Shown: piece by piece, positions 1-39,986 of the stretch
Layout of the letters: each line of letters begins with the position of its first letter
Numbering within the stretch: position 1 is the first letter of the stretch
From: Clostridia bacterium
GTDB lineage: Bacteria; Bacillota; Clostridia; Christensenellales; UBA1242
NCBI GenBank assembly: GCA_045588795.1
Contig: JAZNEY010000024.1
Span: 1 to 39,986, forward strand
Direction of reading: 5' to 3'
DNA: 39,986 bases
Translations under genes and position numbers: made by a program
Notes under the pieces: model-generated
What the model saw: only the letters and a program-made list of their open reading frames with translations
What the model was told of the DNA's origin: nothing
Database searches by the model: none

Positions 1-1
1 T

Positions 2-3000
2 GATGGAGATGGACACGCAGAGCCTGTATACTTCAACCCAGCAGATGGAAAGTTCTACGCAAAACGCACAGTTGACAAGTCATACATCTACGAGGCAGAC
101 ACAAAAGCCTTTACAGAGGTTGTGGAAATTGGTGGCGAGTATTACCTAGCAAACGAGAAAGACTACTATTCATATATAGGAAAAGAAACAGTATATTTAT
201 ATAAGAATGAATTATATACAAACTCAGCATCAAAAATCCAAGCATTCATTGACAACAATCTAGTGCTAACAGCATCAGCGATATACAACTTTGCACTTTA
301 CAATGGAGTATATTTCAGAGAAAGCAGAACAGAAAACGACACATTCGGGCTTACAATTGCAGACAAGTGGAATCCAGAAATTTCACTAGTTCAAAAGATT
401 GACCCATCAACTGGTGAGCCTCAAGTAGACGATAATGGCGACCCAGTATATGAAGAGCAAATAACATATGAAGATATCAACATTGAAGCATTATTTATGT
501 TATTTGACCAAGATGGAAATATAAGAGGCGACATAGCCTACTGGTTTGATGAAAAAGGAGCTCTAGCTGAAAAGGTTACCGTACTTATTGCAAGAGACAT
601 AGCGACAGAGGAAAAGTACAGAATAATAACAAGCGAGGCAGACATCAAGAAAGACTCAGAGGGTAACCCACTTGAAACAGTTCAGTCAGTTGAAATTGAA
701 CTTGCAGGGCTTGTATTTGACCCAACCTATCACGGAACAAAGAATGTATTTACAGATGACAAGCACACAGTAATAATTTCAAAACTTGCTCAATACTTTG
801 AAAGCGACAAACTTGCAGACTGGAACGAAACCGAGTTTACAGGAGATGAAAAAGACTACATCAACCTATACGAAAAAAGCGACAGCGAGTTATATGAAGT
901 CAAGGCAAACTTCCACGCAAACGAATTACTTGATATGCCAACATCAATCAACTACTTAGTTGCAGATGTAATAATTACGACCTATGACAACTTAAAATAC
1001 AACCTAGACAATGTGGCTAGCCCTGGCGAATATGACATTTGCCTAAGATATATCTATGACGCAGAAATTCAAAGATATGAATATCTTGGTGCACTTGGAA
1101 TTGAAACAGCAATGTTCTATGAAGTTGATGGCAGATATTACAGAATAACAGATGAAATTGGCGAAGAACACTTCTACGACCTAATTGTTGAAAGGACATA
1201 TGTAACAGATATTAAAGATGCACTTGGCGAGAATTACAGACTAATTGAACGCGAGGCAGTTCAATATGTATTTGACACTACCCCACTTGACCCTGTAACA
1301 TCAAGCGAGTTCTATCACTTATACACTGGAAAAATTGCTCAATACATTTACACAGAAAAATATAATGGAGCAGTTGTTCTTGGACAGAACTTAAAGAATG
1401 AATATATTTATTCATTAGAGATTGAGGGCTTGAAACTAACAAGCACGGGCTTTACAGAAGTTCCAACTCCAATCTATTACGCATATGAAGAACTTGACTT
1501 AACTGGTGCAAATGTAATAATCCGTACAAATTACGATTATGCAAACGCTAAAAAACTTTCATTTGATGAAACAAAAACCATTCTTCCATACTTCACAGCA
1601 GATGACCAAAGCACAAATTACGACGCAAGCAACACAACCGAGAAAGTTGTATACGACAGCGAGGGCAATGCAAGAGGTGTCGAGGGACTTACAAAGGTTT
1701 ACACATTCACAAACCCAATCAACCTACAAAAGATAGTTGTTTCTAAGGGCTCTGGGAATGTAACACTTGAAAAAGTTGTAACCTACAACAATGTAAATCT
1801 TTTAACATCATCTAATATGATAAGTGATGTTGAGATTGAGATTGCATACTACTATGCAAGTGGCTACAAAAAGAGTGGCATAGACATTTACAACTACCTA
1901 AGCACAGATGGCGACTTCTACTTCTACATAGTTGATGAAACGCTTGGCGGAGTTTACATCAAGAGTTCTGGAAAGATGTCAAATGTAAGTGGCACCGACA
2001 TATACGCATATGACTACCTATCACTTGTTGAGACCTCTTACCTAGATGAGAGCACCAACCGAGTATATTACGCAAAGGTATTTGTTGAGAAAGATGGTAA
2101 ATACCTAACGACAACAACAGCAATCACAGCCAACTTTGGAAAACTATATTATGGCTTTGCAGATGATGGAGTAGAAAGACTTGCACTTACAACCGACACA
2201 AAAACAAGAACATACTCATCATCAGGCTACATAAGAACAGCACACGCAAGCAACTCCGGTCAACAAGTAGACTTGCTTGGAAAGAGCATAATGACAAGCA
2301 CAACTCCAATCATCTACCCAAGTTTCCTAGCAGTTGCAAGCGTAACAAACCAAAGTTCAACCGACAAAGGCTTTATCTACGACAAGTCAACATATTACCA
2401 AATAGATTACAGCAGTAAAGAAATCACCAAGTACGGTTTACCGGGTGTAAAGGTACTTGATGGAGCACCTTACCCTAACACAGTTATTTCATTCAGTGTA
2501 AGACACAAGATACACGACCAAAGTGTTGTATACCTAGCACTTGAGATTGAAAAGGTATTCAGTGTAGAACTTGCGAACTATGTACAAATGAAAGACGGAA
2601 CAAACATTTCGCTCGAACATCAAACATACGCATTCAAAGACACTGAAACGAACATTGACTTAAACAACTACCCAGATGAAGTAATAGCAATAACAAACAA
2701 ACTTACATCTGAAAGTTTGTACTCATCAGACAAGTACAACCTCGCATCAAGTTCATTTGCAAAACCAAACTACTTACCAAACACCGGCGAAGTTATACTT
2801 TCAAGCAGAGATGTTGCAACAATAATGACATATGAATATGTAGACTACGAGAACAACCAATTAAAATCTGATTACACAGATATAAATTACATTTCAGACT
2901 ACCTATTCTATGACACACCAATGGTATTAATTGGCGACAGTTCTCAAAAGATGGGAGCAATCGGAACGGGTGCAAAGGTTTACGCAAAGCGAACAAACGC

Positions 3001-6000
3001 TCACGACTATTCAATCACAGTTGATAGCGCGACATATTACTATGAGGCAGATGACACCGCATCAATCTTCTACTTGCACTACGCTACCCCATTCTCATCA
3101 ATTCCAACAAATGCAAACCCATACGATTACACAAAGGTACTTGCATATGATGAGAACGGACAACAAAGTGCGACCTACTACTTTGAAAAGGTGAAGATAA
3201 CAAATTCAGCGGGAGACATCATTTACAAGAACGGAAACACTTCCGCACCATACTACTTATACACAAACGACATCACCTCGAACTTTATGCCATACGCATT
3301 TGATGAGACTTGGTCAAACAACACCAGCGACCCATACAGTGTTCGTGAAAGAATGTTAGCACTCAAAAACGGAAACGATAAGATTGTTGACAGATTAATA
3401 GCATCACACTTCAGATATAATGTAATAGATGGCTGTTGGTACGAAGTTGTATACGACATTTACAAAAATGCAACACTTAGAAATGACTACAACTACTGGA
3501 CAAGTGATTACAACAAGATTGAAAATGCCGGAACGATTGATATGCACACATACATACTTCAAGCAGATGGCTCACTAGTATTAACAAGTGAATGTACAAT
3601 CGACCAAATATGTAACGACCTATATTATGAGGACAACGCAGTAACAGAGTATGGCGAATTAATCATCTCTGGAACAACAAGTGCATACCGAACAACGATA
3701 TCATCAGTAAGCGACAAGGCAAAGAGTTATCAAGGATATTACAGAGCACTTCCATACAACATAAAGAACGCATATCTTGCAGACAGCAGTTACTTTATGA
3801 TAGGAGTTGAAGAAGTAATACTCGTAACAAACCCAACAATCACAATCACTGATGGCTTAAATTCAGTTATATACAGATTTAAAGAATGGCAAGCATTCAC
3901 AAGATACAACAGCGAAGTAATGTATAAAAACAGCGAAGTAACTTTTGAAAACGCAAACAATGCGACATTCAAGTTCACAAGCGACCTTGCAAAATATTAT
4001 GTATTCTTCCCTGTTTACGAAAGAGTCTACTCAGTAACACTAGAAAGCAGAGTTATTGATGGAGAATCTAACCAAGGTGGAACAATCACCACATACTATA
4101 AAGATGGAAAGAGAGTTGAGGGCGACAATCAAAAGATTGAGAACTCATCAAGCGACATTCACTTTATAGAGTACTCTTCAACAGGTAAAACTGAAAGTGC
4201 AGATGGAAAGACAAACCTAACCTACACATATGAAGAGATGGACATTGACAACTATATATTCACAACAGAATACCAAGCATTTGAAGTTGTGATTGATGAA
4301 AACACCGACCAAACGGTAGCACTTCCACTTTATGTATCAACAACAGAGGGTGCATTAAATGGCAGGGGCTATATGTCAGGAAAGGTACACTCATCAGCAT
4401 ACGCAGGTCCATTGTTTGCGGGAATTGCAGGTGGAACATCTTATGTATATAAATATGTATATAATAATGTTACAAAGCAATACTCACTTCAAAAGGTTAC
4501 AGATGCAAGCACAATTTCAAGCACGCTATATGATAAGATTTATTCAAACAACACCTATGTTAAAAGCACAGTTGACGCTGATACTACTGTTCCATATATG
4601 ATTGAACAAGCGATTGGTGCAAGCGACTTAAAAGTCGGCTACACCGATTTAGAGTATGGCGAAGAGGTTACAATCTTCAACATTCCGGGAGTTAACTACG
4701 GAGTAACCAAAGCAGGTACTAATAATGATTACCAATATTATTTATATTCATTATCTGAAATAGGTGCAAGCAAAGAGTTATTACCAATCAACTACTCAAA
4801 CGGAAGATACTTCTTCGTACTTGACAAAGATGGTAATTACCTAAGCGTAGACACAATAGTAAATGACTTTATTGAAAGAAACCCAGAATCATACAGCAAA
4901 CTTGCAATACTTTACGATATAAGTCAATACTCATCTGATGGAAAGATTGATGAGAAATATCTAACCTACTACGACAAGACAATGAGACAACCAACATTTA
5001 CATCAACCGCTCAACTATTCTCATTTGCACTAACACTTTACAGAGAGGGTTATGAGGGAATCCGCGATATCCTTGCTCCAATGTTTAAAGACCTTGAAAG
5101 TGCAGATGGTCCAGAATATTTCGTATACTATATGAACCCAGTTAACTACTTGTTCGAAAGCGGATATTCAAACGCACAAATCACACACAGTTCTGCAAAA
5201 CTTAACAGAACAACAAGTGCAAACATTGTAAGATTAAATCTAGACAGCAAAGATGAAGAGTTCATTCAACAACTTTACACAACAAAGAAAATCTCAATGT
5301 CAACAAACACCTCACTAATGAGTGCAATCAAGACAGGCATTTACTTTGATGTATATTCAGTTGATGACAATGCTCCAAATCTTTACATCACACACACATC
5401 AACCGGCAGACGCCACACCTACACAAAGGTTAACGCAATTGACCTAAAGGGCGGTAGTGCAATCCTATTCTACTCAGCAAGTGCAAACAGATATGTAATA
5501 AATGCAGGAACAGAAGTTACCGGTCTTGAACTTGCCGGCAACCTATTGAAAGCAAGAACAATCAACGGTGAAACCTACTACTTCTACATCACAACAACAA
5601 GCACAAGCCTAACCCTAACCAAACAAGCAGATGGCGACAACTTCGCAAGAGAGATTGTTCAAAAAGCGAACTATGTTGGAATTGAGGGCAACGACAGTAA
5701 AAGTGGCGAGTGGTATGTTTCAGCAGACACATATTACAGTGGAATGGACAATGTTTCACTCAACCAAAACTTCGACAGACACACAATCATTCAGTTGCAA
5801 GCAGTAGCAGATGATGGATACAGATTCGAGGGCTGGTATTTCGCTCAATACAACGAAGCGACTGATGAATTTGTAATCACCGAAAGAGTTGGCGGAACCA
5901 ATGATGGATATGCTTATTTAGATGAAATCAAGCACCTTGAACTTGTTGGTGAAAATTATGTAACAGTTGAGGGTGTAGAGGGCTTTGGTCTTTCAGGCGA

Positions 6001-9000
6001 ATCGCAATACTTAAAAGACGCAAATGGCAGAGTTGAAACTTTACCAGAAGCACTTGAAAACCTATACGCCGGAAAATTTATCACATATGCAGTCGTAAAT
6101 GGTACAAGAAAAAATGTTACATACGACTCAGCAAAACTTCAATATCTAGATGATAGGGGCAATGTCATAAAAGCAAGTGCCCCAAGTGATGACACTGATG
6201 AAATCAAGATTTATTCGCGTCAAGTATTTGAGGGTAATGATGGAAATTATTATTACGATTACAACCTAACATTCCAAGTTCCAACAGAACTTATAAAGTT
6301 CATTGATGACAATGAATACACCCTATTCTCTCAAACACAATTTGAGTTAGAGTCAAACGCAACAAACCTTGTATACAAATATGAAGAAACCAATGGCAAC
6401 AAATACTATTACCAAGATATGAATGGCACAGATAACGACCCATTTATGGTGAACTCAAAAGGCGAATATGTTTCAATGCTTAACACAAGCGGAGATGCAC
6501 TAAACTACAACTCATATGTTGGAACAGTTACATCAAACAACATTGTTTCATCACTAACAAGCGCACTTCGACTTGAGGGCTCAATTGATTTAACAATTCA
6601 AAATCAATCAGACAACTTCACCATTAAGAAAGCGGGCGAACCAATTGCAAAACTTGGCATTGGAACAAAGCTTAACCCAATTTCATTTGGAGAAAATCCA
6701 AACGCAAAGGGACTATTATACTCAGGCGGAAAGTTATATCCAGCAGTACAAATCAACTACACATATAAAGACACTGGATATCTTGCAATGAGATTTGTCG
6801 TTACAGTAAGCGTTTCACCAAGCGGAGACATTAACTTCGCTATTACAACAAATTACTTTAACAACGAAGAGACAGGCACAAGCCTAACAATTTCAAACGA
6901 GAATGAACTTGAAACACTTCTAACGCTAATTAACACAAAGGGCGAAGCAAAATACCTTGAAGAATTTAGCGGTATGACAGTTCAATCAAACATAAATGCA
7001 CTTTCTGCAAGGGGCGGAGAAAATCCGGGCGGAAACAATTATGTATATGATTTCCATTACAGCGTTTCAAAAGCACAAATCAGTGCAAGCGGAAGTTCGT
7101 ACAATTACATTGTAAGTTACTACCACGAAATGCTTAACCCATTTGGAACACTTACAAGCAAGGTTTCGGTATTTGAAAATGTAACGGGCCTCACAACATT
7201 CACAGTTTACGAAAGCACACCAATAAGCCTTGAATACAAATATGCAAGAACACCAAGCAATATGATGGACGCTACTGGAATGGGTGCATTCAGCAGTCTT
7301 ATGAAACCATACGGAGCGTTCTACACATTCACAACCGGAGGCTTTGATTTAAAAGAACTCGGCATTAAACAACTTGATTCAACGGGTAACGAGTCAACCA
7401 CCTCACTTACAACATTGTATTACAGACTTGCAGATGACACATTCTATTACCTAGATTACGCAGTTGATGTAACAACCGGAAGTACAACATTAAAACTAAC
7501 CGCACTTAATATGGGTGAAGAGTTCACAACTGAGCAAGCACAAAATGGCGAGGCAATCTTCAACCTAAAAGCAACAGTAAACAAACTAAGCGAAGATGAC
7601 GCAGGTGAAAGGGTTTACTTGCACGAGGGCAGACTTTACAGGACCCGCGAAGATGGCGCATACACAGTCAAGGGCGACACATTAACAATCAACCAACTAC
7701 GCGAAAATGTATACATTGTTGCAAGATTTATCGAGAACTATTACACACTTGTATTTGCAGACCAAAACGAAAACAGCACAATCCACGTTGAGGATATGTA
7801 CTATTTCGACTACGAAAGCAACAACAACGCAACAATCTTAAATGCAGATGGCGTTAAGATTCAAAGCGCAAACAGTGTTGAAACAGTCAAGTTTGGAAAT
7901 ATCTCAATGGAATACTCAATCAAGGGTGAGATGATTCCAAAGACAGCAAACCAAAAACTTCCAGATGAAGATGGTGCACTGTATGAGTACTATGTAGCCT
8001 ACTACAAAAACGGACAAGATGGTAAAGATGCGGGCGAGCAACCTGAACAAGTTACCGTATACAGTTTAGAAAACAAGTACACAAACCCGAACTTTGACCC
8101 ATATTCAGCCAAGTTCTACACCTTGTACAGAGGAAGAATGTACGAAATCAAGGCTGGCGAAAGTGGAAAGAGAGACATAGCAAATTACGACTTTGGCTCA
8201 TACATATTCGAGCAGAAGTTCGCGACCGACCAAATCAAAACGCTAAGCAGTGCAATAATTGACTATGAGGGCACCGACTACTACGCATTTACAATCACCT
8301 ACCTCACCGAAGATGAGTTCCAAAACCTATCGCAAGGAAAGGGTGCAAAGACAAAGACCGCAACAATTTACTCAAGCGAGTCAAGTCTTGGAATTCAATA
8401 CGCAGACAACAACGGAGTCAGAGTTGGCTACTTAGTTGATGGAAACGGAGAAATGCTAACATCTGGACTTGGAGTTATGAGCGGAAGTGCAGGAGATGAG
8501 TTCAAGACATCAATTGAATGCCCAGTACTTGAGGGTGGCTATTACACATTACCGCTACCTAGCGGAAATGAGATTGCATACATAAGAAGTATTGAAAAGA
8601 CAGGCGGAGATTACAACACAGCAGATTACTCATATTTATCAGCATTAACACAAAAACTTAGCCTAAAGACAGATAAAGATGGAAATGTTGTTGATGTAAT
8701 AAATCCAAAGGATATGACAATTTCAATTTCAGATGGTACCGAAGCAAAGGTTGGCGGAAGCAAGTTATCTGTAAACTTTGTAAATCAAGGTATATACATT
8801 GATACAAACACAACACTCGTTATAATTGTAAGTTGTGATGCAAAGAGCAAAATTTCTGCAAGTTACACAACAAACCCATTCTACGAATTAACCCCACTAT
8901 TCTACCCATCAGAAGAGTTTGTCAGCAGAAACGCACAAAACTACAACACAGAGGACAAATATTATGAAAAATTATATTATGCATATCTCGTAACATTCAA

Positions 9001-12000
9001 CAGAAGTCTTGAAAACGAGTACAGCGAATATATGACGCAACAATCTCGTGGCGAAAGCATAATGTTTGACACAACCGAACTTGAAAGCGACACATTCAAG
9101 AACTTGTATCAATTGAATGATAAAGAACAATTCCTATCAGACTTTGGAACAAATGTACTTGAAGAGGACACAAGAACCGCAGAAATTCTCGGAATTGAAG
9201 ATAACATTTACACATTCTACAACTACTCACAATACACCGAGAAAACACTAGTTCGTGGCTACTCATACTACTCACAAGCAACTCGCTCATTCTACGAAGA
9301 AGTTTACGAGGGCGAAACATTCAAAGGCTACTATGCATACATACTTGGCGACAACTATGATTCAGAAAGCATAGTACACGGATTTAACGCATCAGAGTAC
9401 AACGCAAACTTATTAAATCACGAAATAAATCCATACTACACGATAGCCGGCAGGCCAATTTATATGTGCATTGGAAACAGTGATGGCTCGCCAGCGGGAG
9501 GACTTGAACAACTTGAAAGAATACTTCAAAGAGATTACGGTTTCACATTTGTAAAAGATTCATATACATTGATGGAGGTTTCAACAGACATTTATGCAAT
9601 GCACAAGAAACCTACCCCATCATCAATCAAGGTAACCGAGTCAACACTAAACGAGTATTCAATAATCGCACAACAATTCTTGTACTTTATGGATACAACA
9701 ATGTCAGATATATCAATAGCGTCAATCAGAGCTGAACTTGATGTATATGGCGGAGACGGAGACAGGTATTATGAAAAATACCTAAGCCGTGAACTGGCAC
9801 TAAACGGTGAAAACAGTACCGACAAGACAGTTTACACAGGTGTCAACGGAGTTCTATCTAAGCTGTACAACGAATACCTAACCCGAAGAAACTCATATGA
9901 AACGAACGGAGACAAAACCGTACTTGAAAGTTACATTTTAAATGTTGTGAATAACCTAATTTCACTAACACACGGAGGAAGTTATTCAGACGCAAAAGAA
10001 GCAGTTAAATTCTTATTTGCAAGTTATTATGATGAGGTAAGTGCTTCTTACACTGGCGAGGGCTTGTTCTATCATTACATTGACAACGAAAAAATGCCAG
10101 AGGGCTCAACAAACCTATTAAATGTTGCACCTTACCTATTATCATTACAAACTGCAACAGCAGATGATGAAAAAGAAATCTTCCTATCTGCTTGCGACAT
10201 CTTATTTGACTTTACAATATACAGAATAGTTGAACTTGCACATACCTACTTTGGAAACGCAAGACTTGTAATAAACGAAGATTGGAAAGCAGAGATTGAA
10301 TCAGAGGAAGATTACTTGCAATTATATGAACTAGACACAATGAGTATTTTCTACAATGATGGAGCAACTGGTTCAAAGACAGAAATCACATTCAACGCAT
10401 TACTTGGCTATGCTCAATCATATTTAAAGGAAGCAAAATACGGATACGAGAAATTCACCCAAATTGCAAAAGACTTAGGTCTAACCGCTGAGGAACTTTC
10501 AGCAAGTATGACTCGCAACCCTGCCTCATTCAAGATTTTGTACAATCAAATGACAGAAAACTTGAAGAGATTGTATTTCAGAAACAAATACCAAAACAAC
10601 AACTGGGATACAACCCACGCACTAGACTTAATGAGAAACTACTTGCAGTGTTACAACGATTACAACGAATTAATCGGCAAACTTCAATATATAAGCGAAA
10701 AGAACTTCTCGCAATCGGGAGCATTAAATATCTTAAGATTCAGTTCAATAGTTGTTTACGCTCTTGATTTACAAGCCTCAATTCTAAATTACAACGAGGG
10801 CAAAGCAGATGATGATTCAACACCAGAAAACGAATATGTTGAGGGCTTCTACGAGACCCTATCACCATACGAGTTTGTTGAAGATGATGGCGACCCAAGC
10901 ACAATTGAAGCAGAGAGCGAGAACTTCATTAAACTTTATGAATTCTTTGCAGGTGTCGGCAGAGACGACATCACAGTGCTTGACACTGACGCAGATGTTG
11001 AAGCAAAAGACCTACAAAGATGGTACAAAGACTACGGTGATGATTTGACATCATTCTATGCTGGAACGGGCTTACACGAAGAAAGCCTAGAAGCAAAAGC
11101 GTACATTGAATATTTAAGAATATACAATAAATTCAAAGACAACATTGAAGATTTAAGTTACTACTACACACTTGATGAAAACAAGTTATATGCACCAACC
11201 GGCCAATACAAAACAATGACAATTGCAATTGACACACTAATGACAGTCAAAGCAAGAGCACTTGATGGAGTTGGAGCAAAGAACAATGAGTTTACTGCAA
11301 TTCAAGATGAAGATTACACAACAGTAAAACTTGCAGATGGAAACATCTACAACATAAGATTTGCTGGTTGGTATTATTCAAACCAAGCAAACACATCAAT
11401 CTCATCAGACTTTGAAAATATGACCCTACTTACAACCGACTATCAATCAGGCTTAATTGCAATGCAAAACAACACAACAATGATAGCAGTTTACAGAACA
11501 TTCGAGTACTGGTCATTCACATATAACCCAAGTGAAGTAAGAGTAAGAATCAACCAAACACACGACTCATTTGGAAATCCTCTAACCTACTCAACAGACA
11601 GCGTAACTGGAAACATTACAATTTCAGGATACTTTGATACAGGTACAAACATTGATGCAACTGTTACCCCACTTGCTGGAAAGGCATTTACATCAATTGA
11701 AAACAACTACCACAAAGTAAAAGCATTTAATGAGGCAGGAGATGAAGTTGAACTAGATAGTTTAGACGCAGTAAGATATGAATATGCTTCAAGCACTGAC
11801 CCACTTAATGCAATGCTAGTTGGAACAACAATTGAGACAAACACAAAGAGTGAAATCAACAATGCAATTGCAACAAGAACACTTCGAATGATGGTATCAT
11901 CAAAGACTTGGGAATTTGACCCATCAACACTTGAAGCAAGTGCAAAAGATATTAACTCATTTGTACTCAAAGCAGAGGAAGCAAAACTCGTAGTATTCAA

Positions 12001-15000
12001 AATCTACGGTTCAATAAGTGCTGACAAAGATGGCAACTATGTTGATGTATTCAATTACACAATCAACTGGTGGAAGAATTCAGACCCAACAAATATGAAT
12101 CTAATCACAGTTGACAAAACAGGTGCAAGCAACTTTGACCCAGAACTTTACATTGAAGAACTATTCGACCAAGAGGGAAATGTAATTGGTTCAAGATATC
12201 TTGGTGTTGATGAATTTATGCAACCAATCCAAATTGCATATGCAACAGAGACAAGCCCACTTCACTATTACATCTTTGGATACTTCAAAGAGGACACAAC
12301 AGTGTCAATATCTACCTCATCAGACAAGGGAACAGAGTTTTTAGATGCTTGGTATGTAGATGGCGAAGAAGAAAAGACTGCACAAGATGAAAACGGAAAC
12401 ACAATCATCAAGGTAACAACTGATGACCTAGCCCACCTAGCAGTTGGTTATTACGACAAACAAAGAGTTGACTTACAAGTTAACACAGTAATAATGAATG
12501 GCACATATGACGGAAGTGAGGGAAAGACCCCATTTGAATTTGGAACAGAAATTCCAGCATACAAAACATTACTTGATGATTTACTTGATGGAATTATGGA
12601 AGATTCAAACGGAATTGCCCTAAACTACGGAAAAGATGGAGCAAGATATGTTAACGGACAAAAAGCAGATGATGTTGGAAACACATTAATGCTTAAATAC
12701 TACGGATTTGATAGCACAGTGAAAGACAACTATGTACCAAACGCTTCAGGCTATCCAACATATCAATACAATTCACTATCCGAGTTTACAATAGTTACTC
12801 CAGAATATGTATACACAGATATGTACACATACAAATTTGTTGGTTGGTACAGCGTATCAAGCGGAAAATCAACTTTGGTTGCAACAACGAATGTGGTTGA
12901 CACACTAAAAGTTGATGGAAAACTTAGACTTGACGCAGTATACGAGATACTTCCAAAAGTTGACCTAGTAACAGACACAGCGAACTCTAACCTATCAGTT
13001 GAGACAGGCAACCCAGCCGGAATTTACGACTTCTTATACGGAAGAATTCCAGTAGGTGCTGAGTCAACAATCAGAGGCAACGCACAAACTGGCAGACAAC
13101 TAAAAGAAGTTATCTTCCACTATACAAACGCAAAAGGCGAGCAAACACTTGTACTTGATATGAACACATTGACCCGTGAAAATTGGGTAAGACTATTCCC
13201 TATTTACAAAGATGGAAAAATCACAACCCAAATTACTTGGCAAGAAACTGAGGACAATGGCAGGTCAACATACGAAACGACAACGAACCTTGAAAATCTA
13301 ACCAAGATAGAAATCACAACGGTACAAAACGCAAATGTGAACTTAGCATTCTCAGTTTACCAAACAGAGTTCTACGATAAACTACTTGCGACCAACACAA
13401 TTGATATGTCAAACCTACCATATATGAAGAATGATGCAAGTGATGAAGATTCATATTTATTATCAAAACGAGATAAATTTGAAATGTTCGCAGAGTATCA
13501 AAAATTCTATGTTGAAGATTTGACAAAAGATGAAAAGACTGGCATTTACAGATTTAACAAAAATCTCGCAAATCAAGGCTTTACAATTTCTGCTCCAATG
13601 GTAACATTCGAGGGCAAGACAACAAGATTTATTGGTTGGTATGTAGATGGAAAACTTGTTTCAACAGATGTAAGCTATTTTGCATACTATTCAAACGAAA
13701 CAAACAAATTCCCACAAACAAAGGTTAACGCAGGCGAGGACATCTTAATTGAGGCAAGATTCAGCGTAAGCCCAACCGCAAGTATTCTTCAAGATGAGGG
13801 CGAGGAAAACTCAGGATTCACCGTTCTTCAAATAATTGATGGAGACCCAGCAGTACTACTTCAACCATTCGCATCAAGCGAAGAACTCACAAGTGTATTA
13901 CTTGCAAACTTTGGTAAATATCAACCAGAAGTTTACACAACATTCAACGGTGTCAAAGTTAACACCCCATCAGGATTTTATAATCTAGTTGGACTTGATG
14001 GCGACAGCGAGAAGTTATATGCAACTTCTGAGGGCGAGTTAAGACCAACAGCGTTCTATGTATATGATGAAGTACTTGGTATGCTTACAGAGTTAGAAGT
14101 CAAGAGAGATAGAACACGCAGATACACAGTAATCCCATTTGCAGACTTTGCCGGAAAGACGGTAGTAGTTAACTACTCAACAGCAAGTATGGATGACCTA
14201 GGTGTTAACTTCACAGTAATGCAAACATACAACGGAACACTTACAAGAACAAGCAGTGCTGGAAACATAACTGCAACAATCTCACTGATGACAAACAGCC
14301 CAAGCGGAATGAATGTTTCAGCGACAAACAACATCTTGCAAGCAGACCTAGTAGATGGCAAACTTGAAATGTGCAGTACAACATTCCCATACGCAGAATT
14401 CTCAACAGGCGAGGCAAGTGAAGTTACACTTGAACTAGATAAACTTCAAGCGAACTTTGCTGGTTGGTATGTAAATGGAGAGTTTATCGGAAATGCACAA
14501 ACGGTAAAATTCAACCCAGACAATGGCGATATAATTGAAGCAAGGTATTACTCACAAACAAGAGTATTTGCATTTGAGGCAATCACAACAAGTTATGTAA
14601 ACGGTAAATTCGTTACAATGCGAGAATCGACAAACTTGGTAGCACTTGTTACAAACGGAAACACAGCAAGTTCAACAATTGACAATGCAACGGTTTCAGG
14701 AGCAGGCGTACCAACATCACCATACTACATTTATTCAAGCAGAAATGGCTTGATTGACCGAGTTGAAGCACTTGGAAGCACTCAAATCAGATTGTACGCA
14801 AAATCAGAACTATCAGGCGGTGCATTTGTACTTCGTGGATTCTACTACGAAACAGCAAGCGGACAACAAGTACAAATCAAATCAACACTTGAAACTGGAA
14901 GCTCATATGTTGGTGAAATCAACTTCAAATCATCAGATATCCCAGAGGGCGTTACAAAAATCTATGCACACTATGGTGCATCAACCAAGTTAACGGTTGA

Positions 15001-18000
15001 GGTAAACACCGACGGAATCACTGGAATACTTCCAGATGGAATAGTTGGAATATCTCACGGACTTGGACTTACAACCGACGCTGTTCAAAAGGAATACGAA
15101 TTTACAGTAAAACTTACCGACAGCTACGGATATGTAATCACAGGAATTGGATACAATTCAGATGGTGATGACAAAGGCATAACCCCAGTTACAGCATACA
15201 CAAGCGAGGGCGTTACAACCTACTCAGGCAAAATTGAAATACTTGGCGAAAACAACCTAGTTACAATTTACGCTAAAAACCAAATGAAGAAAGATGTGTC
15301 AGTATACACAGCGTGCTTCGACACAGTATTAACAAATCCTGTTAAAACGCAAATAGTTGGTGTAACAACACTAACTGCTGATGCGACAATGGCTTACTCA
15401 TACACAGTAGGCGACCAAAGTTACACAAAGACACTTAAATTTGTTGGTTGGTATTTACTAGAACAATCAACCGGAAAAACTTCCCTACTTGCTTACGACA
15501 AGACATTATCGCTAAATGCACAAGATGAGAACATTGACAAATATGTAATAGTTAAGAAATATGATGCAGATGGAAACAACAACTTAATTCCAACCTCTAA
15601 TGTACTAAGCGTGTCAGTTGCAGGCGAAAAAGTTTCAGCAGAGGACATCTCAGGAGTATCGGGCGACACATTTGAAAATCTTGGAATTACCCTTGAGACA
15701 ATTGAAAACACTTGCATACTTGATGCACATTCATTTGTTTCAAGCGAAATTGGAAAAGATTACTCATTTGTAGGCTGGTACAAAAACGGAGTACTACTTG
15801 GCAGAAGTTCAAGTTTGCAATATGAAATATCAAAAGGCACAAGCCAAAATGTAGAGGCAAGATTCACACAAGGCTTAGTTGAAATCATTCCAGAAGTTTA
15901 CTCAAAGAACAACGAGACAGGCGAATATGAAGTTCACCCAGAAGAAATCACCTACACAATCCTAACGACATCTACCCTATCAGTAAACAAACGGGCTGGT
16001 GCAGGACAAGATGTTCTTGTAAGTATCAAACTTCCAAAGGGCTATAAGATAAACATTGAAAAGACCCAAGAGATGATGGAAACACTTGAAACAAAAATTG
16101 ACTTCTTAGTTTGTGGAAATGACCAAGACGCAGGAAGTGCATCAATACTTGTTCCAAGACTTGCAATCGAAGCACTTATAACTGAGGGATTCAGCGAATA
16201 CACTCTTCCAATTTATCTATCAGATAAACTTCCAGAAGAGCACGAACAAATTGTTCAAACATTCGGTGGTCCAGCAGGTGATGTTGCATACGAAATCAAG
16301 CGTGAGTATGACATTGATGGAGTTAAGGACTTAGTAATTCATATCACATCATATAACACAGAAGTAACAGTTGTTAACAACCCAACAGTAACACTTGATT
16401 CACACGCATTTACATTAAACACATATTACTTCTTCTACAACCCATTCGTGTACAACACTAATGATGGCAGTGCACTTATTAATGATAATAAATACACAAA
16501 CGGTTACTCAGCACTTACAGGTGATGGAACAATTGCTGTTCCAGCAGGCACAGTATTCTATTATTACTCACTGTCAGCAAGACCAAACAACTCAACATTC
16601 AGTTCACACTACCTTGCAGATGTTGAAACCAACAATGTATTTACATTAACAACCGCACCAGTAAATACAAGAATCTTAACAAATCCAGCAAAGATTAACA
16701 CAACTTACCTAGTTCGCTCAGATGATACATCACTTCCAACCTACGACTTTGATGAATATGCTCACATATATTCACACATTAAAGACATCACAAAGAGCGG
16801 TGAAATATCTTACTATACAACCGAACTTCCTCCAATTGATGAAGTGGTTGGCTTAAGCCCATTCACAGACGCAAACCTTTATATGATGACCGACAGTGGT
16901 TATAACATCATAAGTGATAAAGTTTACAGAGCACTTCCAGGCGGAGTAACCTATTTCCAAAAGGGTTCAGAAAGACAAACATTCTATGTGAAAACGCTTG
17001 GCGACTATGTAATAAGAGAAGTTAAGTTCATAGATATTGAAAGTGGTAAAACAATCGTTGGAAAACCGGGTGAATTCTATTATGAAGATGAAGAGGACCT
17101 TGACAAAGAAGAACGAACCGCAGTTACCGAAATCATTGCAGACAACGAGTCAAAGACCTACCAAACCTACGAAATAGAGTCAACCGAGAACCACTACATT
17201 GTTGAAATTATCTTGAAAGAAGTATTCTCAATTGAGTTACAAATCAAGGTAAATGGCGAATGGCTAACGACCGAAGTAAATGATGAAGTTGGACTAGTAG
17301 ACACCGAGAATTCAGTAATCAAATTTACAGATACAAACAATATTGCATTTGTAGATGAGAGCGAATTCTACAAATTCACAGTTGATGACAAAAACCAAAT
17401 CTACTTCTTAAAAGATGACTTTGAGACAACTCAATACATTCTTGAAGAGTATGCAAAGAATTGGATTGACCCACTAAATAATGTAAGCGGTTATACATTA
17501 AATAACATTACACTTATCACAAGGGGCAAAGTTCAAGACACGGTATTCAACTATGATGGAGATTCTTCAATGAGTTTTGCGGATATGCTTGATGAGTCAA
17601 GAATCCCTGTCCTAACATCAAGAGATGGAACAATTGGTATCAAAGAAAATACAATCATTGTATTAAACTTTGCTTCACCATTTGAACTACCAACAATGAA
17701 ACTTGATGCAAAAATTGAAAAAGGACTAGCCGGAACGAAACTCAACAACGCACTTGAAAACGCACTTGAAAGAGATGGCGACATTGACTACGAAGTGAAA
17801 AACATTGGTTACGCAGAGGCAAGTATCACACTTAAAGCAAACAGTTCAGTAACTGATGAAAATGGAAACATCTTCTACTTCAAGGGTTGGTATCTTGGAC
17901 AAAATGTATATGATGAAGTACTTGATAAGACAATTTACCAAGAGACACTCATCAGCACAAGTTCATACACAACCACACAAGTGGCACCATCAGTAAACAG

Positions 18001-21000
18001 TCAATATATCGCATACTACACCCCAGAGATGAAGCAAGTAATGATTGACCTATCTGGTGTAACCGAACTTGGCGGAAAGGAAGTTACAATTAATGTTGGC
18101 GGAGTTTATTGCAAAGTAGATGATTTACTAAACACAGGCACAAAGCTAACAGTAAAACCATCAATAATAACTTCTTCATTATCTACAATTGGCGGTATTA
18201 AAGTAACAAGTGGCTATGACCAAGCGACAGGACAAATTGGATTTGAAGAGGCTCAACCAGCAATAATACTTCTAGAGATTCCACTAATGCTAATTGATAC
18301 ATTAACACACTTTACAGTTTCGTTTGGTATATCAAGTTACCAAATTGAAAGTGAAAGAATTGGAATTAACGGAGATGTTGCAAAGGTTAGTCTAGATAAC
18401 AAGACAACTATCCTATCACCTGAAAATATCACAAGTGAATCAGTTGACTTAGAAATCTCATCACAAGTACAAAAGTACAGCACAAGTTACAGAGTTAACA
18501 ATGTTGGCTCAAACGCTTATGAGGGATTTGTAAGAACAGGACATCAATTCATACCTTACTACTTCGTTGAAGCGGTAGTCGCAGGAACAACTGAGCAAAT
18601 TCAAAACAACGAAATCAAGTTCTCGCTAGAAACAACAAAAGACAGAATGCCAGAGGACCCATTAAATAGGACCAACTACCAAACTGGTGAAGTTACAGAT
18701 GAGCGTACATCAGTAATACTTCAAAGAGTTGTAACTTACGGAGAAATCGCATTCTTAAAGGTTGAATACGCAGGCGAAATTGAGTACTACGGAATCTACG
18801 AAATCACAGGGCTATCAAGTGCATACAACAGATTGCACGAAGTAAACCTAGTGAACAGACTAGAATCTAAGTACATTGAGTTTGGAAGCATAGGCGAGGC
18901 TATTACTTACGAAAATGTAACATACTCAGCAATTGGAAAGGTAATGATAGCAGATGTTGGTGAGCACACCGATTCAGATGACCTATATTACAACGCATTC
19001 TACAACGCAACAACAAAGAAACTTATAGTATTAATTGATGGACACTATTACCTATTCAGATTTAATAACGACCCAACCGTTAACAACTATGTAATTGAAG
19101 AAATTACAGCAGATGTAACAGAGGGCACACTTCTTGAGTACTACCTAGACAGTTACACAGTAGACCTTTCAATCAATGCAGAGACATCACTTGGCGGAGC
19201 AGAAACAGTTTCAATCAGTTTTGAAAGAAACATATCTGCAACAGGCAAAGCATCAATTGTTATAGGCAACGGAATGCAAACCCTAGCAAGCGCTACAATT
19301 TCAATCAGGTCAGACATTGATAATCTTGAACTAAAAACAATTTCAGATTACACCGTAAGACAAACTGTAAAAGATGTCCTCAAAAAGATTTGGGATATCC
19401 AAACAGTAAGCTTCGGCGGTCAAGACACAATGAGACTAAACTACAACGCTCTACTTGAAGAAATCAATGCCCTACCAAATGTTGTAGATGGAGCAGTCAG
19501 CAGTATTCTTTACGGTGATACATATTACCGCAGAACTGCAAAAGCGATAAAGCCGGGAACAAGAAACCTACTTGACAGCCTAGTATCTTCAACGCCGGGA
19601 CAAATTGCAACATTCATTGCATCAGTTCAAGGCTCACTTGAAGATGGAAATGTATATGTAATTGCGTGCTATGATTCAGATGAGGATTCAAACGACCCAC
19701 TTAACTACCCAACCCTAACAGTTATCCCTGAACTACAAGGCTACTGGTTCATTTATACACATTCAGAAAAGGCAAACGGAACAAGCGGATTTGGAATTGA
19801 CTACAGTGATGAAGATTACAAGTATTTTGCATACGACTTCTTCAGCATTGAAGAAAGCAAGGGCGTAAACGAGTACTTATTCACCGACTACTTTGCAGAA
19901 AGACTAAAGACTGATGGAAATTACTTAGAGGCTTGGGACAACACAAACTGGACAAGCGTATCAAAAGACCTACACAGGACAACGACTTACAAAGAATACT
20001 CAAAACTAATCAACAGAAATGTAGTTTACTTTGCAGACTTTGTAAATCTATTCCCAGATATAAACATCAAGACACTAGTCTTTGGTTGGTCAAACGATAT
20101 GGCAAACACAGAAATACAAACCGACCTCAAAAAAGATTTCGTGGCAACACTAACCACCACTCCAATGGCAGGCTACACAGATACAACAATACAATTTGTA
20201 TCATTCGGATTTTTCAGAGATGGAGCAACGGTTACATTAAAACTAACAGAACTATCGGCGACAGAAGTTGAGGAAGTTACAGACTTTACTCACGGTGCAA
20301 CAAATATAACAAATGCAATAATAACAAACAAGAGACCGGGATTTGAGGAGTTCAAAGAAGAGACAGCGCTTCCAATAACCGAGACAAAAACACACTCACC
20401 AAACGGAGCAGTTGAACTTAACGCATACGAATACAATACAGATGACATAGTTCTCCGAGATGATATGGTTTCAATAATCAATGTTTCAGCGGAAATTTTG
20501 GTTAAGTTTGATATTAACGCATATGCAATCAACAGATTTGCTACTTCAATTGATTTATCAAAACTTGCAATCAAGGGCGAGAGCAACTACTTCAAATATC
20601 TAGACCTATTGGCAGAGATGGCAGACAAAGGACTTCTTGATGAATACGAGAAAGGCTATGGAACACCAAGAGAGACAGATGAAATTATTCTTGATGAAAT
20701 AACAGATGAACAAAGAGCATTATTTGTCAAGGGCGAGGGCAGTTATCTTGAAATTGAGCAAAAAGCGTTAGAGATATATCAAGGATATGTAAACGGAATT
20801 TACAAGACCTACTCGGGCGGAAGCGTAACGACAGTAAGTGAATCATTCACAAGGTCAGATGCGGTTAAACTTCTAAAAGAACTAGCAGAAGAAGAGGAAA
20901 TTAAATACGACATAACCCTAGACATAATCGAAAACAAATTGAAGTTTATGCAAAGTTTGATTACAAAATATGCCCTAGACCTAGAGAGCGTTAACAATTT

Positions 21001-24000
21001 TGGATATGCAGTACTTGAATCAACGGTAACTGAAAGCGGAGAGAAAGCAATTTACTCAACGGTTTCACCAGATGTGAAAGTAAGCCAAGCAGGCTATGCA
21101 GAAAACCAAAGCACAGTAACAATAACTGTGAACGAGTTAACGGGCTACAAGTTCTTAGGCGTACTTGTTCGAAACGAGAGTTTATACAACTCCCCACTAG
21201 AAATCACAACTCAAACGAACAACAACAAAAACGACCAAACATTCAAAGCAAGAAATGAAGTATTCTTTGCAGTAGATAACGCACAAGAATACAGAACGGG
21301 AATAATAAGAGCCAACTGGACAAAGGCTGGTTCTGGGGTATACAACTTACTATTAACAGTTTGCGGTGCAGTAACAAGTTCATACTCAATAATTGCACTA
21401 TATGAAGATATCCTATTCCCAGTGGACCTTGACATTTACAAATATAACGACGAAAGATACTCAATTGCAGAGAACAAGACCGAAGAGGGCACAATCATAA
21501 CAGAGTATGAAATCAAAGATGGCGAAGAGATAAAGACATATGCAATTGGCGACACACTTGAATCTACCGAGTTATATGGATATAACAAAGTAAGCAAAGA
21601 ATACTTTGCAATATACAAAAACAGTGATGACAACATTTTCTACAAAGATGTTAAATACACAGACAAGTATGATGGAGACATTTACATCTTAGGCGAGAGT
21701 CCAAAGTACATTAAAGTGAACTACAACCCATACACAGATGAAGATAGCTTCGAGGGTTATGTACAAGGAAGCCTACTAGTTGGTAAATCTACCCCACTAT
21801 ACTTAACAGCAATCACTTATCCATACGGCCAATTCTCTGGCTGGTTATTTACAAACTCAGTCAGTGAAGAAGAGATAAAGGAAAGTCAAAAGCAAATTGA
21901 GGCTGAAATCAACGGAGGCACTTATTACGAGTACATAGTTGATATGAGCAAGTCTTACGCACATTCACTTACTGAATTGTTTGAAAGTCGCTATGATGAT
22001 GAATACAGATTTGATAGCAGGCACTTAGCGTCAGACTTATCAAATACCCTATTTACTCCAAACAAGATTTTCTACAACGGAAAAACTTATTACGAGTACA
22101 GATACAGAGTAATTGATGATACGAACAAAGTTAACCTTGAACACACAAAACTAGTTGAGGATTACCTAGAGTTCAAGTTAAACATTGCAGATGGAATCTT
22201 CTATTCAACATCTTCATATTCAGGAATAGAATACTTTATTTCAGAAATAAGTCCAGATATGTACACCAACACAGAAATCGAAGTTCTATTTATCAGAAAC
22301 ACCGGCGAAAAAGAAGTTATTACTTTAAATGCTTGTGCAACAGAAAACGGAGACCGAGAGAACTTCATAGTTGAAGCATTATTTGGAGAATTCTCATATG
22401 GCGGAATCAAGGGAAATATGTCAGACAATGTAATGTACTCATTCAATGATGATATGTACAGCATTGGAAACATCATCTTCTCAAGAACGAGTGCAGAAGA
22501 AAAGAATGCGAACACCGAATTCTTTGTATATGTAAACGGAAAACTAGTTAACATATTTGATGCACTTAATGGTTACTATTTTGCAACTGGCGGAACAAAA
22601 TGGAAAGATTTTGTAAACTCATTAATCCCACGCAAGGCAGAGATGACCTACGGAGAGAAAGTTTCAAACGGACCAATTTACACCTTTGCAAGCGACAACT
22701 TCCATTCAGTAACAGCAGTTGGAAGCGGAATAGTAAGCACGCTAAACGGAAGTGCATACTTACCAGAAAGCGAGGACATCAAGATATACGAAGATGTAAA
22801 GACATACAACGCATACACAGAACTTGATACCGACCCACCAACGACAGTAATTGATTTCAGCGGAGTTCAAGATGCATATTCATTTGATGAAAACCCAGAT
22901 TCAAGCAATCAAGGGCACTTCATCAAGGGTGAGAAAACGAACTACAATGTAATGTCGACCAACCTATCATACAGAGCATCAATCATAGCCTACTTTACAA
23001 CAGCGTACTACACAATGTACATAAATGTTGGCGAAGTCGAACAAATCTATGATTCAAACGGTGCAAAAGATGGAAACGGTAACCCAACCGGAGGCGAAAA
23101 GACCTATTACAGTTCATTCAAGGGAGACATAATTGAAGTTGACCAAATAACCGGAGATAAATACAACAGCGGAGCAGATAAAGGCTATTTCAAGACAAAC
23201 CCACAAGGCGGAGTTCAATTATACACACTAGACAATACCGGAAACATAGTTCAAGACAAAACAACATCAAACATTGAAAATTACATTTACGATTTAACGG
23301 GAAGTGTAATTGGAAACACAACAACTATTTACACAGTTACGACAACAGAAAATTCCGGCTACAAGAAGAACACAAACCCAACCGCAACAGCATACATAAG
23401 TAATTCTCAAGAGGGACTAAAGTCAAGCAACATTGTAGACATATATGGTGATTCAAGTAAACTTACACCACTTGAACAAATGCAAAAAGGATTTTCACAT
23501 TTCCTTAATTATGACTATATTTTGTTTAGCACTGCAAAACAAGGCAACACAGTAACCACCGGCGAATTATCATCAAGTTATGTATTCACAAAACTGAAAA
23601 ATACATATATTTGGGATTATTCAGGTCAAGGCGTTGGATATTCTAAATCTTCCCCATTCTGTGTTTCTGATAGCAGTAACAATACAAAACTTGAAAGCAA
23701 TCTAATCTTCACAATGTTATTTAAGACAAACGACCCTAAAACAATGTTTAATGATAACAACTATATAATTGTTGCATTCAATTCAATGGAAGCAATCACT
23801 CAATACACATTAAGCAATTCAGTTTCAGACATCAGTCAATATGTAACAGGCGAGGGCAATAATGCAAAGGTTAACGAAGAGAAGATTCAAATCAATACTT
23901 CAAACAAAGGCCTTGTAGACATTGTTCCAATTGTTACAACAAGCGGAGATTTCACAAAGCTTACAGCAAACAACATTACAGGCGGAATCAAGAACAAGCA

Positions 24001-27000
24001 ATCATCTCTTGCAATCAGAGTAAAAGTTAAAGCTATGTCAGGTAAAGGTTACCCAAGTATTCAAATTATCTTAAACGGTTCAACCAAACAAGAAATAAAT
24101 GAAGATATTGAGGGAATGTCAAGACACAACCATTACAACGCGTACTACCAAACTGATGGAGAAAATGTTGAAGTTAAGAATTATACATACGGAAACTACA
24201 AAGCATTTAACAACGAAATCCGAACTGAAAACGGAATGGTTAAGAGCAACGCATATAATGTTATAGTTGAATGTGCATTCCAAATCAATTGCGTAGCACT
24301 TGAAATTGGTATGAATTACAACGCAGAAACAGATGGCGATACAGGATATCTTACCTCACCATCTGATGAAAATGAAAATAACGAATACTTAAAAAACATT
24401 GAAACAAACGAATTGATTTCATTGTTAATTGAAACAGGAAGCGACCCAACAAGGAAAGAAGAATACGATAATTTATGTGTAACACTTACCTCACTGTTCA
24501 GTAACTATTCAATCTACAAGTTCAAAGGTGCAAACACAATACTTGAACAATTAAACGAATTCACCGAGATACTTGAAATTGCATACAAAGAAGGAAGCAA
24601 CAATTCCATAACTGAGATATTTGACCTACCAACAGACAAAAATGGTAATAGTGAACTTTATTTTGATACGAATGATGTTGATGATGCACTTAAACAAATT
24701 GATGCACTAGTTAAAGAAGGTGCTATTGTTCTAAACAACCAAGAATTATTGTTCAGACAAGTTGCAAAACTAATGGTTGAAGACATTACGAACGCATACT
24801 TAAAACGAGAGGGTAAATCTGGTGCTCCTGCAACAGTAAGTACCGCAGCAAACAAACTACTTTCAGCATTTGAAACATATATCAAATCTGGAACATTAAA
24901 GATGACCGAATTATTTGATAAAACATCATCTCTACCAATCCTAGGTAATAACACTGTTAGTAAAAACGACAACATACACTTATTTATCAGCGGTTCGCGC
25001 TTCATAATCTACAACAGTAAAGAAGCAAAAACTTCTTCGACAGACATTAAAGAGGATATGATTGTACAGGAAGTTAAAATTTACAATACAAATGGTAAAT
25101 TAACAGACAATATGTATATGCTTATGAACGATTTCATTTCGTATTGCAGTAATGACATAGCAGAAGTTCCAGACTATAACTACGTAGACACAAACATTAA
25201 TTCTACCTCACTTCTAACCTACTATTATATGGCATCAGTAATTACTCTTTACGAAGAAGCAACAAATGTTGAAGAAAAGGATAAATCAAAAATTGATTTT
25301 AACGAAGACATACCAAAATACATAGACCATTACACAGGGCTTCTATCAGTTCAAGATTTCCTTGAAAACTTTGGAACTTATTACAACACAGTAATATATG
25401 ACTTGTTACAAACCTATACAGTTGCAAAAACATACAACACAGAAGAATATTGGCAAGAATATAAACGAATTGCAATTTCAGCATATCTTGCTTACGGACT
25501 TGTATTTGATGATTACACATTCACATCTGGAACAATAGTATTCTTTGACCACTTAAAACTTGAAAATGTTACAAGCATTGATTTGAATAATTGGTCATAT
25601 GAAAAATTAAAATCAATTCAAAATTTCAGTGTCTTAAACGAATTATTGAATCAAGTCACAAGTCAATTTGACAACATCACCTACCGCGATACATTCGACA
25701 CACCAATTGCAATTGACTTTAGCGTAATTGATTTAATTAAATCAACAGTTGACTATGCTCAATCAATACCAGTGATGCAACTCTCTGTCAACCAAGTCGA
25801 AACAATGACTCTTAGATACTATTTGCCAAATATAATAAACTTCTTAAACGACAGTGTTGATGGAGATTGGAGCTCTGATTTCCGCACAACAGTTGCTAAA
25901 TACAAAGGCAATGAAGATGATTTATTGGCTTACTGGCAAAGAGGTCTTGAACAGTTAATCAGGAATGTAAAAAGTTATACCGCAACAACATATGTTTGGA
26001 GTGATGAAAACTCTAACTATTCAATCGCACCAGATGATATATATTATTCAGGAATATCATTGGTTGACTATTTCCAAGCGTTAGATATTGTAAAATATAA
26101 TGATGACGAATGGTGTACAGAATGTTCAGAGTATGTTGGTGATTATGGTCATATGTGTTACTGCAATAATGAAGATTATACCAATATTGAAATAGATGGA
26201 TTACAGAATAAAAATGGCAGCAACAAGAAAGACAGGTTCTACTTTACAAATGATGGTTCAGATGGAGAACATAAAGGCGAAACATACAACTACTTAGCAT
26301 ATGCACTATTCCTTAATCTTAATGAAGCAGGCGGTTATGATAGTAATACAGGATCTGATTCAACCAGACATTCGCTAAAATCATTTATGGAAATAAATTA
26401 TTACACTTATCTCAACTGCACACCAACATCAGAGGTAACTCAATATGTTGAATATGTAAAAGCAAATCAATCATTCGGCCTTGTTAGTGGTAGCTTAAAC
26501 AATAGCAGAGATTTATATCGCGCAGTAATTCTTACCGCAGTCAGAAAAGGATATCACGCATCAACAAGTGATGGAACTCCAACCACAACAAGTAAATACG
26601 ACCCAATAGAAAGTGAAATGGAAGAAATTAATCCAAACCATTTATTTGGCAGAAATGAAAATGATAAAAATTACGAACCACTTCGCGCATATATTGGTGA
26701 TTATGATGCAAAGACTGGCGAAGCAGATGGAAATGGCACCCTATACAAACACCTACTATTAAGTGAAACACCAACACGAGAAGTTACAATGAATGTTAAT
26801 GGTGCTGTTCAAAACCAACCATTCTTGTACTACTTAATGAATGGCTTCAATGCACAACTTTATCAATTACAACTTGCAAACCAATACCAAGTTCTAGCAT
26901 TAGAATCTGCTGAGGAGTTAGAAAGAAACTATGCATATGATTACGGTATATATCAAATAAGAACTACATATGACAAAGGATATGGCAATGAGCTCCTCAC

Positions 27001-28351
27001 TCCAGAAAACAAATTTGAACTTCAAGATTGGGTTGCCGCATATATTCACATATCTGGAAATCAAGGACCTCCTGATGATTGGCCAGTAAGTTATATAAGA
27101 GGTTTCCAACATAGCGTACCTCTCAGCGGAGACCTTAACGCTGACCTATACCAAACAATAATGACAACATATATTGCAAATGTTTACGAACTGTCTCAAA
27201 TGGAATGGTGGGCAAATTACAACGACCTTATAATAACCAACATTGATCTAAAAGAGCAAATCTCTCTTGGTTCAATTGATAAGATACGAACTGAAACAAA
27301 GAAAGGTTTCCTTGGAATTGGAAATGAGAGCAGACTAATGGCAAATGCAAATACACAAGCCGGTGGCAATATTTATAGCACAACACATAAATTAACTACT
27401 AATGAATCAAAAATAATTTCTCAACACACTGGAAAATATTATGTACATCCAGCATCAAGTGGATATGCATATGATACAGGTGTTGCAGGTTCAGGCACAA
27501 AATTATTAACTTCAAACGAAGTACTAAATGCAGTTTGTGCAATGTACGGACAAGATGTAACAAACATTGATGCCGTTGCATCAGCAAAAACTTCACTATT
27601 AGACAGATTCTTCCAAAGTTATCTTGCAAACAGTAGTTCAAAAGGTGTTAACTATGACACAGAATTGAATCTCACAGGAAATTCCGCAACAACGATTGAA
27701 GAACTTTCCAATAAACGAACAACTTGGATTTCAATGAATTCAGGATATTCGTTGCGGCTAGAATCGCACATAATACTAAACAATCAAGGCACCGGAGAAC
27801 ACAAAATCAGTTTCACCAGTGACAGTGAAAGACTTCGAAACACAATTGTCATAGGCTCAGCTAATAATTTTGACAACCTAGAAAATGGTACAGAAAATGC
27901 TACCAATTTGAAAAACGGAAGAATATACATCCGCTCTCTTGGACCAATTTATAATGATCAGATTTTAGTAGACCCAGAGACAATTAAGGAAATGAAAACA
28001 ATCGAAATCATAGCTATTGTAATCACAATAATAATTGTTGTAACAATCATTATTGCGACACAAGGCTCAGGATTTAAAGAGGCAATTAGTTCTGCATCGG
28101 CAGTCTTAAAAGCCGGAATGAAATTAACAATCTCCATACTGAAAGGCATTTTAAAACTCATATTTGGATCTACATTAAACATTGTCTTAAAAGCTCTTGC
28201 CACGGTTGCAATTGTCTCAGTTGTAACTGGATTAACGAATACCGCAACGGGACTGCTACTTTCATATAAAACAACAAGTATCTTAGAACTTGGCTCACCA
28301 GATAAAGCAACATTCGGAAGAATGACAAAATTTGAAAGTTTTGTACGCTAA
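2..28351 (+). CDS. giant (>=9,449 aa, 5'-partial) Tyr/Asn/Thr/Asp-rich putative cell-surface protein with InlB B-repeat (Flg_new)-like modules, helical inserts and a C-terminal transmembrane anchor
   Basis: No stop codon in this frame from nt 2 to the TAA at 28349-28351. The 40 codons before the ORF-track GTG (122) read DGDGHAEPVYFNPADGKFYAKRTVDKSYIYEADTKAFTEV, the same composition as the rest. AGAGG ends only 2 nt before that GTG, so it is not a credible start and the true start lies upstream of the window. Across the same 28 kb the other five frames never exceed 117 codons. The sense strand is A-rich. Product features were read from the translation. Confidence 0.93.
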   Translation, partial: DGDGHAEPVYFNPADGKFYAKRTVDKSYIYEADTKAFTEVVEIGGEYYLANEKDYYSYIGKETVYLYKNELYTNSASKIQAFIDNNLVLTASAIYNFALYNGVYFRESRTENDTFGLTIADKWNPEISLVQKIDPSTGEPQVDDNGDPVYEEQITYEDINIEALFMLFDQDGNIRGDIAYWFDEKGALAEKVTVLIARDIATEEKYRIITSEADIKKDSEGNPLETVQSVEIELAGLVFDPTYHGTKNVFTDDKHTVIISKLAQYFESDKLADWNETEFTGDEKDYINLYEKSDSELYEVKANFHANELLDMPTSINYLVADVIITTYDNLKYNLDNVASPGEYDICLRYIYDAEIQRYEYLGALGIETAMFYEVDGRYYRITDEIGEEHFYDLIVERTYVTDIKDALGENYRLIEREAVQYVFDTTPLDPVTSSEFYHLYTGKIAQYIYTEKYNGAVVLGQNLKNEYIYSLEIEGLKLTSTGFTEVPTPIYYAYEELDLTGANVIIRTNYDYANAKKLSFDETKTILPYFTADDQSTNYDASNTTEKVVYDSEGNARGVEGLTKVYTFTNPINLQKIVVSKGSGNVTLEKVVTYNNVNLLTSSNMISDVEIEIAYYYASGYKKSGIDIYNYLSTDGDFYFYIVDETLGGVYIKSSGKMSNVSGTDIYAYDYLSLVETSYLDESTNRVYYAKVFVEKDGKYLTTTTAITANFGKLYYGFADDGVERLALTTDTKTRTYSSSGYIRTAHASNSGQQVDLLGKSIMTSTTPIIYPSFLAVASVTNQSSTDKGFIYDKSTYYQIDYSSKEITKYGLPGVKVLDGAPYPNTVISFSVRHKIHDQSVVYLALEIEKVFSVELANYVQMKDGTNISLEHQTYAFKDTETNIDLNNYPDEVIAITNKLTSESLYSSDKYNLASSSFAKPNYLPNTGEVILSSRDVATIMTYEYVDYENNQLKSDYTDINYISDYLFYDTPMVLIGDSSQKMGAIGTGAKVYAKRTNAHDYSITVDSATYYYEADDTASIFYLHYATPFSSIPTNANPYDYTKVLAYDENGQQSATYYFEKVKITNSAGDIIYKNGNTSAPYYLYTNDITSNFMPYAFDETWSNNTSDPYSVRERMLALKNGNDKIVDRLIASHFRYNVIDGCWYEVVYDIYKNATLRNDYNYWTSDYNKIENAGTIDMHTYILQADGSLVLTSECTIDQICNDLYYEDNAVTEYGELIISGTTSAYRTTISSVSDKAKSYQGYYRALPYNIKNAYLADSSYFMIGVEEVILVTNPTITITDGLNSVIYRFKEWQAFTRYNSEVMYKNSEVTFENANNATFKFTSDLAKYYVFFPVYERVYSVTLESRVIDGESNQGGTITTYYKDGKRVEGDNQKIENSSSDIHFIEYSSTGKTESADGKTNLTYTYEEMDIDNYIFTTEYQAFEVVIDENTDQTVALPLYVSTTEGALNGRGYMSGKVHSSAYAGPLFAGIAGGTSYVYKYVYNNVTKQYSLQKVTDASTISSTLYDKIYSNNTYVKSTVDADTTVPYMIEQAIGASDLKVGYTDLEYGEEVTIFNIPGVNYGVTKAGTNNDYQYYLYSLSEIGASKELLPINYSNGRYFFVLDKDGNYLSVDTIVNDFIERNPESYSKLAILYDISQYSSDGKIDEKYLTYYDKTMRQPTFTSTAQLFSFALTLYREGYEGIRDILAPMFKDLESADGPEYFVYYMNPVNYLFESGYSNAQITHSSAKLNRTTSANIVRLNLDSKDEEFIQQLYTTKKISMSTNTSLMSAIKTGIYFDVYSVDDNAPNLYITHTSTGRRHTYTKVNAIDLKGGSAILFYSASANRYVINAGTEVTGLELAGNLLKARTINGETYYFYITTTSTSLTLTKQADGDNFAREIVQKANYVGIEGNDSKSGEWYVSADTYYSGMDNVSLNQNFDRHTIIQLQAVADDGYRFEGWYFAQYNEATDEFVITERVGGTNDGYAYLDEIKHLELVGENYVTVEGVEGFGLSGESQYLKDANGRVETLPEALENLYAGKFITYAVVNGTRKNVTYDSAKLQYLDDRGNVIKASAPSDDTDEIKIYSRQVFEGNDGNYYYDYNLTFQVPTELIKFIDDNEYTLFSQTQFELESNATNLVYKYEETNGNKYYYQDMNGTDNDPFMVNSKGEYVSMLNTSGDALNYNSYVGTVTSNNIVSSLTSALRLEGSIDLTIQNQSDNFTIKKAGEPIAKLGIGTKLNPISFGENPNAKGLLYSGGKLYPAVQINYTYKDTGYLAMRFVVTVSVSPSGDINFAITTNYFNNEETGTSLTISNENELETLLTLINTKGEAKYLEEFSGMTVQSNINALSARGGENPGGNNYVYDFHYSVSKAQISASGSSYNYIVSYYHEMLNPFGTLTSKVSVFENVTGLTTFTVYESTPISLEYKYARTPSNMMDATGMGAFSSLMKPYGAFYTFTTGGFDLKELGIKQLDSTGNESTTSLTTLYYRLADDTFYYLDYAVDVTTGSTTLKLTALNMGEEFTTEQAQNGEAIFNLKATVNKLSEDDAGERVYLHEGRLYRTREDGAYTVKGDTLTINQLRENVYIVARFIENYYTLVFADQNENSTIHVEDMYYFDYESNNNATILNADGVKIQSANSVETVKFGNISMEYSIKGEMIPKTANQKLPDEDGALYEYYVAYYKNGQDGKDAGEQPEQVTVYSLENKYTNPNFDPYSAKFYTLYRGRMYEIKAGESGKRDIANYDFGSYIFEQKFATDQIKTLSSAIIDYEGTDYYAFTITYLTEDEFQNLSQGKGAKTKTATIYSSESSLGIQYADNNGVRVGYLVDGNGEMLTSGLGVMSGSAGDEFKTSIECPVLEGGYYTLPLPSGNEIAYIRSIEKTGGDYNTADYSYLSALTQKLSLKTDKDGNVVDVINPKDMTISISDGTEAKVGGSKLSVNFVNQGIYIDTNTTLVIIVSCDAKSKISASYTTNPFYELTPLFYPSEEFVSRNAQNYNTEDKYYEKLYYAYLVTFNRSLENEYSEYMTQQSRGESIMFDTTELESDTFKNLYQLNDKEQFLSDFGTNVLEEDTRTAEILGIEDNIYTFYNYSQYTEKTLVRGYSYYSQATRSFYEEVYEGETFKGYYAYILGDNYDSESIVHGFNASEYNANLLNHEINPYYTIAGRPIYMCIGNSDGSPAGGLEQLERILQRDYGFTFVKDSYTLMEVSTDIYAMHKKPTPSSIKVTESTLNEYSIIAQQFLYFMDTTMSDISIASIRAELDVYGGDGDRYYEKYLSRELALNGENSTDKTVYTGVNGVLSKLYNEYLTRRNSYETNGDKTVLESYILNVVNNLISLTHGGSYSDAKEAVKFLFASYYDEVSASYTGEGLFYHYIDNEKMPEGSTNLLNVAPYLLSLQTATADDEKEIFLSACDILFDFTIYRIVELAHTYFGNARLVINEDWKAEIESEEDYLQLYELDTMSIFYNDGATGSKTEITFNALLGYAQSYLKEAKYGYEKFTQIAKDLGLTAEELSASMTRNPASFKILYNQMTENLKRLYFRNKYQNNNWDTTHALDLMRNYLQCYNDYNELIGKLQYISEKNFSQSGALNILRFSSIVVYALDLQASILNYNEGKADDDSTPENEYVEGFYETLSPYEFVEDDGDPSTIEAESENFIKLYEFFAGVGRDDITVLDTDADVEAKDLQRWYKDYGDDLTSFYAGTGLHEESLEAKAYIEYLRIYNKFKDNIEDLSYYYTLDENKLYAPTGQYKTMTIAIDTLMTVKARALDGVGAKNNEFTAIQDEDYTTVKLADGNIYNIRFAGWYYSNQANTSISSDFENMTLLTTDYQSGLIAMQNNTTMIAVYRTFEYWSFTYNPSEVRVRINQTHDSFGNPLTYSTDSVTGNITISGYFDTGTNIDATVTPLAGKAFTSIENNYHKVKAFNEAGDEVELDSLDAVRYEYASSTDPLNAMLVGTTIETNTKSEINNAIATRTLRMMVSSKTWEFDPSTLEASAKDINSFVLKAEEAKLVVFKIYGSISADKDGNYVDVFNYTINWWKNSDPTNMNLITVDKTGASNFDPELYIEELFDQEGNVIGSRYLGVDEFMQPIQIAYATETSPLHYYIFGYFKEDTTVSISTSSDKGTEFLDAWYVDGEEEKTAQDENGNTIIKVTTDDLAHLAVGYYDKQRVDLQVNTVIMNGTYDGSEGKTPFEFGTEIPAYKTLLDDLLDGIMEDSNGIALNYGKDGARYVNGQKADDVGNTLMLKYYGFDSTVKDNYVPNASGYPTYQYNSLSEFTIVTPEYVYTDMYTYKFVGWYSVSSGKSTLVATTNVVDTLKVDGKLRLDAVYEILPKVDLVTDTANSNLSVETGNPAGIYDFLYGRIPVGAESTIRGNAQTGRQLKEVIFHYTNAKGEQTLVLDMNTLTRENWVRLFPIYKDGKITTQITWQETEDNGRSTYETTTNLENLTKIEITTVQNANVNLAFSVYQTEFYDKLLATNTIDMSNLPYMKNDASDEDSYLLSKRDKFEMFAEYQKFYVEDLTKDEKTGIYRFNKNLANQGFTISAPMVTFEGKTTRFIGWYVDGKLVSTDVSYFAYYSNETNKFPQTKVNAGEDILIEARFSVSPTASILQDEGEENSGFTVLQIIDGDPAVLLQPFASSEELTSVLLANFGKYQPEVYTTFNGVKVNTPSGFYNLVGLDGDSEKLYATSEGELRPTAFYVYDEVLGMLTELEVKRDRTRRYTVIPFADFAGKTVVVNYSTASMDDLGVNFTVMQTYNGTLTRTSSAGNITATISLMTNSPSGMNVSATNNILQADLVDGKLEMCSTTFPYAEFSTGEASEVTLELDKLQANFAGWYVNGEFIGNAQTVKFNPDNGDIIEARYYSQTRVFAFEAITTSYVNGKFVTMRESTNLVALVTNGNTASSTIDNATVSGAGVPTSPYYIYSSRNGLIDRVEALGSTQIRLYAKSELSGGAFVLRGFYYETASGQQVQIKSTLETGSSYVGEINFKSSDIPEGVTKIYAHYGASTKLTVEVNTDGITGILPDGIVGISHGLGLTTDAVQKEYEFTVKLTDSYGYVITGIGYNSDGDDKGITPVTAYTSEGVTTYSGKIEILGENNLVTIYAKNQMKKDVSVYTACFDTVLTNPVKTQIVGVTTLTADATMAYSYTVGDQSYTKTLKFVGWYLLEQSTGKTSLLAYDKTLSLNAQDENIDKYVIVKKYDADGNNNLIPTSNVLSVSVAGEKVSAEDISGVSGDTFENLGITLETIENTCILDAHSFVSSEIGKDYSFVGWYKNGVLLGRSSSLQYEISKGTSQNVEARFTQGLVEIIPEVYSKNNETGEYEVHPEEITYTILTTSTLSVNKRAGAGQDVLVSIKLPKGYKINIEKTQEMMETLETKIDFLVCGNDQDAGSASILVPRLAIEALITEGFSEYTLPIYLSDKLPEEHEQIVQTFGGPAGDVAYEIKREYDIDGVKDLVIHITSYNTEVTVVNNPTVTLDSHAFTLNTYYFFYNPFVYNTNDGSALINDNKYTNGYSALTGDGTIAVPAGTVFYYYSLSARPNNSTFSSHYLADVETNNVFTLTTAPVNTRILTNPAKINTTYLVRSDDTSLPTYDFDEYAHIYSHIKDITKSGEISYYTTELPPIDEVVGLSPFTDANLYMMTDSGYNIISDKVYRALPGGVTYFQKGSERQTFYVKTLGDYVIREVKFIDIESGKTIVGKPGEFYYEDEEDLDKEERTAVTEIIADNESKTYQTYEIESTENHYIVEIILKEVFSIELQIKVNGEWLTTEVNDEVGLVDTENSVIKFTDTNNIAFVDESEFYKFTVDDKNQIYFLKDDFETTQYILEEYAKNWIDPLNNVSGYTLNNITLITRGKVQDTVFNYDGDSSMSFADMLDESRIPVLTSRDGTIGIKENTIIVLNFASPFELPTMKLDAKIEKGLAGTKLNNALENALERDGDIDYEVKNIGYAEASITLKANSSVTDENGNIFYFKGWYLGQNVYDEVLDKTIYQETLISTSSYTTTQVAPSVNSQYIAYYTPEMKQVMIDLSGVTELGGKEVTINVGGVYCKVDDLLNTGTKLTVKPSIITSSLSTIGGIKVTSGYDQATGQIGFEEAQPAIILLEIPLMLIDTLTHFTVSFGISSYQIESERIGINGDVAKVSLDNKTTILSPENITSESVDLEISSQVQKYSTSYRVNNVGSNAYEGFVRTGHQFIPYYFVEAVVAGTTEQIQNNEIKFSLETTKDRMPEDPLNRTNYQTGEVTDERTSVILQRVVTYGEIAFLKVEYAGEIEYYGIYEITGLSSAYNRLHEVNLVNRLESKYIEFGSIGEAITYENVTYSAIGKVMIADVGEHTDSDDLYYNAFYNATTKKLIVLIDGHYYLFRFNNDPTVNNYVIEEITADVTEGTLLEYYLDSYTVDLSINAETSLGGAETVSISFERNISATGKASIVIGNGMQTLASATISIRSDIDNLELKTISDYTVRQTVKDVLKKIWDIQTVSFGGQDTMRLNYNALLEEINALPNVVDGAVSSILYGDTYYRRTAKAIKPGTRNLLDSLVSSTPGQIATFIASVQGSLEDGNVYVIACYDSDEDSNDPLNYPTLTVIPELQGYWFIYTHSEKANGTSGFGIDYSDEDYKYFAYDFFSIEESKGVNEYLFTDYFAERLKTDGNYLEAWDNTNWTSVSKDLHRTTTYKEYSKLINRNVVYFADFVNLFPDINIKTLVFGWSNDMANTEIQTDLKKDFVATLTTTPMAGYTDTTIQFVSFGFFRDGATVTLKLTELSATEVEEVTDFTHGATNITNAIITNKRPGFEEFKEETALPITETKTHSPNGAVELNAYEYNTDDIVLRDDMVSIINVSAEILVKFDINAYAINRFATSIDLSKLAIKGESNYFKYLDLLAEMADKGLLDEYEKGYGTPRETDEIILDEITDEQRALFVKGEGSYLEIEQKALEIYQGYVNGIYKTYSGGSVTTVSESFTRSDAVKLLKELAEEEEIKYDITLDIIENKLKFMQSLITKYALDLESVNNFGYAVLESTVTESGEKAIYSTVSPDVKVSQAGYAENQSTVTITVNELTGYKFLGVLVRNESLYNSPLEITTQTNNNKNDQTFKARNEVFFAVDNAQEYRTGIIRANWTKAGSGVYNLLLTVCGAVTSSYSIIALYEDILFPVDLDIYKYNDERYSIAENKTEEGTIITEYEIKDGEEIKTYAIGDTLESTELYGYNKVSKEYFAIYKNSDDNIFYKDVKYTDKYDGDIYILGESPKYIKVNYNPYTDEDSFEGYVQGSLLVGKSTPLYLTAITYPYGQFSGWLFTNSVSEEEIKESQKQIEAEINGGTYYEYIVDMSKSYAHSLTELFESRYDDEYRFDSRHLASDLSNTLFTPNKIFYNGKTYYEYRYRVIDDTNKVNLEHTKLVEDYLEFKLNIADGIFYSTSSYSGIEYFISEISPDMYTNTEIEVLFIRNTGEKEVITLNACATENGDRENFIVEALFGEFSYGGIKGNMSDNVMYSFNDDMYSIGNIIFSRTSAEEKNANTEFFVYVNGKLVNIFDALNGYYFATGGTKWKDFVNSLIPRKAEMTYGEKVSNGPIYTFASDNFHSVTAVGSGIVSTLNGSAYLPESEDIKIYEDVKTYNAYTELDTDPPTTVIDFSGVQDAYSFDENPDSSNQGHFIKGEKTNYNVMSTNLSYRASIIAYFTTAYYTMYINVGEVEQIYDSNGAKDGNGNPTGGEKTYYSSFKGDIIEVDQITGDKYNSGADKGYFKTNPQGGVQLYTLDNTGNIVQDKTTSNIENYIYDLTGSVIGNTTTIYTVTTTENSGYKKNTNPTATAYISNSQEGLKSSNIVDIYGDSSKLTPLEQMQKGFSHFLNYDYILFSTAKQGNTVTTGELSSSYVFTKLKNTYIWDYSGQGVGYSKSSPFCVSDSSNNTKLESNLIFTMLFKTNDPKTMFNDNNYIIVAFNSMEAITQYTLSNSVSDISQYVTGEGNNAKVNEEKIQINTSNKGLVDIVPIVTTSGDFTKLTANNITGGIKNKQSSLAIRVKVKAMSGKGYPSIQIILNGSTKQEINEDIEGMSRHNHYNAYYQTDGENVEVKNYTYGNYKAFNNEIRTENGMVKSNAYNVIVECAFQINCVALEIGMNYNAETDGDTGYLTSPSDENENNEYLKNIETNELISLLIETGSDPTRKEEYDNLCVTLTSLFSNYSIYKFKGANTILEQLNEFTEILEIAYKEGSNNSITEIFDLPTDKNGNSELYFDTNDVDDALKQIDALVKEGAIVLNNQELLFRQVAKLMVEDITNAYLKREGKSGAPATVSTAANKLLSAFETYIKSGTLKMTELFDKTSSLPILGNNTVSKNDNIHLFISGSRFIIYNSKEAKTSSTDIKEDMIVQEVKIYNTNGKLTDNMYMLMNDFISYCSNDIAEVPDYNYVDTNINSTSLLTYYYMASVITLYEEATNVEEKDKSKIDFNEDIPKYIDHYTGLLSVQDFLENFGTYYNTVIYDLLQTYTVAKTYNTEEYWQEYKRIAISAYLAYGLVFDDYTFTSGTIVFFDHLKLENVTSIDLNNWSYEKLKSIQNFSVLNELLNQVTSQFDNITYRDTFDTPIAIDFSVIDLIKSTVDYAQSIPVMQLSVNQVETMTLRYYLPNIINFLNDSVDGDWSSDFRTTVAKYKGNEDDLLAYWQRGLEQLIRNVKSYTATTYVWSDENSNYSIAPDDIYYSGISLVDYFQALDIVKYNDDEWCTECSEYVGDYGHMCYCNNEDYTNIEIDGLQNKNGSNKKDRFYFTNDGSDGEHKGETYNYLAYALFLNLNEAGGYDSNTGSDSTRHSLKSFMEINYYTYLNCTPTSEVTQYVEYVKANQSFGLVSGSLNNSRDLYRAVILTAVRKGYHASTSDGTPTTTSKYDPIESEMEEINPNHLFGRNENDKNYEPLRAYIGDYDAKTGEADGNGTLYKHLLLSETPTREVTMNVNGAVQNQPFLYYLMNGFNAQLYQLQLANQYQVLALESAEELERNYAYDYGIYQIRTTYDKGYGNELLTPENKFELQDWVAAYIHISGNQGPPDDWPVSYIRGFQHSVPLSGDLNADLYQTIMTTYIANVYELSQMEWWANYNDLIITNIDLKEQISLGSIDKIRTETKKGFLGIGNESRLMANANTQAGGNIYSTTHKLTTNESKIISQHTGKYYVHPASSGYAYDTGVAGSGTKLLTSNEVLNAVCAMYGQDVTNIDAVASAKTSLLDRFFQSYLANSSSKGVNYDTELNLTGNSATTIEELSNKRTTWISMNSGYSLRLESHIILNNQGTGEHKISFTSDSERLRNTIVIGSANNFDNLENGTENATNLKNGRIYIRSLGPIYNDQILVDPETIKEMKTIEIIAIVITIIIVVTIIIATQGSGFKEAISSASAVLKAGMKLTISILKGILKLIFGSTLNIVLKALATVAIVSVVTGLTNTATGLLLSYKTTSILELGSPDKATFGRMTKFESFVR
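11357..17893 (+). repeat. cluster of divergent InlB B-repeat / Listeria-Bacteroides repeat (Flg_new)-like modules inside the giant CDS (protein-level repeats, not DNA repeats)
   Basis: Motif codons read directly: RFAGWY 11357-11374, FLDAWY 12338-12355, KFVGWY 12833-12850, RFIGWY 13625-13642, NFAGWY 14453-14470, KFVGWY 15437-15454, YSFVGWY 15761-15781, FYFKGWY 17873-17893. Most are followed about 25-45 aa later by an h-x-A-x-[FY] strand (MIAVY, LDAVY, IEARF, IEARY, VEARF, YIAYY). Outliers: YRFKEWQ 3872-3892, RFEGWY 5822-5839 (preceded by LQAVADDGY), QFSGWLF 21830-21850. Degenerate GFY/GIGY variants lie between them, e.g. VLRGFYYE...IYAHY at about 14.83-14.98 kb. Confidence 0.7.
28001..28266 (+). 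other. C-terminal membrane-anchor region of the giant protein (TM helix plus Lys-rich amphipathic/hydrophobic tail)
   Basis: Codons 28001-28060 encode IEIIAIVITIIIVVTIIIAT, 20 uncharged mostly beta-branched residues. They are followed by FKEAISSASAVLKAGMKLTISILKGILKLIFGSTLNIVLKALATVAIVSVVTGLTNTATGLLLSY, which is Lys-periodic and then contains a second hydrophobic stretch. No LPXTG-like motif precedes it. Confidence 0.75.
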
Positions 28352-28361
28352 AAAAACTAAT

Positions 28362-28397
28362 CCCCCTCCCCCCTTGGGGGGAGCCCCCAAAAGGGGG
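28362..28397 (+). terminator. tandem GC-rich hairpins 11 nt after the giant-gene stop (non-canonical terminator or 3'-end stabiliser)
   Basis: CTCCCCCC (28366-28373) / GGGGGGAG (28376-28383) is a perfect 8-nt inverted repeat, immediately followed by CCCCC (28384-28388) AAAA GGGGG (28393-28397). No U-tract follows on the + strand (GAACAAAACTAAAAC). On the minus strand a T-run lies about 10 nt past the hairpins. Confidence 0.55.
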
Positions 28398-28828
28398 AAC
28401 AAAACTAAAACAAAATAAAAGATAAACAATCAAAAATTAAAAAATCATATTCTAAATTAAACATCAATAATTTGTGGCTTTTTAAGGAAAAGCCAGCAAA
28501 AAAATCAGCCATAACTTCTATGGCTAAACAAACATAAGGTCATAAAGTTTAACTATTAATTTTATGACACAAATCAATAAAAAACTTTTACTTTTATCAC
28601 TTCGGCGACAACAAACAACTATCATAAAACAACCCTTTAAAAATGAAAATCGCGAGTCATTTTTAACCGGTCTTAAAGGATACTAGTTTCTCGGCGACCA
28701 AATATCCACCAAGATAGGACACAGCGATTAAAGTGCAAATTTCGAGCCAATTTTAATTGTGGTGAATTAAAAGGCTCCAAAAATAAATGCATTTAAAAAA
28801 CTTTTAGCTTCAAAGTTGATTGAAAAAA

Positions 28829-28913
28829 TAGCAGATAAAAGCGAGGGAAAGTTTCGCTAAAAAGTTTTGTTTTAAAAACAACTTCCCTTTCCCATTCGCT
28901 TTTGCTATCTGCT
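28829..28913. repeat. long imperfect inverted repeat (about 24 paired positions in three blocks) in the spacer downstream of the giant gene
   Basis: The left arm TAGCAGATA-AAAGCGA-GGGAAAG (from 28829) pairs with the reverse complement of CTTTCCC-AT-TCGCTTTT-GC-TATCTGCTA (to 28913). The paired blocks are 9, 8 and 7 bp, separated by short bulges. A-runs flank it on the + strand, so the U-tract follows only in minus orientation. Confidence 0.5.
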
Positions 28914-28940
28914 AAAAAACAAAACACTAAATTTTTAAAA

Positions 28941-28969
28941 TATTTGAAAAATTTAAAACTTTTCAAATA
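28941..28969. promoter_or_regulatory. perfect 10-bp inverted repeat, candidate operator upstream of the 610-aa gene promoter
   Basis: TATTTGAAAA (28941-28950) and TTTTCAAATA (28960-28969) are exact reverse complements separated by 9 nt. The repeat lies about 45 bp upstream of the putative -35. It is AT-only, so a chance palindrome is possible. Confidence 0.3.
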
Positions 28970-29012
28970 ATGTTTTTGTGTATCAAAAATTTTTATGAAG
29001 TCATCAAATTAG

Positions 29013-29041
29013 TTGTGTAAAGTGTCAAAATATTTTATAAT
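29013..29041 (+). promoter_or_regulatory. putative sigma-A type promoter of the 610-aa gene
   Basis: TTGTGT (29013-29018), 17-nt spacer, TATAAT (29036-29041). The -10 ends 29 nt upstream of the ATG at 29071. Confidence 0.5.
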
Positions 29042-29070
29042 ATAAAATAACTACAAGGGAAATAGAACAA

Positions 29071-30903
29071 ATGGAAAAAATCAAAAGAAAACTTAGTCAA
29101 AGAATAATATCCATAATAAGTGCTCTGGGCTTAATTTGTCTTGGGTTAAGTTTCTTTGCGGGAAATAATAAACCACTAACAAGCAATTTAACCGAGGTCA
29201 ACGCTGAGGCACAAAGTGCAACATCATACCTATCCGCCCCACAGATTATTGAATCTAACGAGGCAACCGGAATGTTATTTATTTACGACAGTTACACAAA
29301 AAGACTATCTTCCCTTAATTCAAATGATAATATGATAAAAAAGACATCATCATGGACAGCAGAAATTATTTCGCTTTGTCACACCGACACACACCTGCTT
29401 GCACTCACCAAAGAAACGGGAGTGAACGCAGTTTACATAATTGATGAAGAAACCTTAGCACGAACAAAACTCACATACAGCGCACAAAAGCAAATTTCCT
29501 GTCTAACCGCTTGCGGAAATGATGTATATATGTATTTATCCTCAGATGACCTAATCCGCTCGGCAACAATAGATAAAGCAAATGGAACGCTTACAGTCAA
29601 CAACAATTTTATTGCAAGTAGCACCGATTTTGGCGGAGATGAAATTACCGGATTAATGCTATCTGGAAGCACGCTATACTACACAACAACGGTTAGTGGC
29701 ACAGACAAAATTTACAAACTTACAGATGATGGGATTGGACACTACGAAAGGGTCGAAATTGCAGTTCCAGCCGAAACTGGATCATTTAGATATATTACCC
29801 CACACAAGCAAAGTAAAAACTACATACTAACAAGCACAAATCATTTGCTTACGCTAAGCGGAGACAGCGTTCAAAGCACCAGACTAAGCACTGCAAATGC
29901 AAATTCTAAATACACAAGCATAACATTCATAGGCACAACAAAGTATATTGCTGACATTTGTGCGCAAAGCATATGGAAACTTGAAAATGGAAGCTCCTCG
30001 TTCAGTGTCGTATTCAAAAACGAAACTCCAACTCCTGCAATAACGAACGCAAAAGAGCACAAGCACCTTGAAGTTATTAAAAGCACTGCTCTTTACGCCA
30101 CCCCATTTGCGACTGAAAGTTTAAAAGATTTAGAGGCTGGCGACAGACTCACCGTAATTGCAAGAGATGACTCATCATATATGGACTACTATTACTGCAT
30201 ATACACAAATAAAAGCGAAAACATATATGGCTACATAAAAAAAGATGACTCATTTATAACTCTTGAAAAAACCGAAGTATATATTTCTTTAAAAATTATA
30301 GGCGACTCAAATAACATAGTATATACCCTACCAAGCGGGATTAAAGATGAAAGCAACCAGCAAGTCGCAGACCTTGCTTCAAGGTCAACAACCACCCAAA
30401 TAATGGCTCAAAAAGCAACAAACTCAGCCGGTGATGATTTTTACTTGATTGAACTTGAAAATGGAAAATACGGATATATAAGATATTCACAAGTTACAAC
30501 GAACTTTGCAAGCAGTCAAGTTGAAAGGATAAAATGTAACGGAAAGACAAAACGAGAAACAATAATGTACATTTGCCCAAGTTCAACTGCTGAAAGCACC
30601 TACACAGAGTCAGAGATTGAAGATTTTAGTTCAACCATTACAATAAAGGCAAACACAAGAATATTCTTAAATGAAAAAGTAAAAGCCGGAAACAATTACA
30701 CAAAGGTAACTTACCAAACAGAGACAGGCGAAACATATATCGGCTACATTAAGACAGCCGACCTAGATGCAGATGGATTAACCCCACTTCAACTTGCAGG
30801 AGTTATCTTAGTTGCTGTAAATATTCTAATTCTTTTAGTCATATTCATAGCCCGCAAAAAGGTAATAGATTCAAGAGAAAACTCAATACCAACTGCGAAA
30901 TAA
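29071..30903 (+). CDS. membrane-anchored surface protein: N-terminal signal/anchor, beta-rich (possibly propeller, DUF5050-like) region, three SH3b-like modules, C-terminal TM helix
   Basis: ATG with AAGGGA (29055-29060) 10 nt upstream. N-terminal hydrophobic segment IISIISALGLICLGLSFFAG (about nt 29101-29160). LYYTTTVSGTDKIYKLTDDG-type motifs in the first half. Three modules at aa 331-565 (nt 30061-30765) end in GYIKKDD, GKYGYIRYSQV and YIGYIKTADL, the bacterial SH3 (SH3_3) signature. C-terminal LQLAGVILVAVNILILLVIFIARKK (nt 30784-30852). Confidence 0.85.
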   Translation: MEKIKRKLSQRIISIISALGLICLGLSFFAGNNKPLTSNLTEVNAEAQSATSYLSAPQIIESNEATGMLFIYDSYTKRLSSLNSNDNMIKKTSSWTAEIISLCHTDTHLLALTKETGVNAVYIIDEETLARTKLTYSAQKQISCLTACGNDVYMYLSSDDLIRSATIDKANGTLTVNNNFIASSTDFGGDEITGLMLSGSTLYYTTTVSGTDKIYKLTDDGIGHYERVEIAVPAETGSFRYITPHKQSKNYILTSTNHLLTLSGDSVQSTRLSTANANSKYTSITFIGTTKYIADICAQSIWKLENGSSSFSVVFKNETPTPAITNAKEHKHLEVIKSTALYATPFATESLKDLEAGDRLTVIARDDSSYMDYYYCIYTNKSENIYGYIKKDDSFITLEKTEVYISLKIIGDSNNIVYTLPSGIKDESNQQVADLASRSTTTQIMAQKATNSAGDDFYLIELENGKYGYIRYSQVTTNFASSQVERIKCNGKTKRETIMYICPSSTAESTYTESEIEDFSSTITIKANTRIFLNEKVKAGNNYTKVTYQTETGETYIGYIKTADLDADGLTPLQLAGVILVAVNILILLVIFIARKKVIDSRENSIPTAK

Positions 30904-30912
30904 CAGCAAAAT

Positions 30913-30941
30913 TTGACAAAATCAAATTGTTATGATATAAT
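30913..30941 (+). promoter_or_regulatory. consensus sigma-A promoter with extended -10
   Basis: TTGACA (30913-30918), exactly 17 nt, TATAAT (30936-30941) preceded by TGA (TGnTATAAT). Confidence 0.8.
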
Positions 30942-30972
30942 ATATAAAACCCAAGAAGAGGAGGTTTAAAAA

Positions 30973-31194
30973 ATGACAAAAGATGATGAAATCTTAACAA
31001 ACCTTACAATGGGAATGGCAGATTCATTTGAGGTCAAGTCAGAATCATCTGAAAAACAAGAGGAACCAACAAAGAAACAAAAGCACATTAAAGCAAAACA
31101 AGGTCGAATCTACACAGTTGAGCCATCAAAACTTGCAATGACACCAATGCCGGGTGCAAGACAAAGCCAATCAAATGCGGTATTCGAACAATAA
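30973..31194 (+). CDS. small hydrophilic Lys/Glu-rich hypothetical protein (73 aa)
   Basis: ATG 8 nt after GGAGG (30960-30964). A consensus promoter lies 30 nt upstream and a hairpin terminator downstream. No family recognised. Confidence 0.7.
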   Translation: MTKDDEILTNLTMGMADSFEVKSESSEKQEEPTKKQKHIKAKQGRIYTVEPSKLAMTPMPGARQSQSNAVFEQ

Positions 31195-31329
31195 CGGTTT
31201 TAGTTGCAAACAAAAATTAAATATAGTTTAAACAAAAAGTTTGTTGAGCATACAAGCCTGCACTAATATGCACAATTTGTTTGTTAAGCAAAACAACACC
31301 AAATGGAATTTTTGTTTAAAAATGGATAT

Positions 31330-31370
31330 AAAAAAATGATAGGGAGAATTTTCGCCCTATCATTTTTATT
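31330..31370. terminator. bidirectional rho-independent terminator between convergent genes
   Basis: ATGATAGGG (31336-31344) / CCCTATCAT (31355-31363) form a 9-bp stem with a 10-nt loop. It is flanked by AAAAAAA upstream and TTTTTATTTT downstream, so a U-tract follows in both orientations. Confidence 0.8.
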
Positions 31371-31399
31371 TTATTAATCCATAGTTATATAACTAAAAA

Positions 31400-32518
31400 T
31401 TATTCTTGTTCTTCTTGGTAATCATCAACCTCATCTTTTATCAAATCATCAAAATTCATAAAGCCTGATGCAATTTCCCCTATGCAATTTTCAGGCACAT
31501 CATACACCAAATGAACTGTTGATAAATAGTCCCCATTAAGTCTTAAAGAATATGAATAATGTCCCACTTCATAATCACCACTCACATCATCATGTCCAAA
31601 GTTTGATAAAGACGAGTAAGACAATTTTCGAGCAGCAGAACAGCGATTAGCTTTCCCAGCAAGATAACCAAAGAATTCTTTTCTAATTATATTTAAAGCC
31701 TCATCATATCCGTTTTGGTCAATTAACTTATAAGTATTTTTAAAAGTTTCTTCACTCATAAAACCGGCATCACTTCTTATCTCGCCATCAACAAGGCCTG
31801 TTAGATATGCATTACCCTCACCATCTCTTGAAACCAGTGCAAAATCATCACTTGTTGATACAAGTGTATGAACCCAGCCATTTGTATCCTCATCATCAAT
31901 ATCAAGAACAAGAGCCACATTTCTTCTTGATTTCTCGTAGTCAAGACCAGAAAGAACCAGACTATTTCTATACCTCACATACTCCGCCTTTTTGTCCATA
32001 CCTTTAACATCACTATATGATTTGTATTCACCAAATTTTTCTTCCATCTCATCAAAGCAAGCTGAACCAATTTTCTCATTCAAGATAAAATTAAAATCCG
32101 TATCATCAAACGGAGCACCAATTCCATAATCAGCCACATCAAAATCTTCAATTTGTTCTGGAATCTTTAAATCTGATGGGAATACATAATTATCTTCTGT
32201 TTCCACTTCGGTAGTTGTTTCTGGTTTTCCAGCATCACCACCCTGACTCTGTGGGTCGCACGAAGCGAGCATACTAACAAGCATTACGCCAGCGAGAGCG
32301 ACAGCGACCTTTTGCGGAATTTCCTTTCTATTTTTCACAGCGTAGTCAGCGACTGCCTTTTTAATGCCATTTTTAGCCTTTTCCAAAGCCTCTTGATTTC
32401 TTTTTTGCAATTGCACGAGAGCGACCTTTGCCTCGTTTAATTTTTCTTGAAGTCCCAAAGCGAAATTTCTAAGACTAGGCTCTTTCAAAGCCCCAACAAT
32501 TTGTTCAACAGTTTTCAT
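31400..32518 (-). CDS. membrane/lipoprotein-like protein with a roughly 70-aa helical N-terminal extension before a lipobox-like signal
   Basis: The ORF-track TTG start (32527) abuts the SD AAGGGGG. The ATG at 32518-32516 (MKTVEQ) lies 9 nt after that SD. KNRKEIPQK then VAVALAGVMLVSMLAS-C (Cys codon 32258-32260) reads as n-region, h-region and L-A-S-C lipobox. The remainder is acidic and unrecognised. Confidence 0.85.
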   Translation of the reverse strand: MKTVEQIVGALKEPSLRNFALGLQEKLNEAKVALVQLQKRNQEALEKAKNGIKKAVADYAVKNRKEIPQKVAVALAGVMLVSMLASCDPQSQGGDAGKPETTTEVETEDNYVFPSDLKIPEQIEDFDVADYGIGAPFDDTDFNFILNEKIGSACFDEMEEKFGEYKSYSDVKGMDKKAEYVRYRNSLVLSGLDYEKSRRNVALVLDIDDEDTNGWVHTLVSTSDDFALVSRDGEGNAYLTGLVDGEIRSDAGFMSEETFKNTYKLIDQNGYDEALNIIRKEFFGYLAGKANRCSAARKLSYSSLSNFGHDDVSGDYEVGHYSYSLRLNGDYLSTVHLVYDVPENCIGEIASGFMNFDDLIKDEVDDYQEEQE

Positions 32519-32549
32519 AAAGAACAACCCCCTTTATTAACATAATTTA

Positions 32550-32579
32550 ATTATACAACACGCAAAAAGCATAAGTCAA
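32550..32579 (-). promoter_or_regulatory. putative sigma-A promoter of the 372-aa gene
   Basis: On the minus strand: TTGACT (32579-32574), 18-nt spacer, TATAAT (32555-32550). Confidence 0.6.
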
Positions 32580-32680
32580 CAACAAGATTAAAAAGTATCT
32601 AGGCAAAATAAAAGCCCTGCAAGGCCAAACCAATGCAAGGCGATATATTCAAAGCCCAGTTCAACTTTTTATATCAAAGT

Positions 32681-33187
32681 CTACATAGAATCTTCCCTTT
32701 GAATACCAAAACTTTTATCAAATCTATCACGAACTTTATCGTTGTCGCAGTCGAGGCTAAACCCAAGCACCGAGAAAAGTTTATTTTCAAGTTCAGTCAA
32801 GAAATTTTTATCTGCCCTTGAAATAGCCTTGCCATCAGCGAGTCTTTTATAGTAGCCACCAAGAACGACCCCAACCGCCTCAACAGATGGGTTATTTTCG
32901 ACCTTTTTTCTAAGTTCAACGATTCTGCTTTTGTCATCATTATTCCAAACATAGTCAAAGCCAGCAAGTTCATCAATGAACTCACCCGCCTCTTTTTTAG
33001 ACATAACAGGTTTTAAAAGTTTTTCTGCTGATTTGACAGGCTGATGAACGGTCAGTTTGCCATCAACAGACTTCAAAAGAAAATATTTCTCCTTTGGAAA
33101 CCCGGGAGCAATTTGTTTCTCCTCTTCCCCAATAATTTGGCAAACGCCAATATTTGATTTAACGACAAAGTCATTAACTTTAAACAT
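32681..33187 (-). CDS. CarD/CdnL-family (CarD_CdnL_TRCF domain) RNA-polymerase-binding transcriptional regulator
   Basis: ATG 33187-33185 follows GAGGTGG (33197-33191). MFKVNDFVVKSNIGVCQIIGE...KYFLLKSVDGKLTVHQPVKSAEKLLKPVMSKKEAGEFIDEL aligns by eye with the N-terminal Tudor-like domain of CarD (MIFKVGDTVVYPHHG...EYLVLKV..GDLTVRVP). The C-terminal half is helical and the size (168 aa) fits. Confidence 0.8.
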   Translation of the reverse strand: MFKVNDFVVKSNIGVCQIIGEEEKQIAPGFPKEKYFLLKSVDGKLTVHQPVKSAEKLLKPVMSKKEAGEFIDELAGFDYVWNNDDKSRIVELRKKVENNPSVEAVGVVLGGYYKRLADGKAISRADKNFLTELENKLFSVLGFSLDCDNDKVRDRFDKSFGIQREDSM

Positions 33188-33471
33188 AATCCACCTCACA
33201 AAAAATCTGACTTATAAATAGTGGCTGACAAAAAAGCAAAAAAGAAAACCACAGGCGAGAAAAGTCTCTTCGCCAAAAGGGTTCTTTTGTATTTGCAAAA
33301 TAGAGCAAACCCAATAAAAAATCGAAAGGGAAATATCCCCAGTCTGCTATGATTTTCAAAACTATTTACAATATAATTATATCACAAAGGCAAAAAAATT
33401 AGAAATGAAATTTTTGTAAATTAAAAAAATTTTTTGACCGAAAAAGATTTAAAATAAAGGCGATAAACCAT

Positions 33472-33500
33472 TTCACAAAAAGCAAAAAAAATGATATAAT
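33472..33500 (+). promoter_or_regulatory. sigma-A promoter with extended -10 for the HEPN-like gene
   Basis: TTCACA (33472-33477), 17-nt spacer, TGATATAAT (33492-33500). Confidence 0.65.
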
Positions 33501-33540
33501 AATACCCAAAAAGAAGAAACAAAAAAGGAAACCAAAAAAA

Positions 33541-34017
33541 ATGGACAGGATATATTATGTAATTGGAAGAATAGTTGAAAGAACGCAGAAAATGGAAGAA
33601 AACCTCGAACTTGTGGTAAAGTACAGCGAGATTTCAAGAGAACACGAAAGAAACCCACAGATGACAGCGAAAGATTTTCAAATCGCAGATGAATCAGCCG
33701 AGTATTTGCGTGCCAAGATGGAAACAATGACACTAGGACAGCGAATACACATAATAATTGAAACGAGGTGCTTTTCAAGAAGTGAGGTTGATGAATTAAA
33801 ACACGCACTTGAAAAAAGGAATTATTTTGTGCACGACTACTTCAAACTGACCCCATTTGACAAACTAACAAAAGAGGAACTCGAAGATGAGTTCAACGCA
33901 CTAAAAGACTTTTACGATTCAATCAACAAACTAAATAAAAAGATAGAGGTCTTTAAAAAGTCATACACAGCCGAATGCGATAAACTTTATGAAAGATTCA
34001 AAATAAGCAAATCATAA
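33541..34017 (+). CDS. small helical protein with DUF86/HepT-like HEPN motif (R-N-x3-H-x-Y); putative HEPN-domain RNase-like protein
   Basis: 158 aa with ATG after AAGGAA. Codons 33817-33840 encode RNYFVHDY within ALEKRNYFVHDYF, matching the Rx4H HEPN catalytic signature and its RNxxxHxY form in DUF86/HepT proteins. Motif position (aa 93-98) and all-helical sequence fit a minimal HEPN domain. No nucleotidyltransferase (MNT) partner is adjacent. Confidence 0.5.
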   Translation: MDRIYYVIGRIVERTQKMEENLELVVKYSEISREHERNPQMTAKDFQIADESAEYLRAKMETMTLGQRIHIIIETRCFSRSEVDELKHALEKRNYFVHDYFKLTPFDKLTKEELEDEFNALKDFYDSINKLNKKIEVFKKSYTAECDKLYERFKISKS

Positions 34018-34022
34018 ACAAA

Positions 34023-34066
34023 AAGAGGACAAGTCAAACAAAAAATGGCTCTGTCCTCTTCTTTTA
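34023..34066 (+). terminator. putative rho-independent terminator of the HEPN-like gene
   Basis: AAGAGGACA (34023-34031) / TGTCCTCTT (34052-34060) form a 9-bp stem with a 20-nt loop, followed by CTTTTAAT. Confidence 0.5.
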
Positions 34067-34096
34067 ATAAAACACCACTGTTAAAACTAAACCACA

Positions 34097-34308
34097 CCCC
34101 TCAAATGGCACGCCCCTCAAATACTTTATCTTAAAGTTTTTTACCATAAGCACTATCCTTGATTTCTTTATCCTAAGTACTTTCCCTAAAGTTTTTATCC
34201 CAAAGCACTTTACTCAAAATCATATACTTTACTCAAAGTACGACCCTTAAGTTCTTTTTTGCATTACAAAAATCAACTTAGGCACATCAAAAAGCCTTAA
34301 GAAACTTG
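34097..34308. repeat. array of about 10-12 degenerate tandem 13-16-nt units (consensus roughly AYCCYWAAGYACTTT)
   Basis: Consecutive units read as CCCCTCAAATGGCACG, CCCCTCAAATACTTT, ATCTTAAAGTTTTTT, ACCATAAGCACT, ATCCTTGATTTCTTT, ATCCTAAGTACTTT, CCCTAAAGTTTTT, ATCCCAAAGCACTTT, ACTCAAAATCATAT, ACTTTACTCAAAGTACG, ACCCTTAAGTTCTTTTTT, with weaker copies to about 34308. The array is non-coding and lies between two convergent genes. Confidence 0.6.
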
Positions 34309-34347
34309 ATTGCACACCAAAACAAATTTTGCAAGATTTAATTCTTG

Positions 34348-34596
34348 CTACAAATTTTCATCACAGGAAAAGATTTCATCTTTTGCCTTTTGTATGTCCT
34401 CATCACGGACAAAAACGACCATAGGCTTACCTTTCAGCGTATAGCCCTTGACCCCCATTCCCATATTACCGCCATAAGCCCCGTGAGTTGGCTCAATATT
34501 ATTTTTTGCAATATGGTTAACAATTTCAAAATATTCCTGCTCTCTTTTTGCTTTTAAAATTCTAAGCCTATCCTGAATAAAATCTTTCAAATCCAC
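34348..34596 (-). CDS. small hypothetical protein (82 aa from GTG; 96 aa if the upstream ATG at 34638 is used)
   Basis: GTG 34596-34594 lies 12 nt after GGGGAGG (34615-34609). The alternative ATG at 34638 has no SD but sits 8 nt downstream of a TATAAT (34652-34647), which allows a leaderless start. No family recognised. Confidence 0.6.
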   Translation of the reverse strand: MDLKDFIQDRLRILKAKREQEYFEIVNHIAKNNIEPTHGAYGGNMGMGVKGYTLKGKPMVVFVRDEDIQKAKDEIFSCDENL

Positions 34597-34725
34597 TAAA
34601 AAACTTCGCCTCCCCAAAAAAAAGCCACAACAAGCCATTTATTAGCATTATATGAAAGACTAATAAATTTTAGACACAAGACTGTTGACACGCAAAGAAA
34701 AAGACTTACAATTTTTTAAAAGCAA

Positions 34726-35133
34726 TTAAAAATCGCCAAACTCTTCCACCTTGCAACCATTTCCATCACAACCGGCGCAGACATTTTTGCCCGCATCATT
34801 CAAATGAGCCCTTGAATCAAGGTGCTTTTCTGCGGTCCTAAAATCGGCAAGAGCGAGATAAGATTCCTCTGTTTTTCTAACCCGAGTATTGTAATAATAG
34901 ACACAAGAATGTAGACATTTAAAGAACTCTTCGCCTCTTATCCCAAGCAAGCAAACCGCCCCAAACGCATTTTTAATTTCATCTTTTAACTGAGTCAAAG
35001 CCTCATCTCTCAAATTCTCATCTGACTTTCTTGCATTTTTAAACCTCGCTACCGCCAAAGCAAGTTCAAACACAGATTTGTGTTTTTCCTCCATTATTGA
35101 CATTTTATCTACCGAATCTCCAAAATTAGACAT
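34726..35133 (-). CDS. hypothetical protein (135 aa) with C-terminal CAGCDGNGC Cys cluster
   Basis: Open frame 34726-35151. I chose the first ATG (35133), 12 nt after GGAG. Other in-frame ATGs (35103, 35094) and the TTG at 35151 cannot be excluded. A TGATATAAG extended -10-like element lies at 35174-35166. No family recognised. Confidence 0.6.
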   Translation of the reverse strand: MSNFGDSVDKMSIMEEKHKSVFELALAVARFKNARKSDENLRDEALTQLKDEIKNAFGAVCLLGIRGEEFFKCLHSCVYYYNTRVRKTEESYLALADFRTAEKHLDSRAHLNDAGKNVCAGCDGNGCKVEEFGDF

Positions 35134-35190
35134 AAAAATATATTTCTCCAAACTTAATATTCTTTCTTATATCATAACATATATAACAAA

Positions 35191-35221
35191 AATACACAAC
35201 AGAAAACATCTGTTGTGTATT
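35191..35221 (-). terminator. rho-independent terminator of the 215-aa gene
   Basis: AATACACAACAG (35191-35202) / CTGTTGTGTATT (35210-35221) form a perfect 12-bp stem with a 7-nt loop, 20 nt after the stop. UUUGUU follows on the minus strand and TTTTTT on the plus strand. Confidence 0.75.
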
Positions 35222-35240
35222 ATTTTTTAATCTAAAACAT

Positions 35241-35888
35241 TTAAAAATTTGTATTTGCCACAGCTTTTTCACAATTAAATCTTTCAACCATCTTTTGGGT
35301 TGTTTCAAGAGCGGATTCATCTAGTTGAATAGAGTCAATCCTGCAAACCATTATACCCTCATTATCGCCACATCTAACACAAACAACAACCCTGCCATCA
35401 CCCGAATCAACATTACTAACAGCAAGAAGAGCACCTTTTTCTCCATTTACGACAACCGGCTTTCCAATAAATTTTTTAAGCATAGAGACCTCTGTTTCAA
35501 GTTCAGTTTTCTTTACGCCCAAAAGTTTCCTATTCTCCCAAGAAATATCTTGATAAAGCGAATCAAAGTTTTTATTTAGGTAAAGCACATTACCAAATTC
35601 ATCTGTAACCTTTTCAACGCAGAGTGCGTGCCTCCTGTCGAAATTCGGCGAGACCACCAAATAGTTAGGCCTCCTTGATTTTCCGACAACTCCGCAAGAT
35701 TGCCCTTGGTAAAGCAAGAGCGTATCTTTATTCATAAAATTATTCTTCTCGCCATAGCCACCAGTAGTCATCAAAAGCCCCGAGGTTTTAAACCTATCCC
35801 CCATAAAGTTAGCACCCTCAATGATTACCATTTGTCTTTCTTTGCAAATATTTCGAAATAGCCCCAAATCACTAACTGAAAATTCCAT
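35241..35888 (-). CDS. hypothetical protein (215 aa)
   Basis: ATG 35888-35886 (MEFSVSD) lies 9 nt after GGGGGAG (35904-35898). The ORF-track TTG extension overlaps the SD. It has its own promoter and terminator. No family recognised. Confidence 0.8.
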   Translation of the reverse strand: MEFSVSDLGLFRNICKERQMVIIEGANFMGDRFKTSGLLMTTGGYGEKNNFMNKDTLLLYQGQSCGVVGKSRRPNYLVVSPNFDRRHALCVEKVTDEFGNVLYLNKNFDSLYQDISWENRKLLGVKKTELETEVSMLKKFIGKPVVVNGEKGALLAVSNVDSGDGRVVVCVRCGDNEGIMVCRIDSIQLDESALETTQKMVERFNCEKAVANTNF

Positions 35889-35924
35889 AATAAAAGTCTC
35901 CCCCAATCCCTTTATTTTTGTTAA

Positions 35925-35952
35925 ATTATATCACAAAATGTGTAGATGTCAA
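35925..35952 (-). promoter_or_regulatory. near-consensus sigma-A promoter with extended -10 for the 215-aa gene
   Basis: On the minus strand: TTGACA (35952-35947), 16-nt spacer, TGATATAAT (35933-35925). Confidence 0.75.
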
Positions 35953-36023
35953 TACTATCGCAAAAACTTACAAACTAAAACCCTTGATTTTTTATTAAAA
36001 ATCACCAAGCCAAACAACCGTTT

Positions 36024-36746
36024 CTATTTACCAGACTCATTCGCCTCATTATAAAAGGCTATATGATGTGCATCTACATATGGGTTTGTAATCAAACCTC
36101 TATAACCCTTTTCTCTTGCATATTTTTTAAAGACTTTGAACGCAGACCTAATTTCTGGATACATTTTGTTATACACCTCAACGCCATAGGCATCTTCTGT
36201 TCTATCTTTAAGAGTACAAACAATCGCTCTTCTTTTTTTATCGCCAAAACTATAATCTTTCAAAGAGGCTTCAAGTTCAATCAACGCCTTTAGTTCTTCA
36301 TCATTTTCATCAGAGGCCTCAAAGAAAAAGTGGTATTCATTTCCCACACATTGAACACTTTTTACAAGTCCAAAAGGCTCGTGGCAAACACTTTCAATTT
36401 GAAAGTCGGTAGGTTTTTTACCAAACCCAAATTTTTTAACTTTCCCATCAATACCCTTTCGAAAATCAACGACATATCTCGGCCCGCCTGTGCCGGAGGT
36501 TATATCTTCCACTTCACTATACCTGCACCACGAGTCCTCATCTAAGATAGGAAAACCTTTAGTTCCCCTACGCTCGAAGAAGATTTCTTTCTTTTGGAGA
36601 GCGTAGCAAAACTTTTTCTCATCAGCGAACTTTTGAAAGCCATTTTCCATAAAGGCGTTAGCAAGAGCAGAGACCTCGACCGCCCAAGGGTGGTTAAAAT
36701 TTTCTCTTGTTAAGACAATATAAAAACCATCAACATTTCCTGCCAT
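36024..36746 (-). CDS. hypothetical protein (240 aa)
   Basis: ATG 36746-36744 lies 6 nt after GGGAGGG (36759-36753), with a strong promoter upstream. No family recognised. Confidence 0.85.
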   Translation of the reverse strand: MAGNVDGFYIVLTRENFNHPWAVEVSALANAFMENGFQKFADEKKFCYALQKKEIFFERRGTKGFPILDEDSWCRYSEVEDITSGTGGPRYVVDFRKGIDGKVKKFGFGKKPTDFQIESVCHEPFGLVKSVQCVGNEYHFFFEASDENDEELKALIELEASLKDYSFGDKKRRAIVCTLKDRTEDAYGVEVYNKMYPEIRSAFKVFKKYAREKGYRGLITNPYVDAHHIAFYNEANESGK

Positions 36747-36787
36747 TTATAGCCCTCCCAAAATTCAAAACATCTTTTATTGTAAAG

Positions 36788-36816
36788 ATTATAACACAAA
36801 AAGTACAAAATTTCAA
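36788..36816 (-). promoter_or_regulatory. sigma-A promoter with extended -10 for the 240-aa gene
   Basis: On the minus strand: TTGAAA (36816-36811), 17-nt spacer, TGTTATAAT (36796-36788). Confidence 0.75.
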
Positions 36817-36874
36817 GACCCTCACAAAATCCCCACTAAAATTTACAAACGCTCACGCTTTCCACTTTTAACTC

Positions 36875-36906
36875 CAAAAAACCGACAAGCCCCAAAAGGC
36901 TTGCCG
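36875..36906 (-). terminator. rho-independent terminator downstream of the MazG-like gene
   Basis: Minus-strand RNA reads CGGCAAGCC-UUUUGG-GGCUUGUCG, a 9-bp stem with one G-U pair (36906-36898 / 36891-36883), followed by UUUUUU (36881-36876). Confidence 0.7.
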
Positions 36907-36989
36907 ATTTAAAAGCGACCAATAGATTAATGTATTTTTCGCAATAGTTTAAAAGCAACAAGCGAAAGCACCATTTGTCGCACTAAAAA

Positions 36990-37289
36990 CTATTCTTCGC
37001 TCCCTATATGATTTTTTCTTGAAAATCTTTCTTTCATTTTGCAGATAACTTTATCAAGTACCTCTTCTGCATTAATCCCCTGCTCAGAGGCAAGCGACAG
37101 AAGTGCATATAAAACATCACCAAACTCCTCTTTAAACCCATCAGTAACTTTAAATTGTTTTTCGCCATAATTTGTACTTTTGAGTATTTCTTTTGAAAGT
37201 TCTCCAAGTTCGCTTTGGACATCAAGCAATCGTTCCTCAGCAGAGAGAGGAGATCTACCCTTGTTAAATTCCTTTACTATTTCTTGCAT
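36990..37289 (-). CDS. small MazG-family nucleoside-triphosphate pyrophosphohydrolase (99 aa)
   Basis: ATG 37289-37287 lies 5 nt after AGGAGGG (37301-37295). LLDVQSELGELSKEILK ... EEFGDVLYALLSLASEQGINAEEVLDKVICKMKERF matches the E-x2-E ... E-x2-D helical MazG signature. The upstream 18-codon extension in the ORF track lacks an RBS. Confidence 0.75.
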   Translation of the reverse strand: MQEIVKEFNKGRSPLSAEERLLDVQSELGELSKEILKSTNYGEKQFKVTDGFKEEFGDVLYALLSLASEQGINAEEVLDKVICKMKERFSRKNHIGSEE

Positions 37290-37345
37290 AGAAACCCTCC
37301 TAAATTTTATATATAGTATAGCACGAACCCACCAAACATCCAAAC

Positions 37346-37375
37346 AAAAAAACCCGACCCAAAAAATTGGTTCGG
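37346..37375 (-). terminator. putative terminator of the tRNA pair
   Basis: Minus strand reads CCGAACC-AAUUUUUU-GGGUCGG, an imperfect stem with one mismatch, followed by UUUUUUU (37352-37346). It begins 13 nt after the tRNA-Leu CCA end. Confidence 0.5.
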
Positions 37376-37387
37376 ATTTGTTTTGTT

Positions 37388-37474
37388 TGGTGCCGATGAT
37401 CGGACTTGAACCGATACGAAGTTTCCCTCGAGGGATTTTAAGTCCCTTGCGTCTGCCTATTCCGCCACATCGGC
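37388..37474 (-). tRNA. tRNA-Leu (anticodon UAA), class II with long variable arm, CCA encoded
   Basis: The reverse complement reads GCCGATG-TG-GCG-GAATAGGCAGA-CGC-A-AGGGA-CTTAAAA-TCCCT-CGAGGGAAACTTCGT-ATCGG-TTCAAGT-CCGAT-CATCGGC-A-CCA. All four stems pair and the anticodon loop CT-TAA-AA gives UAA. Confidence 0.93.
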
Positions 37475-37477
37475 ATT

Positions 37478-37551
<74 letters not shown>

Positions 37552-37592
37552 ATAAATGTGTTACCCAAATAATTATTTCGATAACACTGAAT

Positions 37593-37622
37593 AATATACC
37601 ACAAAAGATAGTCATTTGTCAA
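37593..37622 (-). promoter_or_regulatory. sigma-A promoter of the tRNA-Cys/tRNA-Leu pair
   Basis: On the minus strand: TTGACA (37622-37617), 18-nt spacer, TGGTATATT (37601-37593). The -10 ends about 41 nt upstream of the tRNA-Cys 5' end. Confidence 0.65.
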
Positions 37623-37654
37623 CAACTATTTAAAAGTTTAGAATTTATAATTAA

Positions 37655-38650
37655 TTAAAACAAGAAGTGCAGTCCGTAACCAACCAAAACACTAGGAATT
37701 ATAAGAACCGCCAAAACAAAAAGATTTTCTTTCACATTTTTATTTTCTTTAAAAAGAACAACAAGTCCAAGCCCAGCATTAACCGAAAGCCCGGTGAAGA
37801 GAGCCCCAAAAGAAAGCCCACCAAGAAGATAAAGCTGAGTTAAAACGACACTTGAAGCGCAGTTCGGAATAAGTCCAACAATCACCGCAAGCAAAGGTTG
37901 AAAGGCACTTGAATTATCAAGAAACTCAACCAAAGCATCTTCGCCTCCAACAAAATGAATAACCGCACCAAACACAATATTTATAACCAAAATGAATGCA
38001 AAAATTTTCAAACTATGTAATAGCGGGTGTTTCCAATCGAACTTTTCTTGTGCTATATCGTGATGGCAACAGCCGAAAGCAGAATGATGTTCTTCCTCAT
38101 TTTCTGTATGCTCCTCGCTCATATGAGGCTCCCAAGCCTCCAAAGCCTCTTCGCTGGCATTATCGACCAGCGTTTCTATCTGCTCCTCACGAGTATTACC
38201 AACTTGCTTCTCTATCTGCTCCTCATCAGCCATATCTATTGAATATGATTTTTTAAACAACCTTGAATGTAAAAATATTGCAAGGTAACCAACTAAGATA
38301 GCGAACACAATTTTCAAGGCAATCAACAAAAGTAGATATGGAATTGCTGTAATATCTGCAAGCATAAGAGGAATAGCCTCATCACTAGTTGCAACAAAGA
38401 CCGCAATCAGAGCGCCGATAGAAAGTTTCTTTTTCGAGAACAAATCAGTTGAAACGACTGAGAACCCACATTGAGGCACACAGCCAAAAAGAGCACCAAA
38501 AACAGGAGAGGCCTTACCGCTCAGCATTTTGCTTTTCTCCAACTGCGTAACACCTCGAAATTCGAGCACTTCAAGCAAGAAATAAACAGCAACCAAGACT
38601 GGTAGCATATATAAACTATCAATCAAAGCGTGCTCTAAAATGTGAAGCAT
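37655..38650 (-). CDS. 10-TM permease of the ArsP_2 / putative heavy-metal (manganese/arsenic) transporter family with a His/Cys/Glu-rich central loop
   Basis: ATG 38650-38648 lies 10 nt after AAGGAGG (38667-38661). MLHILEHALIDSLYMLPVLVAVYFLLE, the paired motifs GCVPQCGFS and LIPNCASS in the two halves, and multiple hydrophobic helices match my memory of that family. The central loop reads EEHTENEEEHHSAFGCCHHD. Confidence 0.7.
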   Translation of the reverse strand: MLHILEHALIDSLYMLPVLVAVYFLLEVLEFRGVTQLEKSKMLSGKASPVFGALFGCVPQCGFSVVSTDLFSKKKLSIGALIAVFVATSDEAIPLMLADITAIPYLLLLIALKIVFAILVGYLAIFLHSRLFKKSYSIDMADEEQIEKQVGNTREEQIETLVDNASEEALEAWEPHMSEEHTENEEEHHSAFGCCHHDIAQEKFDWKHPLLHSLKIFAFILVINIVFGAVIHFVGGEDALVEFLDNSSAFQPLLAVIVGLIPNCASSVVLTQLYLLGGLSFGALFTGLSVNAGLGLVVLFKENKNVKENLFVLAVLIIPSVLVGYGLHFLF

Positions 38651-38731
38651 ATATTTTGGTCCTCCTTTTATAAATCTATATTTTAGGGTACTACAATTGC
38701 AAAAATAAGTCAAACAATTTTAAAGTTCCCT

Positions 38732-39982
38732 TTAAAGCATTTCGCTAGTTTCAGTATTTGCCTTTCTAGCTCTTTTATGTTCTTTTTCAAGTGCACTTAC
38801 AAAATTTTCATTTTTTTCGAGTTTCAAAAGCGAAGTTTTAACAAGCGAAGAGATAAGTCTAGGGTCTTTTAGTTTAAGCAAAACCTTATCAAGGTCAACA
38901 TAGCCAAAAGTTTTTGGATTTTTCTCGTATAAATAAGAGTCTATAAATAACACTTGCACAGCACCCTCTTCACTACGATTATGGAACAAAACCCCAAGTC
39001 TTTTAGGGTCAACACCTTTTTGCTTTGCAAATTTTACAACCATCAAATCGACAAACTTCCTTGCCTTTTCTTCTGTGATAGTTTTCTTTTTCAAAGTTCT
39101 TTTAATAAACCCATCAGCAGATTGCTCTGACCTTACCCCAATCATTGTATTCCACGCAATGTTTTTATCAACACAGTCAGGGTCTCGGACATCAGTAGTT
39201 CGGTAAACATTATCTTTTATAGCCTTATACAAAATATATGGCGAGCAAAGTGTATAGAGCAACACCCTATTATAATTCCCAAGAGTAAAATTAAAAAGTG
39301 CCACCGCCTGTTTTTTTCTAAGAAAAGCAATCTTTTTATTTATCTGCTCTTTTGTAAGTTCCTCTCTTGCAAGGTCAGAATCAAGCAATTTTATAAGTTG
39401 CCGTGAAGCATTTATATTTGCTTGCACCTCACAAAAATTGGCTGAGTAGTCAATATAATATTTAAACAACTCAAAAACATTTACATCACCTGTAAGAGCA
39501 CTTAAATTCTCCGGCATAAACCTACCGCTTTCACGAATTCTATGTTGAGCAATATGTGTAAACTCGTGCAAAAGTGTATGCATAAATAAAAGCAGATTGT
39601 TTGTTTTTTGCATTGCTGGATAGATTTTAATAACACCGTAACTGCCACTTTTTTCAGCAAACCTATTTACCCTACCAAAAGACATAAGTGTATCAGCATT
39701 ATTCGCATCACTTTCTGCGTAGTAATATTCAATAGATTTTGGTTTGAGCCCAAGGTTTAAACAGCACAGCATACGAACGGAAACCAAGATGGCTTCTTTA
39801 TAGCCCTCGACTTCCGCTGGGTCAGTTAAATCTTCTTTATCTAAACACACAACCGCCTCTAAAAATTTCTCAGCCGACTCAATTTTATCACGAGAGAAAG
39901 TATTTTCAGTAGCCTCAAACGGTTTTCTTACCTTTTTATCCACAATAAGTTGTTTGCCCCCTAAGCCCTTTAAAAAAATCAA
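38732..39982 (-). CDS. HExxH-motif protein, putative zinc metallopeptidase-like (start uncertain)
   Basis: Long open frame ending in TAA at 38734-38732. LLHEFTHIAQH carries HEFTH at 39568-39554. The frame is still open at the window edge. Candidate starts are TTG 39982 (no RBS visible inside the window) and GTG 39943 (13 nt after AGGGGG). The T-rich sequence at the extreme edge looks intergenic. Confidence 0.75.
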   Translation of the reverse strand: MIFLKGLGGKQLIVDKKVRKPFEATENTFSRDKIESAEKFLEAVVCLDKEDLTDPAEVEGYKEAILVSVRMLCCLNLGLKPKSIEYYYAESDANNADTLMSFGRVNRFAEKSGSYGVIKIYPAMQKTNNLLLFMHTLLHEFTHIAQHRIRESGRFMPENLSALTGDVNVFELFKYYIDYSANFCEVQANINASRQLIKLLDSDLAREELTKEQINKKIAFLRKKQAVALFNFTLGNYNRVLLYTLCSPYILYKAIKDNVYRTTDVRDPDCVDKNIAWNTMIGVRSEQSADGFIKRTLKKKTITEEKARKFVDLMVVKFAKQKGVDPKRLGVLFHNRSEEGAVQVLFIDSYLYEKNPKTFGYVDLDKVLLKLKDPRLISSLVKTSLLKLEKNENFVSALEKEHKRARKANTETSEML

Positions 39983-39986
39983 AAAA

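What the first reader, a model, noticed from the sequence alone, without database searches (positions are those of the whole stretch)
2..28351. 5'-truncated giant gene: one open frame of at least 9,449 codons (28.35 kb) fills 70% of the window
The frame has no stop from nt 2 to the TAA at 28349-28351. The ORF-track start (GTG 122) is only the first start-like codon, because 40 sense codons of identical character precede it and no properly spaced RBS does. The real protein is therefore longer than 9,449 aa. The sequence is AT-rich and stop triplets are frequent, yet the other five frames never exceed 117 codons across the same 28 kb, so chance cannot explain this frame. Reading the translation, I see no long near-identical tandem blocks. 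This does not look like the usual adhesin built from dozens of cloned repeats, and it is unlikely to be a repeat-assembly artefact. Proteins of this size are among the largest known in prokaryotes, and apart from the motifs listed separately most of the length matches no family I can name.
Basis: partly seen in the sequence, partly recalled or inferred. Interest (0 to 1): 0.9.

Follow-up and report, generated by a model that had tools for sequence, protein, structure and literature searches.

The report
Giant non-repetitive membrane-anchored protein gene
This is a real, 5'-truncated gene for a protein of more than 9,449 amino acids (at least about 12,000 codons of reading frame in a related gut bacterium) that has no internal repeats and no recognisable domain, belongs to a very rare family in uncultured gut Clostridia, and most likely sits on the cell surface held by a membrane anchor at its C-terminal end.

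Summary
Frame 2 is open from nt 2 to the TAA at 28349-28351, which is 9,449 sense codons. Chance probability is about 1e-295, and the other five frames carry 482-763 stops each.

It is a real gene. Collinear homologues at 25-36% identity occur in at least 3-5 other lineages from metagenomes, at least some of them gut, including a GTDB 'uncultured Clostridia' MAG. Two independent assemblies of one species give dN/dS = 0.21, and all their indels are whole codons. In that species the reading frame covers at least about 12,000 codons and is still cut by the contig end.

The protein is not repetitive. Self-BLASTP finds nothing, and no DNA repeat exceeds 42 nt. Pfam (whole and tiled), PHROGs, NCBIfam and PDB sequences give no significant hit. 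An exhaustive HMMER scan of 1.84 billion proteins found only 7 fragments of the same family.

The recognisable features are few:
- about 9-11 very diverged F-x-G-W-Y modules that match the InlB B-repeat family only below threshold;
- strongly conserved islands in the membrane-proximal 1,500 aa;
- one strong C-terminal transmembrane helix followed by a basic tail;
- a conserved downstream 610-aa membrane protein with SH3b-like traces.

My best reading is a new family of giant, C-terminally anchored surface proteins. The function is inferred, and structure prediction failed.

The parts
2..28351 (+). 5'-truncated giant ORF: 9,449 sense codons plus TAA. The frame runs off the window's 5' edge.
   Evidence: collinear homologues; dN/dS 0.21 in homologues
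5651..5935 (+). F-x-G-W-Y module 1 (FEGWY at aa 1942). This copy gives the best sub-threshold match to the InlB B-repeat families.
   Evidence: Flg_new_2 E=0.0015 and Flg_new E=0.003, both below the gathering score
11186..11470 (+). F-x-G-W-Y module 2 (FAGWY at aa 3787)
12296..12403 (+). Degenerate module (LDAWYVDG, aa 4114-4121)
   Evidence: weak HMM hit; DNA repeat family D2
12662..12946 (+). F-x-G-W-Y module 3 (FVGWY at aa 4279)
13454..13738 (+). F-x-G-W-Y module 4 (FIGWY at aa 4543)
14282..14566 (+). F-x-G-W-Y module 5 (FAGWY at aa 4819, ending ...IIEARY)
15266..15550 (+). F-x-G-W-Y module 6 (FVGWY at aa 5147). It lies in the best-conserved 100-aa block, 51% identical to L001.
15593..15877 (+). 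F-x-G-W-Y module 7 (FVGWY at aa 5256, ending ...NVEARF)
   Evidence: the structure attempt on this copy gave pLDDT 41
17705..17989 (+). F-x-G-W-Y module 8 (FKGWY at aa 5960)
21020..21223 (+). Possible extra degenerate module (aa 7007-7074), detected only by segment HMMs
   Evidence: E = 7e-6 from the aa 5926-6039 segment profile
21659..21943 (+). F-x-G-W-L module 9 (FSGWL at aa 7278), conserved as F[AV]GWLF in L001, L002 and P0003
23699..27301 (+). Membrane-proximal conserved region (aa 7900-9100). It is the best-conserved part of the family and has mixed helix and strand character.
   Evidence: low-confidence model
24494..24535 (+). Invariant island LFSNYSIYKFKGAN (aa 8165-8178)
25475..25531 (+). 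Invariant island ISAYLAYGLVFDDYTFTSG (aa 8492-8510). It served as the search anchor that recovered L002 and L003.
27212..27259 (+). Invariant island ANYNDLIITNIDLKEQ (aa 9071-9086)
27998..28060 (+). Transmembrane helix TIEIIAIVITIIIVVTIIIAT (aa 9333-9353). It is the only strong hydrophobic segment in 9,449 aa.
   Evidence: present at the same place in P0001, P0003, P0005, P0006, P0009 and P0017
28061..28348 (+). Basic, amphipathic and hydrophobic C-terminal tail (aa 9354-9449; 11 K/R against 4 D/E). A second hydrophobic stretch lies at aa 9386-9420.
29071..30903 (+). Conserved downstream partner gene of 610 aa. It has an N-terminal signal or anchor helix (aa 8-31), SH3b-like traces and a C-terminal TM helix (aa ~573-594) followed by a basic stub.
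   Evidence: orthologues sit directly downstream of the giant gene in L001, L002, L003, L004, L005 and L008; 32% identity to L001's 647-aa protein, E = 8e-83; SH3_3 below threshold in 3 of 4 orthologues; hydropathy

Best explanation
The frame is the 3' 28.35 kb of a single real gene from an uncultured, low-GC (about 37%) gut Clostridia-type bacterium. It encodes a giant, strongly acidic, Cys-poor, non-repetitive protein.

The proposed mechanism is inferred, not shown. I propose that the protein is exported through a signal at the missing N-terminus. A single transmembrane helix about 95 residues from the C-terminus, followed by a basic tail on the cytoplasmic side, would hold it in the membrane. 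More than 9,300 residues (at least about 12,000 in a relative) would then project outward as a long, unique-sequence surface fibre or coat.

About 9-11 highly diverged F-x-G-W-Y modules related to the InlB B-repeat / Listeria-Bacteroides repeat are scattered between aa 1,900 and 7,300. The membrane-proximal ~1,500 aa carry the family's most conserved motifs and are the probable functional or assembly core.

A conserved neighbouring type-I membrane protein with SH3b-like (cell-wall-binding type) traces probably works with it at the envelope. The most likely role is adhesion, or surface architecture towards host, food particles or other cells.

Shown here: the gene is real, it is under purifying selection, it is collinear with homologues, it lacks repeats and known domains, the C-terminal anchor is conserved, and the two-gene module is conserved. 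Inferred: export, orientation and adhesive function.
For: Gene reality:
- 9,449 open codons, P about 1e-295 by chance.
- Collinear homologues: L001 against window aa 4342-9414 at about 28% identity; P0009 (6,947 aa, uninterrupted) against window aa 2967-9419 at 27-35%; L002 against L001 at 36% over 4,540 columns.
- dN/dS = 0.21 between L002 and L003, with in-frame indels only.

Length:
- L008 is called as 5,890 + 3,019 + 3,010 aa pieces and still reaches the contig end.
- L005 has a 6,217-aa piece plus a 2,270-aa piece.

Topology:
- The only strong TM helix lies at aa 9333-9353.
- The tail after it is net basic in all 7 family members tested (6-11 K/R against 1-4 D/E).
- There are no other TM-like windows, and the bulk carries a net charge of -585.

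Surface character:
- Composition is rich in T, Y, S and N, with 0.3% Cys.
- The F-x-G-W-Y modules give their best, though sub-threshold, hits to Flg_new_2, Flg_new and the InlB B-repeat structure 2y5p.

Partner gene:
- It sits directly downstream in six other loci and is 32% identical to its L001 orthologue.
- It has a signal or anchor helix, SH3_3 traces and a C-terminal TM helix.

Host and setting:
- L003 is a GTDB 'uncultured Clostridia bacterium' MAG.
- L007 is labelled as a gut metagenome.
- The window's neighbours are ordinary chromosomal genes and tRNAs.
- Published context: gut Clostridia proteins of 10,000-30,000 aa with Listeria-Bacteroides repeats are interpreted as adhesion-related.
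Against: - No N-terminus or signal peptide was seen in any locus, because the window, L005 and L008 are all cut.
- No domain reaches a curated threshold, so 'B-repeat-like' rests on a five-residue motif and E-values of about 1e-3.
- Both AlphaFold2 attempts failed (pLDDT 37 and 41), and the fold searches returned noise. No fold-level evidence exists.
- There is no expression or proteomic evidence.
- The ~95-aa tail may hold one or two further membrane helices, which leaves the position of the extreme C-terminus open.
- Three homologous assemblies carry disruptions (an in-frame TAA in L001, a 13-nt deletion in L005, a frameshift in L008). Some alleles may therefore be pseudogenes or be expressed in pieces.
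Confidence: 0.6

Rival explanations
1. It is a tail-anchored cytoplasmic giant protein. The C-terminal helix inserts into the membrane from inside and the >9,300-aa bulk stays in the cytoplasm as a scaffold or cytoskeleton-like element.
For: No N-terminal signal has been observed, because all copies are 5'-cut. A single C-terminal TM region is the defining layout of tail-anchored proteins.
Against: The segment after the TM helix is net basic and the segment before it is neutral to acidic in all members. By the positive-inside rule this puts the bulk outside. The composition (T/Y/S/N-rich, 0.3% Cys, net charge -585), the B-repeat-like modules and the fast divergence between species (25-36% identity) are typical of surface proteins. 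The conserved partner has a clear signal or anchor helix and an ectodomain layout.
Confidence: 0.12
2. It is a giant secreted or contact-dependent toxin or effector of the polymorphic-toxin, Rhs or MARTX type, whose active domains are too diverged to recognise.
For: The size is compatible, and more than 90% of the sequence is unannotated, so cryptic enzymatic domains cannot be excluded.
Against: There are no RHS/YD, RTX, LXG or toxin-domain hits. GGxGxD occurs 0 times. The C-terminal end is the most conserved part and is a membrane anchor, whereas polymorphic toxins have a variable C-terminal toxin. The conserved gene immediately downstream is a 610-aa membrane protein rather than the small immunity protein such loci usually carry, and the 73-aa ORF beyond it (30973-31194) was not examined for conservation or function.
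Confidence: 0.07
3. It belongs to a mobile element or phage, for example as a giant tail fibre, tape measure or conjugation surface protein.
For: Giant genes often ride on mobile elements. The giant gene's codon usage correlates only moderately with its neighbours (RSCU r = 0.68).
Against: tBLASTn of the conserved 1,500 aa finds nothing in 50,697 phage records or 72,556 plasmids. PHROGs gives no hit and IMG/VR holds no relative. The flanks are housekeeping-type genes and tRNAs, with no integrase or phage genes seen. The homologue lies within a 314-kb MAG contig.
Confidence: 0.05
4. It is an artefact or dead DNA: a mis-assembled or chimeric contig, or a pseudogene relic whose open frame has no function.
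For: The data are metagenomic. Homologous assemblies show sporadic stops, frameshifts and N gaps. For window aa 1-2966 no homologue was available to check collinearity.
Against: An open frame of 9,449 codons has a chance probability of about 1e-295. dN/dS is 0.21 and indels are in-frame in homologues. Collinearity over about 6,450 aa rules out chimeric joins in that part. No repeats exist that could mislead an assembler. Codon usage is uniform across both halves (r = 0.98).
Confidence: 0.03

Closest known systems
Giant (10,000-30,000 aa) predicted proteins of mammalian-gut Clostridia with Listeria-Bacteroides repeat domains, noted by West-Roberts et al. 2023 (bioRxiv 10.1101/2023.11.21.568195)
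   Same: The host class is the same (Clostridia). The habitat appears to be the same: one related contig is labelled as a gut metagenome, and the gut origin of the others is my reading of sample codes. The size range is the same. Modules resembling the Listeria-Bacteroides / InlB B-repeat are present. The presumed role at the cell surface or in adhesion is the same.
   Different: Those proteins are described as built from recognisable repeated domains such as RCC1, Listeria-Bacteroides, YG, dockerin and LRR. Here no domain passes any curated threshold. The B-repeat-like modules make up less than 10% of the length, and the remaining 90% or more is unique, non-repeated sequence.
InlB B-repeat / Listeria-Bacteroides repeat domain (Pfam PF09479 Flg_new, PF18998 Flg_new_2; PDB 2Y5P)
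   Same: The F-x-G-W-Y core is followed 20-35 residues later by a hydrophobic-x-A-x-[YF] strand. The modules are about 70-95 aa long and occur several times in a presumed surface protein of a Firmicute.
   Different: Scores are 18-19 bits against gathering scores of 23.6 and 27. Only 1 of 9 copies gives any hit. The profile against 2y5p gives E = 0.29. Copies are 11-23% identical to one another. The fold is not confirmed.
Omnitrophota giant proteins (up to 85,804 aa; West-Roberts et al. 2023)
   Same: They are largely unannotated giant ORFs recovered from metagenomes. Assembly fragmentation hides their full length, and conventional domain searches fail on them.
   Different: According to that paper, the Omnitrophota proteins have numerous transmembrane regions and mostly carry divergent SecA DEAD helicase domains. 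This protein has a single C-terminal TM region and no such domain. The phylum and habitat also differ.
Repeat-built giant adhesins (RTX adhesins such as LapA and MpIBP; Bap and Ebh; LPXTG-anchored MSCRAMMs)
   Same: They are very large, acidic, Cys-poor surface proteins with a presumed adhesive role. The C-terminal hydrophobic segment followed by basic residues loosely recalls a sorting signal.
   Different: This protein has no tandem repeats at protein or DNA level and no RTX nonapeptides. The only LPXTG motif (LPNTG, aa 925) lies 8,400 aa from the C-terminus. The tail after the TM helix is about 95 aa rather than 5-10.

Membership tests
Listeria-Bacteroides repeat / InlB B-repeat (PF09479, PF18998) | Match to the Pfam model at or above the gathering score | tested here: not met
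   The best scores are 18.9 bits (cut-off 23.6) and 18.0 bits (cut-off 27), for 1 of 9 copies. The tiled scan gives a best E of 0.004. Whole halves give no hit.
Listeria-Bacteroides repeat / InlB B-repeat (PF09479, PF18998) | Conserved G-[YF]-x-F-x-G-W core followed by a terminal hydrophobic-A-x-[WYF] strand, recurring within one protein | tested here: met
   There are 9 F-x-G-W-[YL] sites, against 10 GW dipeptides in the whole protein. Several end in IEARF, IEARY or LDAVY. The copies detect each other by HMM.
Listeria-Bacteroides repeat / InlB B-repeat (PF09479, PF18998) | Beta-grasp-like B-repeat fold | tested here: inconclusive
   The AlphaFold2 model of copy 7, using 9 internal copies as the alignment, has mean pLDDT 40.9. 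Foldseek returned noise. The profile against the 2y5p sequence gives E = 0.29.
RTX / type-1-secreted repeat adhesins | GGxGxD nonapeptide repeats near the C-terminus and tandem Ig-like repeats | tested here: not met
   There are 0 GGxGxD motifs, no Pfam hit and no tandem repeats.
LPXTG sortase-anchored surface proteins | LPXTG motif directly upstream of a C-terminal hydrophobic segment and a short basic tail | tested here: not met
   The only LPXTG motif is LPNTG at aa 925. None lies within the 50 aa before the TM helix at aa 9333-9353. The tail is 91-113 aa long in all members.
Omnitrophota-type giant proteins | Numerous transmembrane regions and a divergent SecA DEAD helicase domain (as described in the paper) | tested here: not met
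   TM-like segments occur only in the last 120 aa. There are no Pfam hits. The missing N-terminus is untested.
NRPS/PKS megasynthases | Condensation, adenylation, KS, AT and carrier-protein domains | tested here: not met
   Pfam and NCBIfam give no hits over all 9,449 aa.
Rhs/YD polymorphic toxins | YD/RHS repeat shell and a variable C-terminal toxin | tested here: not met
   There are 2 chance-level YD-like matches and no Pfam hit. The C-terminus is conserved and membrane-embedded.
New family defined here (giant C-terminally anchored protein plus 610-aa partner) | Collinear homology, the invariant islands LFSNYSIYKFKGAN, AYGLVFDDYTFTSG and ANYNDLIxTNIDLKEQ, a C-terminal TM helix with basic tail, and the partner gene downstream | tested here: met

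The most novel reading that the evidence does not exclude
This would be the founding member of an undescribed class of single-polypeptide, non-repetitive surface structures of at least about 12,000 aa in uncultured gut Clostridia. A membrane-rooted fibre tens to hundreds of nanometres long would be built from dozens of unique, fast-evolving domains with no known relatives. It would be assembled with a dedicated SH3b-like membrane partner and would form a new kind of cell appendage or envelope layer, rather than a variant of the known repeat adhesins.
Probability: 0.3. Interest if true: 0.85.

Novelty: new variant of a known kind. Interest (0 to 1): 0.68.

Why it matters
Nearly all known giant bacterial proteins are large either because one domain is amplified (adhesins) or because catalytic modules are chained (NRPS/PKS).

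This protein is different. It has more than 9,400 aa of unique sequence, and at least about 12,000 codons of frame in a relative. It is kept collinear and under purifying selection across lineages. Pfam, PHROGs, NCBIfam and PDB sequences all fail to recognise it, and 1.84 billion representative proteins yield only 7 fragments of the same family.

It is therefore one of the largest contiguous stretches of protein 'dark matter' in a gut bacterium. If it is a surface fibre, it would bear on how uncultured gut Clostridia attach to host, mucus or particles. It would also supply dozens of new domain folds.

The case also shows how gene callers and assemblies split such genes into anonymous 'hypothetical' pieces, which makes them easy to miss.

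Tried and rejected
Homologue searches:
- A 5,000-aa query timed out.
- The N-terminal 1,500 aa gave no homologue.
- A query with L002's own upstream 1,000 aa, meant to pull out the full-length MAG protein, found nothing. The indexed database seems not to hold the long or cut products.

Scans of public collections:
- The first GTDB and IMG/VR scans used a weak motif chosen by the tool and found nothing.
- A re-anchored alignment then recovered L002 and L003.

Reaching the N-terminus:
- The window's 610-aa protein is not on record.

A conserved recoding or phase-variation site at the recurrent 'break' about 2,000 aa from the C-terminus was rejected. L004's break is a 10-N scaffold gap. L005's is a 13-nt deletion absent from two other assemblies. 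L001's is an in-frame TAA about 220 codons away. L008's is an N gap plus a frameshift that is absent from P0009.

Structure prediction and fold search:
- The conserved aa 7900-9099 with an 8-sequence alignment gave pLDDT 37.
- One F-x-G-W-Y module with 9 internal copies gave pLDDT 41.
- Foldseek on both models returned only noise.

Profile searches against PDB sequences:
- The 14-copy module profile put InlB 2y5p at E = 0.29, among antibody and ferritin noise.
- The 5-sequence profile of the last ~4,000 aa found nothing below E = 0.48.

Other ideas:
- Phage or plasmid origin: no tBLASTn match.
- Alternative genetic code: 0 of 11 ORFs end in TGA, but the frame has no in-frame TGA either and the sample is too small.
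Full report
OBSERVATION

Translating nt 2-28351 in table 11 gives 9,449 sense codons followed by a single stop, TAA at 28349-28351. The ORF lister reports 122..28351 only because it needs a start codon. The 40 codons upstream of that point are open, so the gene runs off the 5' edge of the window. No other frame within this span has an ORF longer than 117 aa, and the five other frames contain 482-763 stops each. Base composition gives a stop probability of 0.069 per codon, so the chance of 9,449 open codons is about 1e-295. GC content is 0.33-0.40 with a constant positive AT skew. Position-specific composition is uniform, and codon usage in the two halves correlates at r = 0.98. The window contains no Ns.

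REPEATS AND ASSEMBLY ARTEFACTS

Self-BLASTP at E<=1e-3 returns only the identity hit. Tandem Repeats Finder reports four trivial 12-nt, two-copy arrays. The longest dispersed DNA repeat is 42 nt at 71% identity, and there are no inverted repeats. I built segment HMMs from a three-species alignment and searched them against the whole protein. Only one recurrent element appeared, the F-x-G-W-Y modules described below. The sequence therefore contains nothing that could collapse or duplicate during assembly.

KNOWN FAMILIES

The two halves give no hit at E<=0.01 in Pfam-A, PHROGs or NCBIfam, and none at E<=0.1 against PDB sequences. A tiled Pfam scan of 62 overlapping 300-aa tiles gave nothing significant. 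The best result was Flg_new_2 at E = 0.004, among chance-level DUF families. A five-sequence profile of the last ~4,000 aa found nothing in PDB below E = 0.48. There are 0 GGxGxD motifs. The only LPXTG motif (LPNTG, aa 925) lies 8,400 residues from the C-terminus.

THE ONE RECURRENT MODULE

Nine sites match [F]-x-G-W-[YL], at aa 1942, 3787, 4279, 4543, 4819, 5147, 5256, 5960 and 7278. The whole protein has only 10 GW dipeptides. Several modules end 20-35 residues later in IEARF, IEARY or LDAVY. Degenerate extra copies lie at aa 4114 (LDAWY) and about aa 7007-7074. The first copy matches Pfam Flg_new_2 ('divergent InlB B-repeat') at E = 0.0015 and Flg_new (Listeria-Bacteroides repeat) at E = 0.003. 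Both scores are below the gathering thresholds. A 14-copy profile places the InlB B-repeat structure 2y5p at E = 0.29 amid noise. The copies are only 11-23% identical to one another. I therefore describe them as 'B-repeat-like' and do not file the protein as a member of that family.

HOMOLOGUES AND SELECTION

The C-terminal 1,500 aa found one protein in the indexed search of 5.8 billion sequences: P0001, 2,213 aa. Its contig L001 shows that P0001 and the 3,230-aa ORF upstream are one frame interrupted by a single TAA. Together they are collinear with window aa 4342-9414 at about 28% identity, with no rearrangement.

An alignment anchored on the invariant block YLAYGLVF/DDYTFTSG recovered two more loci. 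L002 lies on an 89-kb metagenome contig. L003 lies on a 314-kb contig of a GTDB representative titled 'MAG: uncultured Clostridia bacterium ... Nepal'. L002 and L003 are 98.4% identical in DNA, and both keep at least 4,262 codons open up to the locus edge. Between them I counted 103 synonymous and 81 non-synonymous differences, which gives dN/dS = 0.21. The three indels are of 12, 12 and 1 codons. This is direct evidence of purifying selection on the reading frame.

An exhaustive HMMER search of 1.84 billion cluster representatives with a profile of aa 8008-9091 found only seven proteins. All are C-terminal fragments of this family. Looking up their clusters revealed P0009, an uninterrupted 6,947-aa product. 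P0009 is collinear with window aa 2967-9419 at 27-35% identity and has no internal repeats.

In scaffold L008 (same species) the gene is called as pieces of 5,890, 3,019 and 3,010 aa, and the first piece still reaches the contig end. That is at least about 12,000 codons with no start yet. L005 shows a 6,217-aa piece plus a 2,270-aa piece.

The N-terminal 1,500 aa of the window found no homologue. Window aa 1-2966 have no comparator in hand.

BREAKS IN THE HOMOLOGUES

I considered a conserved recoding site, because several loci break roughly 2,000 aa from the C-terminus. The breaks turned out to be unrelated:
- L004 has a 10-N scaffold gap.
- L005 has a 13-nt deletion that is absent from L002 and L003.
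- L001 has an in-frame TAA.
- L008 has an N gap plus a frameshift that is absent from P0009.
I take these to be sporadic assembly errors or strain-level lesions in a very large mutational target.

ARCHITECTURE

The protein is rich in T, Y, S, L, E and N. It has 0.3% Cys and a net charge of -585. The only strongly hydrophobic segment is TIEIIAIVITIIIVVTIIIAT at aa 9333-9353. A weaker second hydrophobic stretch lies at aa 9386-9420. All seven family members tested have the same layout: one strong TM helix 91-113 aa from the end, a net-basic tail after it (6-11 K/R against 1-4 D/E), and no TM-like window anywhere upstream. By the positive-inside rule, which is established knowledge, the tail faces the cytoplasm and the giant acidic bulk faces outward.

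Conservation peaks in the membrane-proximal 1,500 aa, which hold several near-invariant islands: GYPSIQI, TYGNYKAFNN, LFSNYSIYKFKGAN, ISAYLAYGLVFDDYTFTSG and ANYNDLIxTNIDLKEQ.

CONSERVED PARTNER AND GENOMIC CONTEXT

The 610-aa gene at 29071-30903 has an orthologue directly downstream of the giant gene in L001 (32% identity, E = 8e-83), L002, L003, L004, L005 and L008. It has an N-terminal signal or anchor helix, a C-terminal TM helix with a basic stub, and sub-threshold SH3_3 matches in three of four orthologues.

The rest of the window holds ordinary chromosomal genes: a CarD-like protein, MazG, an ArsP permease, tRNA-Leu and tRNA-Cys. The conserved region has no match in phage or plasmid collections, and IMG/VR holds no relative.

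Sample labels point to gut metagenomes. L007 is labelled as one explicitly. The study-code names of L001, L004 and L008 (GAIO21, MERR22, LIJU14) suggest pig and human gut studies, but that reading is my own inference from the naming style.

STRUCTURE

Both AlphaFold2 jobs gave low confidence. For aa 7900-9099 with 8 sequences the mean pLDDT was 37.4, and only about aa 8459-8569 reached 55-80. For one F-x-G-W-Y module aligned with 9 internal copies it was 40.9. Foldseek against PDB returned noise for both models. No conclusion at the level of fold can be drawn.

INTERPRETATION

The best-supported reading (confidence about 0.6) is a new, very rare family of giant surface proteins of uncultured gut Clostridia. 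They are anchored in the membrane by their C-terminus and built almost entirely of unique sequence. They carry a few decayed B-repeat-like modules and a conserved membrane-proximal core, and they are paired with a dedicated membrane partner. Export, orientation and an adhesive or architectural role are inferred, not shown.

The rivals are:
- a tail-anchored cytoplasmic giant (0.12);
- a cryptic toxin or effector (0.07);
- mobile-element cargo (0.05);
- an artefact or pseudogene (0.03).

COMPARISON WITH WHAT IS KNOWN

West-Roberts et al. (bioRxiv 10.1101/2023.11.21.568195) report gut Clostridia proteins of 10,000-30,000 aa that carry Listeria-Bacteroides repeats and other repeat domains. They also report Omnitrophota giants of up to 85,804 aa with many TM regions and SecA-like domains. 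The present protein shares the size class, the host class and the surface-type hints with the first group. It differs in being non-repetitive and in having no domain above any curated threshold. It fails the defining features of RTX adhesins, LPXTG proteins, Rhs toxins, NRPS/PKS and the Omnitrophota type. I rate it a new variant of a known kind, namely giant bacterial surface proteins, that founds a new sequence family.

VERDICT

Interest is 0.68. What is surprising is not the size itself. It is the combination of extreme length, complete lack of internal repetition, total absence of recognisable domains, collinear conservation under purifying selection, and extreme rarity in public data.

Noticed in passing
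window 26111-26164 (aa 8704-8721): The cysteine cluster WCTECSEYVGDYGHMCYC (CxxC...CxC) contains 4 of the protein's 28 Cys. It sits in an insertion that is absent from the L001 homologue. It may be a lineage-specific metal-binding knuckle.
   Followed up: partly
window, all 11 ORFs examined (28349-39982): None of the 11 ORFs ends in TGA (8 TAA, 3 TAG), and the 9,449-codon frame has no in-frame TGA. The sample is too small to infer anything about the genetic code.
   Followed up: partly
window 30913-30941 and 30973-31194: A perfect sigma-70-type promoter match (TTGACA, 17 nt, TATAAT, with an upstream TG; 12 of 12) lies directly in front of a 73-aa ORF downstream of the partner gene.
   Followed up: no
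window 37388-37551 (- strand): tRNA-Leu(TAA) and tRNA-Cys(GCA) lie 3 nt apart, next to an ArsP_2-type permease (37655-38713) and a MazG-like gene (36990-37343).
   Followed up: yes
L001 9693-9695; L005 ~9280; L008 ~500-515 and ~9620; L004 ~1910-1920: Homologous giant genes are interrupted at different sites: an in-frame TAA, a 13-nt deletion, a frameshift and scaffold N gaps. L002, L003 and P0009 are intact. Gene callers therefore report the gene as several anonymous pieces.
   Followed up: yes
C-terminal ends of P0001, P0003, P0005 and P0009: The last ~10 residues share a [DN]P..Y-like motif (TNADPSAYREF, STDPSDYRTTI, TNADPNAYTNF, TSNPRDYKDYV). The window has SPDKATF instead. This may be a cytoplasmic docking motif.
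   Followed up: no
window 33541-34017 (+): A 158-aa ORF gives a sub-threshold HepT-like ribonuclease match (E = 0.0013, 18.8 bits against a cut-off of 23.5). It could be a remnant of a toxin-antitoxin pair.
   Followed up: no
window 2-28348: The coding strand of the giant gene is markedly A-rich (A 38%, T 24%; AT skew about +0.2 throughout). Its codon usage correlates only moderately with the neighbouring genes (RSCU r = 0.68).
   Followed up: partly
L001 20879-21835 (- strand, 318 aa): By eye, the N-terminus (…KKKLISSVISILCCLAVMAVGVYASTTASF) resembles a SipW/TasA-type signal peptide. A 318-aa gene occupies the same relative position in L002.
   Followed up: no

Follow-up and report, generated by a model that had tools for sequence, protein, structure and literature searches.

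What does the giant open reading frame of this Clostridia contig encode, and do the modules recognisable in its product belong to a known repeat family or to a new repeat architecture? The window, i.e. the whole stretch of 39,986 nucleotides analysed here, contains on its forward strand one frame running from nt 2 up to a TAA at nt 28349-28351, which comprises 9,449 codons without an in-frame stop. Residues are numbered with nt 2-4 as aa 1; the N-terminus lies beyond the window, so that neither the signal peptide nor a possible adhesive tip is in view. The protein has at least 9,449 residues inside the window and probably exceeds 10,000 aa in full length. It is rich in Thr, Tyr, Ser and Asn, and a Pfam and NCBIfam scan of the whole protein gave zero matches above threshold. 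No LPXTG was found near the C-terminus, where a predicted transmembrane helix (Table 1) is followed by a second hydrophobic stretch at aa 9386-9413. The best explanation as a whole, which we consider probable, is that the product is a beta-rich surface protein of an uncultured gut Clostridia bacterium. Judged from sequence comparison, nothing in the 9,449 aa other than its motif-bearing modules resembles a known family; for the modules, this family is Flg_new_2/Flg_new.

Recurrence and conservation of the F-x-G-W-Y motif

When short gapped patterns of every kind were scanned without prior choice across the whole protein, F.GWY showed by far the highest enrichment. The motif occurs eight times (G at aa 1944, 3789, 4281, 4545, 4821, 5149, 5258 and 5962; nt 5822, 11357, 12833, 13625, 14453, 15437, 15761 and 17873) against 0.008 expected, a count reached by 0 of 2,000 shuffles. 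Shuffling on the same scale gave an expectation of 0.26 for GWY (8 observed) and of 0 for F-x-G-W-Y followed by the closing strand (5 observed), and the two-element signature was present 10 times against 1.25 expected. All eleven [YF]-x-F-x-G-W-Y or variant sites listed in the preliminary description are in frame. Three of them are the variants YRFKEWQ (nt 3872), FLDAWY (nt 12338) and QFSGWLF (nt 21830), and only four exact sites conform to the complete [YF]-x-F-x-G-W-[YF] pattern. The h-x-A-x-[FY] strand said to follow the motif was found at five sites in the forms that had been named (MIAVY, LDAVY, IEARF, IEARY and VEARF), 24-40 aa past the motif G. Likewise borne out were the spacing of 109-704 aa between canonical copies, the degenerate GFY/GIGY versions between them and the scarcity of shared sequence outside the motif: identity between copies is only 11-30%, and a BLASTP self-comparison of the protein detected no internal repeat even at E<=10.

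That the motif recurs by chance or composition, or that the frame is not a real gene, is exceedingly improbable. Only the lack of database annotation speaks for it; against it stand the shuffle counts, the retention of the frame in two independent metagenomic contigs, with ~50% amino acid identity along a stretch exceeding 5,500 aa, and the conservation of the motifs at orthologous positions in fragmentary homologues of 50% as well as 22-27% identity. At the position of FLDAWY two ~50%-identity homologues read FLDGWY or LDGWY, and this site is therefore a genuine degenerate copy. The distant homologue P0007 retains GW, GY or GF motifs where the copies in the window are degenerate.

Probable kinship to the Flg_new families

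The preliminary description had placed B-repeat (Flg_new)-like modules at the recognisable core of the protein, and had named the absence of significant hits in an hmmsearch with Pfam Flg_new and TIGRFAM List_Bact_rpt as counting against this. Taken literally, such an absence is what was observed. No copy passes a curated cut-off, the best module scores being 19.2 against 23.6 bits for Flg_new_2 (PF18998, 'divergent InlB B-repeat'), 18.3 against 27 for Flg_new and 10 against 20.95 for TIGR02543, and the only repeated single-module Pfam matches were to Flg_new (4 of 35), Flg_new_2 (3 of 35) and the cross-reacting PKD_3 (3 of 35). The part of the claim that held is the link to Flg_new_2 by phmmer and profiles. 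With aa 4200-5399 as query, phmmer against 1.84 billion proteins reached P0010 (E=2.1e-7, 14 matched stretches), a bona fide tandem Flg_new_2 protein (Pfam E=1.4e-118). Conversely, an HMM of the 14 repeats of P0010 scored 64.8 bits on the giant protein, with domains on all GWY sites, as opposed to <=5.6 bits for shuffles, although this comparison set is not independent since P0010 was itself found with the giant protein as query. Among 5.8 billion sequences, the region profile A3 reached P0011 (Flg_new + LRR_5 + Flg_new_2; E=7.9e-4).

Alignment of the module profile with bona fide Flg_new_2 repeats by hhalign gave probabilities of 93-97% (pairwise E 6e-11 to 3e-7). Most of this profile-profile signal stems from the five-residue motif: with its five columns masked, the same register was recovered at E ~1e-3 in 4 of 6 comparisons, and the probability fell to 1-19%. 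The module profile yielded nothing significant among PDB sequences, InlB 2y5p being absent, and nothing in a word-indexed search of 5.8 billion sequences that scored only 230 candidates. When a profile was built from genuine Flg_new_2 repeats, antibody V domains ('DRVTITC...WY', E=0.0017) ranked ahead of InlB 2y5p (E=0.038), and the pattern is thus not unique to B-repeats. On these sequence grounds, the module domain is likely to be a very distant relative of Flg_new_2/Flg_new, diverged beyond the reach of the curated models.

Layout of the modules and rival readings

From aa ~3760 to ~5300 (nt ~11285-15900), the modules appear, on balance, to form a head-to-tail domain array with a period of 93-165 aa. 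Outside the array, isolated copies lie at two sites (aa 1944 and 5962), with three further possible ones (aa 1296, 7045 and 7281). In roughly every second copy of the array Gly-Trp would have been lost (LRGFY, FYVYD, QITWQ, GIGYN), so that the canonical motifs seem irregularly spaced. The three-element pattern was seen by inspection at aa 3906, 4413, 4688, 4947 and 5052. Jointly, the degenerate copies gave in-register profile alignments in 13 of 60 cases against a 5% null (p ~7e-6); taken singly, none was significant by hhalign.

Table 1. Features of the giant open reading frame. The P0010 HMM is the profile of the 14 P0010 repeats; in-register values are counts of profile alignments.
Feature	Residues (aa)	Nucleotides	Strand	Sequence elements and observations
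Giant ORF		2..28351	+	9,449 codons + TAA; open at the window's left edge, N-terminus missing
Possible variant module	1270-1340	3809..4021	+	VILVTNPT ... IYRFKEWQ ... YYVFFPVYE; nt 3872 site; 80-85% conserved in orthologues; profile score 15.6, not significant
Canonical module	1923-1990	5768..5971	+	YRFEGWYF; outlier well upstream of main array; strongest of all copies in Pfam (Flg_new_2 19.2 bits, E=0.0012; Flg_new 18.3 bits); P0010 HMM 13.0 bits; conserved in P0003 and L081
Canonical module	3762-3832	11285..11497	+	IRFAGWYY ... MIAVYR
Degenerate module	3870-3945	11609..11836	+	ITISGYFDTGTNIDATVTPLAGKAFTSIENNY; inspection and hhalign (vs N-terminal half of aa 4117 module: 32.8, probability 73%; reversed-sequence control max 18.1)
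Possible degenerate module, weak	3995-4060	11984..12181	+	LVVFKIYG ... FNYTINWWKN; inspection only; in register only 1/12
Variant module	4095-4160	12284..12481	+	EFLDAWYVDG ... HLAVGYY; orthologues FLDGWY / LDGWY; hhalign vs aa 4821 module 29-33, in register
Canonical module	4257-4318	12770..12955	+	YKFVGWYS ... LDAVYE; hhalign vs aa 5149 module, probability 91%
Degenerate module	4390-4460	13169..13381	+	VRLFPIY ... TQITWQ ... NVNLAFSVY; P0007 YYLYGWR; in register 4/13 vs 5% null
Canonical module	4524-4592	13571..13777	+	TRFIGWYVDG ... IEARFS; P0010 HMM 17.5 bits; hhalign vs aa 4821 module 93-97%
Degenerate module	4660-4730	13979..14191	+	KLYATSEG ... AFYVYDE ... TVVVNYS; P0007 NYKFIGY; in register 4/13
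Canonical module	4796-4852	14387..14557	+	EVTLEL ... NFAGWYVNG ... IEARYY; copy most like Flg_new_2; P0010 HMM 17.4 bits, profile positions 24-73; best phmmer stretch to P0010; modelled with AlphaFold2
Degenerate module	4920-4992	14759..14977	+	QIRLYAKS ... FVLRGFYYE ... KIYAHYG; picked up by two-element pattern; P0007 YMFKGFYY, L081 LLQGFFY; in register 5/12; AlphaFold2 strands at motif and closing element
Degenerate module	5030-5093	15089..15280	+	VKLTDSYGYVITGIGYNSDG ... LVTIYAKN; inspection; AlphaFold2 strands local 293-302 and 334-342, pLDDT ~65-84 there; in register only 2/11
Canonical module	5122-5190	15365..15571	+	LKFVGWYLL ... YVIVKKY; strong conservation in six homologues; AlphaFold2 pLDDT 66-86
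Canonical module	5230-5292	15689..15877	+	YSFVGWYKNG ... VEARFT; P0010 HMM 11.9 bits; hhalign vs aa 4545 and 4821 modules 86-95%; AlphaFold2 beta-beta-short helix-four strands, pLDDT ~70-91
Canonical module	5943-6010	17828..18031	+	FYFKGWYLG ... YIAYYT
Possible degenerate module	7023-7084	21068..21253	+	STVTITVNELTGYKFLG; P0010 HMM 6.6 bits vs shuffle max 2.0; hhalign probability only 5%
Possible variant module	7255-7300	21764..21901	+	LYLTAITYPYGQFSGWLF; nt 21830 site; inspection only; no orthologue spans region
C-terminal transmembrane helix (predicted)	9335-9353	28004..28060	+	EIIAIVITIIIVVTIIIAT; Kyte-Doolittle 19-residue mean 3.2

Two AlphaFold2 models were all-beta at moderate confidence (pLDDT 59 and 63), and in each of the five modules covered by the model of aa 4752-5343, both the motif and the closing element fall on a strand. 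Foldseek matched neither of these moderate-confidence models to a beta-grasp or B-repeat structure. The top matches were Ig-like domain chains (SpaC 6m48, PitA 7w6b, PirB and complement C3), among which the multi-domain pilus adhesins SpaC and PitA reached E 1e-5 to 2e-5; the Foldseek TM-scores were very low (0.11-0.18).

The preliminary description had read the long gaps as a sign that each B-repeat is embedded in a larger, non-canonical module, a possible new super-repeat architecture; such a unit would span several hundred residues. The distances of 264, 276 and 328 aa between canonical motifs mid-array would suit such a unit, as would one hhalign alignment that runs ~45 aa past the module (aa 5256-5333 vs 4819-4894, probability 83%). 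However, the spacers showed no mutual similarity in a profile-profile self-comparison of aa 3600-6100 with orthologue-enriched alignments: off-diagonal matches above 10% probability were all module-to-module, and the sole spacer match (aa 3853-3896 vs 4068-4113, 9.5%) joins the N-terminal halves of two modules. The empty BLASTP self-comparison and the mere 109 aa between the aa 5149 and 5258 modules argue in the same direction, and halfway along the 264-328 aa intervals lie degenerate copies of the same module, which explains the long gaps better. We consequently regard the larger unit as very improbable.

A different reading concerns the modules themselves, which could be stalk domains of a generic beta-sandwich type, Ig-like or PKD-like, whose motif pattern reflects convergent core packing, not B-repeat descent; the protein would then still carry a surface stalk, but no relative of Flg_new. 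The Ig-like chains at the top of the Foldseek results point this way, as does the size of the modelled module (~6-8 strands and ~100 aa, larger than a 70-aa B-repeat), and the similarity that weakens on masking the motif, the antibody V domains with the same pattern and the zero curated thresholds reached are equally in keeping with it. PKD_3 was matched as often as Flg_new_2, but its cross-match to the repeats of P0010 (E=6.5e-18), which are genuine Flg_new_2, makes it non-discriminating. The low TM-scores, moreover, reflect a multi-domain chain rather than one module. Against convergence, the masked alignments hold their register from the preceding strand through the closing strand, and the proteins outside its own family that full-library searches of the giant protein with phmmer and profiles reached were all of the Flg_new_2 type. 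Convergence is in our judgement rather unlikely, and distant kinship to Flg_new_2 is preferred.

Proposed role and comparison with known systems

The array is most likely the stalk of a giant adhesin-like protein, with the C-terminal membrane helix as anchor. Fibrillar adhesins use Flg_new as a domain of their stalks (bioRxiv 10.1101/2021.12.07.471604). In the proposed mechanism, the helix would hold the protein in the membrane and the array would act as a rod-like stalk that extends the distal portion of the protein outward from the cell, like the repeats of fibrillar adhesins. A small beta-domain with a conserved core of ~50-70 aa would have F-x-G-W-Y as its central strand, preceded by an 'h-T-h-x-A' strand and completed by the 'h-x-A-x-[FY]' closing strand, Trp and aromatic residues presumably packing the core. 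The strong divergence between neighbours could limit misfolding and recombination between copies, and some copies may bind ligands.

Among the closest parallels is Flg_new_2 as found in P0010. The order of elements is shared (h-T-h-x-A, [GY]-x-F-x-G-W-Y, short strands, closing h-x-A-x-[FY]), hhalign gives 97%, the P0010-repeat HMM finds the copies of the window, and both occur in very large Clostridia surface proteins. In contrast to that family, the best copy here stays below the cut-off, Gly-Trp is lost in about half of the copies, and the modules can hardly be aligned with the N-terminal half of the Pfam domain; the period is 93-165 aa rather than the 69-81 of P0010, and neighbour identity is below 30% as compared with 23-41%. 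The InlB B-repeat/Flg_new domain (PF09479, TIGR02543 List_Bact_rpt; PDB 2Y5P) shares the GY-x-F-x-GWY strand and gives weak Flg_new matches to 4 of 35 modules; it acts in a surface protein as spacer or stalk (bioRxiv 10.1101/2024.12.31.630911), a role that the modules of the giant protein would share. It differs in its closing strand, LYAKW instead of IEARF or IAVY. The all-beta models of moderate confidence gave no match to its beta-grasp fold, and the module profile misses 2y5p, which even genuine Flg_new_2 repeats reach only at the E=0.038 given above.

Fibrillar adhesins and 'periscope' proteins such as SpaC and PitA resemble the giant protein as long, Thr-rich chains of small beta-domains with a C-terminal cell anchor, and in the Foldseek E-values, though not in the TM-scores. 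Their anchor is an LPXTG sortase signal rather than a transmembrane helix, their repeats are near-identical rather than hyper-divergent, and they have an adhesive tip domain, which here was not identified because the N-terminus lies beyond the window. Gut Clostridia proteins of 10,000-30,000 aa with Listeria-Bacteroides repeats have been reported, and adhesion was proposed for them (West-Roberts et al., bioRxiv 10.1101/2023.11.21.568195). They agree with the present protein in class, gut habitat, size (~10,000 aa) and probable repeat family, but carry recognisable Pfam repeats, whereas the protein described here has neither an above-threshold Pfam or NCBIfam match anywhere nor a BLAST-detectable internal repeat. 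On the preferred reading, it would represent a known kind of surface-repeat protein in an unusual form, not a new kind.

The giant reading frame and its surroundings

The N-terminus of the giant protein is missing, since its frame is still open at the left edge of the window, and any N-terminal export signal or distal adhesive domain would lie beyond that edge. The encoded protein is rich in Thr (9.5%) and Tyr (8.1%), with high Ser and Asn and low Trp (0.5%) and Cys. No match above threshold to Pfam or NCBIfam was obtained, whether the protein was searched whole, in 1,000-aa pieces or in 140-aa pieces, and BLASTP self-comparison revealed no internal repeats, even at a very permissive setting (E ≤ 10). 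Most giant bacterial proteins show visible repetition. A chain of 9,449 aa without curated domain match or BLAST-detectable repetition is therefore unusual, and it is the degree of divergence that sets this protein apart. The G+C content falls from about 38% to 33–35% over the final 4 kb of the ORF (24001–28351) and remains low downstream.

Features of the window and homologues of the giant protein (residue 1 is encoded by nt 2–4)
Feature	Location	Strand	Remarks
Giant ORF	2–28351, TAA at 28349–28351	+	9,449 codons, no in-frame stop, 48 TGG codons
Exact F-x-G-W-Y sites (n = 8)	Gly at aa 1944, 3789, 4281, 4545, 4821, 5149, 5258, 5962	+	
Variant sites (n = 3)	aa 1291 (also named 1296), 4113 (4117), 7277 (7281)	+	YRFKEWQ, FLDAWY and QFSGWLF, respectively
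Trp-equivalents of the array	aa 3790, 3906, 4024, 4117, 4282, 4413, 4546, 4688, 4822, 4947, 5052, 5150, 5259	+	degenerate copies included
C-terminal transmembrane helix	aa 9335–9353 (28004–28060)	+	predicted by hydropathy only
Second hydrophobic segment	aa 9386–9413 (28157–28240)	+	followed by a short tail
610-aa ORF	29071–30903	+	720 nt 3' of the giant gene
Several ORFs, 141–416 aa	31400–36746 and 38732–39982	-	
P0001	 		1,515 aa; 54% identity to the giant protein
P0002	 		927 aa; homologue by phmmer
P0003	aligns to aa 160–4541		5,573 aa; 51% identity
P0004, P0005, P0006, P0009	 		homologues by phmmer
P0007	 		more distant homologue; 22–27% identity

A word-indexed protein search with aa 3720–6032 gave no homologue among its 8,000 candidates, a cap by which the true homologues were apparently crowded out, the same type of search with the module profile gave nothing among the 230 candidates scored, and scans with a segment of the giant gene found no relative in genome or metagenome contigs. 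Homologues were recovered by exhaustive phmmer search of aa 4200–5399 against 1.84 billion representatives, every one of them a gene fragment. P0002 and P0003 share one contig in the Clostridia MAG GCA_017938565.1, and the scaffold of P0001, from an ENA metagenome, contains nothing but this gene. P0003 appears to reach about 940 aa further than the window protein and to be likewise cut near its contig start. The retention of the frame at approximately 50% amino acid identity across thousands of residues demonstrates that the giant gene is real.

The window copy of the gene is uninterrupted, in contrast to both of its known relatives. In contig JAGBBI010000282.1 (L082:9974–9976) an in-frame TGA, for which nonsense mutation, misassembly and recoding are all conceivable, stands at the Arg of KTT-R-FIGWY and divides the gene call into P0003 and P0002; the window has AGA at this position (13625–13627) and no in-frame TGA in the entire ORF. 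In scaffold_209 of ENA ERZ28594457 (L081:9960–10001) a frameshift in an A-rich run yields separate calls of 6,612 and 1,515 aa.

Downstream of the giant gene, small and mostly unannotated genes were found, including CarD-like and MazG-like genes and an arsenic-efflux permease, together with tRNA-Leu and tRNA-Cys. The best matches of the permease, from uncultured Clostridia and Candidatus Onthoplasma gut MAGs, are at most 57% identical, from which the host would belong to a poorly sampled gut Clostridia lineage; their loci displayed neither synteny with the window nor a homologue of the giant protein. A query for the exact permease sequence, whose assumed start codon may be wrong, matched no record. 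The minus-strand ORFs matched nothing in Pfam or NCBIfam beyond an insignificant BioB trace, and the 80 Clostridia loci retrieved contained no relatives, which is consistent with such a lineage. The 610-aa ORF, likewise without a match in Pfam or NCBIfam, begins with a signal-like hydrophobic segment, has a transmembrane segment at its C-terminus and contains three SH3b-resembling YGYI[KR]-type motifs; it may encode a second surface protein of the locus.

Recurrence of the motif and spacing of the modules

The eleven motif copies of the preliminary description were all located in the frame of the giant ORF, eight of them as exact F-x-G-W-Y, and the closing h-x-A-x-[FY] strands it had named lie 24–40 aa downstream of the motif Gly. 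The observation of a recurrent motif is confirmed. Only 0.008 exact copies were expected from 2,000 shuffles, and the motif followed by a closing element 20–50 aa later was observed five times against 0 expected. In an unbiased enumeration F.GWY far exceeded all other short gapped patterns in the protein. All GWY motifs are kept at orthologous positions in the homologues, and FLDAWY, which reads FLDGWY or LDGWY in two of them, is thus a true degenerate copy. As had been proposed, the copies share little beyond the motif: their identity is 11–30%, and BLASTP at E ≤ 10 found no match between them.

Further degenerate copies became apparent from P0007, in which YYLYGWR, NYKFIGY and YMFKGFYY occupy the exact positions of TQITWQ, AFYVYD and VLRGFYY in the window. 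The three elements of a module, i.e. the preceding h-T-h-x-A strand, the motif strand and the closing strand, are also discernible there and at aa 3906, 4024 and 5052 (e.g. 'QIRLYAKS...FVLRGFYYE...KIYAHYG'). Counting these copies, the Trp-equivalents recur with a period of 93–165 aa, while canonical motifs are 109–704 aa apart; neither corresponds to the tandem period of about 70–80 aa typical of Flg_new_2. Singly the degenerate copies are not significant, with the exception of aa 3906 against the N-terminal half of the aa 4117 module (hhalign score 32.8, probability 73%, reversed-sequence maximum 18.1). Collectively, 13 of 60 of their best profile alignments were in register, against 5% in reversed controls (p ~ 7e-6, the pairs being non-independent).

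The region was also compared with itself by hhalign, using an orthologue-enriched alignment of aa 3600–6100 (MAFFT --addfragments) and matching 100-residue windows to the whole. All off-diagonal matches above 10% probability were module-to-module, and the sole other match, at 9.5%, joined aa 3853–3896 to aa 4068–4113, each lying in the N-terminal half of a module (aa 3906 and aa 4117, respectively). No spacer resembled another spacer in this region. Segments of the type 'VLVSIKLPKGYKINI' at aa 5290–5960 suggest that the array goes on there. A MAFFT/HMMER profile built from eight modules recovered its training copies alone, and scanning with the module profile from aa 1 to 3700 and from aa 5901 to the C-terminus revealed no additional significant copies, so that the idea of the whole protein consisting of detectable GWY modules was dropped. 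Beyond aa 3700–6010 the profiles pick up the aa 1944 copy only; the copies at aa 1296, 7045 and 7281 are unproven candidates.

Relation to Flg_new_2 and predicted fold

The preliminary description had assigned the modules to the InlB B-repeat (Flg_new) family, and had named the absence of significant Flg_new or List_Bact_rpt matches as evidence to the contrary. No copy reached a curated cut-off, so that, taken literally, this contrary evidence was obtained. For Flg_new_2 (PF18998, gathering cut-off 23.6 bits) the whole protein scored 11 bits and the best single module 19.2 bits (E = 0.0012), for Flg_new (PF09479, cut-off 27 bits) the best score was 18.3 bits, and for TIGR02543 List_Bact_rpt (cut-off 20.95 bits) it was 10 bits. 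Among 35 single modules from the window and its homologues, sub-threshold matches were obtained to Flg_new (4/35), to Flg_new_2 (3/35, counted at E ≤ 0.1) and to PKD_3 (3/35).

The identification failed at all curated cut-offs, but more sensitive comparisons point to Flg_new_2. The sole protein reached by phmmer outside the giant-protein family (P0010; E = 2.1e-7, 14 matched stretches) is a 12-fold Flg_new_2 protein according to Pfam (E = 1.4e-118) whose repeats recur every 69–81 aa, and the region profile reached a second protein combining Flg_new, LRR_5 and Flg_new_2 (P0011; E = 7.9e-4 in 5.8 billion sequences). Conversely, an HMM made from the 14 P0010 repeats scored 64.8 bits on the giant protein, compared to ≤ 5.6 for 30 shuffles, with domain matches at nine of the eleven reported sites (aa 1296 and 7281 were missed) and at a new site, aa 7023–7053. 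In hhalign the modules matched the P0010 repeats with 97% probability (E = 5.7e-11, 45 columns) and those of P0011 with 93–96%, the alignments spanning 41–62 columns, with the preceding strand at one end and the closing strand at the other. Likeness to bona fide Flg_new_2 members is thus seen at the profile level over the domain core, albeit P0010 does not represent an independent comparison set, as both proteins were found with the giant protein or its region profile as query. Masking the five motif columns reduced the probability to 1–19% (E ~ 1e-3), with the same register still found in four of six comparisons; the similarity comes mostly from the motif itself.

Against the PDB, the module profile gave chance matches only and P0010 no match. 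The P0010-repeat profile hit antibody light-chain V domains (DRVTITC...WY, E = 0.0017) ahead of InlB 2y5p (E = 0.038), so the pattern can occur in other β-folds, and 'vTltA ... F-x-WY' is by itself insufficient for reading homology. AlphaFold2 modelled the aa 4821 module, with eight paralogues as alignment, as six strands (pLDDT 59), and Foldseek with this low-confidence model returned no match at E < 0.5. The model of aa 4752–5343 (592 aa, six homologues, pLDDT 63) is all-β, with blocks mostly at 65–91 around aa 5040–5310, and each motif and each closing element sits on a strand. Its aa 5258 module is predicted as β-β-short helix-β-β-β-β, an arrangement compatible with, and not diagnostic of, the β-grasp fold (2Y5P). 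Foldseek of this multi-domain model against the PDB retrieved chains of Ig-like domains (SpaC at E = 1e-5, then PitA, PirB and C3, with TM-scores of just 0.1–0.18) and no B-repeat structure.

A putative surface stalk

The reading we favour, and hold to be reasonably probable, is that of a diverged array of Flg_new_2 relatives forming the stalk of a membrane-anchored giant surface protein. The GWY motif would be the central strand of a small β-domain, a very distant relative of Flg_new_2, and such domains would be joined head-to-tail in a hyper-divergent array midway along a protein anchored by a membrane helix near its C-terminus; this array would most likely serve as the stalk. The main alternative, that generic Ig-like or PKD-like domains share a convergent core motif, would fit the Ig-like chains retrieved by Foldseek, the PKD_3 traces and the loss of profile probability upon masking; set beside the retained register and the phmmer match to a Flg_new_2 protein, it is considered rather unlikely. 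A chance origin of the motif recurrence is excluded by the shuffles. The preliminary description had read the wide motif spacing as a larger super-repeat unit; with spacers mutually unlike in the hhalign comparison, no super-repeat exists at the sequence level, and such an architecture is very improbable.

Giant genes in uncultured gut Clostridia are mostly without annotation. In one such gene product, which exceeds 9,400 residues and lacks any database domain, a part can now be read as a B-repeat-like stalk chain too diverged for curated models to detect. Module alignments enriched in orthologues could serve as the seed of a new Pfam family or broaden PF18998, and adhesin-like surface proteins would then be easier to recognise in gut metagenomes. 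Since a surface stalk or adhesin of large size is the biology to be expected, the gain lies chiefly in annotation reach, not in a new mechanism. More tentatively, the modules might constitute a new family, sister to Flg_new_2 but deeply diverged from it, whose units of about 100–130 aa adjoin one another over more than 2,000 aa (aa ~3760–6010, perhaps more) inside a chain exceeding 10,000 aa that otherwise shows neither a recognisable domain nor detectable sequence repetition. If so, the giant stalk would be nearly all non-repetitive, with each domain diverged beyond recognition; it would be a useful example for studying how very large multi-domain chains avoid inter-domain misfolding and recombination, and a starting point for new domain families covering the many gut Clostridia giant genes that lack annotation.

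The stalk role is suggested by the C-terminal membrane anchor, by the all-β chain with its adhesin-like structure matches, and by the use of Flg_new/B-repeat domains as stalk or spacer elements elsewhere (bioRxiv 10.1101/2021.12.07.471604; 10.1101/2024.12.31.630911). Listeria-Bacteroides repeats have been described before in giant proteins of gut Clostridia (bioRxiv 10.1101/2023.11.21.568195), and in adhesins divergence among stalk domains is to be expected (bioRxiv 10.1101/2021.12.07.471604). No LPXTG motif was found near the C-terminus, so that the anchor would be the membrane helix rather than a sortase-mediated cell-wall linkage. The protein thus resembles fibrillar adhesins and periscope-type proteins in its long stalk of repeated small β-domains, as judged from the all-β model, the array and the pilus adhesins retrieved by Foldseek, and in its cell-surface anchor, here a membrane helix predicted by hydropathy alone. 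Periscope proteins in the narrow sense carry near-identical tandem repeats, by which the length of the protein can vary, whereas the modules of the giant protein are only 11–30% identical.

What the first reader, a model, noticed from the sequence alone, without database searches (positions are those of the whole stretch)
24380..27330. Membrane-proximal helical region of about 1,000 aa with lower G+C than the gene body
From NEYLKNIETNELISLLIETG to about KIRTETKKGFLGIGNESRL the protein again reads as mostly helical and Leu/Asn/Lys/Tyr-rich. Examples are ILEQLNEFTEILEIAYKEG, ALKQIDALVKEGAIVLNNQELLFRQVAKLMVEDITNAYLKREG and QLYQLQLANQYQVLALESAEELERNYAYDYGIYQI. There are no GWY modules here. My hand counts of G+C on single 60-nt lines give about 13-24 of 60 for six lines sampled at 23701, 24601, 25201, 25561, 26401 and 27301. 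Thirteen lines sampled between nt 1 and 22201 gave 12-32 of 60, most at 20 or above. The low outliers were 12 at 11101, inside the first helical region, and 16 at 22201. This is sparse, noisy sampling, but it suggests a compositional shift in the 3' 4-5 kb. The membrane-proximal module may have a different origin or different constraints, and it is the best place to look for a novel function.
Basis: partly seen in the sequence, partly recalled or inferred. Interest (0 to 1): 0.6.

Follow-up and report, generated by a model that had tools for sequence, protein, structure and literature searches.

The report
Codon shift in giant gene tail
The last 4 kb of a giant surface-protein gene from a small-genome human-gut Clostridia bacterium really does have lower G+C, but this end has ordinary codon use for the genome while the gene body is the outlier, and it was inherited with the rest of the gene rather than imported.

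Summary
The G+C drop is real. The region has GC 0.338 and GC3 0.270. Upstream values are 0.381 and 0.340, and no same-size upstream window falls below 0.365. A maximum-likelihood GC3 changepoint lies at codon 8083 (nt 24251).

- The low-GC stretch runs to the stop codon at 28351. It is not confined to the helical module.
- The tail is typical of the genome (genome ORF GC3 0.266). The 24-kb body is the outlier, rich in C-ending NAY/ATY codons like EF-Tu and ribosomal protein genes.
- Body and tail share one history. Collinear orthologues of 10,080-12,646 aa exist in four species of the same genus, divergence is similar in both parts, and the two trees have the same topology.

Three orthologues show a weaker drop at the same place, which favours position-specific constraint over foreign origin.

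The protein region (aa 8127-9112) has three conserved blocks separated by hypervariable, indel-rich linkers. Its length ranges from about 380 to 1,160 aa between species. An exhaustive search of 1.84 billion proteins found only six hits, all C-terminal fragments of the same giant family. There were no Pfam, NCBIfam or credible PDB matches.

AlphaFold models are mostly helical but low-confidence (pLDDT 35 and 46), so the fold and function stay unresolved. My best reading is a variable-length extracellular stalk next to the membrane anchor.

The parts
2..28351 (+). Giant ORF cut at its 5' end by the contig end: 9,449 codons here, against 12,391-12,646 aa in full-length orthologues.
   Evidence: There is no Pfam hit anywhere in the protein.
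2..24250 (+). Gene body with atypical codon use. GC3 is 0.340. C-ending NAY/ATY/TTY codons make up 0.526 of their class, and third-position C is 0.247 against 0.120 genome-wide.
   Evidence: The genes with the highest C-ending fraction in this genome are EF-Tu, S2, L22, L2, EF-Ts, EF-G, L7/L12 and PPDK.
24251..28351 (+). 3' segment of 4.1 kb with GC3 0.261, which is typical for the genome. It starts at the ML changepoint (codon 8083) and runs to the stop codon.
   Evidence: The support interval for the changepoint is nt 23129-25238.
24380..27337 (+). The finding's region, aa 8127-9112. It is extracellular and membrane-proximal, with predicted helical blocks separated by variable linkers.
24464..24562 (+). 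Conserved block A (aa ~8155-8187, ...LFSNYSIYKFKGAN..L.QL.EF).
   Evidence: Alignments. The block HMM also finds G003 aa 9379-9415 (i-E 5e-8).
25187..25801 (+). Conserved block B (aa 8396-8600): YYY..A.I..Y, VQD.L.NF..YYN.V.YDL, ISAYLAYGLVFDDYTFTSGTIVFFD and IDFSVIDL.KS..DY. It is the only part of the AlphaFold2 model with pLDDT of 55-80.
26789..27301 (+). Conserved block C (aa 8930-9100): LYYLMN..NA, then TTY..N.YEL...ANYNDLIITNIDLKEQ..LG. The second stretch holds most of the residues invariant across all eight aligned sequences.
   Evidence: G003 aa 9657-9756 matches at i-E 1.4e-9.
27329..27991 (+). Juxtamembrane domain (aa ~9110-9330), not helical-looking: APVGYYYV..SDY, RYF.PY.AN..G.NY, YSL.V.SYI. 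It shares the low GC3 of the tail.
28001..28267 (+). C-terminal membrane anchor. TM1 spans aa 9334-9352, followed by further hydrophobic or amphipathic segments to about aa 9422.
   Evidence: Read directly from the sequence. The feature is conserved in all orthologues.
29071..30903 (+). Syntenic partner gene of 610 aa, with an N-terminal signal or TM segment and a C-terminal TM segment.
   Evidence: It lies directly downstream of the giant gene in all five genomes.

Best explanation
The region is a native, vertically inherited part of one giant surface-protein gene.

The protein. Full-length orthologues carry a lipoprotein-type N-terminal signal and C-terminal TM helices, so everything between them, including aa 8127-9112, lies outside the cell. 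This segment sits about 220 residues before the first TM helix. It has three conserved, hydrophobic and aromatic-rich blocks that are predicted helical. Hypervariable, indel-rich linkers separate them, and their length changes several-fold between species. I read it as a variable-length stalk or spacer. Its conserved blocks would form the base that couples the beta-rich ectodomain of more than 8,000 residues to the membrane anchor. They might also dock the conserved neighbouring membrane protein. This functional reading is an inference.

The G+C dip. It is not imported DNA. The first 24 kb of the gene strongly prefers C-ending two-fold codons, as translation-factor and ribosomal protein genes do in this genome. 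In the last 4.1 kb that preference falls about half-way back to the genomic AT-rich average. The fall is a step at the start of the tail, not a gradient. It recurs more weakly in three of four orthologues, so it most likely reflects weaker selection on synonymous sites in the anchor-proximal part. The composition facts and the shared history are shown. The cause of the step is inferred and unresolved.
For: Composition.
- Searches give the GC, GC3 and changepoint figures. Tail GC3 equals the genome expectation and the body exceeds it.
- The C-ending fraction of NAY/ATY/TTY codons is 0.526 in the body and 0.368 in the tail. The genome mean is 0.233 +/- 0.087.
- The genes with the highest fraction were confirmed by Pfam as EF-Tu, S2, L2, EF-Ts, EF-G, L7/L12, L22 and PPDK.
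- The body's departure from genome codon usage correlates with that of these genes (r = 0.59, slope 0.60). The tail's correlation is weaker (r = 0.35, slope 0.25).
- In every orthologue the giant gene has a higher C-ending fraction than its flanking genes.

Shared history.
- Orthologues are collinear.
- Body and tail give the same tree with comparable branch lengths.
- The tail blocks occur once per protein and are retained in the distant G003 orthologue.

Recurrence.
- GC3 drops at the homologous boundary in G002, G005 and G006 (p 4e-3, 7e-4, 2e-3).
- There is no significant gradient in C-ending fraction within the body of any orthologue, and no GC3 gradient in four of five, so the change is a step.

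Architecture.
- Lipobox-like N-termini and TM C-termini are seen in the orthologues.
- Conserved blocks alternate with indel-rich linkers.
- The homologous region measures 842, 832 and 1,162 aa in G002, G006 and G005 and about 380 aa in G003.
- AlphaFold2 predicts helices over the conserved blocks.
- Residues rare in disordered regions are abundant (Y 8.2%, L 9.3%, I 6.9%, W 1.0%).
Against: - A codon adaptation index weighted on the eight translation and glycolysis genes does not separate the region from the body: 0.604 against 0.600, with the whole tail at 0.577.
- The shift also lowers GAG, which those genes avoid, and AAG, which they favour. It therefore looks like a general GC3-to-AT3 move at two-fold codons rather than a clean loss of adaptation.
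- The body prefers A-ending four-fold codons, whereas the highly expressed genes prefer T-ending ones. Its bias is only partly of the highly-expressed type.
- G003 shows no drop, and G002 shows none in the C-ending fraction.
- The stalk reading has no structural support. The models have pLDDT 34.7 and 46.3, and Foldseek found nothing at E <= 0.001.
Confidence: 0.55

Rival explanations
1. Mosaic origin. The 3' 4 kb, or the helical module alone, was acquired by recombination or horizontal transfer from a lower-GC donor. This would parallel the AT-rich C-terminal tips of rhs or polymorphic-toxin genes.
For: - The compositional change is a sharp step rather than a gradient.
- The step is largest in this genome.
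Against: - Body and tail give the same tree topology with similar branch lengths.
- Tail identity to the orthologues is no higher or lower than body identity.
- The tail matches the host genome's own codon usage, so the body is the odd part.
- The drop recurs in three other species whose synonymous sites should be saturated.
- No copy of the tail was found on any other protein among 1.84 billion representatives. None was found in 300 genomes of the order either.
Confidence: 0.07
2. Programmed codon tuning. The less C-biased, presumably more slowly decoded codons of the last ~1,370 codons are kept by selection. They would coordinate folding of the helical base, stop-transfer and membrane insertion of the anchor at the end of a protein of about 12,500 residues. 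This would be a very large version of the conserved rare-codon clusters of Chaney et al. 2017 (PMC5438181).
For: - The step sits at a domain boundary.
- The direction is the same in four of five orthologues at the homologous place.
- The effect holds in three of four conservation classes of residues. The small high-identity class (135 codons) keeps a C-ending fraction of 0.51.
Against: - The tail's codons are not rare. They are average for the genome, still above the genome mean in C-ending fraction (0.368 vs 0.233), and have the same adaptation index as the body.
- The effect is weak in G002 and absent in G003.
- There are no translation-rate data.
Confidence: 0.12
3. The conserved blocks form a functional module of a new kind rather than a passive stalk. 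For example, they could be a docking platform for the syntenic 610-aa membrane protein, or an oligomerisation or wall-interaction domain.
For: - Blocks A, B and C keep many invariant aromatic and polar residues across species that share only about 26-40% identity overall.
- They survive even in G003, where the linkers are lost.
- The partner gene is always adjacent and occurs in every genome that has the giant gene.
Against: - No catalytic or binding motif was recognised.
- No family or fold match was found.
- Conservation is equally expected for a structural base.
- There is no interaction evidence.
Confidence: 0.2
4. Sampling noise. The apparent GC dip is within the normal fluctuation of an AT-rich gene.
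For: Single 60-nt lines vary widely, with SD ~3 of 60.
Against: - No same-size upstream window comes within 0.027 of the region's GC.
- The changepoint LLR is 17.1 against a permutation maximum of 6.8.
- Fisher tests of body against tail give p = 5.5e-9 for GC3 and 2.5e-10 for the C-ending fraction.
Confidence: 0.01

Closest known systems
Ebh (Staphylococcus aureus) and Embp (S. epidermidis): giant ~1-MDa surface proteins with a C-terminal DUF1542 region and a transmembrane anchor (PMC7587433)
   Same: - It is a Gram-positive-type giant surface protein of about 10,000 aa or more.
- It has an N-terminal export signal, a long extracellular body and a predicted helical membrane-proximal region.
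- A C-terminal TM segment anchors it instead of an LPXTG/sortase signal. In Embp, the DUF1542 modules plus the TM region serve as the 'anchor region'.
   Different: - No sequence relationship was found. DUF1542, FIVAR, GA and YSIRK give no hit here.
- The body is beta-rich with diverged B-repeat-like modules, not helical FIVAR-GA repeats.
- The export signal in the orthologues is lipoprotein-type.
- The membrane-proximal region is not a tandem repeat. It consists of three unique blocks with variable linkers.
Giant (10,000-30,000 aa) predicted proteins of gut Clostridia with Listeria-Bacteroides repeat and other beta-rich domains (West-Roberts et al., bioRxiv 10.1101/2023.11.21.568195)
   Same: - The host class and habitat are the same (mammalian gut metagenomes).
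- The size class is the same.
- The inferred role is surface or adhesion.
   Different: - That survey does not describe this family's C-terminal module.
- It has no occurrence of the word 'codon', so it does not address codon heterogeneity.
- This protein has no Pfam-detectable domain at all.
Conserved rare-codon clusters (Chaney et al. 2017, PMC5438181)
   Same: Both involve a position-specific change in synonymous codon choice that recurs at the homologous place in related genes.
   Different: - The scale here is about 1,370 codons rather than tens.
- The codons are genome-typical, not rare.
- Recurrence is weak and incomplete: three of four orthologues, with small effect sizes.
AT-rich C-terminal tips on GC-richer cores of rhs and polymorphic-toxin genes (from my own knowledge and an earlier scan note; not read here)
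   Same: Both have a lower-GC 3' end on a long surface or secreted protein gene, with a step-like boundary.
   Different: - rhs tips are laterally swapped toxin modules followed by immunity genes.
- This tail is orthologous across species, has the same tree as the body, ends in a membrane anchor and matches the host genome's composition.

Membership tests
Ebh/Embp-type giant adhesins (FIVAR-GA repeats + DUF1542 + C-terminal TM) | DUF1542 (PF07564) modules before the TM anchor. | tested here: not met
   Pfam scans found no DUF1542 match in the tail at E <= 0.1, in the whole protein at E <= 0.01, or in eight family members at E <= 0.01.
Ebh/Embp-type giant adhesins (FIVAR-GA repeats + DUF1542 + C-terminal TM) | FIVAR/GA helical repeats forming the body, and a YSIRK-type signal. 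| tested here: not met
   There are no Pfam hits. The orthologue N-termini show a lipobox-like ...AGC/...TGC/...SAC signal, not YSIRK.
Ebh/Embp-type giant adhesins (FIVAR-GA repeats + DUF1542 + C-terminal TM) | C-terminal transmembrane anchor after a giant ectodomain. | tested here: met
   A hydrophobic helix spans aa 9334-9352, with further hydrophobic segments after it, and this is conserved in all orthologues. The assignment comes from reading the sequence. No TM predictor was run.
Horizontally acquired or mosaic C-terminal module (rhs or polymorphic-toxin tip type) | The tip has a different phylogeny or distribution from the core. | tested here: not met
   Body and tail have the same tree topology and similar branch lengths. 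The tail was found only on this giant family.
Horizontally acquired or mosaic C-terminal module (rhs or polymorphic-toxin tip type) | The tip's composition departs from the host genome. | tested here: not met
   Tail GC3 is 0.261, against 0.263 expected from genome codon usage and 0.266 for genome ORFs.
Conserved rare-codon cluster (Chaney et al. 2017) | The codons in the cluster are rare for the organism. | tested here: not met
   Tail codon usage is average for the genome or slightly more 'optimal': C-ending fraction 0.368 vs 0.233, and adaptation index 0.577 vs 0.530.
Conserved rare-codon cluster (Chaney et al. 2017) | The position is conserved among homologues. | tested here: inconclusive
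   The GC3 drop at the homologous boundary is significant but small in G002, G005 and G006 and absent in G003. Only five related sequences were available.
Intrinsically disordered linker | Depletion of aromatic and aliphatic residues, and no conserved blocks. | tested here: not met
   Y is 8.2%, L 9.3%, I 6.9%, F 3.7% and W 1.0%. Three blocks have many invariant residues. The low pLDDT may simply reflect an alignment of only six sequences.

The most novel reading that the evidence does not exclude
The conserved membrane-proximal blocks, together with the always-adjacent 610-aa bitopic membrane protein, form a previously undescribed anchoring or assembly platform for a ~12,500-residue protein tethered at both ends. 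The step to less C-biased codons over the last ~1,370 codons is then a selected slow-down that times folding and membrane insertion of that platform.
Probability: 0.1. Interest if true: 0.6.

Novelty: new variant of a known kind. Interest (0 to 1): 0.3.

Why it matters
The result is mainly a correction. A within-gene GC dip that looked like a foreign module is the part of the gene with normal composition, and the 24-kb body carries a bias resembling that of highly expressed genes. That bias suggests this enormous protein is made in quantity by a gut bacterium with a genome of only about 1.2 Mb. This would represent a large investment for such a small cell and fits an attachment-dependent lifestyle.

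The tail is an orphan module confined to one genus of uncultured human-gut Clostridia. It shows how the cell-proximal end of such giants can evolve, with fixed blocks and freely resizable linkers. If the step in codon choice proves to be selected, it would be an unusually large case of position-specific codon tuning.

Tried and rejected
- **Pfam.** Scans of the whole protein in two halves, of the tail and of eight family members gave nothing.
- **NCBIfam.** Nothing.
- **PDB by sequence.** phmmer gave only noise from designed TIM barrels at E ~0.2. The profile search gave one hit, 9ze4_M 'N4 gp53-like protein' (E 1.8e-4). It lies over the IRxxGL motif and TM helix outside the finding, has a high bias score, and I treat it as TM composition.
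- **Homologue searches.**
  - The exhaustive HMMER search of 1.84 billion representatives returned six hits, all C-terminal fragments of the same giant family.
  - The word-index search returned two hits with the tail alone and none with the full-length query.
  - Genome and metagenome contig scans returned only the three known orthologues and one near-duplicate.
  - A profile search of 300 genomes of the order found none outside the window's own genome.
- **AlphaFold2.** The model of aa 8100-9120 has mean pLDDT 34.7, and the model of the conserved core aa 8389-8609 has 46.3. Foldseek of the latter against PDB gave a best E of 1.7. I did not fold-search the larger model because its confidence was too low.
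- **Internal paralogy.** Pieces of the protein against the whole gave no non-self BLASTP hit. The tail-block HMMs found no second copy, so the tail is unrelated to the earlier helical insert at nt 9500-11270.
- **Ribosome-flux gradient as the cause of the shift.** Rejected, because the C-ending fraction shows no slope within the body of any of the five genes.
- **GC-biased gene conversion in the body.** Rejected, because four-fold codons in the body are less G/C-ending than the genome (0.131 vs 0.184).
- **Low-bias codons confined to poorly conserved or lineage-specific inserts.** Largely rejected. The tail is lower than the body in every conservation class, although the gap is small in the high-identity class of 135 codons (0.51 vs 0.57).
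- **Tandem repeats and internal promoter or terminator signals in 22-31 kb.** Nothing beyond chance.
- **Rfam.** Only two tRNAs at 37.4-37.6 kb.
- **Strain-level and expression checks.**
  - An exact-sequence look-up of the partner protein, meant to find strain-level contigs, found none on record.
Full report
**Setting.** The window is the whole of contig C24 of a 1.09-Mb metagenome-assembled genome (115 contigs, 84% complete, GC 0.342). One open frame runs from nt 2 to the TAA at 28349-28351. It holds 9,449 codons and is open at the 5' end because the contig ends there. Related records are titled 'MAG: uncultured Clostridia bacterium', with isolate names that include 'Hadza' and 'Nepal'; I take these to be human-gut samples. 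The finding covers aa 8127-9112 of this protein.

**Checking the observation.**
- The region has GC 0.338 (GC1/2/3 = 0.426/0.318/0.270). The 24.4 kb upstream has 0.380 (0.446/0.355/0.340).
- Windows of the same length anywhere upstream average 0.381 +/- 0.008 and never fall below 0.365.
- A single-changepoint likelihood scan on third-position G+C puts the break at codon 8083 (nt 24251). GC3 is 0.340 to the left and 0.261 to the right. The LLR is 17.1, against a maximum of 6.8 in 200 permutations.
- The 2-log-likelihood support interval is nt 23129-25238.

However, the low-GC3 state does not end at 27330. It continues through the next domain and the transmembrane segments to the stop codon.

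**Which part is unusual.**
- Genome-wide, ORFs of 200 aa or more have GC3 0.266 +/- 0.038.
- Given each part's amino acids and the genome's codon preferences, the expected GC3 is 0.263 for the tail (0.261 observed) and 0.256 for the body (0.340 observed).
- The tail is therefore ordinary and the body is the outlier.

The body's excess lies in C-ending two-fold codons: AAC 0.68, TAC 0.62, CAC 0.82, GAC 0.45, TTC 0.54, plus ATC 0.29 and AAG 0.42. The pooled C-ending fraction of NAY/ATY/TTY codons is 0.526 in the body and 0.368 in the tail. Across the genome's ORFs it is 0.233 +/- 0.087. The ORFs with the highest fraction were confirmed by Pfam as EF-Tu, S2, L22, L2, EF-Ts, EF-G, L7/L12 and pyruvate phosphate dikinase. 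The giant gene ranks fifth among 775 ORFs.

Across 59 codons, the body's departure from genome usage correlates with that of these genes (r = 0.59, slope 0.60). The tail's correlation is weaker (r = 0.35, slope 0.25). In all four orthologous genes the C-ending fraction also exceeds that of flanking genes.

The simplest reading is that the giant gene carries a bias of the highly-expressed type, and that this bias relaxes in the last 4.1 kb.

**Caveats on that reading.**
- An adaptation index weighted on those eight genes does not separate the region from the body: 0.604 against 0.600, with the whole tail at 0.577.
- In the tail both AAG (favoured by those genes) and GAG (avoided by them) fall.
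- The body prefers A-ending four-fold codons, where those genes prefer T-ending ones.
- At third positions the change is mainly C to T: C3 goes from 0.247 to 0.190 and T3 from 0.253 to 0.327.

The shift is therefore a general move of two-fold codons toward the genomic AT-rich state. It is not a clean loss of adaptation.

**Tests of possible causes.**
- The change is not a gradient. Within the body, the C-ending fraction has no significant slope in any of the five genes. This argues against a decline in ribosome flux along the mRNA.
- It is not GC-biased gene conversion. Four-fold codons in the body are less G/C-ending than the genome (0.131 vs 0.184).
- It is not confined to poorly conserved or lineage-specific segments. 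The tail is lower than the body in every conservation class. The small high-identity class (135 codons) keeps a C-ending fraction of 0.51, against 0.57 in the body.
- It partly recurs. At the homologous boundary, GC3 falls in G002 (0.400 to 0.357, p 4e-3), G006 (0.329 to 0.285, p 2e-3) and G005 (0.341 to 0.297, p 7e-4). It does not fall in G003.
- These species share only 26-72% amino-acid identity in this gene, so synonymous sites should be saturated. A recurring drop therefore points to a continuing position-specific force rather than one old event. These are five related sequences and small effects, so this evidence is suggestive only.

**Origin of the tail.**
- Same-genus genomes G002, G006 and G005 carry single ORFs of 12,490, 12,391 and 12,646 aa. 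All are collinear with the window's protein along its whole length, at 22-58% identity per 300-aa bin. The tail bins (27-37%) fall within that range.
- A more distant orthologue in G003 (10,080 aa) is also collinear and keeps the three tail blocks.
- Maximum-likelihood trees from 5,436 gap-free body columns and 583 tail columns have the same topology and similar G000 branch lengths of 0.84 and 0.91.
- An exhaustive HMMER search of 1.84 billion representative proteins with aa 8127-9326 returned six proteins. All are C-terminal fragments of this giant family ending in the same TM anchor.
- Other searches added only one near-duplicate of G006.
- A profile search of 300 genomes from 151 genera of the order found no match outside the window's own genome.
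- In the genus, the gene was found in four of seven other species. G001 and G004 lack both it and its neighbour gene.

I find no support for a separate origin of the tail, and no case of it fused to another protein.

**Anatomy of the region.** The alignments show three conserved blocks.
- Block A, aa ~8155-8187: LFSNYSIYKFKGAN..L.QL.EF.
- Block B, aa ~8396-8600: YYY..A.I..Y, VQD.L.NF..YYN.V.YDL, ISAYLAYGLVFDDYTFTSGTIVFFD and IDFSVIDL.KS..DY.
- Block C, aa ~8930-9100: LYYLMN..NA and TTY..N.YEL...ANYNDLIITNIDLKEQ..LG.

Between the blocks lie segments that hardly align and vary greatly in length. The whole region measures 984 aa here, 842 aa in G002, 832 aa in G006, 1,162 aa in G005 and about 380 aa in G003. 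Each block occurs once per protein, and the tail is unrelated to the earlier helical insert.

Downstream comes a conserved, non-helical juxtamembrane domain (aa ~9110-9330). It is followed by a TM helix at aa 9334-9352 and further hydrophobic segments. The orthologues begin with lipoprotein-type signals, so the whole stretch up to TM1 should be extracellular.

**Structure.**
- AlphaFold2 with the six-sequence alignment gave mean pLDDT 34.7 for aa 8100-9120. Only block B reached 55-80.
- By my count from the DSSP element list, that model has about 45% helix and about 1% strand, with nothing regular between aa ~8700 and 8930.
- Re-predicting the core alone gave pLDDT 46.3.
- Foldseek of that model against PDB found nothing better than E = 1.7.

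The sequence is rich in aromatic and aliphatic residues and has conserved blocks. The helical fold is nonetheless unproven, and the low confidence is what an alignment this shallow would be expected to give. 'Lys/Tyr-rich' is not true relative to the body. Only Leu and Asn are raised.

**Interpretation.** The best-supported account is a native, extracellular, membrane-proximal stalk with conserved base blocks and resizable linkers.
- The nearest analogue in organisation is the DUF1542-plus-TM 'anchor region' of staphylococcal Ebh/Embp (PMC7587433).
- The defining domains of that family were tested and are absent. The resemblance is architectural only.
- Giant Clostridia gut proteins of this size class have been surveyed (bioRxiv 10.1101/2023.11.21.568195), but that survey does not describe this tail.

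The codon step is real and partly conserved, and its cause is open. I favour relaxed selection on synonymous sites in the anchor-proximal part. Selected codon tuning (compare PMC5438181) and a new docking function with the neighbouring gene remain as lower-probability alternatives. Import of foreign DNA and chance are disfavoured or excluded.

**Limits.**
- Only five orthologues were available.
- No AlphaFold DB library was available.
- ORF sets for the genome statistics come from a simple longest-ORF caller, not a gene finder.

Noticed in passing
window 29071-30903 (+): A 610-aa protein with an N-terminal signal or TM segment and a C-terminal TM helix lies directly downstream of the giant gene in all five genomes (28-33% identity over most of the protein). 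It is also present in G007, 1.5 kb from a contig end. It is missing, together with the giant gene, from G001 and G004. This looks like a conserved two-gene unit. Its only Pfam hit is a weak SH3_3 match (E 0.003).
   Followed up: partly
L012/L015/L017/L026 (orthologue 5' ends); not in the window: Full-length orthologues start with lipoprotein-type signals (...MAGC...FTGC...LSAC). The ~12,500-aa protein may therefore be lipid-tethered at its N-terminus and TM-anchored at its C-terminus. The window lacks about 3,000 N-terminal residues because the contig ends.
   Followed up: partly
window ~27914-28200 (aa ~9305-9400): A profile of the tail hits PDB 9ze4_M, 'N4 gp53-like protein' (E 1.8e-4, 22.9 bits), over the IRxxGL motif and the following TM helix with its Gly-rich turn. 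The bias score is high, so this is probably TM composition. The motif-plus-helix arrangement is nonetheless similar.
   Followed up: partly
window ~26108-26179 (aa 8703-8726): A Cys-rich insert specific to this genome, EWCTECSEYVGDYGHMCYCNNEDY, sits in one of the variable linkers of an otherwise almost Cys-free protein. The orthologues have no counterpart.
   Followed up: no
window 2-28351 and the orthologous genes: In this genome the whole giant gene is poor in third-position T and rich in third-position C (C3 0.247 and T3 0.253, against 0.120 and 0.376 genome-wide). Across the orthologues its C-ending fraction exceeds that of the flanking genes. For Asn, Tyr, His and Asp the C-ending preference is even stronger than in the translation-factor genes.
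   Followed up: partly
window 37391-37551 (-): Two adjacent tRNA genes are the only Rfam matches in the window. Next to them are an ArsP-type permease gene (37655-38713, -) and a small CarD_TRCF_RID-domain protein gene (32681-33199, -).
   Followed up: no
window 28352-29070: The intergenic gap between the giant gene and its partner is unusually long (720 nt) and AT-rich (GC ~0.32). The only terminator-like hairpin there lies on the minus strand at 28527-28505.
   Followed up: no
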